NCBI GenBank assembly: GCA_943789005.1
Contig: CALSSL010000002.1
Span: 27,015 to 91,014, forward strand
DNA length: 64,000 nucleotides
DNA from: an uncultured SAR86 cluster bacterium
GTDB lineage: Bacteria; Pseudomonadota; Gammaproteobacteria; Magnimaribacterales; D2472
Direction of reading: 5' to 3'
Numbering within the stretch: position 1 is the stretch's first letter; each line of letters begins with the position of its first letter. Positions 1 through 64,000 of the stretch are shown piece by piece. The notes beneath the pieces were generated by a model, which saw only the letters and a list, made by a program, of their open reading frames with translations, had not been told where the DNA came from and did no database searches. The position numbers were made by a program, and so were the translations under genes.

Positions 1-544
1 TTTTAAAAAGATTTATTAATACACGACCAAATTCTTCAATTGTTTTAAGCCAGGAAAAGTTAAAAGATAAGGACGAAGCAGGAATAACAAATATAACTAA
101 AAAAACTAAAGCACCAATGAAACCTATTGCATTAGATAAGTTGATAAAAAAAATCTCTCCTAAATAGCCGCCACTCCTATCATCAAAATAATACTCAAGA
201 ATGGAACAAAAACTTATTAGCAATATAAATGAACTAACAAGTCTAATAATAATTTTTATTGAGGAGTTGTAAGCATCTTTAAAGAAAATAGTTTGTAGAG
301 CCCAAACTATTCCTATTAGCAAAATTAGAAAAGATCCTTGGCCAAATATTGTAAATAAAAAATCAGAAATATTTGCTCCCAGTGGTCCTCCTAAATTATT
401 TATTGCTAAGGAAGATGTTTTATTAAAAAAAGCTGGATCACTGGAGTCGTATGAAACTAATGCGATAAAAATATACAGAGAAAAAGCAATTAAGAAAAAA
501 CTTAAAAAATTTAAAAGTGTATTTTTTACGTAATTGGAGATCAT
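1..544 (-). CDS. ftsK: DNA translocase FtsK, N-terminal membrane domain (runs off window edge)
   Basis: Manual translation MISNYVKN...VSYDSSDPAF...NNLGGPLGANISDFLFTIFG matches the FtsK 4TM motif; divergent from trxB, a conserved proteobacterial neighbourhood. Confidence 0.85.
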   Translation of the reverse strand, partial: MISNYVKNTLLNFLSFFLIAFSLYIFIALVSYDSSDPAFFNKTSSLAINNLGGPLGANISDFLFTIFGQGSFLILLIGIVWALQTIFFKDAYNSSIKIIIRLVSSFILLISFCSILEYYFDDRSGGYLGEIFFINLSNAIGFIGALVFLVIFVIPASSLSFNFSWLKTIEEFGRVLINLFK

Positions 545-576
545 TGTATTTGTTTGACGTTAGTTTTTGTCCATAA

Positions 577-1563
<987 letters not shown>

Positions 1564-1569
1564 TTATCA

Positions 1570-2553
1570 ATGAAATATAAGGCATATCTTGTAGAAGAAA
1601 ATGATGGTGTTTATAAGGGCTCTGTAAAAGAAATAGATATGCCTACTATTGAGCCTGGAAATGTAATTATCAAGGTTCATTATTCATCATTAAATTATAA
1701 AGATGCCTTAGCTGCCTCTGGTGTAAAAGGAGTTGCTTCATCTTACCCTTTTGTTCCTGGAATAGATGTTGCGGGAGAAATTTTAGAATCATCATCAGAC
1801 TTATTTCATGTTGGAGATAAAGTTATAGCCACAGGTTATAAAATTGGTATGAAAGTATTTGGTGGCTTTGGTGAGCTTGTTCAAATTCCTGCTGAATGGG
1901 TTATTCCTTTGCCAGAGAATCTTTCATACAAACATGCAATGTCTTATGGAACTGCTGGTTTAACTGCTGGTGCATGCATAAAAAAAATGATAGATGCAGA
2001 TATACCAAAAGATATGCCGATAATTGTTTCTGGCTCAACTGGTGGAGTTGGATCGGTTGCTGTAAATTTATTGTCAAAATTAAACTATGAGGTTCATGCT
2101 ATTACAGGCAAACCTGAAGAAAAAAATATGTTAATGGATATGGGTGCTTCTGAAATTATTTACCGAGACGACTTTATGAGTGAACCAGTCAAAGCATTAG
2201 ATAAAGGAATTTATGCTGGGGGTATAGATACTGTTGGTGGAGATATATTAGCAAAAATCATTTCTATGATATCAAACCATGGTGCTGTCTCCTGTTGTGG
2301 AAATGTTGGTGGAACAAAATTCACATCATCTGTGTTTCCTTTTATACTTCGCGGGGTTTCACTTATAGGTATTGATTCAGCAGAATCAATATTAGAATTT
2401 AAAAAAAATATATGGAATCTATTTGCTAATGAATGGTCATTGAATTTAGATACATATACAAGAGTTTTACCATTAAATTATATCGATGATGAGATATCTC
2501 GAATTCTTGAAGGTAAACAAGTAGGAAGAGTTGTTATAAAACATGAGGTTTAA
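1570..2553 (+). CDS. acuI: Acryloyl-CoA reductase, YhdH/AcuI family (MDR)
   Basis: YSSLNYKDALA, PGIDVAG, GTAGLTA, SVFPFILRGVSLIGIDS are YhdH/AcuI signatures. Confidence 0.85.
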   Translation: MKYKAYLVEENDGVYKGSVKEIDMPTIEPGNVIIKVHYSSLNYKDALAASGVKGVASSYPFVPGIDVAGEILESSSDLFHVGDKVIATGYKIGMKVFGGFGELVQIPAEWVIPLPENLSYKHAMSYGTAGLTAGACIKKMIDADIPKDMPIIVSGSTGGVGSVAVNLLSKLNYEVHAITGKPEEKNMLMDMGASEIIYRDDFMSEPVKALDKGIYAGGIDTVGGDILAKIISMISNHGAVSCCGNVGGTKFTSSVFPFILRGVSLIGIDSAESILEFKKNIWNLFANEWSLNLDTYTRVLPLNYIDDEISRILEGKQVGRVVIKHEV

Positions 2554-2555
2554 TT

Positions 2556-2690
2556 ATGAATAAAGATGAATTTGAAAAATACTACGAGTCTCAAGAGGCA
2601 AATGAAGATAGCAAATCTGATGCTTATGTTATTTTAGTATTGGTAATAGTCAGTGTTATTGCTATGACGTATTGGGTAGCTGGCCAATAA
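2556..2690 (+). CDS. Small 44-aa membrane protein (acidic N-terminus, C-terminal TM helix)
   Basis: MNKDEFEKYYESQEANEDSKSDAYVILVLVIVSVIAMTYWVAGQ; GAGGT RBS; starts 2 nt after the acuI stop and fills the gap. Confidence 0.7.
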   Translation: MNKDEFEKYYESQEANEDSKSDAYVILVLVIVSVIAMTYWVAGQ

Positions 2691-2692
2691 AA

Positions 2693-3463
2693 CTATTTAG
2701 GCCCCATTCTCATAGCAGAATCCAGTCTAATTGTTTCACCATTTAAGTATGTATTATTAATAATGTGTTCAGCTAACTGAGCGTACTCTTCAGGATTACC
2801 AAATCTATGCGGAAACTGAGTTTCTTTTAATAATGCCTCTTTGTTTTCATCTTTAGCAAGACTCATCAGTGGTGTATCAAAAATTCCGGGAGCTATTGTA
2901 CATACTCTAATGCCATGACGAGCAAGATCTCTTGCTGCGGTTATTGTCATCCCAATTACTCCTGCCTTAGATGCTGCATAAGCTGATTGGCCAACTTGAC
3001 CTTCATAACCAGCAATTGAGGCAGTATTGATAATGACGCCCTTCTCACCCTTGTTATCTGGTTCATTTTTATCAATTAGTTCTGAGGCTAATCTCATAAC
3101 ATTAAATGTTCCTACTAAATTAAGATCAATAATAAATTTAAAGATATCTAATGGATGAGGTCCATTTTTTCCTAATATTCTTGCACCATAACCAGTTCCA
3201 GCACAATTAACTGCAAAGTTAAGTTTCCCAAAAGCTTTTTCAGTGCCTTCTATTGCAGCTTTAACAGAGTCCTCTTTCATGACATCTGTATTAAAGTAAA
3301 TAACATTATCTGAACCAAGAGCATTTATAGCTTCAGTAGCTTTTTCATCATTAATATCTAAAATAACAGCCTTGGCTCCTTTAGAAACAAAAAAATCAAG
3401 AGTAGCTCTCCCTAATCCAGAAGCACCACCAGTAATTAAAGCAACATTATTATTTAAATCCAT
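2693..3463 (-). CDS. SDR, type-2 3-hydroxyacyl-CoA dehydrogenase (HSD10-like)
   Basis: TGGASGLG, NCAG, YAASK, EGQVGQSAY, IAPGIFDTP, YLNGETIRLD. Confidence 0.9.
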   Translation of the reverse strand: MDLNNNVALITGGASGLGRATLDFFVSKGAKAVILDINDEKATEAINALGSDNVIYFNTDVMKEDSVKAAIEGTEKAFGKLNFAVNCAGTGYGARILGKNGPHPLDIFKFIIDLNLVGTFNVMRLASELIDKNEPDNKGEKGVIINTASIAGYEGQVGQSAYAASKAGVIGMTITAARDLARHGIRVCTIAPGIFDTPLMSLAKDENKEALLKETQFPHRFGNPEEYAQLAEHIINNTYLNGETIRLDSAMRMGPK

Positions 3464-3529
3464 CTTAACTCCTTTAGTTGTTATTAATGATTATAACCAT
3501 AAGAGAAAATTTTAATATAAATTTAATAT

Positions 3530-3545
3530 TGGCACATAAATTGCA
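3530..3545 (+). promoter_or_regulatory. sigma54 (-24/-12) promoter for porin-glnK-amtB
   Basis: TGGCAC-ATAAA-TTGCA, a perfect match to TGGCAC-N5-TTGCW. Confidence 0.88.
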
Positions 3546-3591
3546 TTAACAAAGATAAATATAAATTATTTTTCATAATAAGGAGAAAAAA

Positions 3592-4182
3592 ATGAAAAAA
3601 TTATTTTTACTTGTTGGGCTTTTATCTCTACCAACTTTTGCTAGCGTTAGTGCAAATGTTAGTTTCGCATCAGATTATATCTGGAGAGGAATGACACAGA
3701 CTGATGGACCAGCAATGTCAGGTGGTTTTGATTATGAAGCAGAGAGTGGATTCTATGCAGGTATCTGGGGTTCAAACGTTAATTTTAACGATGGCGCTGG
3801 AAGTGAATTAGATTATTACTTTGGTTATGGTTTTGAAGTTGGTGGAATTGGAGTTGATTTAGGTTACGTAGCTTTTGATTATCCTAAAAACAACACTGGT
3901 TTAGATTTTGAAGAAGTTGTATTGGGATTATCAATGGGAGATTTAGGTCTTACCTTTGCACTTGGCCAAGATGGAGCTCCTGATTACACAGAAATCTCAT
4001 ATGCATTTGGAGCACTGGGTGTTTCATACGGTGAGTATGATGATTATGGTGATAACTTTGCTATTTCTTATGGGTTTACATGTGGTTCATATGACTGCGG
4101 TTTAGCTTACACAGATTTTTCAGATGATGGATACGGTGCTGACGAAGACGCATTTGTATTTTCAGTCTCTGCAAGTCTTTAA
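3592..4182 (+). CDS. TorF/Gcw_chp family putative outer-membrane porin
   Basis: Signal peptide; SDYIWRGMTQT, GFYAGIWGSNV, ELDYYFGY; typical position upstream of glnK-amtB; AGGAG RBS. Confidence 0.85.
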   Translation: MKKLFLLVGLLSLPTFASVSANVSFASDYIWRGMTQTDGPAMSGGFDYEAESGFYAGIWGSNVNFNDGAGSELDYYFGYGFEVGGIGVDLGYVAFDYPKNNTGLDFEEVVLGLSMGDLGLTFALGQDGAPDYTEISYAFGALGVSYGEYDDYGDNFAISYGFTCGSYDCGLAYTDFSDDGYGADEDAFVFSVSASL

Positions 4183-4536
<354 letters not shown>

Positions 4537-4546
4537 GGAGTATAAA

Positions 4547-5785
4547 ATGGAAGAACTTGCATTTGCTTTAGATACATTTTACGCAGTTATGGCTGGAGCA
4601 TTAGTTATGTTTATGGCAGCTGGTTTTACAATGCTAGAAGCTGGACTGGTTCAGAAGAAAGATGTATCTGAAATTGTAACAAAAAATATTGGGCTATATT
4701 CTATAGCTTGTATTATGTACTTAGCCTGCGGCTTTGTAATAATGTATCCAGGATCTTATATAATTGAAGGTGTACTGCCATCAATTTTAGGCACTAGTTC
4801 ATTTGGTCTTTCGACAACATTACCTAATGAAGATATTGGGATGCCTTATGGAATGGATTATTCACAACAAGCTGATTTCTTTTTCCAAGTTGTTTTTGTT
4901 GCTACAGCAATGTCTATAGTATCAGGAGCGGTGGCTGGTAGAATGAAATTAATACCTTTCTATTTATTTGCCATTGTTTTAACAGCACTTATATACCCTA
5001 TCCAAGGAGCTTGGAACTGGGGCGGTGGTTTCTTAAGTGGCATGGGTTACTCTGACTATGCTGGATCTGGAACTGTTCACCTTTGTGGTGCAGCTGCAGC
5101 TTTAGCGGTAGTTACAGTTCTTGGACCAAGGAACGGTAAATATGCAGAAGATGGAACTTCTCTTCCAATGCCAGGATCAAATATACCAATGGCAGCATTA
5201 GGTGTATGGATTCTTTGGTTAGGATGGTTTGGTTTCAACGGCGGATCAGAATTAATTGTTAGTAATGAATCTGCAGCTATTGCTGTAAGTCAGGTATTTA
5301 TGAATACCAATATGGCTGCTTGTGGTGGTGTTGTTGCTGCAATATTAACTAGTTTAATTATGACAGGCAAAATGGATGTAACTATGGCAATGAATGGAGC
5401 TATAGCTGGTCTAGTAGCAATTACAGCAGGTCCAAGCGCACCATCAGGTGGTGAGGCTGTATTAATTGGTGCTATAGGTGGTGTTTTAGTTTACTTCTCT
5501 ATCTTATTCTTTGATAAGACATTAAAACTTGACGATCCTGTTGGTGCTATTTCTGCTCACGGTGTTGTAGGTATTCTAGGAGTCATGGTAGTACCATTTA
5601 CATCTGATGCATCCTTTGGCCCACAATTAGTTGGTGTTTTAGCAATAGCAGGTTTTACCTTTATTGCAAGCTTTATAACAATCTCTGTTATTAACAGCTT
5701 CATGCCAATTAGAGCGACTGATGAAGAACAGTATGCTGGTTTAGATAGTTCTGAGATAGGAGTTGAAGCTTATCCAGAATTTTAA
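4547..5785 (+). CDS. amtB: Ammonium transporter (first copy)
   Basis: DYAGSGTVH, WLGWFGFNGGS, DDPVGAISAH; start moved to ATG 4547 behind AAGGAG. Confidence 0.95.
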   Translation: MEELAFALDTFYAVMAGALVMFMAAGFTMLEAGLVQKKDVSEIVTKNIGLYSIACIMYLACGFVIMYPGSYIIEGVLPSILGTSSFGLSTTLPNEDIGMPYGMDYSQQADFFFQVVFVATAMSIVSGAVAGRMKLIPFYLFAIVLTALIYPIQGAWNWGGGFLSGMGYSDYAGSGTVHLCGAAAALAVVTVLGPRNGKYAEDGTSLPMPGSNIPMAALGVWILWLGWFGFNGGSELIVSNESAAIAVSQVFMNTNMAACGGVVAAILTSLIMTGKMDVTMAMNGAIAGLVAITAGPSAPSGGEAVLIGAIGGVLVYFSILFFDKTLKLDDPVGAISAHGVVGILGVMVVPFTSDASFGPQLVGVLAIAGFTFIASFITISVINSFMPIRATDEEQYAGLDSSEIGVEAYPEF

Positions 5786-5788
5786 ATT

Positions 5789-5879
5789 TATAGGTTAGGT
5801 ACCTTATCTCTCCCCTATATAACGAGCCTAACCTGTAATACATTAAAGAGCCACTATCCCCCTGGTGGCTCTTTTTTTT
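5789..5879 (+). ncRNA. Candidate 3'UTR-derived structured RNA with two C-rich loops
   Basis: 12-bp stem 5789-5800/5826-5837 (two G-U pairs) enclosing CTCTCCCCT, then a terminator hairpin with TCCCCC loop. Confidence 0.4.
5845..5879 (+). terminator. Rho-independent terminator after amtB
   Basis: AAAGAGCCACTA-TCCCCC-TGGTGGCTC followed by T8. Confidence 0.9.
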
Positions 5880-5895
5880 GCACTAAAAATTTGCA
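5879..5895 (+). promoter_or_regulatory. NtrC-like enhancer site
   Basis: TGCAC-TAAAAAT-TTGCA, one mismatch to TGCAC-N7-GTGCA, ~60 bp upstream of a sigma54 promoter. Confidence 0.55.
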
Positions 5896-5952
5896 TTTAT
5901 TTTAATTTTTTATGTACATGATCAATATTGATAGTTATATCAGTAATATATT

Positions 5953-5968
5953 TGGCATATAAATTGCA
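5953..5968 (+). promoter_or_regulatory. sigma54 promoter for second amtB
   Basis: TGGCAT-ATAAA-TTGCA; 15 of 16 positions identical to the promoter at 3530. Confidence 0.85.
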
Positions 5969-6002
5969 TCATATAAATATATATATTTTTAAGGGAGATA
6001 GA

Positions 6003-7280
6003 ATGTTTAAATCGATTATGATTCTGTGTGGTCTTATGACTACTTCTGTTCATGCAAGTGAACTAAATTCTGGTGATACCGCATGGATACTCACCTCCAC
6101 TGCATTAGTTTTATTTATGACCTTACCTGGATTAGCTCTTTTCTATGGTGGTTTAGTTAGATCAAAGAATGTTCTATCTGTTTTAATGCAATGTTTTGCT
6201 ATCGCATGTCTAATTTCAGTTTGCTGGGTTGTTTATGGTTATAGTTTAGCATTTAAAGGAGATGGTCTATTTATTGGTGATTTAAGTGCAGTGTTTTTAA
6301 ATGGTGTTGAGAGAGATTCTTTATCAGGGACTTTACCAGAATCTGTTTTCATAACTTTTCAAATGACTTTTGCAATAATAACCCCTGCTCTTGTTGTAGG
6401 TGCTTTTGCTGAAAGAATGAAATTTAAAGCAATGTGTGCTTTCTCAGTAGCGTGGTTTACATTTGTTTATCTTCCAGCCTGTCATATGGTCTGGGGAGGT
6501 GGATACCTAGGATCACTGGGTGTGATTGATTTTGCTGGTGGATTGGTTGTTCATGCCACTTGTGGTGTAGGCGCTCTTGTTGCTGCAGTATATTTAGGTC
6601 AAAGAAATGGTTTTATGAAATCACCCATGCCTCCACATAATAGAACAATGGTCATGATTGGTGCATCCATGCTTTGGGTTGGATGGTTTGGTTTTAATGC
6701 TGGAAGTGCTGTTGCTGCAGATGGTTCTGCTGGTATGGCTATGCTTGTTACACATATCAGTGCATCTGTTGGTGCTTTGACATGGATGGGAATCGAATGG
6801 ATAAAATCAGGTAAAGCAACAATGATTGGTATAGCAACTGGTATGGTTGCTGGATTAGCAACAATTACACCTGCTTCAGGAACAGTTGGACCAGCAGGAG
6901 CGCTACTAATTGGATTGATGGCAGGGATAATATGTTTTTATGCAACTCAGGCTGTCAAATCATATTTCAAAATTGATGACTCTCTTGACGTATTTCCAGT
7001 CCATGGTGTTGGTGGAATTCTAGGAATCATAATGTTAGCAATTGTAGGAAATCCGGAAGGTTTCTTAGGATCTGGTGCTTCAGGCATTTCAGAAGATGGA
7101 GTAATTGCACAATTATTAATTCAACTTCAGGGTGTATTTATAATTTGTGCATATACAGCTGTTGTAACTTACGTAATTCTAAAAGTCGTTAATGTATTTA
7201 CAGAAATTCGTGTTACTGGTGAGCAAGAAGATATAGGACTTGATATGAGTGAACATAATGAACAAGGCTATAGTTTATAA
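6003..7280 (+). CDS. amtB: Ammonium transporter (second copy, E. coli AmtB-like)
   Basis: GDTAWILTSTALV, FQMTFAIITPAL, DFAGGLVVH, DDSLDVFPVHG; start moved to ATG 6003 behind AAGGGAGA. Confidence 0.95.
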   Translation: MFKSIMILCGLMTTSVHASELNSGDTAWILTSTALVLFMTLPGLALFYGGLVRSKNVLSVLMQCFAIACLISVCWVVYGYSLAFKGDGLFIGDLSAVFLNGVERDSLSGTLPESVFITFQMTFAIITPALVVGAFAERMKFKAMCAFSVAWFTFVYLPACHMVWGGGYLGSLGVIDFAGGLVVHATCGVGALVAAVYLGQRNGFMKSPMPPHNRTMVMIGASMLWVGWFGFNAGSAVAADGSAGMAMLVTHISASVGALTWMGIEWIKSGKATMIGIATGMVAGLATITPASGTVGPAGALLIGLMAGIICFYATQAVKSYFKIDDSLDVFPVHGVGGILGIIMLAIVGNPEGFLGSGASGISEDGVIAQLLIQLQGVFIICAYTAVVTYVILKVVNVFTEIRVTGEQEDIGLDMSEHNEQGYSL

Positions 7281-8384
7281 AATAGAATTACTGTATTGAT
7301 TTAAATAAAATGAATGCATATCATCTTGCATGGTATGCATTCTTTCTTTTAGATATTGCATAGCATTATCTACTTCTTCGTTAGAAAAACTATGATTGGG
7401 AATATCTTTTCCCTGAATCATGCATGCAGCTATATTTGTAGAGTGTATTCTATATGATGACTTAATCTCATTTGTTATTTGTGAAGCGATGTCGTCATAA
7501 CTGTCTGATACAAATACCATCTTTTTACCAATCGAGAGATGTACATTCCCCTTCTGACCTTTAATGCCATCAGCAATACTTATGAGATCTTCTCTAGGTT
7601 CTTTTTCATAAGAAGTGTTTATTGATGTCAAATATAGTTCTCTTGTTTTTAATAAATCATTGGGGTCTTTTTCATATGAAATAGAAACTGGGACTACGTT
7701 AAGATCATTGAAGCATTTATCTATGCTTAATAATTTTCTCTTTGATAAATGTATCATTTTGAGAACAGTGGGGTCTGTATAGTCGATTCCATCTTTCGAT
7801 CTTCCCTGTTTCTGGGCTATCCATACTGATTCTGTTTTATTTAAAATAGAATTACAAATAAATTCAGAGGCAAGATTTAAACTTTTATAAATATCTTTTT
7901 TTGATTTATCGCTTCTATCTATAATAAAGCTTTTGTTAAGACGCATTAAATCTGAGGCCCATTTCTCATTCATTAAATTATTTCCAACTGCATTATTAGT
8001 TGTTTGGAAACCGTTTTGATGGAGTTTAAGATTTAATAATGCTGAATCTAAAGTTATGTCTCTATGATTAGATATAAAAAGATACCCTTTATTTTTGTCT
8101 AAGTTTTCAAGCCCAGAAACTGATAAGTTATCAATACTTTGAGAAACAACTTTAGAGACTATTGATTCAAAAAGATTCTGATATTCATGAATTGAGGTAA
8201 TGTTTTTTGTTTTATGCTTTAGATATAAGGAAATAATTTTTTCTTTAAAAGGGAGTAAAGACATTAAGCTATTATCAGCAGAATCTATTAAAGCTCTGAT
8301 AACATTAATATTTGAACAAAGACTTGATAGAACTTCCTCTACCTCGCTATCTTCGTAAGGTCTTATAGAGTCAAACTTATTCAC
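7275..8384 (-). CDS. Glycerolipid acyltransferase (PlsC/GPAT-like)
   Basis: NHRDITLD (HX4D) motif, WIAQKQGRSKDG, VPVSISYE. Confidence 0.85.
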   Translation of the reverse strand: MNKFDSIRPYEDSEVEEVLSSLCSNINVIRALIDSADNSLMSLLPFKEKIISLYLKHKTKNITSIHEYQNLFESIVSKVVSQSIDNLSVSGLENLDKNKGYLFISNHRDITLDSALLNLKLHQNGFQTTNNAVGNNLMNEKWASDLMRLNKSFIIDRSDKSKKDIYKSLNLASEFICNSILNKTESVWIAQKQGRSKDGIDYTDPTVLKMIHLSKRKLLSIDKCFNDLNVVPVSISYEKDPNDLLKTRELYLTSINTSYEKEPREDLISIADGIKGQKGNVHLSIGKKMVFVSDSYDDIASQITNEIKSSYRIHSTNIAACMIQGKDIPNHSFSNEEVDNAMQYLKERMHTMQDDMHSFYLNQYSNSIL

Positions 8385-8450
8385 GAATAGATAATTATTA
8401 AATTGTTAGTTTCTTATATTTTACATTATTAGTGTATACAATAACCAAAC

Positions 8451-9194
8451 ATGAAACCTTATCTGAACTACCAAGGTATAGCTGTGCTAGCTCATAGAGG
8501 TGGCTCAATTGAATCACTTGAAAATACCATTGAATCATTTCAGTACTCAAAATCTATTGGTTGTGAGTTTATTGAAACAGATGTTCAAGTATCATCAGAT
8601 GGAATTCCTTATATTTTTCATGATGAAACACTTACGAGACTCTTAAATAGAAATGATGTATTCAGTTCTCTTCATTCAAGCGAAATAGATAAACTTAAAA
8701 TCTTTAAAGAGCATTCCATACCAAAGCTTGAAACTGTTCTAATAATGTTCCCTGACATGAAGTTTCAAATTGATGTAAAGACAGATGAAGTGGCAATGCC
8801 AGCATTAGCAGTTATTCAAGAAAATAATGCTATGGATAGAGTCTGTATAGCAAGCTTTAATAGCAAACGATTAAGTTTAGTAAATAATAATTATCCAGAT
8901 ATTTGTATATCAATGGGGCCATATGAGGTTGCTAAGATGCTTTTATCTAGTTTTGGTTTATATAAAAAAACAATCTTAGGTAACTGTCTTCAAATTCCTA
9001 TTTATGAATATGGCATTAAACTGGTAACAAAAAGATTTGTAAAATTTATTCATAGCAAAGGTTTGAAAGTTTGTGTTTGGACAATTAACGATGAGAAAAC
9101 TTTTAAATATTTAATAGATCTAGGGGTTGATGGAATTATTACTGACAAACCAAAGCTTTTGTTTGAAGTTCTAAATTCAGTCTCTAATCAATAA
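8451..9194 (+). CDS. Glycerophosphodiester phosphodiesterase (GDPD)
   Basis: AHRGG, ENT, ETDV, FHD, WTIND, GVDGIITD. Confidence 0.92.
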   Translation: MKPYLNYQGIAVLAHRGGSIESLENTIESFQYSKSIGCEFIETDVQVSSDGIPYIFHDETLTRLLNRNDVFSSLHSSEIDKLKIFKEHSIPKLETVLIMFPDMKFQIDVKTDEVAMPALAVIQENNAMDRVCIASFNSKRLSLVNNNYPDICISMGPYEVAKMLLSSFGLYKKTILGNCLQIPIYEYGIKLVTKRFVKFIHSKGLKVCVWTINDEKTFKYLIDLGVDGIITDKPKLLFEVLNSVSNQ

Positions 9195-9372
9195 ATTTAA
9201 TAAGTACTCTTTTTGCTATTATATAAATAGGAATAATAATTGAGGTCGTTATAAGTATTTCAATTAAGGTCGAATAATCCATTAAGCTTCTTATAAAAGG
9301 AGCTAAGATAAAGCCAGATATTGCACCTAAAATACTATAAAAAATTATTGATTCTTTACTAAACAATTTCAT
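9184..9372 (-). CDS. Small two-TM hypothetical protein
   Basis: 62 aa, two hydrophobic segments, overlaps the MFS gene end. Confidence 0.6.
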   Translation of the reverse strand: MKLFSKESIIFYSILGAISGFILAPFIRSLMDYSTLIEILITTSIIIPIYIIAKRVLIKFID

Positions 9373-10615
9373 TTTTTACTCTAGTAAGCAATAGTCCACC
9401 AATGATAAATAAAACTGCGATAGGAAGTAGAGCTATTCTTACATTTCCATATAAAGTTAAAAGAGTTCCAACCATCAGTGGTCCTAGTATCGCCCCTGCT
9501 CTCCCCATAACATTGTATAGCCCAAAAAATTCACCAGCTTTCTCTTTGGGTATAAGCTTTCCAAACATTCCTCTAGAGCTTCCTTGAATACCCCCTTGAA
9601 CAAAACCAACCCAGGCAGCTAATAAATAAAACTCAAGTGCACTTGATAAGGTTGTACTGTAAATGATGATACAAATATATGAAGCAATAGTGATATAAAG
9701 CACTAGCTTGTCTCCATACTTATTAGCTACATATCCCCACAAAAGTGTTGCAGGAAATGCTACAAACTGTACCAATATTAAAGCTTGGATAATTGAGCTA
9801 GTTTCTAAACCTAAGTTAAGTGCAAAAGTTGATGCTAGATATATGACGGTGTGAGCGCCATCAATGAACAAAAAAAATGCTATCAAGAACAAGAAAGCAT
9901 TTTTATATTGATAAACTGATTTAAGTGTATTAAAAATATTTTTAAATGAAGAGATAAAAACGCTCATGGAATGCTGTTCTGTTTTATTTTCTTTAAAGTT
10001 TAAAAACAATGGTATTAAAAATAAAAGCCACCAAATTGAAACCATTAGGAAAGACACTCTGATAGCCTCAGCCTGTGAAGCTAAACCAAAAGAACTGGGA
10101 TATATGCTCATTAAAGCATTCAATAAAAATAATGCCCCTCCTCCAAAATAACCCCATGCATAACCTTGATTTGAAATAATGGAAAAATTATTAGGTGTAG
10201 TTATCTTTGTTAAAATTTTGTCATATGGGATTTGCGCAACACAAAAACAATAATTGGCAACTCCAAAAAAAATTAGTGCATAAAGCCAAGAACCAACATC
10301 AATAAAAAAAAGAGATCCGACAAAAAGAGCTCCAACTATAGTAAACATATTAAGTGCGCTTTTAGTTGATCTATTAATATCTGTGTATGCACCAATAACT
10401 GGACCAGAAAGCAATATTAAGGAATTACATATAACTAATGTCCAATTTAAATAGATTGATGCTTCAACTTTAGGCATCGTAGACGCCCAAAATTCAAGAT
10501 AGAAAATTGGAAAAAATGCTGCAACCACAGTTGTAGCAAAGGCTGAATTACCAGCATCATAGGCAATCCATGACTTAACCGTTTTTGTAAAAGTTTTTTG
10601 CGAAGAGATATCCAA
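9359..10615 (-). CDS. MFS transporter, UMF1/ATG22-like
   Basis: SWIAYDAGNSAF, GYAWGYFGG, AGEFFGLY; about 12 TM segments. Confidence 0.88.
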   Translation of the reverse strand: MDISSQKTFTKTVKSWIAYDAGNSAFATTVVAAFFPIFYLEFWASTMPKVEASIYLNWTLVICNSLILLSGPVIGAYTDINRSTKSALNMFTIVGALFVGSLFFIDVGSWLYALIFFGVANYCFCVAQIPYDKILTKITTPNNFSIISNQGYAWGYFGGGALFLLNALMSIYPSSFGLASQAEAIRVSFLMVSIWWLLFLIPLFLNFKENKTEQHSMSVFISSFKNIFNTLKSVYQYKNAFLFLIAFFLFIDGAHTVIYLASTFALNLGLETSSIIQALILVQFVAFPATLLWGYVANKYGDKLVLYITIASYICIIIYSTTLSSALEFYLLAAWVGFVQGGIQGSSRGMFGKLIPKEKAGEFFGLYNVMGRAGAILGPLMVGTLLTLYGNVRIALLPIAVLFIIGGLLLTRVKNEIV

Positions 10616-10719
10616 GTTAGCTCACTATAAATTTATAGTTTTATTTTATATGGAATAATATTAAATAACCTTGTAAATGAGCATATTTTTGATATATTTT
10701 TTAGAGGGAGGAGAAAATC

Positions 10720-10818
10720 ATGAGTGATAGTCAAACTATTAAGCTTGGTGGATACTTTGTAATAGGTATTGGTTCTATAGTATTTTTATTGGGACTTGGT
10801 GCTTATCTCTTTTATTAG
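10720..10818 (+). CDS. Small 32-aa single-TM protein
   Basis: MSDSQTIKLGGYFVIGIGSIVFLLGLGAYLFY; very strong RBS AGGGAGGAG; stop overlaps the HIT gene stop. Confidence 0.7.
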   Translation: MSDSQTIKLGGYFVIGIGSIVFLLGLGAYLFY

Positions 10819-11156
10819 CCTGGGGGCCAATTAAGAGATCTGCCGGATAAAAGGTGCAAATGCAGGTGAAATACACTTTGACCTGCTTTAGCTCCATTAT
10901 TAATAACAATCCTAAAAGTATTATCTAGATTTAATAAATCTGCTACCTTTCCAGCCACTAGCATCAAATGACCTAATGTCTCTTTATCTTCTTCCGTGCC
11001 ATCAGAAAGTTTTGGAATAACTTTTTTTGGAATAATTAATAGATGAGTAGGAGCCTGTGGTTGTATATCTTTTATAACAATCGAAAGCTCATCCTCATAG
11101 ATAATATCTGCGGGAATTTCTCTATTAATAATCTTTTCAAATAAAGTTAAAGACAT
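10815..11156 (-). CDS. hinT: HIT family nucleotide-binding protein
   Basis: DIQPQAPTHLLIIPK, AGQSVFHLHLHLL, WPPG. Confidence 0.93.
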   Translation of the reverse strand: MSLTLFEKIINREIPADIIYEDELSIVIKDIQPQAPTHLLIIPKKVIPKLSDGTEEDKETLGHLMLVAGKVADLLNLDNTFRIVINNGAKAGQSVFHLHLHLLSGRSLNWPPG

Positions 11157-11165
11157 TAATAAGAA

Positions 11166-11351
11166 TTAAAATGCTCTAAAAAATCTGTAGCCAATATAAA
11201 AAATGGCAGCAGTCATAAGGATTGCTAGAAGAATAATAAATAAATCTCTTAATGTTTGTAAAAACCTGCCTTGCTGTTTAGCTTTTACTAGCTGAATTAA
11301 TAAATAAACTAAAGCTATAGTGCTTACAACTAATATAAAAATACTTAACAT
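11166..11351 (-). CDS. Small two-TM hypothetical protein
   Basis: 61 aa, two hydrophobic helices, packed between dedA and hinT on the same strand. Confidence 0.65.
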   Translation of the reverse strand: MLSIFILVVSTIALVYLLIQLVKAKQQGRFLQTLRDLFIILLAILMTAAIFYIGYRFFRAF

Positions 11352-11355
11352 AATA

Positions 11356-11859
11356 TTATCCTAGTACTGAACCTACTCCTGTTACTAAAAAACCCAATGC
11401 TAAGCCCCAACAAATACAAGCAATAACATCAGCCAAATAAAATCTTACAATCTTTAGATCAGAAATACCAAGTAAAAATGGAACTATAGGTCTTATAGCT
11501 GGAATAAATCTTCCTAAAATTACAGTATAGGACCCAGTTTTATCTAAAAATTTTTGAGCTCTAGCTATCGTTTTTTTTCTTTTAGCTACAACCTTTGTGG
11601 ACATAATCTGAGGGCCTATGGTTTTCCCAAACATAAATCCAAACATATCACCCGCATGCGCTCCAATAATCGCAACAGGAACAATAGCAGTTATTGGCAT
11701 TAAATCTGTATTGTAAATAAGGATACAGATTGAAAAAAGAATTGCGCTTGATACTATTACGCCAGATAGAATAAACGACTCAAGAAAAGCAAAGAATAAA
11801 ACAAATATCCATGCATATTCAGCATTAGCATTTAAATAGATTTCTATTTTTTCAAACAT
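11356..11859 (-). CDS. DedA family membrane protein
   Basis: AFLES, GAHAGD, GRFIPAIR. Confidence 0.9.
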   Translation of the reverse strand: MFEKIEIYLNANAEYAWIFVLFFAFLESFILSGVIVSSAILFSICILIYNTDLMPITAIVPVAIIGAHAGDMFGFMFGKTIGPQIMSTKVVAKRKKTIARAQKFLDKTGSYTVILGRFIPAIRPIVPFLLGISDLKIVRFYLADVIACICWGLALGFLVTGVGSVLG

Positions 11860-11946
11860 ACGTTATTCAATTATTATCAAAGTATGTATTTTACTTTATT
11901 TAATAAGATACCTTATAGTTTACATACATATTTTTGGAAAACATAA

Positions 11947-13068
11947 ATGATAAACGAATTCATAATCAATGTACCTGATGAACAAATTTCTGATTTGCAT
12001 AACAGAATAAAGCATACGAGATGGCCAGATGAAATAAATGATCAATACTGGTCTCATGGAACAAAAATGTCATTTCTTAAAGACCTCTCAAAATACTGGG
12101 TAGATGAGTTTAATTGGAAAGATCAAGAAAAAAAGATTAACGATATAGGCAGTTTTAAATTTAAAACAAACTCAGGTTTGAGTATTCATTTCTTACATGC
12201 TAAATCTAATCATAAAGACGCAGTGCCTCTTGTAATGACGCATGGCTGGCCTGGCAGTATCCAAGAATTCATTAAAATTATTCCAATAATACAAAAGGAA
12301 TCTAAAATTCCAGTAGATATAATTTGTCCCTCACTGCCAGGGTTTGGCTTTTCTGATAAACCAAAATCAACTGGTATGAATTCTAAAGAAATTGCAAAAT
12401 TACAACATGAGTTAGTGATGGCGCTAGGATATAAAAAGTATGTAGTTCAAGGAGGAGATTGGGGAGCTACAGTGAGTAAATGGATGGCTGAGCTATTTCC
12501 TGACCATTGTGTTGGAATCCATTTAAACCTTGTAATAGCCTTCCCTCCTGAAGGTGAAAATCCAATGGATGGAGTAACGGATCATGAATTAGCTATGTTA
12601 GAAAATTATAATAAATATAAAGAAAATGGTTTTGGGTATTATGAAATTCAGAAAACAAAGCCACAAACTATAGGCTATGGTTTAAATGACTCTCCAGTTG
12701 GTCTAGCAGCATGGATTTCTGAAAAATTCTATGGGTGGTTTGAAGGAAATGATAACAATCTTGTTGTTACTAATGATGAGGTCTTAAGTATTATTTCTTT
12801 ATACTGGTTCACTGAATCAATAACATCGTCTGCTAGGCTTTATAAAGAGAATGGAGATTTTGGGTTTTCTTTTAATTCAATAAAGCAACCTATGGGTGGA
12901 GCAATATTTAAAAAAGATATAATGCTGCCCCCCAAAGTATGGGCGGAAAATATTTATAACATAGTGCAGTGGAATGAGTATGATGGTGGGCATTTCGCTG
13001 CACTGGAAAAGCCAATGCAGCTCGCAAGGGATATTAATTTATTTATTCAAAAATTAAATTTAGATTAG
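11947..13068 (+). CDS. Epoxide hydrolase (microsomal type, EHN domain)
   Basis: HGWPGS, QGGDWG, LNDSPVGLAAWI, GGHFAALE. Confidence 0.92.
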   Translation: MINEFIINVPDEQISDLHNRIKHTRWPDEINDQYWSHGTKMSFLKDLSKYWVDEFNWKDQEKKINDIGSFKFKTNSGLSIHFLHAKSNHKDAVPLVMTHGWPGSIQEFIKIIPIIQKESKIPVDIICPSLPGFGFSDKPKSTGMNSKEIAKLQHELVMALGYKKYVVQGGDWGATVSKWMAELFPDHCVGIHLNLVIAFPPEGENPMDGVTDHELAMLENYNKYKENGFGYYEIQKTKPQTIGYGLNDSPVGLAAWISEKFYGWFEGNDNNLVVTNDEVLSIISLYWFTESITSSARLYKENGDFGFSFNSIKQPMGGAIFKKDIMLPPKVWAENIYNIVQWNEYDGGHFAALEKPMQLARDINLFIQKLNLD

Positions 13069-13988
13069 AACTTATACTCAAAGCCTAAAGTAATCCAATC
13101 TTTATCAGGTGAATTATCTTTTGATAATTGTGAATAGGCTGTAAAAACTTTTAACTCTGTTCTTATTTGATGATTGTACCCAAAACTTGTTTGTTTACCG
13201 CCCGTTACCTTCATATCTGATTTAGCTTCTTGAAATAATAAAGAACCCTTTTTGGAAATTTTATGCTTAATACTATAAACATAACCAGATTCATTATTTC
13301 CAATACTAGTTTTTTCTGAGTCTTGGTATATGACACCTAATGTAGTTTTGTTAAATATATAAGATGAGGCTATTCTCTGACTATCATAACCTTTGAGTCC
13401 TGTATCAATGCTATAAGAAGCTTTAAATGAATCAGAGTTGTAATTTAATGAATATGACTGGTAAGATTTATCAGAAGTTTTTATGTTATTAATCACAATC
13501 TTAATCCCATTAAATAATTCTGGTGATTCATAACCTACTAAATCTTGCATTCTATTCTCACCACGTAAAATATTCTTTATATCAGACTGAGTATCATTAA
13601 AAAGATCAACTTTTAATTGAGCTTTTTTGAAAGCGGTATCGTGTGTTCCAACAAAAAACTTGCCAAAATTTCCTGATATGCCAATAAAGGTATTTCTCTG
13701 TTTAAAAACTTTATCCCCATCTGCTCTTCCGTCAGTAGGATCTATTTCATTTTCAATTTGTATTAAAAAATTAAGATTATCTGATAGTTTTAATTTAGAT
13801 TTAAAACCAACTCTTGAAGCATTATTTAAAGTATCTGTTTCTGTATCTAGACCATCGTCAATTTGAGCTATGCTCATATTAATTTTTCCATAGAAATCAC
13901 TAGATGCATTTAAGGTAAAGTTAAATGTCATACATGTTATTAAAAAAAGCTTTGTTGCTAGAGAGGTTAAAGTTAGTTTATTTTTCAT
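13065..13988 (-). CDS. Gram-negative porin
   Basis: Signal peptide, FYGKIN, NASRVGFK, QRNTFIG, C-terminal aromatic GFEYKF. Confidence 0.85.
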   Translation of the reverse strand: MKNKLTLTSLATKLFLITCMTFNFTLNASSDFYGKINMSIAQIDDGLDTETDTLNNASRVGFKSKLKLSDNLNFLIQIENEIDPTDGRADGDKVFKQRNTFIGISGNFGKFFVGTHDTAFKKAQLKVDLFNDTQSDIKNILRGENRMQDLVGYESPELFNGIKIVINNIKTSDKSYQSYSLNYNSDSFKASYSIDTGLKGYDSQRIASSYIFNKTTLGVIYQDSEKTSIGNNESGYVYSIKHKISKKGSLLFQEAKSDMKVTGGKQTSFGYNHQIRTELKVFTAYSQLSKDNSPDKDWITLGFEYKF

Positions 13989-14087
13989 AATTTAATATTA
14001 ATAGTTAATTTAATGTTGCTATTAAATCATATATTTTTTTCATGTATTCACTCAAAATTAAGTGTTTTCATAAAAATTACTACCAAG

Positions 14088-14099
14088 ACACATATGTGT
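14088..14099. promoter_or_regulatory. Perfect 12-bp palindrome, candidate TetR operator
   Basis: ACACATATGTGT between divergent porin and TetR genes. Confidence 0.35.
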
Positions 14100-14171
14100 A
14101 ACTTCAAAACAATTTTGTAACAAAAAACTATTAATATTTACTTTTTATAAACATTTGTCGATAATCTATGA

Positions 14172-14765
14172 ATGCCTGAAGCCAAACAAGAGCGAAGTAA
14201 AAAAAGAATACAAATAATTCTTGATACTGCAGAAAAAATTCTTTTAGATGAGGGTTTAGAATCTTTAACGATTGCAAATATATCAAAATATTCAGGCTTA
14301 AAGAGAACATCAACATATAAATTTTTTCCAACAGCTGATAGTCTTAAGGAAGCTTTAATTATTAAATATATAAATGACTGTTCAGAATATTTTGAAGAAA
14401 AATCATATAATATTAATACTGAAAACTTATCAGTTGTAATTTTAAGGTATGTCGAAATACTTTATGACTATTTTCAAGAATCAAGTTCAGCCCAAATAAT
14501 TATATTAAAAAATACAGTTAATCCACCTATTGATTCATCGGTTATCAGAATACTTTCAACAACTATCCAATCCTATATAGAATCAAATATTAAACTTCCA
14601 GACATGCATAATAAGGACGGAATTTATAGAGTTCTTACCCAAGTTGTAATTTCTATATTTTCATTAAATGTTAAAGAAAGCGGTTTACTTAATGAGACAG
14701 GTAAAATTGAAGCTCATAGAGCTGGATATTCTTATATGCAAAACTGGGTTAATCAGAGTTCTTAA
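14172..14765 (+). CDS. TetR/AcrR family regulator
   Basis: KQERSKKRIQIILDTAEKIL...LTIANISKYSGLKRTSTYKFF N-terminal HTH. Confidence 0.88.
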   Translation: MPEAKQERSKKRIQIILDTAEKILLDEGLESLTIANISKYSGLKRTSTYKFFPTADSLKEALIIKYINDCSEYFEEKSYNINTENLSVVILRYVEILYDYFQESSSAQIIILKNTVNPPIDSSVIRILSTTIQSYIESNIKLPDMHNKDGIYRVLTQVVISIFSLNVKESGLLNETGKIEAHRAGYSYMQNWVNQSS

Positions 14766-14866
14766 AATCTATATAAAAATATAGGCCAGATCCAGTTGTA
14801 ATTGTCTTTACAATGAGAGGCGTGAATAAATCATAAAAGAGATTTTGTGCCATGATTCTAGATCTA
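14764..14866 (-). ncRNA. Candidate ~100-nt three-way-junction small RNA
   Basis: Closing stem TAGATCTAG/CTGGATCTG, inner stems AATCATG/TATGATT and TTGTAA/TTACAA; TTGTTA-16-TATGAT promoter directly upstream; weak hairpin plus T-tract downstream. Confidence 0.45.
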
Positions 14867-14959
14867 ATAATAATCATAACGAAAAAATAAGTGTTAACAA
14901 ACTTAAATAATAAATTTTTTAAAAGTCTAATTTTTTTTAAATTAATTTTTATTATCCAA

Positions 14960-16207
14960 TCAAACCCCTGTAACAAGCCTGATTAATACATAGAAAAGAA
15001 CAGTCAAGGAAGCTCCAGCAGGTATTGTTACAACCCAGGATAAAATGATTCTACCAATAGAACTTAAATCTAAATGCGATACACCTTTTGCTAATCCAAC
15101 ACCAATTACAGCACCTACTAAAGTATGAGTTGTTGATATTGGAAAACCAATATAAGTAGCGGCAACAACAGTTGACGCTGCAGCCATTTCAGCAGAAAAA
15201 CCTAGACTTGGAGTTAGGTGAGTAATTTTACTTCCAACTGTCCTGATGACACGTCCACCAAGCATAGATAAACCAAAAACAATACCAATACCACCAATTA
15301 ATAAAACCCAAGGGCTTACAGCAGCTTTTGCGCCTATTGCTCCTTCAGAGGCAACACTGATGATAGCAGACATAGGACCAATAGCATTTGCAACATCATT
15401 AGAGCCATGAGCAAAAGCCATAGCACATGCAGTTACGATCATTAAAATGGCAAAAGCAGATTCAACACCATGTTCTCTAATTTTTTCTTTGTTTATATTT
15501 AATAAAATTGAAGAAATTATTGAAACAATAATACCCAAGCCGATAGTAACTATGACTACTTCATTGTCAGTCAAAGGAATGCCGACATGCTTAAGACCCT
15601 TTCTAGCAGTAACAAGTCCTATTATTACTGCAACAAAAAAACTATAAACTGGAATTAAAGTAACCGCTGCCTGAGATGGGTCTCTTCTATCTAAAATAAA
15701 TTTCTTTGCACTCAAGAACAAAAGAAATGCAAATGTTCCAGATATAGCTGGTGATACGATCCAGCTAGCTGCAATAGTTCCAACCTTATCCCAAGAAACA
15801 GCTTCAAATCCTGCTGAAATTATTACAAAACCTACTATAGAACCAACGATTGAATGAGTGGTTGAAACAGGCCAGCCTTTGGAACTAGCAATTAAGAGCC
15901 ATGTTCCAGCTGCGCAAAGTGAAGACATCATACCAATAATAAATATATTCTCTTTTCCAACATATAAATCAGGATCAACAATACCCTTTCTTATGGTTGA
16001 GGTTACCTCTCCGCCAGCTAAATATGCTCCAAGAAATTCAAATATTGCAGCTATAAAAATAGCTTGCTTAAATGTAATCGCCTTACTTCCAACAGAAGTA
16101 CCCATTGCATTAGCAACATCATTAGCACCAATACCAAATGCCATGAAAAAGCCAGCAAATGCAGCTATAATCAATATTAAAGTCGGATCTAAAAATAAAG
16201 TTTCGAT
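14960..16207 (-). CDS. pitA: Inorganic phosphate transporter, PiT family
   Basis: GANDVANAMGT, GWPVSTTHS, HGSNDVAN, PISTTH; start uncertain (TTG 16174 or ATC 16207). Confidence 0.93.
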   Translation of the reverse strand: METLFLDPTLILIIAAFAGFFMAFGIGANDVANAMGTSVGSKAITFKQAIFIAAIFEFLGAYLAGGEVTSTIRKGIVDPDLYVGKENIFIIGMMSSLCAAGTWLLIASSKGWPVSTTHSIVGSIVGFVIISAGFEAVSWDKVGTIAASWIVSPAISGTFAFLLFLSAKKFILDRRDPSQAAVTLIPVYSFFVAVIIGLVTARKGLKHVGIPLTDNEVVIVTIGLGIIVSIISSILLNINKEKIREHGVESAFAILMIVTACAMAFAHGSNDVANAIGPMSAIISVASEGAIGAKAAVSPWVLLIGGIGIVFGLSMLGGRVIRTVGSKITHLTPSLGFSAEMAAASTVVAATYIGFPISTTHTLVGAVIGVGLAKGVSHLDLSSIGRIILSWVVTIPAGASLTVLFYVLIRLVTGV

Positions 16208-16254
16208 AATAGTTCACCAATTAGAAAATATAGTATGTATTTTGAATCTATTTT

Positions 16255-16292
16255 GTTACATTAATGTGACTTTTAATGAGACTTTTTGTGAA
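16255..16292 (-). promoter_or_regulatory. Pho-box array between pit and ppk2
   Basis: Minus strand TTCAC..GTCTC..GTCAC-ATTAAT-GTAAC with ~11-bp periodicity. Confidence 0.6.
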
Positions 16293-16320
16293 TTTAATTT
16301 CTTTAATTTAAAACTTATAT

Positions 16321-17161
16321 ATGAATCTAATATCGCTTGATCAATCAGAATATAAGAGACTTGATACCAAAGCTTATACTTTGGAAAAAAGAAGACTTCA
16401 GATTGAATTATTAAAACTTCAAGAAGATGTTATAAAAAATAACAGAAAAATTTGCATACTTTTTGAAGGGAGAGATACTGCAGGAAAAAGTTCTGCAATA
16501 AAATTTTTTTCAGAATATTTAAGACCTAATAATTTTAATTATGTACAACTGGGCATTCCTTCAAAATGGGAATCATCCCATTGGTTTCAAAGATGGGCAA
16601 AGGTCATTCCAAAAGAGGGGGAAATGTCATTTTTAGATAGATCTTGGTACACAAGAGCTATCACAGAGCCAATAATGGGATACTGCACAGAAAATCAATA
16701 CAGACTTTTTATGAACAAAGTAAATGACTGGGAAATGAAATTGATTGATGATGGGGTTGAGTTGATAAAATTCTATTTCTCTCTTTCCAAGGACCAGCAA
16801 ACAAGAAGAATGCAAGCAAGAAAAAACTCTCAATTGAAGTATTGGAAATTATCAAAAAATGATGAAAAGATAGTTACAAAATGGGATGCATTTACTTTAT
16901 ACAAAGATCAAATGTTCAAGAAAACTAGTACGGAAGTTTCACCATGGGTGTCAATCAATTCAAACAATAAAATGATAAGTAGATTAACTTCCCTAAGATA
17001 TCTGTTAATACAGACTGATTATGAAAATAAAAAAATTCTGAAGCCTGCTAAATATTCAAAAGATATGGCAAACTATAGCGCTTCAATTGAAGGTGTTAAG
17101 ATTTGATAATCTAACTTACGAACAATTTATGATAATTACAAAATATAGTGATGATACCTAA
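16321..17161 (+). CDS. ppk2: Polyphosphate kinase 2 (one apparent extra base near 17101)
   Basis: FEGRDTAGKS, DRSWY, KYWKLS; shifted frame continues FDNLTYEQF...DDT to a TAA overlapping the ppx ATG. Confidence 0.9.
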
Positions 17162-18023
17162 TGAAAATAGCTTCAATTGATATAGGTACGAATGCTATAA
17201 AATCAAAGATATTTAAAACCACACCTACTTCTATAGAATTTATTGAAGGCATAAGATCGCCCATAAGGTTAGGAACAGATGTTTTTAATACTGGTTTCTT
17301 AACTAAAGATAAATTGAATCTTCTTATAAACACATTAAAAAAATATCAGAAACAATTCATTAAACATCAATATTACTATGTATGAAATTGTAGCAACTAG
17401 TGCATTCAGAGAAACTCAAAACTCAGAAGAAGCTAGAAGATACGTTGAAAATGAAATAGAGCATCCAATTAGAATAATTTCTGGTCTTAGAAGAAGCAAA
17501 ATTAATTAGATTTCATCCAAAAGCACAATCTAAAGCTAGCAAAGTATATGTTGATGTTGGTGGCGGTAGCACCGAAATATACATATATGAAGATGATAAG
17601 CACATAATTCAATCATTTCAGCTGGGTGCTGTAAGAAGTATGCTAAATAAAGATAATTCTAATGAGTGGTTAAGGTTAAAAAAATGGCTAAGTAAGCAAT
17701 CAAAAACTAAAACCCTTGTTGGGCTTGGGGGTAACATTAGATCGTTCTTGAACCTTAATAAGGTAAAAAAAATGGGAACAAATAATTTTATCAAAAAAGC
17801 ATTAGTTCTTAGCAAGCTTGATGTTGATAAAAAAATATCTAAATACAGTCTGCAACAAGATAGAGCTGACGTTATAGATTATGCATTAAATATATATATT
17901 GAAGTAATTAAGACTCTTGAAATTAATGAAGTTAAATCAACAAAATGGGGCGTTTCAGACTCTATTGCTGTAAAAACATTTCATGAACTTTATTCTAAAA
18001 AAATTTCAATATCTAGAAGTTAA
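17161..18023 (+). CDS. ppx: Exopolyphosphatase Ppx/GppA, short form (two apparent frameshifts)
   Basis: IDIGTN, IRLG, VATSAFR, ISG.EEA, DVGGGSTE, GGNIR, DRADVI spread over shifted frames. Confidence 0.85.
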
Positions 18024-18462
18024 AAATAAGAGTCACGCCAATACTGTCATTAAAATTTTTATAATTAATCTTTTTTATATTTAAATCGGTTTTATTGATA
18101 ATATTTTCAGAAAGAGTCGCCGCACTATTAATGTTATTTGCTGTAAAAGTTACTGTAAATAATTCGTTTGTTTTAGTTATATTAAGCTCAGAAATTAAAT
18201 CAATTAAATCATTTTTTGTAATTATTAAATTAATATAAGATTCACTAAGAGAAGATCTTTCCATGGTTGATTTAAGCTTAGAGGCTTTATAGAAGACATA
18301 CTCGTAATCAGATTTTGCTTTATTTAAATTTTTTGAAGAAATTTTATAATCATCATAGACTCCCTTGATAAGAATAATCAAAATAAAGAAAATTATTAAA
18401 ATTAAAGCGATTGCTAATAATTTTTTTTCTCTATCTTGTAGGTTATTAAAAAAGTTAATCAT
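18013..18462 (-). CDS. gspM: T2SS protein M
   Basis: NLQDREKKLL followed by a TM helix; last gene of the gsp operon. Confidence 0.75.
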   Translation of the reverse strand: MINFFNNLQDREKKLLAIALILIIFFILIILIKGVYDDYKISSKNLNKAKSDYEYVFYKASKLKSTMERSSLSESYINLIITKNDLIDLISELNITKTNELFTVTFTANNINSAATLSENIINKTDLNIKKINYKNFNDSIGVTLIFNF

Positions 18463-19609
18463 TGTTATTCAATCCAGCTTTAAGAGTGCCGCTTATGAGG
18501 CCATCAATTGACTCAAGATCATTATCAATAATTTGGATATTAAACCTTGAAGCATTATTTTTTAAAATATTTAATTGGAATTCAGGCATGGAGTTAATCT
18601 TTATAGATGCATAAGAGGCATCAATATCAATTGAAATATCCGAAATATATTCAGACCCATATTTAAAAAATACATCTAAATCAGGAATTTTTACTGAAAT
18701 TAAATTTGATTCAGGTATTTGTTTATAAATTTGATCAATTTGAGATTTGGGATCAATGACCTCTATTGATATCTTTATCGATGGCTTTAAAAATATCAAA
18801 TGTTGAAGATGCTATAAAGACTAGCATTAGCATTATTTTTGTATGTTAAAAAAAATGGTCCTGCGATAATGAAGCCAATAGCTACTGCACATAATAAAAT
18901 TTGAAGTTTTGATAAATTAAGTTTCTTAAATAATAAATTTAGGGATATATCTAAGCTATAAAAATTAGGTAGAGAATCAATTTGTGATAAATTAATTTTA
19001 GTTAAATCAAATAATTTATCTACAGGCTTGTCTTGAAACTTATTAATAAGATTTTTATTTGAGCTATAAATTAAAGGGCTGAAATTTGGTTTATTATTTA
19101 TAACAATATCTAAATACTGATTCTAAAGAAGATTGATCGCATGAAAAACCAGTTTTATTTGAATAAGAAATCATATATTTATCTTCAAATTCTGTAATTA
19201 CATCTTCTCCAGGTATTATGTTTATTAAATACTCTGGGAAAACATGAATTTGTGCATTTAATTCACTTAAAGATTTATTTAAGTTTTTTAAAAAAACCTT
19301 ATTTACAACATACGCTGCGCCATTAAATAAAAAATACTCATTATCAGATACTGCTTCAGCAAATATAGAGTCAACATCAGAGATGAAGTTAGCGGTATTT
19401 ATTTGAGGAGATAGTGACTTGTTTTCTTCAAATTCATATGATGTTACTTGTGAGGATGGAATTAAAACAAGAAGTTTATCAGACTCATTTAGATTATTTA
19501 ATTCATCAAAATTATTAATACTGAACTTCGATTTATTATCATCAGAAATATTATAAATATTGATAGAATTGGTATCTTTATGCGATAGGTTTGCTAAATA
19601 TAGGCTCAT
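18455..19609 (-). CDS. gspL: T2SS protein L (split by frameshifts)
   Basis: Position between gspK and gspM; VLIPS motif; cytoplasmic domain, TM and periplasmic pieces in different frames. Confidence 0.65.
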
Positions 19610-20575
19610 TTAAATACCATTATAAGTTCTTGAGATAATATAGCTATTATTATGGTCCATAGTATATTTTACTTTCAGATTCTGAATAATAGTTCTCATA
19701 GGTAAGATTTGTTATTAATTCAAAGTTTATAGAGGAAAAAGCAATGTAATTCTGGGATATTTCTAAATTATATGCATGGAAAAAGATTTTTTAATTCATT
19801 CAGATCTTTAATTCCCTCTCTCAGGAATGTTATCAATAATATATTCAGCATCACTATATGAAAGATTTTCAAATAATGAACTAAGCAATGCAACTTGATT
19901 GGTTGAAATTGTATTGAGATTTATTGATAGATTGTTATCTGGTCTTGCACAAAAGTTTTGATCAAATAAATTCCAACCAATAGCTCTGATTGCTGGTAAA
20001 CTTTTTATTTCATCAATATGTAAAAAAATTCTTCCTGATGTATATTCTTTTGGATTATTAAGCTGTCCTGAATAATAATAATCTTCGTGACCAAAAGCTC
20101 TAGGGTTTGAATCTTCGTCAATCCAATCTAATACTTGATCAATAGCTTCATCTATTAAATTATTCTCAACTTCATTTAAGACCATTAATCTTTTAAAAAC
20201 AGCAATATTTTCTTTATTAGGTTTGTATGTGTTATTGATTTTTGTTACTAGTGCATTAATGTTAAAACAGTTTGATGTATCTATCAATTTTCCACTCACC
20301 AAACCTTTACTGGTCTCAAAAATAAAAACATTAACAAAAAGTGCGTTATTTTTTGCATGCATTTTTGAATTAAACCTAAGCTCGTTGTCTATTTTTTTTA
20401 AAGCCAAAGATTCCATGCTTGTAAAAATATTTAAAGAAACAGTTTGAAATTCTAAATATTGAGCTCTTTTAAAGGATACAAAATAATTATTACCAATTAA
20501 GACTGCAATAGATGATAGCAATAAGACAGTTAAAAGAACTGATATTAATACAACTCCTTTAGTCTTGAATTGCAT
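19610..20575 (-). CDS. gspK: T2SS minor pseudopilin K (C-terminal frameshift)
   Basis: KGVVLISVL, CFNINAL, LDWIDED, INLNT; shifted frame ends SYIISRTYNGI. Confidence 0.88.
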
Positions 20576-21155
20576 ATTTAATATCTGGATTAATAATCCA
20601 GTTGTATTCTTTATTATCTACTATGAATTCGATCTTGATTAAAGTTGGTATTTTTTTTGAGGTAATTAGGCTAATTGGCCAAGATTGATGCCATTTATTT
20701 TCATAAAGAAAAGAGATTTGAATATCTTTTATATCATTTATTATAGTAGAGCTTATATAGTCATCTGCGCTATATGGATTGGAAGAAAAATATTGTCTTC
20801 TGAGAAGGTTATTATCCTCAACAATATACTGAATTCTTTTTAAGGGCGAAACATCGTTAGAGAAAGACTTTACTTTAGTTGTAAACATTATATTTTCAGA
20901 GCCCAGTTCACTGATAAAGGTTCCGTAGATTTTATTACCATAAAAATCTTTTATAGGCACATTCACTAACTGTCTAATATCTCTTCTTAAAATACTAGAT
21001 GCTAAACTAAGTTCTTTTATTGCATTTAAACGTTCTGAGGATTCTGATTCAGAAGCTAATGATGATTGTAAAATGTTTGATGAGATGACTGCTATCATCG
21101 ATAAAATAATAAGCGTAACCAATACTTCAATTATCGTAAAACCATTTTTATTCAT
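20559..21155 (-). CDS. gspJ: T2SS minor pseudopilin J
   Basis: GFTIIEVL methylation motif, LRRDIRQ. Confidence 0.88.
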   Translation of the reverse strand: MNKNGFTIIEVLVTLIILSMIAVISSNILQSSLASESESSERLNAIKELSLASSILRRDIRQLVNVPIKDFYGNKIYGTFISELGSENIMFTTKVKSFSNDVSPLKRIQYIVEDNNLLRRQYFSSNPYSADDYISSTIINDIKDIQISFLYENKWHQSWPISLITSKKIPTLIKIEFIVDNKEYNWIINPDIKYAIQD

Positions 21156-21534
21156 TAGCTATGTAACCTTGTGTTCTATATATATACTTATTTGAATCTT
21201 TTAATTTAATTAAGATTTCATATTGTAAAAAATCTTTTGTATCGCCCTCTTTGAAATTTTCTTGCCATTCCCATGTTTTACCCCCCATATCTATAAAGCC
21301 ATTTCTATTTGAATTTATACTTGGTTTATCAATAGAGTGAATTAAAGCGATTCTATTATTAGCAACTTCTTTGGATAGGTAATGATCTTGTAAATTAAAA
21401 ATAGAAACATTAGTTGAAAGGATTAGGTTATATAACACAATTATAGATGTGCTTAATATAAATAAAGCTACAACAACCTCTATTAAGCTAAAGCCTTTTT
21501 TAGTAGGAGATGATTTGTGAAACGATTTTTCCAT
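21148..21534 (-). CDS. gspI: T2SS minor pseudopilin I
   Basis: GFSLIEVVVAL, VANNRIA, MGGKTWEW. Confidence 0.88.
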   Translation of the reverse strand: MEKSFHKSSPTKKGFSLIEVVVALFILSTSIIVLYNLILSTNVSIFNLQDHYLSKEVANNRIALIHSIDKPSINSNRNGFIDMGGKTWEWQENFKEGDTKDFLQYEILIKLKDSNKYIYRTQGYIANE

Positions 21535-22015
21535 TTTTATTTATTGTGATCTTTTGAGTATATTCATTAAGAAAAATATTAATTATGCCGCCTGAGTTTT
21601 CTCCAGAAGGATAGAATATTATCAAAGGAATATTTTTATCATAGTTTTGAAAATCAATAATAGCTCCATCAAATGATTTAAAGGTTTTTTTATATTCTGA
21701 AAAATCATCCCAATTTAAAGAATACGGATTATCTATATCTTTGATATTAATATTTTTATAATCTAAAAAATAAGAAAATTCATCTTTATTATTTGCATGC
21801 CATCCAATTATATTTCCTGTAACAATGCTCTCTTCAGTAAGAAAATCAAAAGCATTCTTAAATGAAGATTGATTTTTTGATATTGAGGTAGCTGTACTAA
21901 AATTTAAAAAAATTAATGATGAAGCTATACCAATTACTATTAGTACTACTAATATCTCTATGAGAGTAAAGCCCTTAGATAACTTATTCCATCCAATTTC
22001 CGATGTCAGTGTCAT
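21500..22015 (-). CDS. gspH: T2SS minor pseudopilin H
   Basis: GFTLIEILVVL, IIFYPSGE; start at MTLTSEIG overlapping the gspG end. Confidence 0.85.
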   Translation of the reverse strand: MTLTSEIGWNKLSKGFTLIEILVVLIVIGIASSLIFLNFSTATSISKNQSSFKNAFDFLTEESIVTGNIIGWHANNKDEFSYFLDYKNINIKDIDNPYSLNWDDFSEYKKTFKSFDGAIIDFQNYDKNIPLIIFYPSGENSGGIINIFLNEYTQKITINKNGKIVSQIISY

Positions 22016-22412
22016 CACCAGTACCGCCCTCCATTCCATCTGCTCCTAGAGTATATAAATCAAATTTTTTTGATTTTCTTGGGGGATATTCATAAATATA
22101 TTCTCTACCCCACGGATCTATAGGAAGAGATGATATATAACCATCTTCTGGAAATAGATATGGATTTTTTAAAGCAGTGTTTGGAATGATAAGTGCCTCA
22201 AGGCCTTGAGAGGTTGATGGGTACTGTAATTCATTAAATTTGTACATTTCTAAGGCTTTTTCTGTTTGAGCCATGTCAGCCTTAATTTTTTCTAAATTAG
22301 CTCTTTGAAATACAGGTGCTACATTAACAACTACTATTGTTCCAAGAATCCCAAGTATAACTAAAACCGCCATTAGCTCTATCAATGTAAAACCTTTTTG
22401 ATGTTTCTTCAT
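21984..22412 (-). CDS. gspG: T2SS major pseudopilin G
   Basis: GFTLIELM, YPSTSQGLEAL, DPWGREY, LGADG, DIGNW. Confidence 0.95.
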   Translation of the reverse strand: MKKHQKGFTLIELMAVLVILGILGTIVVVNVAPVFQRANLEKIKADMAQTEKALEMYKFNELQYPSTSQGLEALIIPNTALKNPYLFPEDGYISSLPIDPWGREYIYEYPPRKSKKFDLYTLGADGMEGGTGDDTDIGNWME

Positions 22413-22415
22413 AAT

Positions 22416-23613
22416 TTATCCTAGAGAAAGAGTATTCATTTGCATTATCGGTATTAGTATAGCTAGAACTATTAACATTATAAATCCACCCATAAAAATA
22501 ATAACAAGCGGTTCTAAGAGTGATAGAAATATTGATCTTTTGGATTCAATTTCATTTTTTAAAAAGCTTGAGGCTTTATTAAACATTTTAATTAAGTTTC
22601 CTGACCTGTAACCGCTTGAAATAAGTTGAATAAAAATTTCTGGGAAAATACTTGCCTGGTTTAATGAATATACAAAATCCTTACCTTCTATCACATCATT
22701 TTTTAGCTTCCATTACCATACTATATAAATACTTGTTATTTAAAACTTTTGCTGATTCAGTCAAAGCTGTATCTAGATTAGATCCAGACTCCATAATTAA
22801 AGCCATTGTGCTTGAAAATCTTTCAATTTCTGAAACTAATATAAAATTACCCGCAAGAGGAATTTTTAATAATTGCTTGTGTGCTGAGATGTGATTGTTT
22901 ATCTTAGAGATATACCTTTTATAGATAAATGATACGGTCGCAACTACAAACAATATTGCTAAAAGAATAATAAATATATTATTTGATAGGCCTAGTAACA
23001 ACTTTGTTATTAGTGGTAATTCAACTCCAGCCTTAATGAATTGGCTTATTACTTGAGGTAATACAAAAACCAATAATGCTATTATAACTATTATTGAAAA
23101 ACCTATTAATATAAAAGGATATGTTAATGCTGAAAAAACTTTTTGACGAATGGAGGCACTTTCTTCAAGATAGTCTGCTAACTTACTAAATATAGTATCT
23201 AAACTTCCAGATGAATCACCTGCAGTAATTAAAGATGAGTATGTATTATCAAATACACTAGGATATTTCATCATTGATTGACCAAGTCTTTTTCCTTGAA
23301 CAACATCCTCTCTAAGGCTATATAAGATATTAATTAAATCTTTATTATTTAATTGATCTGCTGTAATTTTTAATGCATCTACTATTGAAGTATTTGCTTC
23401 TAAAAGTGTTGCAATTTGTCTTGTCATAATTACTACATCTTTATTTTTAACTTTAGATTTTATCCCTTTTAGGCCATGAGATTCAATTACATTAATAGGG
23501 GTAAGATTGAGTTCTTTTATAAACTTTCTTGCCTCTCTTTCAGATTGTGCGCTAAGAACTCCTTTTTTCTTTTTACCGGCATTGTCAGAGCTGCTATAGT
23601 TAAATGTTGACAT
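22416..23613 (-). CDS. gspF: T2SS inner-membrane platform protein F (frameshift near 22696)
   Basis: TRQIATLL, AGDSSGSL, SALTYP, LLEPLVIIFMGG, AILIPI. Confidence 0.9.
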
Positions 23614-25103
23614 CTTCTTTAAGATTTCCAACTCTTATTAGCTCTTCGCAGAGAGTTAGTACCATTTTTTAATAATTCCAAAGATGCATCATCAATTGAT
23701 TGATTTTCTTTAAATACATGGTTTGCTATTGCATTTTCTGATGCATTGTTATGAATTAATTCCTTTAATTCTTTGTCAACCTGTATGCATTCAGCAATAG
23801 CGATTCTTCCTTGATAGCCTGTATGAGAGCATGAACGACATCCAGATGATCTCCATACTTTTTGCGATGAATCCAAACTAAATAATTTTTGTGTCTTGAG
23901 TGGATGCTGCTCTCTTCTTTTTTGCAATCTAAACACAATCTTCTTACAAGTCTTTGCGATATTATTGTTCTTAAGGCTAGATGCTAACAGAAATGATTCA
24001 ATACCCATATCTCGCAATCTTGTAATTGCTGCAATAGCACTATTGGTATGAACTGTTGATAGTACTAAATGACCTGTTAAGCTTGCCTGTATACCAATCT
24101 GAGCGGTCTCTACATCCCTCATCTCACCAACCATTACCACATCTGGATCTTGTCTTAGAATAGCTCTTAAACCTTTTGCAAAAGTGTAGCCTGTTTTAGT
24201 ATTTACTTGTGTTTGTCCAATCCCGTTCAAAGTGTATTCAATCGGGTCCTCTACTGTAAGTATATTTTGAGACGAATCACTTAAGTATCTTAGGCCTGCA
24301 TATAAAGTGGTTGTTTTTCCAGAACCAGTAGGACCTGTAAATAAAATTATGCCCTCAGGATTTTTTAGTGATGACTTGTAATTTGAGAGTATTTTAGATG
24401 GTAATCCTAAATCTTCTATATTTATTTGGGCAGATTGTTTATCGAGAAGTCTTAAAACGACCCTTTCTCCATATGATGAAGGAAGAGTAGAAACTCTGAC
24501 ATCAACACTTTTATCACCCAATGATAGAGACACTCTTCCATCTTGAGGAAGCCTTCTTTCTGATATATCTAATCCTGAAATAATTTTTATTCTTGATATT
24601 AAAACAGATGATATTTTACTATCTTGTGATAAAACTTCTCTAAGAATTCCATCCACCCTAAAACGAACAATAATTCTTTCTTCGTATGGCTCAAAATGTA
24701 TATCTGATGCTTTAGCTTTAATTGCTTGACTTATAACACCATTAATTAACTTTATTATGGGTGTATCATTCGAACCACTTAAAAGATCTTCAGTGGCAGA
24801 GATAGATCCGGCAAAAGTTTGTAAATCAAATTCATCTGATAGTTCTTCAGATATATCATTAGAAGCATCTTCAATACTAAAGGTGTTAGTTAATAATTCA
24901 TTAAATTTAGATGTATTGCACGTGGTTAGAAGAAAATCAGTTTTTAAAAATTTATGTATCTCATGATATAAATCAGGTGAAATTTTAATTGGAGAAATAA
25001 CTTCAAAGCCATCTGAAGTTTTTGTTGCTATAACTTGATTCTCTTTAACAAAATCATAGGGAAATATATTAAATCTATTTTGTCTTAATGAAATATCAGA
25101 CAT
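23600..25103 (-). CDS. gspE: T2SS ATPase E (indels in 3' part)
   Basis: ASDIHFEP, RRLPQDGR, GPTGSGKTTT, TVEDPIE, LRQDPDV, SLTGHLV. Confidence 0.95.
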
Positions 25104-25110
25104 GATTTTA

Positions 25111-26967
25111 TCAATCTTTAGATTCAGTTAAATCAATTAATTCCGTTGATTCACCTGTTAGAATTTGTTTTGCTTTTATATAATTATATTTTTCATTAGA
25201 GGTTGCGTTTGCTGAAGCAGAATCAATAATTATTGTTGGTCTAAGGAAAACCATCAAGTTTTTCTTAACAGTTGTCGATGATGATGATTGAAATAACCTA
25301 CCCAAAACAGGTATCGAGCCTAATAATGGCACCTTCGAAATACTATCTTGCGTGTCCTCATCAACAAGACCGCCTAGAACAATAATCTGATTATTATCTA
25401 CCAATGCTGTTGTCTCAATAGCTCTTTTATTAGTGATAATATCTATTCCACTCATAGGCACTCCAGCAACCCCAGATACTTCAATTTTAATCTGCAGTAC
25501 AACTGAACTTCCTTCATTTATTTGTGGAGTGACTTCAAGTTTAATACCAACCTCTTCTCTTGAGGTGGTTCTAAAGGGATTAGAGTTATTTGTACCTAAA
25601 CTTTCACCGGTTGTGATTGGTATTTCTTGTCCAATAATTGATGTTGCAAGTTCATTATCCATTGCCAATATTGATGGTGTTGAGAGAATGTTAGAATTTG
25701 AGTCTTGAGCAATAGCATTAATAATACCTACAAAATTATCTTTACCTGGAGTTAAATCACCAAAACCAGCTATTAGACCTTGGGTATTTAATAGTGATGC
25801 GGATGCTGCTGTTGATAAAGTTACATCAGTGGAGTCTGCTGCAGATCCGACGATAGAAAGTAAATCAGGACCAGACCCCCCAAATCTTGTTACTCCAATT
25901 GGAATACTGTCTTTATCGGTGCCATTAAAGATAGTCTCAATACCAAGACTTTTGGCTGCAGTTTCTGAAAGTTCTACTATAATTGCTTCAACTAATACCT
26001 GAGCCCTTCTGATATCTAGCTGAGAAATAATATTCCTAATTGTTCCAAGGTTAGATTCTGCTGATGATATTATAAGAGAGTTAGTTGGTACATGATGTGT
26101 GATTACAGTTTTAGCGCCGTCAGCATCTGGCGGGAAACCGCCAGAAATTGAATTTAAAATAGACGATATATCATCAGACTTTGCATACTTTAAATAAATA
26201 ACATCAATTGAATCATTAGATCTAATATCTCCATCAAGAGATTTTAATGTTTCTTTTATATTGGAGGTTACAAACTCATTAGCAGAAACAATTACTGAAT
26301 TAGAAGGGCTAAATGGAATAGCAATAAATTTATTTATTGTTGGATTGTTTTGTGCCTTTAATTTGTCTAATATTCTAACCGCCTCTATTGATGATAAGTT
26401 TTCAAGTTTTATTATAGAAATTTTAGCGGTATTATTTTTATCAAGATCCTTGATCAAACTCTTAATCCTATCAAGGTTGCTTATCCTATCTACCAATAAG
26501 ATGGAATTAATTGAAGGGATGCTAGATAAATGAGACTGTCTTCCAGTAATCGGTTTAATCATTGGTAATATTTCTTCCGTAGATCTATTTATTAGAGGTA
26601 TAACAAGAGTTTGGTAGTCTCCTGAAGACATAGATAACAGACTATCATCTCTTGTGGCTTCATTTTCAGGGACAACTCTAACAAAGCCTTCTTCAACAAT
26701 AGCACTAAAACCATTTACCTGAATTGTCCTTAAATAAACATCCCATACCTGCTTTCTGTTTAAATTTGCATTTGAATAAATCGTTACTCTTCCCTTTACC
26801 CTAGGATCAAGAATAATTGTTTTTTTAGAAAACTGAGCAATATCTTGGGTTACTTTAGTAATATCAACATCTTCATAATTTAGGATAAAAGAATCTTGAG
26901 AGTAAAGTGAATTAATATTTCCAATGGAAAACATTAATACTAGTAAAATTTTATTAAAAGTTTGCAT
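25111..26967 (-). CDS. gspD: T2SS secretin D
   Basis: IILDPRVKG, LDIRRAQVLVEAIIVE, VTPQINEG, SKVPLLGSIP, NLMVFLRP. Confidence 0.95.
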   Translation of the reverse strand: MQTFNKILLVLMFSIGNINSLYSQDSFILNYEDVDITKVTQDIAQFSKKTIILDPRVKGRVTIYSNANLNRKQVWDVYLRTIQVNGFSAIVEEGFVRVVPENEATRDDSLLSMSSGDYQTLVIPLINRSTEEILPMIKPITGRQSHLSSIPSINSILLVDRISNLDRIKSLIKDLDKNNTAKISIIKLENLSSIEAVRILDKLKAQNNPTINKFIAIPFSPSNSVIVSANEFVTSNIKETLKSLDGDIRSNDSIDVIYLKYAKSDDISSILNSISGGFPPDADGAKTVITHHVPTNSLIISSAESNLGTIRNIISQLDIRRAQVLVEAIIVELSETAAKSLGIETIFNGTDKDSIPIGVTRFGGSGPDLLSIVGSAADSTDVTLSTAASASLLNTQGLIAGFGDLTPGKDNFVGIINAIAQDSNSNILSTPSILAMDNELATSIIGQEIPITTGESLGTNNSNPFRTTSREEVGIKLEVTPQINEGSSVVLQIKIEVSGVAGVPMSGIDIITNKRAIETTALVDNNQIIVLGGLVDEDTQDSISKVPLLGSIPVLGRLFQSSSSTTVKKNLMVFLRPTIIIDSASANATSNEKYNYIKAKQILTGESTELIDLTESKD

Positions 26968-26972
26968 ATTAT

Positions 26973-27374
26973 CTATTTATCCTTTTGTTTCTCAATTTTA
27001 TATATTTTTTGCCCTTGACGGAATAAGGCATCATTTTGATTTACTTCAACAAGCTCAAATGAACCTTCAAGAAAATCTCCAAGTGCAACAAGAAATTGAT
27101 TATTACCTTTTTTAACAATTACGGAAGAGTCTTGATTGCCAGACCTTATACCAATTAATTTATAATCAAATTCTACTTGGTTATTTTCGTCAACAAGAAA
27201 CTCATCTACTTTTGATGATGAAGAGTTAGTTTTAAAATCATTAAGATTTATGTTATCTAGTGTTAATATTTTTGGTTCATCCATATTAGAAGAAATAATT
27301 AAAAATATAATAAATACTAAAGGTAACATTAGTGTGGATAAAAATATTTTTTTTATAATTCTAAAATTTATCAT
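26973..27374 (-). CDS. gspC: T2SS protein C-like (TM + HR domain, no PDZ)
   Basis: N-terminal TM, YKLIGI...SSVIV...LGD; directly upstream of gspD. Confidence 0.7.
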   Translation of the reverse strand: MINFRIIKKIFLSTLMLPLVFIIFLIISSNMDEPKILTLDNINLNDFKTNSSSSKVDEFLVDENNQVEFDYKLIGIRSGNQDSSVIVKKGNNQFLVALGDFLEGSFELVEVNQNDALFRQGQKIYKIEKQKDK

Positions 27375-27450
27375 AAATATAAGAAATGATTGTAGCTCAT
27401 ATTAATAATAAAAAATAAATAAATTAACCCCTAATGAGACTATGGTACCT

Positions 27451-27473
27451 AGTTTATATTGGAAATATAAACT
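27451..27473. repeat. Perfect 10-bp inverted repeat after the small ORF
   Basis: AGTTTATATT-GGA-AATATAAACT. Confidence 0.6.
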
Positions 27474-27559
27474 TAATTTATGCCTGAAATTTTGATTACT
27501 TTATTTAGTCTCCCGGACTTCATGAAAGAATGAAATTTTTTCCAAATTGACTTTACCAT
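27473..27559 (-). CDS. Small 28-aa basic amphipathic peptide
   Basis: MVKSIWKKFHSFMKSGRLNKVIKISGIN; AAGGAG RBS 8 nt upstream; own sigma70-like promoter. Confidence 0.65.
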   Translation of the reverse strand: MVKSIWKKFHSFMKSGRLNKVIKISGIN

Positions 27560-27571
27560 TTTATGGGCTCC

Positions 27572-27614
27572 TTTATTACATAAATGAAACATTTATGTGA
27601 CATTTATGTGACAT
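27572..27614 (-). promoter_or_regulatory. Four tandem 11-bp Pho-box-like repeats
   Basis: ATGTCACATAA ATGTCACATAA ATGTTTCATTT ATGTAATAAA, right after phoR. Confidence 0.75.
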
Positions 27615-27641
27615 CATAAATCTTTAATATTTACTTGTAAA
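27613..27641 (-). promoter_or_regulatory. sigma70-like promoter
   Basis: TTTACA-17 nt-TATGAT. Confidence 0.6.
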
Positions 27642-27644
27642 GTT

Positions 27645-29405
27645 TTATTTTTTTACAGGCAAGGTAAACCAAAAAATACTTCCAGCATCTTTATTATTTA
27701 AAACACCAACTTCTCCATTTAAACTGTTTATTAAATTTTTAACGATAGCTAAACCCAGGCCACTTCCTTTATTATCAGAAGCTCTTGCTGCTGCAGTTCT
27801 ATAAAACCTATCAAATAAAAACTCTTGATCGTTTTTTGAAACTCCATCTCCTTCATCTGCGACCTCTACTTTAATGTATTCATGATTTTCGGTTGTTGAT
27901 ATATTAATTACCGAATTTTTTGGTGAATATTTAAATGCATTATCAATTAAATTATTCATAACTCTTTCAATTGATTGTTTATCAGCTTTTATAAGGCTTT
28001 TGTGATTAGATTTATAAACAATATCGATATGTTTTTTCATTGTTACACTTTTCATTGAGTGAATATATGACTCAATAAACTCATCTAAATTAATATCGAC
28101 TATATTTAGATTTAAGTCTCCATATTCAATTCTAGATAAATCAATTAAATCAGATACCATAGAAGTCAATCTCTCGGCATTATGAAGAATAGCCTTTGAA
28201 AATACCTTTGCATCTTTTTTATTCTCAAGAGCTCCATCTAACAAGGTTTCAGAATTTGCTCTTATTACGCTTACAGGTGTTCTTAATTCATGAGATAAAT
28301 TAGATATAAAATCTCTTCTCATTGAATTAAGCTGTCTTAGTTGTGTTATATCATGGAGAACAAGAATGAATTGACCGGTGGTCTTTGATTGATTCATTGA
28401 TCCTAACACCCATTTTGTATATCTTCTATTAATATGAATTTCGAATTCAATATCAGCTCTTTTTTTATTTTTAACCCTTTTAAATAAATAATTTAAAGCA
28501 GGAATATTAAAATTCTTTATATTTTCATTTATCAGGCTATCTATATTCAAAATAACTGAAGCTTGTTCATTTGTAAAAACAACATCTCCTGTTTTATTGG
28601 TAACTAATATACCCTCTCCTAAATCATCTAAAACAAGTCCAAACTGATCTCTTTGTTTAGCAATAATCTTGATTTGATTTTTTAAATTTTCAGATAATTG
28701 TGAAATTGATCTAGCAACGGTTCCAAATTCATCTACTCTTTGTGTTGGCAGTAATTTAATATTATCTTTCAGAGATTTGCCTTTGGATATACTTGCAGCA
28801 ACGTTTGCTAAATCTTGAATATTTGAATATAAATAATTAGCGGCAACTCCACTAGCAATAATAGAGACTATAAAAACTACTAAATAAAGAAGAATAAGGG
28901 ATAGGCCAAGAGTACCTGTAATATTTTCTAGATAGTTTAGAGGTACAGCTATTCTAATGATATTTGGATCTGGTTGTTGCATATCCTGGATAGCAAAATA
29001 TATTAAATCCTTATTAAGAGTGTTGCTGTATCTCGAGGACCATCCTGTTTTTAACTCAAGGGCTTCTATTACTTCTGATCTATTTCCATGGTTATCAATA
29101 GTTTCTATTTCTTCAGGGCTTAATTCTGAATCTCCAATAACAATACCGTTATTACTTATAAAAGTTACTCTTGAATTTGAGGCAATAGCAAACTTATCAG
29201 CAATAATATCTGCTTCTTGAATTGAATTGAATTTATTTAAATTATCAACAGATAAAACCAAAAGGTTGGCTTTTTTTTCTAGCTCATTAACTGTTTGTAA
29301 TTTTAAAGTATTTGTTAAGTCTCTTTCAGCAACAACATAAGTTATTGAGATGCTAATTGTTAGTAAGCAAAAAACAATTAAGAAAATTCGGGATCTTATT
29401 CCCAT
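27645..29405 (-). CDS. phoR: Phosphate regulon sensor kinase (long form: periplasmic sensor, HAMP, PAS)
   Basis: IDNHGNRSEV, DEFG, RRDFISNLSHELRTP, NLIDNAFKY, FDRFYR, GSGLGLAIVK; start moved to ATG 29405. Confidence 0.85.
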   Translation of the reverse strand: MGIRSRIFLIVFCLLTISISITYVVAERDLTNTLKLQTVNELEKKANLLVLSVDNLNKFNSIQEADIIADKFAIASNSRVTFISNNGIVIGDSELSPEEIETIDNHGNRSEVIEALELKTGWSSRYSNTLNKDLIYFAIQDMQQPDPNIIRIAVPLNYLENITGTLGLSLILLYLVVFIVSIIASGVAANYLYSNIQDLANVAASISKGKSLKDNIKLLPTQRVDEFGTVARSISQLSENLKNQIKIIAKQRDQFGLVLDDLGEGILVTNKTGDVVFTNEQASVILNIDSLINENIKNFNIPALNYLFKRVKNKKRADIEFEIHINRRYTKWVLGSMNQSKTTGQFILVLHDITQLRQLNSMRRDFISNLSHELRTPVSVIRANSETLLDGALENKKDAKVFSKAILHNAERLTSMVSDLIDLSRIEYGDLNLNIVDINLDEFIESYIHSMKSVTMKKHIDIVYKSNHKSLIKADKQSIERVMNNLIDNAFKYSPKNSVINISTTENHEYIKVEVADEGDGVSKNDQEFLFDRFYRTAAARASDNKGSGLGLAIVKNLINSLNGEVGVLNNKDAGSIFWFTLPVKK

Positions 29406-29409
29406 ATGC

Positions 29410-30103
29410 TTACTCGGGTATTCTTGAGAATTTATAACCAACACCTCTGATGGTTTGGACATACTTACCCATAGTACCAAGTTTTTCTCTTAATCTTTTT
29501 ATATGGGTGTCAACAGTTCTTGTAGTAACTTCAGCACTATACCCCCAAACATCTGAAAGTAGCTGATCTCTAGACTGTACTCTACCTCTTCTATCAACTA
29601 ATTGACGCAAAAGCTTAAATTCAAGTGCTGTTAAGTATAACTGTTCATTATTTACAAATACTTCATGGGAATCTGTGTCATTACATAAATCACCAAATTG
29701 TCTTTTTACTTCAAGGTTATCTGATTTTTACATCACTCTTTTTAATACTAGCTTTTACTCTTAATATAAGCTCTCTTACACTAAATGGTTTAGTAACATA
29801 ATCGTCAGCTCCAAGCTCAAAACCAACAACTTTATCAACCTCATCATCTTTTGCAGTAAGAATAATTATTGGTATTGATGAAAAAATTTTATCTGATTTA
29901 ATTTCTCGACATAAATCCAACCCAGATCCATCAGGTAACATTAGATCAAGAAGTATTAATGAAAAGGAGTTGGACTCTAAAGAATTTCTCCCCTCAGCCA
30001 GGGAGGAAGTTGAAATTACACCATATCCTTCCCTTGAAAGATTATATTCAAGAGTTTTGCGAATATCTGGCTCATCTTCAATGAGCAATATTTTTTTTGA
30101 CAT
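29410..30103 (-). CDS. phoB: OmpR/PhoB family response regulator (frameshift near 29740)
   Basis: Receiver IEDE..LDLMLP..GADDYVTKPFS plus winged helix RTVDTHIKRLREKL..TIRGVGY; Pho boxes and phosphate genes nearby. Confidence 0.82.
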
Positions 30104-30169
30104 ATAATAATTTAATTTTAATTCAACCTGTCTATTTATACTCTTTTTTTTTATAAAATAAGATTTTCT

Positions 30170-31856
30170 ATTATACATTTTAAATTCTTTTAAAAACTGT
30201 TCTCTAAGATTTGGTTTATCAAATTTTCCAGATCCAACTTTTGGAAGATTACTTGTACAAAATTTAATATTTACGGGTATTTTAAATGCAGCAAGCTTCG
30301 TGCTAAAAATGACTGGAGCTTCATCATGAGATAATGTCGATCTTCTCTTAAATAAATTGCTGCGCACAGAATCTCTCCAAGTCTTTCATCTGGTATCCCA
30401 AATACACATGCTTCTAAGAATATCTTTATGCTCATAGATTGCTGCCTTCAACTTCTGGACAAGCAATATTTTCACCACCTCTGATGACAATATCTTTTAC
30501 CCTATCCAATATATATAGAAAAGGTCCTTCAAACTTTCCAAGATCGCCAGATTTAAACCATCCATCATCACTCATACATTCTTTTGTAGCTTCAGGATTT
30601 TTCCAATAACAAATCATGTTTCCTAAAGACTTTATAGCAATCTCACCTACTTCACCCTCTTTAAGTTCATTCCAATTTTTATCTATAATTTTAATTTCTG
30701 TTAAAGGAGGGACAACTCTTCCTGTTGATTGAGGGTGATCAACATATTCATCTCCACTTCCAAGAGCTCCTAATGCATTTGTTTCTGAAAGACCATAACC
30801 AATACCAGGTCTAGCTTCGAATTCGGAATCAAGCTGTCTAACATGTTCTGCTGGTCTTGGTGCTCCGCCTGCACCAAGTGTCTTTAAAGATGAAAGGTCA
30901 TAATTTAGTCTCTCGGGATGATTTAATAACTCCCATGTTTGTGTTGGCACACCGGTAATATCTGATATTTTTTCTTGTTCTATCAGTTGCAATGCTATGC
31001 CTGCATCCCATTTTTTCATCATAACAATTTTGCGACCAACCAAAATAGACATAAACATGCCAGCATGGCTTCCCGTAACATGGAAAAGCGGAACACAAAG
31101 TAAAATTGCTGAAGCTTCTTCGAGCAAAGAAGAGGTGATTGGATTTTTTTGAGCATCAACTTCTTTCATAATAGAAGAAAAACATGCCCAGCTAAATACA
31201 GTTGATATTATTGCTTTTTGAGAAGACAGAACACCTTTTGGCTTCCCTGTAGATCCAGATGTGTAATAGATAGTTGCATGATCATTTCTACCAATGTCTA
31301 CTTCAGGAAATGAGGTTGAGTGTTCTTTAATAAAATCTGAAAAAGATTTAAATGAAGAGTCAGGAGTGTAAGTTGTTACAATTTTTTTAATATTTTCAAG
31401 AGATTCTAAGCCTTGCATTCTCTTTTTATCTGCAAATAAAAGTTTTGCATCTGAGTGCTCTAGACCGTATATAACCTCAGATGGGATCCACCAGGAATTA
31501 AGAGGAACACAAACCGCACCAATACCAACTATTCCTAAATATGCAAAAATAAATTCTGGATTATTCTGCATGCAAATTGCAACTTTATCTCCCTTCTTTA
31601 TGCCTTCTTTAATTAAAGCGTTTCCTGTCTGAGCGCTTTTTTCAAATACTTCTTTGTATGTATATCTTTCACCCTCATATACAAGACATTCTTTATCTGA
31701 ATGTAAAAGAGCAAAATCTAAATAACCTCTGATACTGTCTGGAAAATTGATATATTCATTAAATGTAACTCCAGAATCATTAACAACTTCTTTGGTTTCA
31801 AACATTTGACCAGGTGAAGTGAGTTGAGATAAAGTCTCTTGATATAAGTCTTTCAT
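30170..31856 (-). CDS. Long-chain acyl-CoA synthetase / class I adenylate-forming enzyme (indels in C-terminal domain)
   Basis: YTSGSTGKPKG, GYGLSET, GWFKSGD, DRVKDIVIRGGENI; C-terminal LAAFKIP..GSGKFDK lies in a shifted frame; 3' end approximate. Confidence 0.88.
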
Positions 31857-31936
31857 TAATAATGTATATAATTTATTTAAAAAAGTTATTATAGCTAAAC
31901 TTAAACTTTAGTATATTTTCTATAAGAAGTTTTATT

Positions 31937-33715
31937 ATGCACATACATTCTTATTTTCAAAGCCTTAATATTTTCAAGAAAATATTGTTATCTGTTTTTA
32001 TATTCCTCATATACTCTGTAAATATATCAGCACAATCCTATGAAGCTATCGGGACAGTCAATCCTAGTGATTATGAGCCTGCTCAAAAAAATATAGCACA
32101 AGGCAAAAATGGTATGGTTACAACTCAGCATTTTTTAGCTACAGCAGTAGGAGAAAAAATTCTTAATAACGGAGGTAATGCATATGATGCAGCTATTGCT
32201 GTTGGTTTCACATTAGCAGTAGTTCTTCCACGAGCTGGAAATATTGGCGGAGGAGGTTTTATGGTAATGCATGATTCTGCTTTAAATAAACAATTCTCAA
32301 TTGATTTTAGAGAAAAGGCACCGATAGATGCTGATAAAGATATGTACCTAAATACAGATGGTACATTTAATGATCAAAAATTATCAACATTTGGATACCT
32401 TGCAAGCGGAGTGCCGGGAACAGTGGCGGGTCTTTGGGAGGTTCATTCAAAGTTTGGATCATTAGAATGGAGCAAGCTTCTAGAAGATGCTATTTACTAT
32501 GCTGAAAATGGTTTTGATATAACCCCATACCTTTCTAACATATTAATTAAATATGAATCAAAATTATCTTTTTATCCAGAGACACAAAAAATATTCCTGA
32601 AACATAATCCAAATTTTAAAAATAAAAAATTAGTACAAAAAGATTTAGCTAACACATTAAAATTAATAGCTAAATATGGTAGAGATGGTTTCTATCAAGG
32701 CTCTGTTGCTCAAAAAATACATACTCAAATGCAATTAAATGGTGGCTTAATAACAAAAAATGATTTAAAAAATTATCAACCAGTTTGGAGGACTCCACTA
32801 AAATCAACCTATAGAGATACTGAAATTATTACTATGGGACCTCCGTCTTCTGGTGGAGTTCATGTTATTCAAATGCTAAATATTCTTGAGAACTATGATC
32901 TTTCAGAGTTTAAACATAATTCATCTGAATATATAAATCTCCTAACAGAAACTATGAAATATGCATATGCTGATAGATCTAAGTATCTTGGTGATCCTGA
33001 TTATTATGAAGTACCTGTATCTCAAATTATTAGCAAAGATTATGCCAGAGCTATAAATAAAAATATTAAGATTGGAAGTGTGACACCGTCTTCTGAAATT
33101 TATCCTGGCACATTTGATGATTATGAAAGTAATGAGACTACGCATTTTTCAGTTGTTGATAGAGATGGGAATGCTGTGTCCTCCACATATACACTTAATT
33201 CTACATTTGGATCTGGAGTCGTTATAAAAGATACTGGTATTCTCATGAATAATGAAATGGACGATTTTGCTGCTGCACCTGGAATACCTAACCAGTTTGG
33301 TCTTCTTGGATCTGAAGCTAATGAGATAGTTCCAGGTAAAAGGCCGTTGAGTTCCATGACACCAACAATAGTTATGAAAAATAATAATTTATATTTCACA
33401 ACCGGAAGTCCAGGCGGATCCAGAATAATTACTGCTGTTTTGCAATCAATTATTAATATTGTTGACTATGGTATGAATCTTGAAGATGCTAACGCAGCAA
33501 TACGTATTCATCATCAATGGCAACCTGATTTACTTCAAATTGAATCATTTATCGACCCGGAACTAAAAAATCAGCTACTCAGACTAAAATACAATATAAA
33601 GATCATAAACCCAGCTACATGTCTTCAAACTATAATGTATAAAGATAATATGTATTATGGCTATGGAGATTTTAGAAGGCCGGACGCGTTTGCATCAGGA
33701 GAAATACATGATTGA
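31937..33715 (+). CDS. ggt: Gamma-glutamyltransferase
   Basis: GGNAYDAA, GNIGGGGF, DFRE, ETTHFS (catalytic Thr), NNEMDDF, KRPLSSMTP. Confidence 0.95.
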   Translation: MHIHSYFQSLNIFKKILLSVFIFLIYSVNISAQSYEAIGTVNPSDYEPAQKNIAQGKNGMVTTQHFLATAVGEKILNNGGNAYDAAIAVGFTLAVVLPRAGNIGGGGFMVMHDSALNKQFSIDFREKAPIDADKDMYLNTDGTFNDQKLSTFGYLASGVPGTVAGLWEVHSKFGSLEWSKLLEDAIYYAENGFDITPYLSNILIKYESKLSFYPETQKIFLKHNPNFKNKKLVQKDLANTLKLIAKYGRDGFYQGSVAQKIHTQMQLNGGLITKNDLKNYQPVWRTPLKSTYRDTEIITMGPPSSGGVHVIQMLNILENYDLSEFKHNSSEYINLLTETMKYAYADRSKYLGDPDYYEVPVSQIISKDYARAINKNIKIGSVTPSSEIYPGTFDDYESNETTHFSVVDRDGNAVSSTYTLNSTFGSGVVIKDTGILMNNEMDDFAAAPGIPNQFGLLGSEANEIVPGKRPLSSMTPTIVMKNNNLYFTTGSPGGSRIITAVLQSIINIVDYGMNLEDANAAIRIHHQWQPDLLQIESFIDPELKNQLLRLKYNIKIINPATCLQTIMYKDNMYYGYGDFRRPDAFASGEIHD

Positions 33716-33794
33716 TAAGCTAATGGTAATCTCAGCATATGGCATTCCAGCTATAATTTTGCTAGTTGTATGTTTTTGGATAACTAGAAAGTAG
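33708..33794 (+). CDS. Small 28-aa single-TM protein
   Basis: MIDKLMVISAYGIPAIILLVVCFWITRK; AGGAG RBS; overlaps the ggt stop and ends 10 nt before gspO. Confidence 0.6.
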   Translation: MIDKLMVISAYGIPAIILLVVCFWITRK

Positions 33795-33804
33795 TTATTT
33801 CCTT

Positions 33805-34608
33805 ATGGATATCTTTTTAATACTATTATTAAGTATCATTTTTTTATCAATTGGTAGTTTTAGTTCTGTTTTAATTCATAGGCTGATCCTCATAGAATTT
33901 GAGGATACCGATATTAATCTCTTTTATCCACGATCTCACTGTACAAGTTGTGGTAAACAATTATCGTTAATAAATATAGTCCCGTTAATTGGATATATCC
34001 TTCAAAAAGGACGATGTATTAATTGCGATAGATCAATTTCAATAACATATGTATTACATGAAATTACTCATCTATCAGTAGGATTAAGTATTTATTTTTT
34101 TGAAGGATTTTCATATTTTACTTCAATAATATATCTACTATTTTCTATATATTATGTGCTTTTAGTTTGTGATTTGAAGAAATTTTATTTACCCTTCTAT
34201 CTCAATATATCAATTTTATTGATTGCCGCTTTTTCTTCATTCTATCAAATAATTTTAATACCTAATTACGGTTTCTTAACTATTTCTAATATTTCTTTAT
34301 CGCTAATAGGTTTTCTTTTGGGATATTTCTTTCTTTGGTCTATAAATTTTATATATAAGTTATTTAGGGAAAGGGATGGAATTGGTGGTGGTGATTTTAT
34401 TTTGCTTGGTGGGATTGGTTCAGTTGTTGGACCATTATCAATTGCCCCAGTAATACTGTTAGGGTCAATATCTACACTCATAATAATGTTTTTCAATTAT
34501 AAAAAATATTCAAAAGAACTACCTTTGGGTGCTGGTTTAATCTTAGGTTTATTTTCTTATGGAATTTTGAAATATTTTGAACTATTTCCAGCCATTTATG
34601 TCATATAA
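33805..34608 (+). CDS. gspO: Prepilin peptidase A24
   Basis: IGSF, PRSHCTSC, GRCINC, GIGGGD, LPLG. Confidence 0.9.
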   Translation: MDIFLILLLSIIFLSIGSFSSVLIHRLILIEFEDTDINLFYPRSHCTSCGKQLSLINIVPLIGYILQKGRCINCDRSISITYVLHEITHLSVGLSIYFFEGFSYFTSIIYLLFSIYYVLLVCDLKKFYLPFYLNISILLIAAFSSFYQIILIPNYGFLTISNISLSLIGFLLGYFFLWSINFIYKLFRERDGIGGGDFILLGGIGSVVGPLSIAPVILLGSISTLIIMFFNYKKYSKELPLGAGLILGLFSYGILKYFELFPAIYVI

Positions 34609-34613
34609 GTATA

Positions 34614-34685
34614 GACCTTTGAATATCCTCTTTTATTCATAATCCCCTAGGTCGCTTAAAGCAGGTATAACTACCTGCTTTTTTT
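34614..34685 (+). ncRNA. Candidate structured RNA with CU-rich unpaired segments
   Basis: GACCT/AGGTC stem, inner TGAATA/TATTCA hairpin with TCCTCTTT loop, unpaired AATCCCCT, then terminator. Confidence 0.35.
34658..34685 (+). terminator. Rho-independent terminator (possibly bidirectional)
   Basis: AAAGCAGGTA-TAAC-TACCTGC-T7 between convergent gspO and tRNA. Confidence 0.88.
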
Positions 34686-34729
34686 ATGCAGATAGTATAA
34701 ATAAAAACTTTTTAACTAGATATTTCGAA

Positions 34730-34804
34730 TGGAGCGGGTAGAGAGGATCGAACTCTCATCAAAAGGTTGGAAACCTCTTATAATAGCCATTATACGATAC
34801 CCGC
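34730..34804 (-). tRNA. tRNA-Gly (TCC)
   Basis: GCGGGTATCGTATAATGG...AGAGG-TTTCCAA-CCTTT...GTTCGATCC...TACCCGCTCCA; cloverleaf with encoded CCA. Confidence 0.95.
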
Positions 34805-34890
34805 TTGAGAGCAATTATAGTAAAAAAAACTTGTAATATCTCTATCTTTTATGAATTAAATAATTTTTTTAAAAGATTTTAGTAAAAAAA

Positions 34891-35637
34891 TTAAAATAAG
34901 TTATATCCCTTATATTTTTTTGCATCTATGCATGTAGCATTCTCATTGAACTCATCTTTAATTTCTATAGCATCTTTTTGATTAATCCAATTTTTTATAA
35001 GATTAGATTGATAATCTCTATCATAAAAAGAATTGATCCATACAAAATCATTATTGAATGAATTATCCTCAACGAAGGATATAGAATATGCAGAATCAAG
35101 TTTTTTAATATTATTTATAAACCTATTAACTGAAATTTGAAAAGTGCCAAAATTATATCCATCATTGTATGAGCATCTTAAAATTTCGATATTTATAAAA
35201 CCATTTTTATTAAGAAGATCTAGATTACTAATTAAATCCAGGGCTTTGTTTTGATAAATAGCAAACGAACAGTTTGCAATATTGTCAAAGCCGTCAGATT
35301 TTATTTCATCAATAAAATTCTTTACGCCTATGTGATTAGCTTTTGATGAAACTGAGATTAAGAAATTTTTTACACTAGTGCTGTTTTCAGGAAATAAAAC
35401 TGAAACAGTTAATTTATCACTCTTAGTCAAAATTGAATATTTGTTTGAATTGTTTGAAAAAAATGACTCTAAACTAATAAGAGATAAGTCCTTATTTAGG
35501 CTACAGTTAAATAGATCAAGATTGTGGGTGAAGTTAGGCTCTATTAACGTACTTAATTTTATTTTATTAAGAGCTTTGTCATTCTCACAAGAGACTATGA
35601 AAAATATTAATATTAAAATAGTAATTGGTCTTAGCAT
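34891..35637 (-). CDS. Hypothetical lipoprotein
   Basis: Lipobox IVSC; two similar halves, each with a Cys near both ends. Confidence 0.7.
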   Translation of the reverse strand: MLRPITILILIFFIVSCENDKALNKIKLSTLIEPNFTHNLDLFNCSLNKDLSLISLESFFSNNSNKYSILTKSDKLTVSVLFPENSTSVKNFLISVSSKANHIGVKNFIDEIKSDGFDNIANCSFAIYQNKALDLISNLDLLNKNGFINIEILRCSYNDGYNFGTFQISVNRFINNIKKLDSAYSISFVEDNSFNNDFVWINSFYDRDYQSNLIKNWINQKDAIEIKDEFNENATCIDAKKYKGYNLF

Positions 35638-35662
35638 ATTATAAATATTGTTATACTGAATT

Positions 35663-36670
35663 ATGCATAAATATATTCAATCATTTTTTACACTTCTTAT
35701 AGTATTAACAAATACAAATTTTATCATAGCAGATACTTATAAAATTGCTTTTGGATCTTGTCTTGATCAGGATTATCCACAGCCAATTTGGAATTCAATT
35801 AAAAAAGAAGGGATTGATACTTTTATTTTTCTTGGTGATAACGTTTATGGAGATGTTCCTTCTGGGCATTTAGATAAAATGAAAAAGGCATATTCTAAAC
35901 AAAAGAAAATGATTCCGAAATGGTTATTTGATATAGATTTGCATGTGATATGGGATGATCATGACTATGGTATTAATGATGGAGGGGGAACTTATTCCTT
36001 GAAAGAAAATGCTCAAGACATGTATCTAGACTTCTGGAATATACCCACAAATGATATCAGAAGAACAAGAGCAGGAATATATACAAATAAAATGATTAAT
36101 ATTGATGGGTTCAAAGTTCATCTTATTCTTCTCGATACTAGATATTTCAGGTCTGATTTATATAAAACAATAGGAATAAGTCCTGTGTACAAAAAAAATA
36201 TAAGCCCAGACGCAACTATCTTAGGTCAAGATCAGTGGGCTTGGTTAGAGGAAACTATCAACAAAAAAGCAGACTTAGTAATTATTTCAACTTCAATACA
36301 GTTACTGGCAACCTCTCATAGATTTGAAAAATGGTCTAATTTTCCTCATGAACATATAAGAATGAAAAGATTATTGAAACAATCAAAAATTCCAGTATTA
36401 ATTGTTTCGGGTGATAGACATCAGGGTGCTATTTATGAAGAAGATAATTTATTTGAAATTACATCTTCATCACTTAACAAGGCATTATCACCATCAAAAT
36501 TTATTGGAAGACCAAAAGAAATTGATGATGCAATGGTTGGTGATATGTATTCAGGTGAAAACTATGGTTTGATTACCATTGATACTGAAAAAAAAGAATA
36601 TCTAATTGAATTAAAGGACTTGAAAGGTCAAAAAGTTAGAGAGTTATTAGTACCTCTGAGTGCAAATTAA
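35663..36670 (+). CDS. phoD: Alkaline phosphatase D family protein
   Basis: IAFGSC, LGDNVYGD, WDDHDYG, LDTRYFR, SGDRH, EITSS. Confidence 0.9.
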   Translation: MHKYIQSFFTLLIVLTNTNFIIADTYKIAFGSCLDQDYPQPIWNSIKKEGIDTFIFLGDNVYGDVPSGHLDKMKKAYSKQKKMIPKWLFDIDLHVIWDDHDYGINDGGGTYSLKENAQDMYLDFWNIPTNDIRRTRAGIYTNKMINIDGFKVHLILLDTRYFRSDLYKTIGISPVYKKNISPDATILGQDQWAWLEETINKKADLVIISTSIQLLATSHRFEKWSNFPHEHIRMKRLLKQSKIPVLIVSGDRHQGAIYEEDNLFEITSSSLNKALSPSKFIGRPKEIDDAMVGDMYSGENYGLITIDTEKKEYLIELKDLKGQKVRELLVPLSAN

Positions 36671-36736
36671 GACATAATTTTTTTGAATTATAAATTTAAT
36701 ACCGTATTTATATTAATTTTGCTAAATTGAAAGAGT

Positions 36737-38231
36737 ATGAAATCATTACTGTTAATTTTTCCTGATCAGTTATCAAAGAATAATAAAGTCTTTGAGCGCT
36801 TAGATGAGCAGAATCTACTACTTATGTATGAACCTCATGATAGTTTTTATGAGATTGCACATCATAAACATAAATTAGTATTTCAAATTAGTTCTTTTAG
36901 GCATTTTATCGAACAAATTCAATATAAAAATATTAAACATGAAAAAATATCCAAAGAGTCTCCTAAACTAATAGATTATCTCTCTAGCTTGCATTCTAAA
37001 GACCCCTTTTCGTCTCTTTGTGTTTCAAAGCCATCGGAATATAAAACCTTAAAAGACTTAATGTATTTTTGTCAGTCCTCAGGAGTTAACTTAGAGGTTT
37101 TTGAAGATAACAATTTTATTACTACTGATGAGGATTATAAATATTGGGCAAAAGATAAAAAATCAACAATTCAAGAATTTTATTACAGATGGTTAAGAAA
37201 GAAATTTAATATTCTAATGGATGAGAATTCTAAGCCCGTAGGTGGAAAATGGAATTTTGATAAAGAAAACAGGCAAAGCATTTCTAAACTTAAATCAGAT
37301 ATTCCTAATAGAAATAATATTATTACAGATCAAATTACTCTGGAGGTAATGATAGAGGTTGAGGAGATTTTTAATCTATCTCATGGTGATCTTGAAAATT
37401 TCAACTGGGCTGTTACTCATAAAGGTGCCTGGGATCAATTTAATATATTTATTGATAAATACTTGCCTCATTTTGGGTCTTTTCAGGACGCAATTAATAA
37501 AGATAGTGCTTTTATGTTTCACTCCTTGTTGTCTCCATATTTCAATTCAGGCTTGCTAGATCCGCTTCAGTGTATAAGTGAAGTTGAGAAGAAATATTTT
37601 GAATCAAAAGATGCTATACCCATTAACTCTAGTTGAGGGTTTTATAAGACAAGTTCTTGGTTGGAGAGAATTTATAATGGGTGTGTATTGGGACAATATG
37701 CCTCAATATAAACAACAAAATTTTTGGAATCATAAAAAAGAATTATCAGAATCTTGGTATACAGGTGAAACTGGTATACCTCCTTTGGATGGTGCTATAA
37801 AAGAATCTATTAATCTTGGTTATACCCATCACATTAATCGATTAATGATTATCTCAAATTTAATGAACCTATCTGGTATAAATCCTGATGCTATTCATAA
37901 ATGGTTTATGGAGATGTATGTAGACTCAGCAGATTGGGTCATGGTTCCTAATGTCTATGGGATGGGGACTTTTGCTGATGGCGGTATCTTTTCTACAAAA
38001 CCATATATTTGCGGTTCAAGCTATATGCTAAGAATGTCTAACTATAAAAAAGGTGAATGGTGTGATGTTGTTGATGGTCTTTACTGGAGGTTTATAGAAA
38101 ATAATCTTAATTTTTTTAAAACCAATCCAAGACTTTCATTAATGGTAAATGCTTTAACAAAGCTCGATCCTGAAAGAAAAAAAATAATTTTAAGCAAAGC
38201 AGAAGAGTTTATTGCAGGTAACACAAATTAA
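36737..38231 (+). CDS. Cryptochrome/photolyase, PhrB/CryPro (6-4) type (frameshift near 37630)
   Basis: PDQL, HHKHKL, GGKWNFDKENR, FGSFQDA, HSLLSPY, EGFIRQVLGWREF, HHINRLM, KPY. Confidence 0.88.
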
Positions 38232-39088
38232 TTAATAGAATTAATATCTTGAAGTAATATTTTTGCTGCTACTGGAGTCATTTTTCTATAGTCATGACTG
38301 ACTCCATCTATAACTTTAAAGCTCCATCTAAAGGGGATGTTATTGGTATCTGCAATGTTTACCAATGATTTAAAATAAGTGTTTGCCCTATCCACTCTTG
38401 TAATCCCTTGTCTCATAGCACCTTTTGATGAATTTACATTATTTAATTTAGTATCATTGTTACCAATTAATAAAGAAGCCTTATTAGACATAAACCATTT
38501 AATATGATCGTTTGAAATATCTATTGGTGTATTCTTAATACCATATGGAAAATTTTCTTCATTTAAAAATGTATACCAGCCTGCATTTGCAATAACAGCA
38601 TTTGAAATTCTTCTATCATCACTTAGTAACATATATCTATGAGTAAATTGAGCTCCAGCAGAGTGACCAAACATCTTATATTTATTAGTATCTAATGAGT
38701 ACTTACTTTTAAAAAAATTAAAAAATGAAGATATAGATTTATTGATGTATTCATCTGAATTTTTATTTATTTCTCCAGTTGACGTTGCGGATTCTAAGAG
38801 AAAAAAATACCTAAAGTTTTTTTTATCAAACCTGGGTGCAACCACAATTATATTTTTATTTTCTATAAATGGTTTCCATGCTGAAATATAATCTTCGGCA
38901 TTTCTGTTATTTCCATGAATAACAAACAATATTTGGGTATTTATATCTATTTTTTTAGGTGTTAAGTAAAAAATTTCAACATCAGGCTTGTCCCAATAGG
39001 CAAATGTAGTTTGTTTAATCTCTGTAGAATTTAAATAAGATGTTAATGAGAATAAAAGAAATATTAATGCTGTATAGAAATTTTTCAT
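38228..39088 (-). CDS. Secreted alpha/beta hydrolase
   Basis: Signal peptide, VIHG, FGHSAGAQF nucleophile elbow, GVSH. Confidence 0.8.
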   Translation of the reverse strand: MKNFYTALIFLLFSLTSYLNSTEIKQTTFAYWDKPDVEIFYLTPKKIDINTQILFVIHGNNRNAEDYISAWKPFIENKNIIVVAPRFDKKNFRYFFLLESATSTGEINKNSDEYINKSISSFFNFFKSKYSLDTNKYKMFGHSAGAQFTHRYMLLSDDRRISNAVIANAGWYTFLNEENFPYGIKNTPIDISNDHIKWFMSNKASLLIGNNDTKLNNVNSSKGAMRQGITRVDRANTYFKSLVNIADTNNIPFRWSFKVIDGVSHDYRKMTPVAAKILLQDINSIN

Positions 39089-39156
39089 AGATTCATTTTA
39101 GCAATGAAATTATTTAATAGGTTAAAATGCACAGAAAATTAAATACATAATTATCA

Positions 39157-40260
39157 ATGCTGGAAAGAACCAATCTAATTAAAAAGATACATGAATCTAA
39201 ATATAAATTAGTGTATGTGTCTAGTGGAGGTGGTACTAACGCGGTTTCATCATTTTTAAAAGTTCCTGGTGCAAGTAATACTGTTTTAGAGTCATACATA
39301 CCCTACTCTAAAAAATCTATGGATATTTTTCTTAATAAAAAACCAGATCATTATTGCTCTTTAAGTACATGCCTCAGCATGTCTGCAAATGCATATAAAA
39401 AATGTATTCAAATAGAGCAAGATATTAATACTAAATACTTAATTGGAGTTGCAGTTACTGCTAGTTTAGCCACTACATACAACAAAATTGGTCAACATAA
39501 ATTTTTTATAGCTATTCAAACTGAATCATATACAAAAAGCGTCTCATGTATATTAGAAAAAGGTAAAAGAACTAGAGAGGAAGAGGAAGAGCTTATTACA
39601 GAATATGTCTTAAGCTTAATTGCAGAAAGTTGTGGTATAAAAAAAGCTCTACCAATTCATGATGAGAATATAGAAATACAAGAAACCCAAGCTAAAAGAT
39701 CATGGAAAAAACTGCTAAATAATAAGATTAATTTTGTTTCTAGCGATAAATCTACTCCTGAATTAATTTTCCCAGGTTCATTTAACCCTCTCCATGACGG
39801 TCATCTAAAAATGAGAGAACTTGCAGAAAAGAAAACAGGCATGAGAGCAACTTTTGAAATATGTGCAAAAAATGCTGACAAACCACCTTTAACGTTTCAT
39901 GAAATCAAAAGAACACTAGATCAATTTAATGAAAATGATAGTTGGGTAATGACTTCAGCCGGAAGATTTAGTGAAAAAGCTGAAATGTTTCCCAATAGTG
40001 TATTTATAATTGGTGCCGATACATTAGTGAGAGTCTTTGATGAGAAATTTTATTTAAACAAAAGAGATATGATTAATCATATTGAAAGATTTAATGATCA
40101 TAATGTTCATTTTCTAGTTTTTGGAAGAAAAGTTGATAATAAATTTATTTCATTAAGAGATATCTCGATACCAGAAAATATCAGAAAAAGATGCACTGGA
40201 TTTGACGAAGCAAGCTTCAGGGATGATATTTCTTCAACAGCACTAAGGCTAGAAAACTAA
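39157..40260 (+). CDS. CinA-like domain fused to HxGH nucleotidyltransferase domain
   Basis: VPGASNTVLE..PYS at the N-terminus; FPGSFNPLHDGH, IGADT, DISST at the C-terminus. Confidence 0.75.
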   Translation: MLERTNLIKKIHESKYKLVYVSSGGGTNAVSSFLKVPGASNTVLESYIPYSKKSMDIFLNKKPDHYCSLSTCLSMSANAYKKCIQIEQDINTKYLIGVAVTASLATTYNKIGQHKFFIAIQTESYTKSVSCILEKGKRTREEEEELITEYVLSLIAESCGIKKALPIHDENIEIQETQAKRSWKKLLNNKINFVSSDKSTPELIFPGSFNPLHDGHLKMRELAEKKTGMRATFEICAKNADKPPLTFHEIKRTLDQFNENDSWVMTSAGRFSEKAEMFPNSVFIIGADTLVRVFDEKFYLNKRDMINHIERFNDHNVHFLVFGRKVDNKFISLRDISIPENIRKRCTGFDEASFRDDISSTALRLEN

Positions 40261-40270
40261 AAAATAACTC

Positions 40271-40465
40271 TTAACTATGAGGCGGAAGTTTTGCCTCAAC
40301 AAACCATTCGTGAACTCTTTTAGCTGGATTGAATTTCTTCATTCTCATCTTCTTATTTTCAAGAGTGAACTTCCTAGTTTTAATAGCTGTATAGTGATAC
40401 GTATGACTATCACGTGTTTCACCCTCAGGTATTAAATATACTTTTGTTTGTTTTTTATCTGCCAT
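40271..40465 (-). CDS. rpmG: 50S ribosomal protein L33 (Cys-free, extended)
   Basis: YHYTAIK..KMRMKKFNP..RVHEWFVEAK matches the L33 pattern. Confidence 0.8.
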   Translation of the reverse strand: MADKKQTKVYLIPEGETRDSHTYHYTAIKTRKFTLENKKMRMKKFNPAKRVHEWFVEAKLPPHS

Positions 40466-40527
40466 TATGGTGAGGAATTATACACAAAAAAAATAAAATA
40501 AACATAAACAGAAATAAGATTTATTTA

Positions 40528-41412
40528 TTAAAATTTTATCTTCTCATCCTTATTCCAAATACCCCAATAAGCACCAACATCACCCTCTGCTTCTACTTTC
40601 CACGACTCATCAAATGATGAGAAATAAAACATATCAATATTTTCTTCTTTAGACCAAAGCTGAGCATCTATGAAATACTTAAGATAATTTCTATATGAAG
40701 GATGCGCCCCCCATAAGTCACTTCCTTTGCTTGGCCATCCAGTCTCTGTGATAATAACTTTTTTTCCATTAGAGGCTTTAATAGCTTCATTGTACATATC
40801 TTTCATGTACAGCAAAGAATACTCAGAAGCACAGCCTTCCCAAAATGGATAACAGTTTGCAAGAATAACATCACAAGCGTTGGTTATGCTGGGTCTGTCT
40901 CTAAACTCGTAGTAAGCATCAACATAACCCACCGGAATACTAGGAGTATTTGCTTTAACATGATCTATATAAGAAATTAACTGATGCTCTTCTAACTCTT
41001 TTCGATAAATAACTTCATTGCCTACTGCTGCTATATTTACCAAACCCTCACTTGATAATTTTAATAAGCCATCAATTTCTTTTTCGTTATTACTGAGGTC
41101 GTCTGATAACCATGCACCTACTAATGTTTTAAAACCCATATCTACAGCTATTTCGACAATTCTTGCATGCTCACTTATTGATGAAAAGGTTCTTATCCAA
41201 TCTGTGTAAGGCTTCAATATATTTAAACGTCTGATAATCTGCTCATCATTAACAAAGTCACCAGGTTGTTGTTCGTCTTCATATAAACTAAAACACAAGC
41301 CATGAATTTTACTTTCTAGGATTTCATTGCATAGTTCTTGCAACTCTCCGTCTTTTAAATCATCTAAATTAATACCTAGCAAGGATTTAATTTTTTCATC
41401 TCTTAAAGACAT
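40528..41412 (-). CDS. GH17 beta-1,3-glucanase (no signal peptide)
   Basis: WIRTFS, AVGNEV, ANCYPFWEG, ITETGWPS, FSSFDESWK, VGAYWG. Confidence 0.88.
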   Translation of the reverse strand: MSLRDEKIKSLLGINLDDLKDGELQELCNEILESKIHGLCFSLYEDEQQPGDFVNDEQIIRRLNILKPYTDWIRTFSSISEHARIVEIAVDMGFKTLVGAWLSDDLSNNEKEIDGLLKLSSEGLVNIAAVGNEVIYRKELEEHQLISYIDHVKANTPSIPVGYVDAYYEFRDRPSITNACDVILANCYPFWEGCASEYSLLYMKDMYNEAIKASNGKKVIITETGWPSKGSDLWGAHPSYRNYLKYFIDAQLWSKEENIDMFYFSSFDESWKVEAEGDVGAYWGIWNKDEKIKF

Positions 41413-41414
41413 AA

Positions 41415-42845
41415 TTATTTCATTTCTCCATTAATCTGATTTAATTGATTTTTTATATCAGCTGCTCTTTGTTCATTGATTTCATAATCACTCATTATAT
41501 AAATAGCGAAAAGTGTTCCCAGAACTGGTATTGTTGAGTAAGCAATTCTTAAACCGGTTAAAGCTCCATCGGGCTGCGAAGATGCATCAGGAGAAAAACC
41601 CACGTACCACATAATCAAACCAGATATAAGACCAGCTAATGCAGTTCCAAGCTTTACCATCCACCAGTATATAGCAGCAAAAGAGCCTTCTTTTCTTGGA
41701 AGACCATTTTGCAACTCTTCATAATCACAAGCATCAGATGTCATGCTCATCATCAAGGTGAATAAACCTCCAATTCCAAATGAAAAGAATGGTAATGCAT
41801 ATAAAAACATGTGAGGTTTTCCTGGAATAAACAAGAACCAAAATAAAATGTAGCCAATAACTGAGATACTTTGAGAGATAATAAAAGTTTCTTTTTTACC
41901 ATAAATTTGTGCCATTTTTGATACCAAAGGAATTACCAGAAAAGTTGTTACAAGTGCGCCGACGCTTCCGTGAAGCGTAGGCCATGGAATTGCAGCTGAG
42001 GCATCGCCAGAAAATAAGTAATGAACAATTATAAAAAATGAAAATGCAGCAATTGTTTGAAACGAGTTAAAAACTAAAAAAGTTGCTATGCAAAGCTTTC
42101 TAAATGGCACATTTTGAAATGCGTCCTTAAAGATAATAAAAATATTTGTAAAACTTTTACCGATGTTCTCTTTTGTTACAGGAACTAAATAATCATCATT
42201 TAGTGTTGATTTACTTTTAATAAAGATAGCAGGAACAATAGCCAACAAAGTACACATTATTCCAAATACAACAGAAAGTATTCTTGTTCCAGATGCTGGA
42301 TCTACAAAAATATTTGGATCATATATAATAATCCAGATCCATGGAGCAAGGACCCAAGCAAACTGACCTATGAATTGTGATACTGCCATAATTCTTGTTC
42401 TTTCATGGAAGTTTTCACTCATTTCATAACCCATAGCAACAAATGGGATTCCAAAAATTGTTATACCAACATAAAAAAGAAGATTAAATATTAAAAAGTA
42501 CCAAAAATTAAAAACCTGACCATTTTCTGGATATAGTTGCCAGGACAATATAAATGCAATTCCAGTCAGAATGCCTCCAAAAAAAACATACTGTCTTCTT
42601 TTTCCCCATTTTGATTTTGTATTATCTGAAATAAAACCCATCAATGGGTCAGTAATGGCATCGATGAATCTTGGTACAAAAGCAATAATTCCATATAGTA
42701 ATGGGTTAAAGCCTAAATCTTGAATTAAAACGACTATAAATATAGATAATAATGCAGGGAACAATTGATTTGCTAGCATCCCAAGACCAAAAGCAATTTT
42801 TTGTCCCATCGGAACGCTATTATTAATTTCTTCTACATTATTCAT
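41415..42845 (-). CDS. GPH-family (MelB-like) oligosaccharide:cation symporter
   Basis: DAITDPLMGFISDNTKSKWGKRR, YEMS..HERT, RKEG.FAAIYWW; start moved to ATG 42845 behind AGGGGG. Confidence 0.88.
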   Translation of the reverse strand: MNNVEEINNSVPMGQKIAFGLGMLANQLFPALLSIFIVVLIQDLGFNPLLYGIIAFVPRFIDAITDPLMGFISDNTKSKWGKRRQYVFFGGILTGIAFILSWQLYPENGQVFNFWYFLIFNLLFYVGITIFGIPFVAMGYEMSENFHERTRIMAVSQFIGQFAWVLAPWIWIIIYDPNIFVDPASGTRILSVVFGIMCTLLAIVPAIFIKSKSTLNDDYLVPVTKENIGKSFTNIFIIFKDAFQNVPFRKLCIATFLVFNSFQTIAAFSFFIIVHYLFSGDASAAIPWPTLHGSVGALVTTFLVIPLVSKMAQIYGKKETFIISQSISVIGYILFWFLFIPGKPHMFLYALPFFSFGIGGLFTLMMSMTSDACDYEELQNGLPRKEGSFAAIYWWMVKLGTALAGLISGLIMWYVGFSPDASSQPDGALTGLRIAYSTIPVLGTLFAIYIMSDYEINEQRAADIKNQLNQINGEMK

Positions 42846-42870
42846 ATGAACACCCCCTGTACTCATATAT

Positions 42871-43866
42871 TTATTTGATGTCAAAATTTACGTATGCATC
42901 TTTTATAACATCAAAGGTTATTTTTTTATTCCTATTAATATCTACTATTCCCCAATATTCTTCGTTTGCTGTGCCGTCATAAGGTGTACCGTCACTATTT
43001 GGTGCAGATCCACCAGTGTCTTGCTTCTCAGGATTTCCTGCTTTCCATAAACCATCAGTAAATTGAAAAATAAATGATCCAATATTCTTATCACTGTTCG
43101 ATAAAACTTTATCTAAAATAATTTTATTTGCATTAGCTTGAGCGATTTGATTTTCGCCTTGTGTGTACTTTTCTGTTGATTTAGTCATATAACTGTCAGC
43201 ACCTAACTCTGCAAAATACATAGGCTTGTCACTAATTGCTTTCCATTCGTTAAAGATTGATTCTGGCTCATCCCATCTGTAAACATTCATTCCCCAAACT
43301 TGAACGCTAGATGCAATACTAATTGCATCTTTGCTCGGCAAATCACCGTGAGCAGAAGATACCAATCTGTTAGGATCCTCAATTTGAATCATTCTGGATA
43401 CCAACTCCATTGCTTTGTACCAGTTATTGATATCACCACCAAACCATTGAGGATTGTAATTATATTCATTTCCAAGTTCCCACATAAGGATAGCTTCATG
43501 ATTTTTATATTTTTTTACATAGTCTATAAAAGTGCCTGAAACAATATCAAAACGCCCTTTTTGGTTATATCCAAAAGTTATTACAACTTTAATTCCACCA
43601 GCTTGAAGCTCATCAAGCACTTCAATATCATCAATAGGCTCATAAACCCTTAGTGTGTTAATTCCAGCTTCTTTTATTAGAATTAAGTCTTCTGTAAGAG
43701 ATTCAAAACTTCTTTTTGTTTTTCCAATTTTTACAGGATGATAGCAAATTCCTTTCATATAAAAGGGTTTTCCATCAACAATCATTTTATTGTCTTTAAT
43801 CTCAACTTCTATACCAAATGAAAAAATAGAAAAGATTAAAAAAGTAAATATAAAACTATTTTTCAT
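42871..43866 (-). CDS. Secreted clan GH-A glycoside hydrolase (GH2-TIM/GH158-like)
   Basis: Signal peptide, AGINTLRVY, WELGNE, AELG, EEYWG; exact family uncertain. Confidence 0.7.
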   Translation of the reverse strand: MKNSFIFTFLIFSIFSFGIEVEIKDNKMIVDGKPFYMKGICYHPVKIGKTKRSFESLTEDLILIKEAGINTLRVYEPIDDIEVLDELQAGGIKVVITFGYNQKGRFDIVSGTFIDYVKKYKNHEAILMWELGNEYNYNPQWFGGDINNWYKAMELVSRMIQIEDPNRLVSSAHGDLPSKDAISIASSVQVWGMNVYRWDEPESIFNEWKAISDKPMYFAELGADSYMTKSTEKYTQGENQIAQANANKIILDKVLSNSDKNIGSFIFQFTDGLWKAGNPEKQDTGGSAPNSDGTPYDGTANEEYWGIVDINRNKKITFDVIKDAYVNFDIK

Positions 43867-43868
43867 GA

Positions 43869-45119
43869 TTATTCCTCGTTAATTGTTATCGGCGGTATGT
43901 TTGAAGTCTCTAATAAAGCTTCTAAATCACCATTAAAAGTTTTTACTATTGGATTTCCGCCTCTAGACAAATTGTCAAATACTCCATCATCTACTTTGTC
44001 CCATAATGGAAATTTAGCTTTACCGTCTACTGTGAATAAACCAAAATGATTTTCAGAGCCATTCTCATTTGATGAGTCCTTCCATGGCTCATCAAATGCA
44101 GAGAAATAAAAACAAGTAATCATTCTAGATTCACACTCAGAAGTAATCATTTTGAAGTACAGCCCTAACTTATATTCATCAGCTGCTTCACTTCCCTCAT
44201 AGCCATACAGGTCAGAAGCAACACTTGACCAGCCCGTTTCTCCAATATGAACTTCTTTTGATGGATCAATTTTGTGAACATAATTTTGAACGCTTTCAAA
44301 TTGATTCATTTCATAATCAATAGCTCTTTGCATGGCGTCATGAATAACTTTTTTCTTATCTTGATTTTCATCGTATTCATCTAGATTCCAAAAACTAGGA
44401 TTGTAATGAGTATCATGAAAGGCATACGTATGCATTGATATAAAATCAACTGATCTAATGAGTTCATTTAGATCTTCGTTGTGATAGTCTGCAGAGCCAC
44501 CACCCCAAGATGCAAAGTTATCTGAACTTGTAATCCAAATATCACTATTTAGTTCACCTCTAGCTTTTAAAGCTTGTAAATATTTTACCCACCCTAAAAT
44601 AAATTTGGGAGGCAGCCAATAACCCCAAGCCCAATGAACCATTGCCTCATTCCCAACGGCTATTATTTTTACAATTTCAGGATATTCTTGCGCAAGTCTT
44701 ATTGCTTCATTTATCTCAAATTTGTTTCCCTCATAGTCTTCTTTAGAATTTATAGGCTTTTCTGTAAAGGCATCTTTAGATTGAATCCATGCTCCAAGCA
44801 TTACATACATCTCAAAATTATTATCTACTTGTTTTATTTCTCTAATTGCTTTGAGTGTGTTTTCAGCAAAAGGATGATGCAAATCATAAGTTCTAAAGAC
44901 TCTAAACCCTTGAGCATGCATTATATAAAGATCTTCTTTAATTTCATTTATTGAAGGTTGTTCCTGTCTAGATTTTGCTCTATATCCACCGTATGAGATT
45001 GCAGGATATTCAGGGTTGCCTATAAATTCTTTCGCACTCTTGTTCATACTCAAGTCTCCAGATTCGCTACAAGAAACTAATAAAAATGAAGTAATAATAA
45101 AAAATCTTATTTTTTTCAT
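43869..45119 (-). CDS. GH17 beta-1,3-glucanase, lipoprotein
   Basis: Lipobox LVSC, AISYGGYR, AVGNE, IGETGW, FSAFDEPWK, SENHFGL. Confidence 0.88.
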   Translation of the reverse strand: MKKIRFFIITSFLLVSCSESGDLSMNKSAKEFIGNPEYPAISYGGYRAKSRQEQPSINEIKEDLYIMHAQGFRVFRTYDLHHPFAENTLKAIREIKQVDNNFEMYVMLGAWIQSKDAFTEKPINSKEDYEGNKFEINEAIRLAQEYPEIVKIIAVGNEAMVHWAWGYWLPPKFILGWVKYLQALKARGELNSDIWITSSDNFASWGGGSADYHNEDLNELIRSVDFISMHTYAFHDTHYNPSFWNLDEYDENQDKKKVIHDAMQRAIDYEMNQFESVQNYVHKIDPSKEVHIGETGWSSVASDLYGYEGSEAADEYKLGLYFKMITSECESRMITCFYFSAFDEPWKDSSNENGSENHFGLFTVDGKAKFPLWDKVDDGVFDNLSRGGNPIVKTFNGDLEALLETSNIPPITINEE

Positions 45120-48100
45120 TTCATAACATTTACATATATAGCGTTGATTAAATTTGTTCTATTAAAAATACTTTGTGAGCTTTCAATATCTAACTCATGA
45201 CCATTAATTAGTTTTTCAGTATTATCTTTGTATGAAATTTTAATGTCCTCTATGTCAGATAGACTATAAATTATTGGAACTTGACAAATTGTGTATGCTA
45301 AAGAATTTATAGGTAATTCAAGATAATTAATATCATGTTCTAAATTTACAAATTTAAAAGATTTTTCTTCAGACATGAATTCAGTTTTTCGCAATAAGGT
45401 TGGTTCGAAGGTAATTTTGCCTTCATTAACAAAAAACCCTAATTCATAAAATCTACTTACAATATCTTCTTTTACCTGACCTGTCATACCAGGTTGCTGA
45501 ACACCCCTTCCCCTAGGTGTATGTGAGTACGGGTCTGTAGGAAAAGCTCCATATAATTCAGGCGATTTATTGACTCCAATTCCTTCATTAATTTCAAAAT
45601 AATGATCAAAAAATCTCCCAATAATTTTTGAATCACTTTTTTTGGAGATAGATTTTTGAGTAACCTCTGCAGAAGCTAATAGCAGTTTTGAAACCATATG
45701 CCAGTAGATTGATCCCAATCCTTCATATCCATAGAAAGTTCCAGACCTTCCTGTAAAGGATTTATGATCAAAGACATGTTCAAATATGTCTAAAATAATA
45801 TCTTTTTCCTCTTGTAATAAAGATTGATACTTTTCCGGTAGCTTCTCAAGCTCATCTTGTAATGATCCAGCATTATGAAATAACCCATTGAAATGATATT
45901 TTGCATTAATATCTTTTTCTATAATTTGATTATTACCGTCTTTAACTAGCTCATGAAGCAAGGACGATCTATTGAATTCCTTTTCAGGAATAATATTCTT
46001 GTCTAAAAACCCTAATAATTCTTTGTTTGGATAAAGAATATAACTATATTGATCATCCCAAAATAAATCACTATCTTTTAAGCTATCTAAAACAGATAAA
46101 CTTTCTTCTTCAGAAAGATAACCAGAGCTTAAAACACCCACTTGACCTTCAAGCATCTCAGAAAGTCTATCAATAGTAATTTCTTGATCACCAAGATTTA
46201 CAAGATTATAAGCATGATAAAGACCATCTTCTCTTTTATTGGTTTCAATTGATTTCTCTAAGGCATTGATAGCTATTTCAAAAAAGTGAATTATTCGAGA
46301 TTTATCTAATGATTCTTTGGTACCAGAAAAATAAGAAGTATAAATTCTATCCCTGTACTCAGCTGCAACCTCTCCAATGTCATCAACAAATCTTTTACGA
46401 TCTTTATGATTTAAATTTAAATCTAATGCACTAAATGATGTATTTAATTTTTCAAAAAAATGAAATAGTTCAGTTGATATTTCAAATGAAGAAGATGAAT
46501 TCTTTTCAAGTACATTTTTAAAAAAGCTTAGAAAACGTCTTAAATAATAAAGGGTTACCATTGAAACACCATTCCCAACAAGAGCATTATTGGCATCATT
46601 CCATTCTGGTCTTTGTGTGTTCATCCAAATGCCTGCACCAGGTATAAAATTTGATAACTTTGCTAGGACTGTAGTCAATATTTTTTCAAGAAAATTAACT
46701 TCATGAATTAATCCTTGATAATTCTTTAAAATAGCCCCATCTGCTCCCTCATTAATCCTATCTCTTTCAATTTTCTCTGCTAACTTAAAATTAAAATCTA
46801 TAGTATTTTTTGGGTCAGCATAAATGGACTTATAGTCCTTGATTTCATAAGGGACATTTGCATATACAAAATCATTTTTGCTAAGAAATGAATCAAGCCT
46901 TTGAGGAAAATAGTTTTCAGAAAATTCTAAGAATTTTAATAAATAAATAATTTGATGGTCACCCCAGTAACCAATGTAAGACCAAGGATTATCTGGTTCA
47001 ATAGTCTCCCAATCAAATCCATCTTTTGTGAGCCTGTAAGGGTTATATCCATCAAAGGTAGAAGCATTTAGAAATCTATATATCATCCCATCAATAAATT
47101 GAGGATAAGAGTATGCTAATGCTTCCCAATTTTGAAATATATCTCTCCAATTACCCTGATAATCAAGAACCTTTTCACCCGTTGCATCATCACGTGTATT
47201 GATAGAAAATTTATTCCACGGTCTGCTTGGATCTCCATGCCTTCTGCTGAATTTGATTGGTAAATATTCTGTAGCAAGTCTTTTAAGGACATTAGACTTT
47301 AAGGCACTTGTTGCATCTCGTAAAAAGTTTAAATCAAAATTATCTGGCCATTCAGCAAAAGTAGGTGTCATATCCTTGCTGAGTTTTTTATTAGCATTAC
47401 CTATATATTTAATAAAATCATCTTTTTCAATAATATAATCTCTATCAAATATCCCTCCCCTCATGATATTAAAAAGTGTATTTGCAAAATGTCTTATATT
47501 TCTTCTTCTGTCAGTTGAGAGCTGAATGCCATCTGAAGAACCTACGAGTTTATAAAGATCATTTGATGAATTGAGTATTTCTTTCTTTATTTCTTGAATT
47601 AGATTGTTATTAGTAATAATTTCATTCTTTAAGGTAGCGATATCTGAAGAAGATTTATTGATATCTGCTGCAAACAACCATTCTTTTTTTTCATTCTGTT
47701 CTAAAGAAAAGTCTGAATTTATAAAATAAGCACCTCTTTCAGCCTTAATATCAAGCTCTTCTAGTACCTGATGACCTTTTCTAAATTTATCTAGCTGATT
47801 TGATGACAGTAAAACCTTATTGCTTTCTAAACCAAGATGAAATACTACATTTGATTTTAATGCCTCACTTGGTTCTGCGCGGTCAACTATGGTTGCGCTC
47901 AGAGCATAAATTCCTATTTTTGAATCAAAATCTAGTTCATTTCTTTTGTATGCATCTGCTAAATTACTTGTGCTGCTTTGTATGCCCTCATTAAGGCCCC
48001 AAGGTAATATATTTTGAAACCCATCTAAGATGGATAATGATAGATTTTGTTCGCTTAAATTCTTTATTGAAGATGTTTTTATAAAACCGTATTTATCGCA

Positions 48101-48562
48101 AGTAGACCATTGATATGAAAATTTAATACCCAGATCATGATTTATTTCTTCAAAAATTATTTTATTACCCCTGAGGTTTTTATAAAGATTTCTTTCATTT
48201 CTATAAACAAGATCACAAGATTTTGTAAAAGGTTCCCATAAATAGGTTTTATCATTTTTGTTCACATGAAATATAGATTTATTTCCAGTAACCTCGAATG
48301 ATTCTGATATTTTGTCATCTGTATAGTATGGGAATAAAGCGTTATTGCTATTTTTTCTTCCTGCGCTCAGTGCACCAGTAGATGAAATAAATAACCAATG
48401 ATCATAAGCACTCACAATGCTCATAAAAAAAGGTCTCATTTTATTTACATTTGAGATCTTATAAAAGTTCTCATGCTCAATAACTACCTCTTTTCCAGAT
48501 ATTTCAAGATCTGATGAATTAATAAGATTATCACCAAGATATAATTCTTTTTTGTTGCTCAT
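45116..48562 (-). CDS. GH149 beta-1,3-glucan phosphorylase
   Basis: 1148 aa; FSRRHGDPSRPWNKF, YQGNWRDIFQNWEAL, YEGLGSIYWHMVSKL, YGAFPTDPYSHTP, QQPGMTGQVKE. Confidence 0.88.
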   Translation of the reverse strand: MSNKKELYLGDNLINSSDLEISGKEVVIEHENFYKISNVNKMRPFFMSIVSAYDHWLFISSTGALSAGRKNSNNALFPYYTDDKISESFEVTGNKSIFHVNKNDKTYLWEPFTKSCDLVYRNERNLYKNLRGNKIIFEEINHDLGIKFSYQWSTCDKYGFIKTSSIKNLSEQNLSLSILDGFQNILPWGLNEGIQSSTSNLADAYKRNELDFDSKIGIYALSATIVDRAEPSEALKSNVVFHLGLESNKVLLSSNQLDKFRKGHQVLEELDIKAERGAYFINSDFSLEQNEKKEWLFAADINKSSSDIATLKNEIITNNNLIQEIKKEILNSSNDLYKLVGSSDGIQLSTDRRRNIRHFANTLFNIMRGGIFDRDYIIEKDDFIKYIGNANKKLSKDMTPTFAEWPDNFDLNFLRDATSALKSNVLKRLATEYLPIKFSRRHGDPSRPWNKFSINTRDDATGEKVLDYQGNWRDIFQNWEALAYSYPQFIDGMIYRFLNASTFDGYNPYRLTKDGFDWETIEPDNPWSYIGYWGDHQIIYLLKFLEFSENYFPQRLDSFLSKNDFVYANVPYEIKDYKSIYADPKNTIDFNFKLAEKIERDRINEGADGAILKNYQGLIHEVNFLEKILTTVLAKLSNFIPGAGIWMNTQRPEWNDANNALVGNGVSMVTLYYLRRFLSFFKNVLEKNSSSSFEISTELFHFFEKLNTSFSALDLNLNHKDRKRFVDDIGEVAAEYRDRIYTSYFSGTKESLDKSRIIHFFEIAINALEKSIETNKREDGLYHAYNLVNLGDQEITIDRLSEMLEGQVGVLSSGYLSEEESLSVLDSLKDSDLFWDDQYSYILYPNKELLGFLDKNIIPEKEFNRSSLLHELVKDGNNQIIEKDINAKYHFNGLFHNAGSLQDELEKLPEKYQSLLQEEKDIILDIFEHVFDHKSFTGRSGTFYGYEGLGSIYWHMVSKLLLASAEVTQKSISKKSDSKIIGRFFDHYFEINEGIGVNKSPELYGAFPTDPYSHTPRGRGVQQPGMTGQVKEDIVSRFYELGFFVNEGKITFEPTLLRKTEFMSEEKSFKFVNLEHDINYLELPINSLAYTICQVPIIYSLSDIEDIKISYKDNTEKLINGHELDIESSQSIFNRTNLINAIYVNVMK

Positions 48563-48569
48563 AATTTAA

Positions 48570-49487
48570 TTAAGCCTTATTTATACTTTTTTTATAGAAG
48601 TTCAAATTTCCATGAAGACAAGCATGCTCTTTTTCAATAATACCAATTTTAACCATTTCTAGTATTTGTAAATGGACTAATTTCTTGTCACCATAAAAAT
48701 TTTCAATAAATTTATCTTTGTCCATTATTTGAAAAATAGATCTAATCAATCCTCCAGCAATATATATTCCTTTACCTGCGATAAAAGTAAGCGCCATATC
48801 TGAGATGGTTTCAGCCAAAGATTTAATAAAGCCGTCGATTACAAAATTAATCATCTCATCATCACTGCCATATCTTTGAACAATATCTTCTGAGGTTAAT
48901 CTAGTGCCTGTCTTATATTCATAAATATCTGAAATTGCCTTTCCTGACAAAACATCTTCCAAGGTTCTAAAGTGATCATCATTATCAATTGCATAATTTT
49001 TTAACAAAGCTTTAGTTAGGCCTGTTGTATTACCAATCTCTGTAGGAATTACATTATCATTGCCAATTAACAGAGCAGCCCCAAGACCTGTTCCTGGACC
49101 AATAAAAAAACTATTATCATTGAACTCAGTGCCTTCTTTGATAATAGCTATGTCAGACTCATCATAAGCAGCCAAGCTATACCCAATGGATTCCCAATCA
49201 TTTAACAAATGACAAGTTTTAAATTGAAATGAATTTTTTATATCTTCCTCATTAATTGAGAAGTCTCTATTGGTCATTGTGATTGAGCCTTTTATTTTTG
49301 GTCCAGCAACAGAAATGACTAAAGCATCGACATTTTTACCTTTAGTTAAATTAGTTAGTATTTCATTAAAGCCTTTAATGCATGATAGCTGAATCTTATT
49401 TGTATCTTTTATTGTAGAAAAATCTCCGTCAGAGTATGCGTATCTTAAATTGGTGCCACCAATATCAATTAATAAAACTTTATTCAT
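48570..49487 (-). CDS. glk: Glucokinase
   Basis: DIGGTNLR, VAGP, LLNDW, GPGTGLG, EDVLSG, IYIAGG. Confidence 0.88.
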   Translation of the reverse strand: MNKVLLIDIGGTNLRYAYSDGDFSTIKDTNKIQLSCIKGFNEILTNLTKGKNVDALVISVAGPKIKGSITMTNRDFSINEEDIKNSFQFKTCHLLNDWESIGYSLAAYDESDIAIIKEGTEFNDNSFFIGPGTGLGAALLIGNDNVIPTEIGNTTGLTKALLKNYAIDNDDHFRTLEDVLSGKAISDIYEYKTGTRLTSEDIVQRYGSDDEMINFVIDGFIKSLAETISDMALTFIAGKGIYIAGGLIRSIFQIMDKDKFIENFYGDKKLVHLQILEMVKIGIIEKEHACLHGNLNFYKKSINKA

Positions 49488-52017
49488 AATGCTCGGAATA
49501 CAATTTACAGGCTTTTGGTGCCTGGTTATTTTTATATTTAATTGAGTGTATATCGATAACCCAATTACCTCTAGTTGCTAATTTTGCTCTTGAAGTTATT
49601 GTCGATAGTTCAAAATCTTTATTATCTAAACAACTCAGTGGCATGATTATTTTTTTCCAATTATTAGGCTGATCGTTTAATAATTCAGATAAATCAAATG
49701 ATTTATAGCATTCTTTTGATTCTGTTAAATTGATTTGATTTTGATTCTTATAGCACTGCAAGCTCAGTTCTATCTTTTGGTCTGATGAAGAGCTCACTTT
49801 CATAATTAACTCAAGATAGCCATTTATCATATAAGATAAATCTTCACTTGAGCCACTTGATATCTCCCAAAATTTATAGATATCATTTGTACCAAAATTA
49901 ATTCTTTTAGCATCATCTTGTTTTTTAAAATCAAATTTAGAGATTCTTATCCCTGCTTTTTCATTCTTATAAATATCTGCGCTAATACCTTCGTATATTT
50001 GCTCTTGTTTCTCAGAATCAAAATATGAAATAATTTCTTTATATGAAGGATAAGCAGAGCCCACGAATAAAGTAATTTCATCTTTTTGAGGAACATCTTC
50101 ATTGACAGTTATTATATCTGTGTAGAGGTTATCAGAATAACTTAAGCCATAACCATAAGGGAAAAGTGGATCATAGTTTTGATCACTGAAATTTAATTTA
50201 GTTTGATATGAATATTGTGGCCATGAGTATGATAATTTTCCTTTAAAGTCATGATTTACTTCATTATTTTTATTAGTGAAGATAACATCGGTTACACCCT
50301 CTATAGCGGATCCTGGTAACCATAGCTGAACAAAAGAATCGGATAAATTAATTTCTTTATTGATAATTAAAGGTCTTCCAGAAATAAATAGAGATACAGA
50401 CGGAATTTTTTGGTTTTTTATCTCTTCCATATAGCCGATGAAGTTTTTATCCTGATTTTCATAAAAGATATGCTTTCTATCACCATCACCTTCTGCATAT
50501 GGATCTTCACCATATACAAAAATAACTAAATCAGGTTTTTTTTCATAATTAGAATTTAAAGAATATTCAACGCTCCCTCCATTACTTTCAGCTTTTAATT
50601 TGATAGCCTCATAAATACTTCTTGAATTAGGGAAATCTCTGTTTGCATTTTCTCTGCCTTGCCATGTGATTGTCCATCCACCCATATGTTTAGTAATTTT
50701 TTTTGCTGAGTTACCAACAACTAAAATGTGTTTTTGGTTTTTTATTGGTAATGTATTGTTATTATTTTTAAGGAGAACTATTGATTCTCTAACAGCTTGT
50801 CTTGCTATTTCTCGATGACTATCAATACCTACATAATTTTGATCATAATTATGAGGCTCTCTCCCATCAAACATCCCTAAGAGGTATTTAACTGACAAGA
50901 TATTCTTTACAGCCTCATCTAGTCTTTGAGGAGAAATAGTCCTATTTCTTGCTTGCTCTAAAGTATTTTTGTAAAGCGGCTTCCATTCATCAGGTGCCAT
51001 AAAAATATCAACGCCAGCATTAAAAGATTTTGGACAGTTTTCTTTAGAGCATCCAGGGACTTGACCATGACCGTTCCAATCACCAACGACCAAGCCATTA
51101 AAACCCATCTGCTTTCTTAAAACATCTTGCAAAAGATAATTACTCCCATGAGCTTTTTCTCCATTCCATGAATTAAAGCTCGCCATAACTGTCTGTATGC
51201 ATGAATTAATTGCAGCAAAATATGGCTTGCCATGAATATCTCTTAATTCTTGCTCACTAAGAATTGTGTTACCTTGATCAACGCCATTTTTAGTCCCGCC
51301 ATCACCTAAAAAATGTTTAGCTGTTGCCAGAACATGGTTGTTATCTAAAAATTCATCTCCTTCTCCTTGGAGTCCAAGAATCATTGCTTCTCCAAGTTTG
51401 GATACTAAATCTGGGTTTTCGGAATAGCCTTCATAAGTTCTTCCCCAAAGATCATTTTGAGGAACTGCAATTGTGGGTGCAAACGTCCAAGGTATTCCAG
51501 TTGATAGAATTTCTTTTGCCACAACCTCACCAATTTTCTTAATTAGATCAGGATTCATTGTTGAACCAAGGCCAATATTATGTGGAAAAATTGTTGCTCC
51601 AATGACGTTATTGTGACCATGTACAGCGTCGGTACCCCATAAAATAGGAACTTTAATTTCATCCACTACAGGAGACGCCTCATAAAACTCTTTACTTAGC
51701 TTTTTCCAATCTTCTACTGAACTGTTCTTGTTTTTATTAGGAAATTTTCCACCACCATTTAAAAAGGTTCCTAATTGATAATCTTTAGCTTCTTTGGGTG
51801 TAACCTCATCAATATCAGGCATAATAATTTGCCCAACTTTTTGTTCTAAGGTCATATTTTTTATAATATTATCAATAAATTCATTATCAATTGAAACTGA
51901 GCAGGTATTTTCATTGGTCCAATCTACACTATTATCGTTAATAATATTTTCAACATCTTGGTTATTACAAGATGTTATTAATAATATAGAAGTAAATATG
52001 TAAAATATTTTAATCAT
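49480..52017 (-). CDS. GH3 exo-1,3/1,4-beta-glucan glucohydrolase, lipoprotein with C-terminal beta-sandwich domain
   Basis: Lipobox ITSC, GTDAVHGH, WGRTYEG, AKHFLGDGGT, VVGDW, GEDPYAEG. Confidence 0.92.
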   Translation of the reverse strand: MIKIFYIFTSILLITSCNNQDVENIINDNSVDWTNENTCSVSIDNEFIDNIIKNMTLEQKVGQIIMPDIDEVTPKEAKDYQLGTFLNGGGKFPNKNKNSSVEDWKKLSKEFYEASPVVDEIKVPILWGTDAVHGHNNVIGATIFPHNIGLGSTMNPDLIKKIGEVVAKEILSTGIPWTFAPTIAVPQNDLWGRTYEGYSENPDLVSKLGEAMILGLQGEGDEFLDNNHVLATAKHFLGDGGTKNGVDQGNTILSEQELRDIHGKPYFAAINSCIQTVMASFNSWNGEKAHGSNYLLQDVLRKQMGFNGLVVGDWNGHGQVPGCSKENCPKSFNAGVDIFMAPDEWKPLYKNTLEQARNRTISPQRLDEAVKNILSVKYLLGMFDGREPHNYDQNYVGIDSHREIARQAVRESIVLLKNNNNTLPIKNQKHILVVGNSAKKITKHMGGWTITWQGRENANRDFPNSRSIYEAIKLKAESNGGSVEYSLNSNYEKKPDLVIFVYGEDPYAEGDGDRKHIFYENQDKNFIGYMEEIKNQKIPSVSLFISGRPLIINKEINLSDSFVQLWLPGSAIEGVTDVIFTNKNNEVNHDFKGKLSYSWPQYSYQTKLNFSDQNYDPLFPYGYGLSYSDNLYTDIITVNEDVPQKDEITLFVGSAYPSYKEIISYFDSEKQEQIYEGISADIYKNEKAGIRISKFDFKKQDDAKRINFGTNDIYKFWEISSGSSEDLSYMINGYLELIMKVSSSSDQKIELSLQCYKNQNQINLTESKECYKSFDLSELLNDQPNNWKKIIMPLSCLDNKDFELSTITSRAKLATRGNWVIDIHSIKYKNNQAPKACKLYSEHYE

Positions 52018-52023
52018 ATATTC

Positions 52024-53589
52024 TTATGCAAATGTTATGTATATAAATGTAAGGAAGCCCACTACAATTAATGAATTAATATTAAAGGCTCTTGATGTAG
52101 AAAAATCTATTCCGTTCAGGTCAATAGCTTTTGACTGTACTTGATATCCTTGAATTAAAGCAGTCATATAACAAGCGAACCCAGACATAAAAAATACAAT
52201 CCCCATTCTGTGTATGTAAGGTAAATCAGGTAAAGCAAAACTTAATAAGATTGATAAAAATAATGATGAAATAGCAGCAACTAGAGTAGATAAGGTTGTT
52301 GCCTTGTTCCAGAATAATGCAACTAAAAATATAACTAGAATTCCTGGTGTAAAAAGACCTGTAAAATTTTGTATGTATTGAAAAATAGAATCAAAACTTC
52401 CTAATAATGGCTTTGCAACTATTACAGCTATTAATAAAGATAACACAACTGCATTCCTACCAGTGCTTATAAGTTTTGATTCAGATATATGATTTTTTGA
52501 AAACTTACGGTATATATCCATTGTAAAGATAGTGCTAATACTATTAGTCATTGATGCAAGAGATGAAACAATGGCAGCAATTAAGGCTGCAAAAGTAAGA
52601 CCTAATAATCCGTTAGGTAGAAGCGACATCATTGTTGGATAAGCTTGATCAGACTTTTCTAATACAGGAAATAATATTGCAGCGCATATACCAGGCAGAA
52701 CAATAACAATCGGCATTAACAATTTCAAATAAGCAGCAAACATTACACCTTTCTGCGCTTCTTTAATTGATTTTGCTCCTAAGGCTCTTTGTGTGATGTA
52801 CTGATTAAACCCCCAGTATGCAAAATGACCAATCCAAACACCTGCGCCAATTAATATCCATATACCAGGTAAATTTGAATATGATGGATTATCTGGTGAT
52901 AAGATCATGTCAAATTTCTCTGGCAGTGTGTTGTAGACTGTTACCATTCCATCTATAACTCCATTGTTATCAGATATTTTATTTAAGGCTATATAAGAAA
53001 CAGCTAATCCACCAAAAATTAACAATACAACCTGAAGAATATCTGTCATTGCAACAGCTTTAAGCCCGCCAGACAATGAATAGGCGAGTGATAACAATGC
53101 TAATAGAATTAAGCCGTTTGTTAATGATAGACCTGTGAGAGTATTAATTGCGATTGATCCAAGCCACAAAACAGTTGTTAGATTAATGAATATATAAACA
53201 GTTAGCCAAAAAAATGAAAGCACTAGGCTGACCCGCTTATCAAACCTCTGCTCCAAAAACTGTGGCATTGTATAAATCTTTTTTTCAAGAAATAAGGGTA
53301 AGAAAAATTTTGCCATTACAATAAGCGCTATAGCAGCAGTAAGCTCCCATACAGCTATAGCCATACCAACAACAAACCCTTGACCAGACATTCCAATAAT
53401 TTGCTCTGCTGATATGTTTGCTGCTATTAAAGAAGCTCCTATAGCCCACCAAGGTAATGACCTTCCAGCTAAGAAATAGTCTTCTGCTGTTCTTTCTTTA
53501 CCACTTGTAGTCCTAGAGACATAAGTGGCAAGTGTAATAAGGCCAATACAATAAATTCCTACAATAATCCAATCTAGTGTATTAAACAT
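52024..53589 (-). CDS. Sodium/glucose symporter (SSS, SglT-like)
   Basis: DYFLAGRSLPWWAIGASLIAANISAEQ, YWGFNQYITQRAL, STIFTMDIY. Confidence 0.92.
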   Translation of the reverse strand: MFNTLDWIIVGIYCIGLITLATYVSRTTSGKERTAEDYFLAGRSLPWWAIGASLIAANISAEQIIGMSGQGFVVGMAIAVWELTAAIALIVMAKFFLPLFLEKKIYTMPQFLEQRFDKRVSLVLSFFWLTVYIFINLTTVLWLGSIAINTLTGLSLTNGLILLALLSLAYSLSGGLKAVAMTDILQVVLLIFGGLAVSYIALNKISDNNGVIDGMVTVYNTLPEKFDMILSPDNPSYSNLPGIWILIGAGVWIGHFAYWGFNQYITQRALGAKSIKEAQKGVMFAAYLKLLMPIVIVLPGICAAILFPVLEKSDQAYPTMMSLLPNGLLGLTFAALIAAIVSSLASMTNSISTIFTMDIYRKFSKNHISESKLISTGRNAVVLSLLIAVIVAKPLLGSFDSIFQYIQNFTGLFTPGILVIFLVALFWNKATTLSTLVAAISSLFLSILLSFALPDLPYIHRMGIVFFMSGFACYMTALIQGYQVQSKAIDLNGIDFSTSRAFNINSLIVVGFLTFIYITFA

Positions 53590-53609
53590 ATTTATATCCT
53601 CAGGTAGAA

Positions 53610-54235
53610 CTAGCTTATAAGGTAAGTAGTTTTTAATTTAGTTAATCTATCTTCAATTTCTTTCCAAGAATTTGATCTAATTAATTCCGATGGAATTAGA
53701 GCTGAAGCCCCTATCGCACTGACGTTATCTAATTTTAAATAAGATGATGCATTTTTTTCTGAAATACCGCCAGTAGGTATAAATTTTATATCAGGAAATA
53801 CAGCATTATAAGATTCTAATCTTGCAATACCTCCAGACAGCTCCGCAGGAAAAAATTTAAGTAAACTATGCCCTTGTTCAGATGCAAGCATAATTTCAGA
53901 AGGAGTTTGAGTGCCTGGAATTAATAAAACGTCTTTTGAAAAGCATATTGAGAAAGTTTTTTTGTGAATCCAGGAGTTATTAAAAAAGAAGCTCCAGCTT
54001 CAACAGCTTTATCAATTTGATTTGAATTTTTTATAGTACCGACTCCTAGGGTAATATTAGGATGTTTTTTAAATTCATCTAATATGTCTATAGTTCTTTC
54101 ATCTCTCAAAGTAATCTCAACAAGCGGCAGTCCGGTATTGATTAATACATTAACAAGTGGCTCTACTTGATCTCTTGATGTCAGTGTTGCTAGAGGCAAT
54201 AGTTGGTTAGAAGAAATAATATTAGTAATATCCAT
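53610..54235 (-). CDS. eda: KDPG aldolase (frameshift near 53935)
   Basis: EITLR, GVGT, AGASFLITPG, then PGTQTPSE, KFFPAE, FIPTGGI. Confidence 0.9.
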
Positions 54236-56028
54236 CAGAAAATTGAAGCCCCCTTTTCAACAGTGTTAACGCTTTCTCTAAATGATTTAAATAACTCTCT
54301 ACCGACGCCATTATGATTATGCTCAATATTAGAATGGGTTCTTGTTTTAAGAATCTCATCATCAACTAATAATTTAAAAGTTCCCTTATTGATATCTAAT
54401 TCAACCAAATCATTATCCTCAATTAAACCAATTGGACCTCTATGAATAGCCTCTGGAGTAACATGAATTACAGCAGGAACGCTTCCAGATGCACCAGACA
54501 TTCTTCCATCAGTAATAATCGCAATATCAAAACCTTTAGATTGAAGAACATTAAGTGGAGATGTTAATTTATGAAGCTCAGGCATTCCATTTGCTGAAGG
54601 CCCTTGCCCTCTGATTATGATAATTGTATCTTTGTTTAATTGATTATTTCCGAAAGCATTGAGAACATCTTCTTGATCTTCAAATACTGTTGCAGGGGCT
54701 TTAATAATAGTTTCTGAATTATTTAATGCTGATGTCTTGATAATACCCTTTCCAAGATTACCATTTAATAGCTTTAAACCACCTGATTGTTTAAAAGGGT
54801 TATTACTGTCTCTAATGATACTTTGATCCAAAATAGCTGATTGATTATTCCAAACCAAGTTATCATTTTCTATTTCTAATTTATTTCTATAAATATCCAA
54901 TCCATTACCAAGTAAAGTTTGTACATCATTAAATAAAAAATCTCCATCCAATAGTGATCCAATAAATGCAGATACACCTCCAGCATTATGGAAATCATTA
55001 ACATCTGCTGTTCCATTAGGATATATATTTGTAATTATGGGAGTTAACGAGGCAATTTCATCTATATCCTCTATAGTGATTTGATAACCCCCAGCTTCTG
55101 CCATAGCAATCAAATGTATGGCTAAGTTTGTTGAGCCTCCGCTAGCAATTAATGCAACCATGGCATTAATCCAGCTTTTTGAATCAAGCATCTCCCCCAT
55201 CTTTATGTTTTGCTCACTCATATTTAAAATACTCTCAACTGTCTTATCAATAATCATCTGTCTTTCAATTGAATTTGGTGGAACAAAAGACGAGCTTGGT
55301 AATTGAAGGCCCATGACTTCCATTATCAACTGATTCGTATTAGCAGTGCCGTAAAAAGTGCAAGTGCCAGAAGTATGATATGCAGCCTGTTCTGAACTTA
55401 TAAGTGCAGATCTATCTATCTCACCGTTAGCAAATTTCTTTCTTGTGTCTGATTTTTGAGAGTTAGATATTCCTGTTGGCATAGGGCCAGCAGGAATGAA
55501 ACCAATAGGTAAATGACCAAATGTTAAAGCACCTATCATTAAGCCAGGAACAATTTTGTCACATACCCCTAAGCAAATTCCAGCATCAAAAACATTGTGA
55601 GAGAAGCCTACAGCAGTAGAAAGAGCTATGACATCTCTACTAAAAAGTGATAGTTCCATTCCGGGCTCACCTTGAGTAATGCCATCACACATAGCAGGAA
55701 CACCTCCTGCAACTCTGGCTATTGCATTTCTTTTTAATGAAGACTCTTTAATGACATCAGGATAGTCTTTAAGTGGTGCATGCGCTGATAGCATGTCATT
55801 ATATGCAGAGATAACTCCTATAACTTTTGCGCCATTTGCTGCCTCACCCTGTTGTGCTTTATCACATGAAGCAAAGGCATGAGCTATATTACTGCAACCC
55901 ATATTATTTCTTGCTGATTTACTATGATCAGATGAAAAATTTATTTTATTTAGATAGTCTGATCTAGAATCTTTACTGCGCTCATCAATTCTTTTTTTAA
56001 TATCAAGAAGTTTTGTTTTAATACTCAT
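54235..56028 (-). CDS. edd: 6-phosphogluconate dehydratase
   Basis: AYNDMLSAH, PAMCDGITQG, GTCTFYGTAN, GMPELHKL, TDGRMSGASG. Confidence 0.95.
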   Translation of the reverse strand: MSIKTKLLDIKKRIDERSKDSRSDYLNKINFSSDHSKSARNNMGCSNIAHAFASCDKAQQGEAANGAKVIGVISAYNDMLSAHAPLKDYPDVIKESSLKRNAIARVAGGVPAMCDGITQGEPGMELSLFSRDVIALSTAVGFSHNVFDAGICLGVCDKIVPGLMIGALTFGHLPIGFIPAGPMPTGISNSQKSDTRKKFANGEIDRSALISSEQAAYHTSGTCTFYGTANTNQLIMEVMGLQLPSSSFVPPNSIERQMIIDKTVESILNMSEQNIKMGEMLDSKSWINAMVALIASGGSTNLAIHLIAMAEAGGYQITIEDIDEIASLTPIITNIYPNGTADVNDFHNAGGVSAFIGSLLDGDFLFNDVQTLLGNGLDIYRNKLEIENDNLVWNNQSAILDQSIIRDSNNPFKQSGGLKLLNGNLGKGIIKTSALNNSETIIKAPATVFEDQEDVLNAFGNNQLNKDTIIIIRGQGPSANGMPELHKLTSPLNVLQSKGFDIAIITDGRMSGASGSVPAVIHVTPEAIHRGPIGLIEDNDLVELDINKGTFKLLVDDEILKTRTHSNIEHNHNGVGRELFKSFRESVNTVEKGASIF

Positions 56029-57485
56029 TTTTTTGAGGGTCCATTTTTCCAAGCTCTAAAATCTCTTTTAATAAGAAGGTCAGCATTCGATGGCCCCCAA
56101 CCTCCAGAAATGTATTCTTCCATAGGTACATCTTCAGATTTCCACAAATTTATAATGTTATCAATCCATTTCCAAGAAGCTTCAATTTCGTCTCTTCTTA
56201 CAAATAAAGATGGATTTCCTTTGATTACATCTAATAGTAGTCTCTCATAGCAATCTTGATGCCCAATTTCATGATACTCGTTAAGATTTAGATCTAAAGG
56301 CAAGTTCTCAAGATCATAACCAGATACACCTGGACGCTTTGTGTTGAGCTTTAAATCTATACCTTCATCTGGATGAATCCTCAAAACTAATTGACCAGGT
56401 TCTAAATGGGCTCCTTTAGAAAAAATGTTATGTGGAACTGTTTTATAGCGAACTACAATCTCAGATGATTTTGATTGCATTCTTTTTCCAGTTCTTAAAT
56501 AAAAAGGAACGCCTGACCATCTCCAATTATTAATTTCTAATTTTAAAGCCACAAATGTCTCAGTTTGGTTCTTAGAATCAACACCTTCTTCATCAAGATA
56601 AGCGCATGCTGCCTCTCCTTTGGAGATACCTTCAAGGTATTGTGCTCTTACTGAATTAACAGCAATATTATCTGATGTGAATGGTGCGAGCGATTTTAAA
56701 ACTTTTAGCTTTTCATCCCTTACTGATTCACTTTGAATAGAAACAGGAGGTTCCATTGCTATAAGGCATAAAATTTGAAGAAGATGATTTTGCACCATGT
56801 CTCTAAGTGCACCTGTTTCATCGTAATAGCCACCTCTATCCTCAACACCTAAATCTTCTGCAACTGTTATTTGTATATGATCAATGGCTGAGCTTGACCA
56901 ACTTTTCTCAAAGATAGTATTAGCAAATCTTAAGGCTAATAAATTTTGAACAGCTTCTTTGCCTAGGTAATGATCAATTCTGTATATTTGATTTTCTTTA
57001 AAACCTTGTGAAAGAGAATTATTAATATCCTCTGCGGTTTCTAAATCAGAGCCAATTGGCTTTTCAACAACTATTCTACAATTATCTTTTATTAGATTAT
57101 TATCATTCAGCGCCGATGAGATTTTTTTATATAAATTTGGCGGGGTTGCTAAATAGTAAACCACAGCAACACTATCTGAAACATTGTTTATGTTTTTCCA
57201 GTCTTCATTAGAGTTGATGTCTAACTTTATATATTGAAGCCTCTTAGCAAATTTTAGCCACGCATCTTTTTGTTGTTCAAAATCAATATAATATTTATTC
57301 AATGATTCATTAACCATTGATATATATTCTTCAGCTGATAAGTCTCTTGAACCAATGCCAATAATCTGGCTGGCATCATCAATATTTCCTAATGTTTCTT
57401 GTCGAAACATAGCAGGAATTAACTTTCTATTTGAAAGATCACCGGTACCACCAAATAGATAAAGATCAAAAGTATTAAGTTCCAT
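56025..57485 (-). CDS. zwf: Glucose-6-phosphate 1-dehydrogenase
   Basis: GGTGDL, EKPIG, RIDHYLGKE, RDMVQNH, GVPFYLRTGKR. Confidence 0.97.
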   Translation of the reverse strand: MELNTFDLYLFGGTGDLSNRKLIPAMFRQETLGNIDDASQIIGIGSRDLSAEEYISMVNESLNKYYIDFEQQKDAWLKFAKRLQYIKLDINSNEDWKNINNVSDSVAVVYYLATPPNLYKKISSALNDNNLIKDNCRIVVEKPIGSDLETAEDINNSLSQGFKENQIYRIDHYLGKEAVQNLLALRFANTIFEKSWSSSAIDHIQITVAEDLGVEDRGGYYDETGALRDMVQNHLLQILCLIAMEPPVSIQSESVRDEKLKVLKSLAPFTSDNIAVNSVRAQYLEGISKGEAACAYLDEEGVDSKNQTETFVALKLEINNWRWSGVPFYLRTGKRMQSKSSEIVVRYKTVPHNIFSKGAHLEPGQLVLRIHPDEGIDLKLNTKRPGVSGYDLENLPLDLNLNEYHEIGHQDCYERLLLDVIKGNPSLFVRRDEIEASWKWIDNIINLWKSEDVPMEEYISGGWGPSNADLLIKRDFRAWKNGPSKK

Positions 57486-59092
57486 TAAATGATTCCCTTA
57501 AAAAGTTTATTTCGTTAAGTTGTTTTGATAAATCTGTTACGAACCTGGCTGCATATGCTCCATTAATTACCCTATGATCATAAGAAAGTGAAATTGGTAA
57601 GAGTTTTTGGTTAATAATATTTTTACCGTCTAAAAATAAGTTATCAAAGGGTTTTGATAAACCAAGAATTCCTACCTCTGGAGGGTTTATTATAGGAGTA
57701 AAATATTTACCGCCAATACCACTCAAAGAGGTTATGGTAAATGATGCACCCTTGAGTTGATCAACTTTTAACTTTCTTTCTTTTGCTAGTTTAGCAAGAT
57801 TAAAAACCTCATCTGATATTTCTAAAATTGTTTTTTTGTCAGTATTTTTTATGTTAGGAACAATAAGACCTTCAGGAGTATCAACGGCTATACCTATATT
57901 AAAGTAATCTTTCATTACAACTGTATCTAGGTTGGATGAAAGAGAGGTATTCATTAGAGGGATAGAGTTTTAAAGTTTCTACTGTTGCTTTAATGATATA
58001 AGCTAAAGGTGAAACTTTGGTTTTATTAGATTTATTTAACTCAGCTCTTAAAGCAAGCAAGTCTGTAATATTTGCATCATCGTGTTGAGTAACATGAGGA
58101 ATATTGATCCAAGAGGTATGGAGATTTTTTGAAGCTGTTTTTTGAAATTTAGATAGCTTTTCAAAGCTTACCTGACCCCATTTTGAAAAATCAATATCTG
58201 GTTGAGAGAATTCAAATCCACTTCCAGTTTTTGAATTTAAGCGCTGTGAAACAAATGCATGAAGATCTTCTTTTAATATTCTTCCTTTTGGACCAGAGCC
58301 TTTAACCTCAGATAAGTTTATACCAAATTCTCTAGCAAGTTTCCTTGTTGCTGGTCCTGAATGAACAGAGACATTGTTATAACTCAAAGGCTGACTTACT
58401 TGTTCTTTGTTGTTATTTGTTTTTTCTTGTTTTGTAATATGTTCATTTTTAGAAATAGAAATTGAATCTTCTTTTTCATTAATTTTATTTAATGGTTTTG
58501 GGACAGCCACACTTGACTCAATTTCTACAAATGGCATGCCGGCTTTTACCATGTCGCCTAGGCTAATATTTAATTTAGTAACTTTGCCCGCAACTGAAGC
58601 TGGTATCTCCATAGCAGCTTTATCAGTTTCAAGTATCATAATAGAATCATCTATTCCAACATTTTGGCCAACCTCAACACAAATCTCTATTACCTCTACC
58701 TCTTCAACATCACCAAGATCTGGAATCAAAGGTTTTGCTAAAACTATTTCATTTTTATTAATATCTTCTTTTTCAGAAGATACTTGAATTTCTTTGTTGT
58801 GTGCTTTTTTTTTGTTTTTTTGTGCTATTTGATCAGTATTGGATTTTTTTTCTTCTTCAACCTCAATTTGAACAAATGGAGTTCCTTCTTTAACCATATC
58901 ACCGACATTAACAAGAATATTCTTAACAATACCAGATTCAGTAGTTGGAATTTCCATGGCTGCTTTATCTGTTTCAAGGATTAATATTGAGTCTTCAGCT
59001 TCTACGCTTTGCCCAATCTCTACACAAACCTCAATAACCTCTACCTCTTCAACATCACCAAGATCTGGAATATTAAGATTTAAATCAGGCAT
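57475..59092 (-). CDS. aceF: Pyruvate dehydrogenase E2 with two lipoyl domains (frameshift near 57960)
   Basis: Two ETDKA motifs, HSGPATRKLARE E3-binding domain, SYDHRVING. Confidence 0.93.
58692..59071. repeat. Identical 35-nt direct repeat at the start of each lipoyl domain (58692-58726 and 59037-59071)
   Basis: ACCTCTACCTCTTCAACATCACCAAGATCTGGAAT occurs twice. Confidence 0.9.
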
Positions 59093-61728
59093 TAAACTTC
59101 CCAAGGATTTGGTTTAAGAGGATCGACTTCAAGATCTTCGTATATTTCTTTTAATTTATTTTTATCAATTAAGTTATTTTTAAATAATGTGTATGCAGCT
59201 GCTCTTACTATGCTCTTAGCATCTATTTCAAAAAATTCTCTTAAATTTTTTCTAGAATCACTTCTTCCAAAACCATCTGTTCCTAAAACAGTATAATCAG
59301 ATTTAATATATGGTCTTATTTGCTCTGCATAAGCCCTCATATAATCAGTAGATGCTATTACAGGTATCTCGCTATCAGCAAAACACTTTTCGACGTATGT
59401 TTTTTCTTCTTTTTTTGTAGGATTTAATTGATTTAATCTTTCAACTTCCATACCATCTTTTCTAAGTAAATTGAAGCTTGTTACACTCCAAACCTCTGAT
59501 TCAATTCCAAAATTATTAAGCATGTCTTTAGCCTGTATTGATTCATTTAAGATTGAACCGGAACCTAAGAGTCTTATTAATGGTTTTTTTGAAGATAATA
59601 ATTTATACATTCCTTTGATAATTCCATCTTCTGCACCTTTTGGCATAGGAGGATGTTCATAATTTTCATTCATGGTTGTTATGTAATAAAAATAATTCTT
59701 TTGTTCAACAAACATTTTTTGGATACCGTCTTTAATAATCACAGCAACTTCATATGAAAAAGTTGGATCATATGACAAGCAATTTGGGATTGTTGAAGAA
59801 AATATATGACTATGACCATCCTGATGCTGAAGCCCTTCTCCATTAAGAGTGGTTCTTCCAGATGTGGCGCCAATTAAAAAGCCTTTAGCTTGAGAGTCAC
59901 CTGCAGCCCATGCTAAATCATGAATTCTTTGAAAACCAAACATTGAATAAAAAAGATAGAAAGGAATCATTGGATAATCATAGTTTGTATATGCTGTTGC
60001 CAATGCAGACCAGGCAGAGAAAGCGCCTGCCTCAGTTATGCCCTCTTCAAGCATTACTCCTTCTTTTGATTCCTTATACCACATTACTTTATCAGCATCT
60101 TCAGGTTCATAGTTTTGACCTTCTGCGGAATAAATTCCAACCTGTCTAAATAAAGCTTCCATTCCAAATGTTCTTGCTTCATCAGGTACAATTGGAACAA
60201 TTCTTTTACCTATCTCTTTATCCTTTAGTAAATCGGTTATAACTCTGACAGCTGCCATTGTTGTAGAAATTTTTCTTTCATCTGAGCCTGAATACAACTT
60301 AGTGAATGCTTTGTTATCAGGCATTGGAAGAATTTCAGATTTTGTTCTTCTTCTAGGGATTGGTCCTCCTAATTTTGCTCTAGTATTTTTTAGATACTGC
60401 ATTTCAGGTGAATTCTCAGGCGGTCTAACATAAGGTATATTTTCTATCTCATCGTCAGTTACTGGAATATTAAACTTATCCCTGAATGACTTAATGTTAT
60501 CTAGTGATAATTTTTTAACCTGATGGGTGGTATTGTCTGCCTCTCTAGAGCCAACACCGTATCCTTTGGTTGTTAAAGCCAATATTACAGTCGGTGCTCC
60601 AGAAGAATTAACTGCCTTATGATATGCAGCATAAACTTTATAAGGGTCATGACCGCCTCTATTTAATTTATATATATCTTCATCAGTTAAATCTTCTACA
60701 ATTTTTAGAACATCTGGATCCTTTGCAAAGAAATTTTCTCTAGTATATGCACCGCCTTTAGCTTTAAAATTTTGCATTTCCCCATCTAATACAGCATCCA
60801 TAATATCTTGCAGTTTGCCTTCTTTATCTTTTGCCATTATTGGATCCCATTTTCTACCCCAAACGACTTTGATAACATTCCATCCAGCTCCCCTAAAAGA
60901 ACCCTCTAGCTCCTGAATGATTTTTCCATTACCTCTAACAGGACCATCTAATCTCTGCAAGTTGCAATTTATTACAAAAATTAGATTTTCTAAGTTCTCT
61001 CTTCCGGCTAGGGCTATTGCACCTTTTGATTCTGGTTCATCCATCTCTCCATCACCACAAAAAACCCATACTTTTCTATCATTTCTTGGAACTAAACCTC
61101 TTGCAGACATGTATCTCATTATATGAGCTTGATATATACCCATAATTGGTCCAAGACCCATTGATACTGTTGGGAATTGCCAATAATCTGGCATTAGCCA
61201 TGGATGTGGATATGAAGACAATCCTGGTTTTTTTACCTCTCTTCTAAAATTATCTAAATCTTCTTCATGAAGATACCCTTCTAAAAAAGATCTAGCATAT
61301 ATCCCAGGAGATGAATGACCTTGAAAATAAATCAGATCTTCTAATTGCCCTTCCGAACCTCTAAAAAAATAATTAAAACCTATATCATACAAAGTTGCAG
61401 CTGATGAGAAGGTTGATATATGTCCGCCTAAATCATCATCATTCTTATTTGCTCTTAAAACCAAAGCTAAAGCATTCCATCTTATTAAAGAACGAATTCT
61501 TCTTTCCATAAATAAATCACCAGGCATCTGTGCCTCGTCTTTTGGTGGAATTGAATTTCTAAAAGGTGTTGTGAGGTTGTATGAAGGAATTGCTCCCTCT
61601 TCATTTAATTTCTTAGCGAGTTTTGTCATTAAGAATGAAGCTCTTTCAACACCCTCTTTCTCAATAACGCTATCTATAGCTTCTAACCATTCACTTGTTT
61701 CTATAGGATCTTTGTCTTCAGGTATCAT
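59092..61728 (-). CDS. aceE: Pyruvate dehydrogenase E1, homodimeric type
   Basis: DPIETSEWL, GGHIS, FPTVSMGLGP, GDGEMDEPES, PDEARTFGME, GEGLQHQD. Confidence 0.97.
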   Translation of the reverse strand: MIPEDKDPIETSEWLEAIDSVIEKEGVERASFLMTKLAKKLNEEGAIPSYNLTTPFRNSIPPKDEAQMPGDLFMERRIRSLIRWNALALVLRANKNDDDLGGHISTFSSAATLYDIGFNYFFRGSEGQLEDLIYFQGHSSPGIYARSFLEGYLHEEDLDNFRREVKKPGLSSYPHPWLMPDYWQFPTVSMGLGPIMGIYQAHIMRYMSARGLVPRNDRKVWVFCGDGEMDEPESKGAIALAGRENLENLIFVINCNLQRLDGPVRGNGKIIQELEGSFRGAGWNVIKVVWGRKWDPIMAKDKEGKLQDIMDAVLDGEMQNFKAKGGAYTRENFFAKDPDVLKIVEDLTDEDIYKLNRGGHDPYKVYAAYHKAVNSSGAPTVILALTTKGYGVGSREADNTTHQVKKLSLDNIKSFRDKFNIPVTDDEIENIPYVRPPENSPEMQYLKNTRAKLGGPIPRRRTKSEILPMPDNKAFTKLYSGSDERKISTTMAAVRVITDLLKDKEIGKRIVPIVPDEARTFGMEALFRQVGIYSAEGQNYEPEDADKVMWYKESKEGVMLEEGITEAGAFSAWSALATAYTNYDYPMIPFYLFYSMFGFQRIHDLAWAAGDSQAKGFLIGATSGRTTLNGEGLQHQDGHSHIFSSTIPNCLSYDPTFSYEVAVIIKDGIQKMFVEQKNYFYYITTMNENYEHPPMPKGAEDGIIKGMYKLLSSKKPLIRLLGSGSILNESIQAKDMLNNFGIESEVWSVTSFNLLRKDGMEVERLNQLNPTKKEEKTYVEKCFADSEIPVIASTDYMRAYAEQIRPYIKSDYTVLGTDGFGRSDSRKNLREFFEIDAKSIVRAAAYTLFKNNLIDKNKLKEIYEDLEVDPLKPNPWEV

Positions 61729-61769
61729 ATATGTATCAAATTTTATGAATCTAATTTTACTTTAGATTA

Positions 61770-61784
61770 TGTTAAAAATATACA
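61770..61784. promoter_or_regulatory. HexR operator (aceE-proximal)
   Basis: TGTTAAAAATATACA, a 15-bp TGT-N9-ACA dyad. Confidence 0.55.
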
Positions 61785-61807
61785 ATATTAAGTAGATATC
61801 TTAAATA

Positions 61808-61824
61808 TTGTAAATAAATTACAA
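61808..61824. promoter_or_regulatory. HexR operator (hexR-proximal)
   Basis: TTGTAAATAAATTACAA matches the gammaproteobacterial HexR dyad TGTAA-N5-TTACA. Confidence 0.75.
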
Positions 61825-61841
61825 ATATATATAATTATGTA

Positions 61842-62672
61842 ATGATTTTAGACACATTAGTAAATGGTGGGGTTAAATTAAGCAAATCTGAGAAATGGAT
61901 TGCCCTCTCTGTATTAAATAATCCATCTAAAGTTATCAATCAATCCATAACCTCTTTGGCTGCTGAAGCAGGTGTAAGCCTTCCAACAGTCAATAGGTTT
62001 TGTAAAAAGCTTGGATTCGATGGTTATCCTTCTTTTAAAATTCAAGTTGCGCAAGAAATTACTAATACCAATGAATTATTAGATAGATTTAACGTTCATA
62101 AGGATACTCCTGAAGTTGTTAAAAGAGTTATGGCTGATATTCAATCAACAATTGTAAATGTGGGTCAAAATTTAAATCCAGAATCCATTGACAAAGCAAC
62201 AGACCTTTTGGCTAATGCAAGCAGTATTACTTTTTTTGGTTTAGGCGGATCCGGGCCAGTTGCTTTAGATGCGCAACATAAGTTTTTTAGATTTGGTGTC
62301 CCTGTTGTAGCACATACTGATTATATAAATCAAAGAATGATAGTTTCAATGATGAAAGAAGGCGATTTGTTAGTTTTAATATCGTTTACAGGAAGAACAA
62401 CTGAAATTGTAGAAACTGCTAAGATTGCTAAAAAAAATGGGGTCAAGACAATTGCCCTTACCTCAGAAAAGTCTCCTTTGGCAAAGCTTTCTAACGTGGT
62501 TCTTCATATTCATACCCATCTTGAAAATAATCTTCATATCCCTATGACATCTAGACTTGCTCATTTGGCTATTATTGACATCTTATCTGCAACGGTTCAA
62601 GCAAGATTCGGAAAGGTTTTTGATACCAGAAAGGATGAGGTTATTAAAAATATAGAAAAAACTAGGGTCTAG
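61842..62672 (+). CDS. hexR: RpiR-family regulator HexR
   Basis: LSKSEK, VSLPTVNRFC, FFGLGGS, VALDAQHKFFR, ISFTGRT, PMTSRLA; divergent from ED genes. Confidence 0.92.
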   Translation: MILDTLVNGGVKLSKSEKWIALSVLNNPSKVINQSITSLAAEAGVSLPTVNRFCKKLGFDGYPSFKIQVAQEITNTNELLDRFNVHKDTPEVVKRVMADIQSTIVNVGQNLNPESIDKATDLLANASSITFFGLGGSGPVALDAQHKFFRFGVPVVAHTDYINQRMIVSMMKEGDLLVLISFTGRTTEIVETAKIAKKNGVKTIALTSEKSPLAKLSNVVLHIHTHLENNLHIPMTSRLAHLAIIDILSATVQARFGKVFDTRKDEVIKNIEKTRV

Positions 62673-62818
62673 TTATCCTATCTATTAAGGTTCTTTAATA
62701 ATAAGCTCTTAAGTTTTTTGCTAGCTCATTATTTATTTTCTTTTTAGTTAAAATATTCACAAAAGACACATTCTAGTGTGTTAAAACGTAATAAATTCTC
62801 TAGTTGAAAATATATATA

Positions 62819-63436
62819 TTAAGAGGAAACGATATTTATCGTAGTATTTTTTTGATTTAATAAAAAATATAAAGGGAGTTTTTTATCATTTTTTGCTTGC
62901 TCATAGACCTCTAATTTCTTTTTATTAGGAATTAATAAAAATACATTATTGGATTGAAGAATCATGGATAAATTCATACTAACTCTTTTATGACAAGGAC
63001 TACCCATTGGTTCTGTATGAATTATTTCTGGTGTTGATGAGGGCTCAAAATAGCTAGAATTAGTTTTAATTAATTGTGGAAATAAAGAGGCAAAGTGACC
63101 ATCCTCTCCCATACCCAGCAACATAACATCAAAAGGTCTATTTATATTTAGGATATCTTGAGGAGAATTACATAATGATACAAAATTACTATTACTTGCC
63201 TTATTAATCATTAAATTTTCAAAAACTAATTTTTCATTTGAGTCATTATGAGATTTATCAACCAACCTATCATCAACCAAAGTAATGATAACTCTTGACC
63301 AATCAAGATCTGTTAATGAGAGCTCATTAAATATTTTTACTGGGCTTGAGCCCCCGCTTACAACAAAACTTGCTGTGCCCTTCTCTTTAATAGCAAGTTT
63401 TAGTATATCGAATATTTGTTCTGATAAATTTTTCAT
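62819..63436 (-). CDS. pgl: 6-phosphogluconolactonase
   Basis: VSGGSSP, LVDDR, DSNE, LGMGEDGHFASLFP. Confidence 0.92.
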   Translation of the reverse strand: MKNLSEQIFDILKLAIKEKGTASFVVSGGSSPVKIFNELSLTDLDWSRVIITLVDDRLVDKSHNDSNEKLVFENLMINKASNSNFVSLCNSPQDILNINRPFDVMLLGMGEDGHFASLFPQLIKTNSSYFEPSSTPEIIHTEPMGSPCHKRVSMNLSMILQSNNVFLLIPNKKKLEVYEQAKNDKKLPLYFLLNQKNTTINIVSS

Positions 63437-63438
63437 TC

Positions 63439-64000
63439 TTATATTAGATTAAATGAATTTGCTATTCCGTCTATTACAAATTCAATTGCTAGCGCTCCAA
63501 GAAGTAAACCAAATATCTTTTGGACTACAGTAATAATGGTTGGACCTAATTTTGATGATAACTTTGCAGATAACCACATAGCAATAGTAGCTATAAACAC
63601 TACTATGAGTATTGGTAGGTAAGAAACCAGGCCATCTAAAGCTGAAGCGTAAGATTCTTTTGATATCAATAAACTTGTTGCCATAGCTCCAGGACCTGCT
63701 ATCAAGGGTATAGCTAAAGGAAATATAGCTATTGATTTTATAGTTTCATCATCTATAGCGGTATCAGCTGTATTTTGTCGTCTAATTTGTCTTTGCTCAA
63801 AAACCATCTGAAACGCAATAACAATTAAGAATAGTCCCCCAATTATCTTAAAAGAGTCCATGCTAATATTCATTGCGTCAAGAATGGCATTACCAAATAA
63901 CCAAAAAATAGTAAGAACCACTAAAGATACAAAACTAGCTCGCAAGTAAACAGATTTAACCTGATGTTTATTTAGGCCTGCTGTTAGACCTGCAAAAATA
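63439..64000 (-). CDS. MarC family membrane protein (5' end outside window)
   Basis: FKIIGG, IAIFPLAIPLIAGPGAM, FGLLLGALAIEF; frame open to the window edge. Confidence 0.88.
   Translation of the reverse strand, partial: IFAGLTAGLNKHQVKSVYLRASFVSLVVLTIFWLFGNAILDAMNISMDSFKIIGGLFLIVIAFQMVFEQRQIRRQNTADTAIDDETIKSIAIFPLAIPLIAGPGAMATSLLISKESYASALDGLVSYLPILIVVFIATIAMWLSAKLSSKLGPTIITVVQKIFGLLLGALAIEFVIDGIANSFNLI

Follow-up and report, generated by a model that had tools for sequence, protein, structure and literature searches.

The 64,000-nt stretch of DNA analyzed here (the window) carries what is probably a genuine, conserved and modular catabolic array that leads from laminarin to acetyl-CoA under the control of HexR, as predicted from its genes and regulatory sites. 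Thirteen minus-strand genes at 40528-61728, divergent from hexR on the opposite strand, were identified from open reading frames (ORFs) and from Pfam, NCBIfam and PDB sequence matches, which confirmed the gene content and order given in a preliminary description of this sequence. In order, these are aceE, aceF, zwf, edd, eda, a Na+/sugar symporter gene, a GH3 gene, glk, and genes for GH149, GH17, a GH2/GH158-like barrel, a GPH transporter and a second GH17 (Table 1). The host, a marine gammaproteobacterium probably of SAR86 type, has a small genome of 1.27 Mb with 33% GC.

Table 1. Genes and predicted regulatory sites of the array and its borders (window coordinates).
Feature	Position	Strand	Evidence or remark
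GH17 without signal peptide	40528..41412	-	Pfam Glyco_hydro_17 9e-11; PDB 4WTP 2e-33
GPH/MFS_2 cation symporter	41415..42884	-	Pfam MFS_2 5.4e-62
Exported TIM-barrel glycosidase, distantly GH2-/GH158-like	42871..43866	-	Pfam Glyco_hydro_2_C 9.6e-13
GH17 endo-beta-1,3-glucanase, FbGH17A type	43869..45119	-	PDB 6FCG 1.1e-148; Pfam Glyco_hydro_17 31.4 bits (cut-off 28.2)
GH149 beta-1,3-glucan (oligosaccharide) phosphorylase	45116..48562	-	NCBIfam NF058639 equivalog; PDB 6HQ6
glk, glucokinase	48570..49487	-	Pfam Glucokinase 3.1e-41
GH3 exo-beta-glucosidase, ExoP-type C-terminal domain	49480..52017	-	Pfam Glyco_hydro_3 6.3e-81, Glyco_hydro_3_C 4e-29, Exop_C 4e-13
Sodium:solute symporter (SSF, SGLT/YidK-like)	52024..53589	-	Pfam SSF 3.7e-65
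eda, KDPG aldolase	53610..54235	-	Pfam Aldolase halves 1.5e-19 and 7.3e-22
edd, 6-phosphogluconate dehydratase	54235..56052	-	Pfam ILVD_EDD_N 1.3e-91, ILV_EDD_C 1.6e-53
zwf, glucose-6-phosphate dehydrogenase	56025..57485	-	Pfam G6PD_C 1.5e-118, G6PD_N 2.5e-51
aceF, dihydrolipoamide acetyltransferase E2, two lipoyl domains	57475..59104	-	Pfam Biotin_lipoyl, E3_binding, 2-oxoacid_dh over two ORFs
aceE, pyruvate dehydrogenase E1 (homodimeric type)	59092..61728	-	Pfam PDH_E1_M 4.6e-109
Putative -10 hexamer of aceE promoter, TAAAAT	61754..61759	-	Suggested by conservation
Degenerate second dyad, TGTTAAAAATATACA	61770..61784		39 bp from strong dyad
Strong HexR operator (predicted), TGTAAATAAATTACA	61809..61823		Perfect arms TTGTAA/TTACAA, TTGTAA-N5-TTACAA
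Putative -10 hexamer of hexR, TATAAT	61830..61835	+	7 nt before ATG
hexR, RpiR-family regulator	61842..62672	+	Pfam HTH_6 1.9e-20, SIS 6.1e-23
pgl, 6-phosphogluconolactonase	62819..63436	-	Pfam Glucosamine_iso 6.2e-38

Genes assigned to laminarin use and central carbon metabolism

The assignment of the glycan genes to beta-1,3-glucan, as first proposed, is supported by the GH149 protein, which scored 1731 bits with the equivalog model NF058639 (cut-off 1150) and matched PDB 6HQ6 (E = 0, 1344 bits), and by the adjacent GH17, which matched FbGH17A (6FCG), an enzyme of described activity (PMC6246565), at 1e-148. GH149 has no signal peptide. The N-terminus of the FbGH17A-type enzyme is lipoprotein-like (LLVSC), and that of GH3 also appears, by eye, to be a lipoprotein signal (LITSC). 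The earlier label "GH2/158-like" stood in part, as the barrel shows some resemblance to both families, but in PDB sequence searches the similarity is remote and of the clan type (E of 2e-6 for a GH2 barrel and 3e-4 for GH158).

Two transporters are predicted to serve uptake. The SSF symporter, which scored 369 bits with NCBIfam NF007790 (under the cut-off of 401), would take up glucose, and the GPH transporter, with 191.5 bits for TIGR00792 (gph; under the cut-off of 231), would take up laminari-oligosaccharides. The last GH17 is a separate ORF that starts 2 nt past the GPH stop codon and represents an unfused counterpart of the GH17 domain that, in Flavobacteriia, is fused to an MFS transporter in FbGH17B, an exo-beta-1,3-glucosidase (PMC6246565). 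The window ORFs scanned included no TonB-dependent receptor that would account for uptake across the outer membrane.

Among the central-carbon genes, AceE shares 56-61% identity with the top AceE match of 25 other Gammaproteobacteria, and Edd shares 45-53% identity with its counterparts in 25 Gammaproteobacteria; edd is distinct from the IlvD paralog (32% identical) and its probable ATG, at 56028, overlaps the zwf stop codon as ATGA. The pgl gene, a functional member of the Entner-Doudoroff (ED) module, is not part of the 13-gene array; it is located downstream of marC and converges with hexR. The lpdA gene is located elsewhere in the genome, and the phosphoglucomutase step is not encoded in the array.

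Both aceF (401 + 159 aa) and eda (104 + 93 aa) span two frames in this assembly, which could be read as decay of these genes to pseudogenes in an array that no longer functions in this organism. Such decay is highly improbable. The aceF reading frame is broken by one extra base near 57957-57962, and all contigs of the three public runs that cover the site are one base shorter there (depths 35.7/35.7, 52.9/52.9 and 45.2/45.3); eda lacks one base after 53942, where an extra G is present at full depth in 4/4 public runs. Because no contig of the four public runs carries either of them, and the contigs depart from the window at just these two positions, these 1-nt indels are assembly errors. Moreover, the aceF frame is intact in G007 and further relatives, eda is likewise uninterrupted in G007, and uvrD, lpdA (three frames) and probably a photolyase-related gene are likewise split in the same assembly, which also points to assembly indels.

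Conservation, packing and rarity of the array

Of 17 HexR-bearing loci inspected, 11 (G007, G023, G018, G020, G008, G015, G001, G009, G064, G043 and G042) carry the complete order, hexR through the last GH17, on one stretch. These 11 represent three genera of a single family, which share the array order at protein identities as low as about 50%. The remaining six are cut off by contig ends and are collinear over the sequence that they contain; the exceptions are G022, in which the last GH17 is missing, and G019, in which a GH3 fragment at the contig end is inverted. In HexR-less relatives, aceF is followed directly by the symporter gene on contiguous sequence: G002 and G010 carry only aceEF-symporter-GH3-glk, and G013 lacks zwf-edd-eda. 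The pgl, hexR, zwf, edd and eda genes are jointly absent from the G002 and G013 loci, and no marC, pgl or hexR match was found in the G010 stretch upstream of aceE. As judged from these comparisons, the array is modular, with aceEF-symporter-GH3-glk as its core; since this core persists without HexR, the link to pyruvate dehydrogenase (PDH) is independent of HexR.

Each of the 12 junctions of the array is either an overlap or a gap no larger than about 25 nt, consistent with the overlapping or under-30-nt junctions described before. The eda-SSF gap (20 nt) is the largest, unless the start codon chosen at the GH2-like/GPH junction gives a gap of ~25 nt rather than a 14-nt overlap. Tight junctions are, however, the norm in this genome and thus weak evidence for an operon: by crude ORF calls, the median gap of 897 same-strand neighbor pairs is 5 nt and 69% are <= 30 nt, twelve tight junctions in a row would have a probability of about 0.011 if independent, and three further runs of 13-15 tightly packed genes occur. 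The flanking genes (marC, an L33-like ORF, a 367-aa ORF and a 286-aa ORF) are equally syntenic, and given both this and the packing norm, order conservation alone is weak evidence as well.

The linkage itself is rare. None of 80 foreign GH149 loci has aceE, aceF, zwf, edd, eda, glk, SSF or hexR in its vicinity, which agrees with the earlier statement that polysaccharide loci and aceEF are normally separate. The link to aceE was likewise missing from all 25 ED-bearing Gammaproteobacteria that were sampled. A GPH homolog is found in 65 of the 80 foreign loci, and homologs of the GH2-like barrel (49-58% identity) occupy the same position in foreign cassettes; the GH149-to-GH17 block corresponds to the laminarin cassette of Bacteroidota, here without SusCD.

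HexR and its predicted operators

The best NCBIfam model for the regulator was HexR (NF008451), at 264 bits and under the cut-off of 296. Among the KDPG-contact residues of PaRccR (8JU9) listed in PMC11014249, the phosphate-binding S/T quartet (S137, S181, T183, T186), H146 and R150 are kept, and two are changed (H164 to I162 and T231 to N229). The two HexR-like dyads noted earlier in the 113-nt hexR-aceE spacer (61729-61841) are present, as one perfect and one degenerate TGT-N9-ACA dyad, and comparative evidence ties them to HexR as predicted binding sites. The strong dyad lies 18 nt upstream of the hexR start codon, oriented like the box before gapA, and overlaps the -35/spacer of the putative hexR promoter. 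It was found in 9/9 same-genus spacers, in one of them with a single inner base altered, and in 3/3 loci of two other genera, where it departs from the search consensus at 2 positions; it is one of the four best-scoring TGT-N9-ACA sites of the genome. The degenerate dyad, also found in 9/9 same-genus spacers (TGTG for TGTT in G008), overlaps the -35 region of the presumed aceE promoter and may belong to that promoter instead of serving as an operator; pairs of one degenerate and one strong box, likewise 39 bp apart, also occur before gapA and in the aceF-zwf gap of G042. The hexR-side TATAAT and the aceE-side ATTTTAC are invariant in all nine spacers, with TTAAAAT found in G064, G043 and G042. 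The position of the putative TATAAT would make hexR nearly leaderless.

Genome-wide, 217 TGT-N9-ACA sites were found, of which 30 are intergenic, and the best-scoring intergenic sites precede a 500-aa gap gene (gap500), the 345-aa gapA, hexR/aceE and pckA. The gapA box is identical in 6/6 HexR-bearing genomes. Of five HexR-bearing genomes, four have the gap500 box and the fifth has it with one mismatch, whereas it is absent from 2/2 HexR-less genomes. No TGT-N9-ACA was found upstream of aceE in 3/3 HexR-less loci, and orthologs of HexR, Edd and gapA were not found in G002, G010, G013, G004 and G003 (78-86% complete).

The dyads could serve only hexR autoregulation, with the PDH/ED/laminarin neighborhood a by-product of genome streamlining and conserved synteny that has no regulatory meaning for the glycan genes. 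Although the placement and orientation of the strong box, the syntenic flanks and the small gaps genome-wide fit this explanation, it seems improbable. The weak box adjoins a conserved TAAAAT on the aceE strand, an arrangement repeated before zwf in G042, the boxes are gone upstream of aceE where HexR is absent, the whole gene set fits one pathway, and the linkage is absent from the foreign GH149 loci and ED-bearing Gammaproteobacteria sampled.

One or several transcription units

A less probable alternative is that HexR controls hexR and aceEF (with gap and pckA elsewhere), while zwf-edd-eda, symporter-GH3-glk and the GH149 cassette depend mainly on their own promoters in the 3' ends of the genes upstream; the array would then be a row of collinear operons in a tightly packed genome. 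In nature the modules can occur apart from one another, as in G002, G010 and G013, small gaps are found throughout the genome, and the 162-nt gap between aceF and zwf in G042 contains a separate HexR box pair. In addition, -10-like boxes (extended -10 or TATAAT-like) stand 25-40 nt before the symporter ATG in G002, G010, G013 and G022, as does TATAAG in the window. Internal promoters in the array are therefore plausible, and the box pair and -10-like boxes suggest that they exist or existed in relatives. By contrast, aceF and zwf overlap by 11 nt in the genus of the window, which together with the zwf/edd overlap leaves no intergenic room at those borders; only one operator region with <=1 mismatch was found in the 26 kb; no -10/-35 pair before the symporter gene is conserved across the genera compared; and promoter-like sites are depleted (73 vs 99 +/- 9 in shuffles). 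Terminator-like sites in 40000-59999 numbered 11 (8.2 +/- 3.0 in shuffles) and none of these falls between genes, in line with the earlier remark that there is no obvious internal terminator.

Three public runs are RNA-labelled (X3, X7 and X19). X3 and X7 provide no evidence of transcription because their depth is flat and DNA-like and an X3 contig spans the divergent spacer. In X19, which has uneven depth, contigs bridge 7/12 junctions and cross the module borders glk/GH149, GH3/symporter and aceE/aceF, which speaks against separate units, even though contigs over two genes do not establish a single RNA such as the ~21-kb transcript proposed earlier. The depth of the X19 aceE contig (87 vs 2-33 elsewhere) could reflect separate units, but contig depth cannot rank genes.

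Proposed pathway and implications

For the array under its predicted HexR control, family membership suggests that laminarin would be cut outside the cytoplasm by the exported lipoprotein-type GH17 and GH3 and the GH2/GH158-like barrel, and that glucose would enter via the Na+ symporter and beta-1,3-oligosaccharides via the GPH transporter. Cytoplasmic GH149 would convert oligosaccharides by phosphorolysis to glucose-1-phosphate, with glucokinase and the GH17 of the cytoplasm dealing with the rest; the products of zwf, (pgl), edd and eda would lead through KDPG to pyruvate and glyceraldehyde-3-phosphate, and AceEF would convert pyruvate to acetyl-CoA. By sequence comparison, HexR would bind the strong and weak operators of the spacer, the strong site covering the hexR promoter and the weak site the -35 region of the aceE promoter. 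Both promoters would be shut when sugar is absent, and KDPG made by Edd would free HexR. Transcription from the aceE promoter may then continue into most or all downstream genes, with weaker internal promoters possibly helping, and both gap genes and pckA would also be under HexR. The array may have evolved as a fusion of four modules, namely aceEF, zwf-edd-eda with hexR and pgl, symporter-GH3-glk, and the Bacteroidota-type cassette without SusCD.

The interpretation in the preliminary description thus stood for gene identities, the beta-1,3-glucan assignment, the HexR dyads and the usual separation of glycan loci from aceEF, but the array is less novel than was thought there. KDPG control of aceEF is established for RccR, a HexR paralog of Pseudomonas, where KDPG lifts the repression that RccR exerts on aceEF at two 15-bp sites (PMC5489143), and laminarin clusters have been reported in SAR86-type MAGs (PMC8371827, PMC10108472). 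All parts are known; what is unusual is the joining of the route from laminarin to acetyl-CoA behind one predicted sugar-sensing switch.

Gene content of the array

Family searches (Pfam, NCBIfam and PDB sequence matches) upheld every gene name in the preliminary description, and ORF calls bore out the layout it had given, with thirteen minus-strand genes and one divergent regulator. AceE matched the Pfam PDH_E1_M family at 4.6e-109, aceF encodes two lipoyl domains, an E3-binding domain and a catalytic domain (Pfam), and the GH3 gene ends in an ExoP-type C-terminal domain (Pfam). The GH149 protein scored 1731 bits against the NCBIfam equivalog NF058639, for which the cut-off is 1150, and matched PDB 6HQ6 over residues 15-1147 with E = 0. 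Being full-length, above a curated threshold and similar to a solved enzyme, it belongs to the GH149 family and is a predicted beta-1,3-glucan phosphorylase. Both GH17 genes exceeded the gathering cut-off of Pfam Glyco_hydro_17 (31.4 bits for the first and 42.4 for the second, against 28.2); the first resembled Formosa FbGH17A (PDB 6FCG, 1e-148) and the second PDB 4WTP (2e-33). The gene previously labelled "GH2/158-like" does encode a TIM-barrel glycosidase, but the resemblance to either family is distant, as GH2 barrels in the PDB matched at 2e-6 and the GH158 chain 9ORO at 3e-4 over only 90 residues; it is the one gene whose family and PDB matches were not decisive.

Inspection by eye revealed lipoprotein-like N-termini on the GH3 and first GH17 proteins and a signal peptide on the GH2-like protein, while no signal peptide was seen on GH149 or the second GH17. 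This distribution fits cutting of the glucan outside the cytoplasm, followed by cytoplasmic phosphorolysis. A candidate route for export of those glucanases that bear signal peptides is a type II secretion cluster 13 kb away, with GspC-like, D, E, F, G, I, J and K proteins as well as pseudopilins. Among the window ORFs scanned with Pfam (ORFs of at least 110 aa in 1-40300, minus one overlapping frame, together with the 13 genes and their flanks), no TonB receptor or SusD family was found, and the array is not a SusC/SusD-type PUL in the Bacteroidota sense.

Several genes of the same pathways lie outside the array. The pgl gene is found just past hexR, on the opposite strand and behind marC; lpdA is located elsewhere in the genome, as are two PGM/PMM genes, phosphoglucomutase being absent from the array. 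Since phosphofructokinase is present in the genome, the Entner-Doudoroff (ED) pathway is not the sole glycolytic route.

Coordinates of the array, its predicted operators and other features (G000, genome containing the window, with contigs C1 to C3; L numbers, extracted loci)
Feature	Location	Strand	Remark
Array and divergent regulator	window 40528-62672		thirteen genes plus hexR
Array	window 40528-61728	minus	aceE, aceF, zwf, edd, eda, Na+ symporter, GH3, glk, GH149, GH17, GH2-like, GPH transporter, GH17 (5' to 3')
hexR	window 61842-62672	plus	divergent from aceE
hexR-aceE spacer	window 61729-61841		113 nt
Predicted HexR box TGTAAATAAATTACA	window 61809-61823
Predicted HexR box TGTTAAAAATATACA	window 61770-61784
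TATAAT before hexR	window 61830-61842		ends 7 nt before the ATG
eda frameshift	after window 53942
aceF frameshift	window 57957-57962
L33-like ORF	window 40271-40465		64 aa
Photolyase-related gene	window 36737-38231		two overlapping ORFs
TGT-N9-ACA site TGTTCATTATTTACA	window 29642 (G000 C2:56656)
Response-regulator gene	window 29717-30367
Histidine-kinase gene	window 27645-29480
Type II secretion cluster	window 19808-27374
P-II gene, then two tandem ammonium-transporter genes	window 4198-7280
Second RpiR paralog	G000 C1:553847-554581 (L060:2270-3112)	minus	adjoins uvrD
uvrD	L060:3155-5328 (G000 C1)
lpdA	G000 C1:96043-97454
RccR-type box before aceA	G000 C3:41026
RccR-type box before pntA-like gene	G000 C1:744987
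GH3 fragment in relative G019	L040 (G019 C6:1-1554)		at contig end
GH30 gene in relative G042	L157:3635-5080

While aceF and eda are both present as claimed, each is read in two frames in the assembly. In contigs over 42000-61999, an extra G in eda was found at full depth in all four public runs (one DNA run and three RNA-labelled runs, X3, X7 and X19). At the aceF site, all contigs of the three covering runs carried one base fewer, at depths of 35.7/35.7, 52.9/52.9 and 45.2/45.3. Both genes are in frame in relatives. Other genes in the assembly are also broken: uvrD is split into 557 and 166 aa, lpdA has matches in three frames, and a photolyase-related gene appears as overlapping ORFs with DPRP (299 aa) and FAD_binding_7 (217 aa) domains that are probably frame-split. 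The run contigs, the in-frame relatives and the other split genes indicate that the aceF and eda frameshifts are assembly indels; decay of the two genes was ruled out by the contigs of the four runs and the in-frame relatives. Taken together, aceF, eda, uvrD, lpdA and the photolyase-related gene point to an indel-prone assembly.

Two RpiR-type regulators

The regulator next to aceE carries an N-terminal HTH_6 domain (Pfam 1.9e-20) and a C-terminal SIS domain (6.1e-23), and its best curated model was HexR (NF008451), although its score of 264 bits is below the cut-off of 296. The protein keeps the four phosphate-binding Ser/Thr residues of PaRccR and the His/Arg pair that contacts KDPG (residues from PMC11014249), but not H164 and T231, which make two weaker contacts. 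A response to KDPG is predicted on this indirect basis. As far as contigs reach, hexR was found beside zwf, pgl, edd or eda genes in all 17 HexR-bearing loci inspected.

A second RpiR paralog adjoins uvrD. It scored 217 bits as HexR with the curated family model and matched PaRccR (8JU9) at 243 bits, compared to 154 bits for the aceE-adjacent HexR, and it was kept in all five searched members of the genus that lack HexR. RccR-type boxes (TGTAGT-N3-ACTACA) were found before aceA, encoding isocitrate lyase, and before a pntA-like gene. The presence of HexR-like and RccR-like proteins and of both box types suggests that this genome has both regulators; the boxes predicted at aceE are of the HexR type, not the RccR type.

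Predicted operators

The two HexR-like dyads that had been noticed in the hexR-aceE spacer were both recovered, as a strong box, TGTAAATAAATTACA, and a weak, degenerate one, TGTTAAAAATATACA, 39 bp apart. Both stand out as conserved islands in an alignment of the spacers from nine genomes of the genus. Also conserved in the nine spacers were ATTTTAC (TAAAAT on the aceE strand) and the TATAAT before the hexR ATG; the hexR mRNA may be leaderless or nearly so.

The genome contains 217 TGT-N9-ACA sites, 30 of which are intergenic. The top-scoring intergenic sites precede gap500 and gapA (gap genes of 500 and 345 aa located elsewhere in the genome), hexR/aceE and pckA, which together constitute a predicted regulon of the classical HexR type. 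HexR of Shewanella and Vibrio reportedly recognizes a 15-bp TGT-N9-ACA palindrome and controls a regulon that extends beyond zwf-edd-eda to gap and pckA; the palindrome identified here likewise lies before gap genes and pckA. The gapA box was identical in all six HexR-bearing genomes compared, again with a degenerate box 39 bp ahead. The gap500 box was found in four of five HexR-bearing genomes (the fifth has one mismatch) and was absent from both HexR-less genomes, and no TGT-N9-ACA site was found upstream of aceE in three loci without hexR. Given the genome-wide ranking, the conservation with HexR and the loss with HexR, the assignment of the spacer dyads to HexR is well supported by genome comparison, as is the link between the aceE-adjacent regulator and a putative operator that precedes ED and gap genes.

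A further TGT-N9-ACA site, TGTTCATTATTTACA, is located between a response-regulator gene and the start of a histidine-kinase gene and matches less well than the sites at gap, aceE and pckA. Sites with two mismatches inside edd and the first GH17 gene were rejected as operators; they are coding, some lack the TGT/ACA ends, and they were attributed to chance or coding conservation.

Conservation and modular variants

A synteny survey found the full order, from hexR to the last GH17 gene, on one stretch in 11 of the 17 HexR-bearing loci, among them loci from two more genera, one represented by G064 and G043 and one by G042. The remaining six loci are cut by contig ends and, with few exceptions, are collinear as far as they reach. 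In G022, the last GH17 gene is missing. In G019, a GH3 fragment is inverted against the symporter gene at a contig end, and the inversion more likely reflects a chimera of the assembly than a genuine rearrangement. In G042, an extra GH30 gene (Pfam 4.9e-81) lies between the GH2-like gene and the transporter gene. HexR orthologs were found in three of ten genera sampled within the family. GH149 was detected in 18 of the 24 other genus members and in none of 16 genomes from three other families of the order.

Shorter states of the array were found in three members of the genus. In contiguous sequence, G002 carries marC-aceE-aceF-symporter-GH3-glk with the L33-like ORF immediately after glk; G010 has this order too, starting at aceE, with no marC match upstream of aceE; and G013 carries marC-aceE-aceF-symporter-GH3-glk-GH149. 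Neither Edd and HexR orthologs nor the 345-aa gapA were found in G002, G010, G013, G003 and G004, whose genomes are 78-86% complete. These states and co-absences indicate that the array is composed of four modules and that ED genes, hexR, pgl and gapA are present or missing as a set. In G042 (L156/L157), the aceF-zwf gap is 162 nt long and contains a separate pair of HexR-type boxes spaced by 39 bp; to judge from its sequence, this gap looks like an unfused intermediate. The 64-aa ORF, which trails the array in all module states, bears a weak resemblance to L33 (Pfam E 0.0024, under the cut-off). A TATAAT of its own within the 62-nt gap makes it unlikely to belong to the array.

Within the genus, 21 of 24 genomes contain an AceE of the array type, as do three of five genomes from one other family of the order. 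In 11 genomes of two further families (among G025-G040), searches for an AceE-type E1 gave only weak transketolase-like matches of about 30% identity. AceE-type PDH may be an accessory enzyme within this order.

Outside the lineage, a scan of species-representative genomes identified 80 foreign GH149 loci with 52-58% identity, mostly in Bacteroidota. Homologs of the FbGH17A-type GH17 were found in 70 of these loci, of the GPH transporter in 65, of the GH2-like gene in 58 and of the second GH17 in 53, often in exactly the order seen in the window. Conversely, none of the 80 loci, many of which are cut by contig ends to flanks of less than 10 kb, contained aceE, aceF, zwf, edd, eda, glk, symporter or hexR homologs (E <= 1e-10), in agreement with the earlier statement that glycan loci normally lie apart from aceEF. 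Among 300 other genomes sampled across the class, 25 carried an Edd ortholog and all 25 also carried AceE; the two were on different contigs in 19 and on the same contig in six, the nearest pairs, both from one genus, being separated by 16 and 20 kb and located on opposite strands. No aceE-edd adjacency was seen among these 25 genomes.

Evidence for co-transcription

All 12 junctions in the array overlap or have gaps of at most about 25 nt, as had been described, but tight packing is not special in this genome, which is 92% coding and, according to a crude ORF call on 897 same-strand neighbor pairs, has a median gap of 5 nt, with 69% of gaps at or below 30 nt. If junctions were independent, twelve consecutive tight ones would be expected with a probability of about 0.011, and the genome has three more runs of 13-15 genes. 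Tight junctions are thus suggestive of an operon, and no more than that. The proposed lack of an internal terminator stood up, with no terminator-like site found between genes, and promoter-like sites were depleted in the array (73 versus 99 +/- 9 in shuffles). A Shine-Dalgarno sequence was found upstream of the symporter gene in every genome and good -10 boxes in some lineages; a conserved promoter before this gene was rejected, as no element is common to all lineages. Candidate intrinsic terminators after the array were likewise rejected, since neither the 62-nt gap past the last GH17 gene (z = -0.46) nor the sequence past the L33-like ORF (z = +1.13) folds better than shuffled sequence.

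In run X19, depth was uneven and contigs bridged seven of the 12 junctions (in stretches with listed cover). This bridging is compatible with polycistronic RNA, although contigs cannot show a single transcript. Runs X3 and X7 showed flat depth (about 30-45, like the DNA run) and a contig of X3 crosses the hexR-aceE spacer; both were treated as DNA-like and were rejected as evidence of transcription.

Comparison with known systems

All components of the array, as well as its regulatory logic, have precedents. In Pseudomonas, KDPG controls aceEF via RccR at two 15-bp sites (Campilongo et al. 2017, PMC5489143). Like HexR and RccR in the accounts of these systems (PMC5489143; 8JU9, PMC11014249), the regulator described here is an RpiR-family protein with HTH and SIS domains and KDPG as its predicted signal; by sequence, it also shares two 15-bp TGT-N9-ACA-type sites upstream of aceE, predicted autoregulation, and a predicted regulon that includes gap and pckA. 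In these accounts, the RccR sites at Pseudomonas aceEF are TGTAGT-N3-ACTACA, 68 bp apart, and Pseudomonas HexR recognizes TTGT-N7-8-ACAA, whereas here it is the HexR-like paralog that lies beside aceE, the boxes are TGTAAAT-N-ATTTACA, 39 bp apart, and aceEF shares one gene array with ED and glycan genes. The pdhR-aceEF-lpdA operon of enterobacteria (PMC5343134) similarly places aceE and aceF under a neighboring metabolite-sensing repressor, a role that is predicted here for an RpiR/HexR rather than a GntR/PdhR protein, with KDPG rather than pyruvate as the presumed signal. Unlike in that operon, lpdA is elsewhere and eleven more genes follow aceF. The HexR regulons summarized in PMC5343134 include gap and pckA, and that summary attributes control of aceEF to PdhR in the lineages covered, including those of the Shewanella/Vibrio type.

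The glycan genes share with laminarin PULs of Flavobacteriia, as described for Formosa (Unfried et al. 2018, PMC6246565) and as "variant 1" (Sidhu et al. 2023, PMC10108472), the order and strand of GH149-GH17(A)-[GH2-like]-MFS/GPH-GH17(B), with 50-60% protein identity; the GH30 gene of G042 is a further point of resemblance. Unlike these PULs, the array has no SusC/SusD or other TonB-dependent receptor, and the cassette is appended to glk, the Na+ symporter gene, ED genes and aceEF, behind a predicted HexR operator. In addition, the second GH17 of Formosa, an exo-beta-1,3-glucosidase, is fused to an MFS transporter (PMC6246565), while transporter and second GH17 are separate genes here, 2 nt apart.

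Laminarin clusters have been reported in 4 of 14 SAR86 species (Francis et al. 2021, PMC8371827) and, with GH17, MFS and sometimes GH158, in one SAR86 MAG (Sidhu et al. 2023, PMC10108472). The array resembles the SAR86 and SAR92 MAG clusters of these two reports, which also come from small-genome marine Gammaproteobacteria and combine GH3, GH17, MFS and sometimes GH158 without SusCD. The passages on these clusters describe flanking ECF sigma factors for SAR92 and make no mention of ED genes, aceEF or HexR. A 2025 preprint (10.1101/2025.06.17.660167) confines ED to a small number of nearshore genera within a single SAR86 family and seeks sugar-acid sources; its text on this subject notes a lacZ/uidA-like gene and does not mention laminarin. 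Full-text literature searches brought up no account of aceEF under HexR or in a joint arrangement with ED and laminarin genes. To this extent, the new elements are the fusion, the natural variation of its modules, and HexR in place of RccR or PdhR at aceEF.

Proposed mechanism and implications

Gene families, operator conservation and co-variation with HexR are all established from sequence comparison. They would fit a mechanism in which the hexR promoter lies under the strong box and the -35 region of the aceE promoter under the weak one, and in which HexR represses both promoters until KDPG produced by Edd releases it. Read-through would then express the ED enzymes, the two transporters, glucokinase and the glucanases; glucanases would cut outside the cytoplasm and the resulting oligosaccharides would be phosphorolysed within it. 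A broader reading is put forward tentatively, as one that we consider possible but hold at rather less than even confidence. According to this reading, PDH in this SAR86-type family would be a sugar-dedicated accessory enzyme licensed by KDPG via HexR, not via RccR or PdhR, with a single HexR-gated promoter, a bipartite operator whose two boxes lie 39 bp apart, and one transcript of about 21 kb. The array would have arisen by stepwise fusion of aceEF, ED genes, glucose-uptake genes and a Bacteroidota-derived laminarin cassette without SusCD, in the course of which an internal HexR promoter of the G042 type was erased.

Laminarin is among the largest organic-carbon fluxes in the sea, and SAR86-type bacteria, which are uncultured, are among the most abundant heterotrophs of the surface ocean. 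The array provides a testable account of how one lineage may use laminarin without the SusCD system of Bacteroidota. It would also explain the patchy occurrence of ED in this group, as ED travels with HexR, gapA and the array. Moreover, the array represents a case of operon growth with natural intermediates, namely a core that lacks ED, a core with the cassette but no ED, and a relative that has a putative internal HexR promoter. The predicted KDPG control of PDH by HexR itself would extend the RccR paradigm beyond Pseudomonas. If the broader reading is true, one molecular decision would commit the cell to the entire path between algal glucan and acetyl-CoA.
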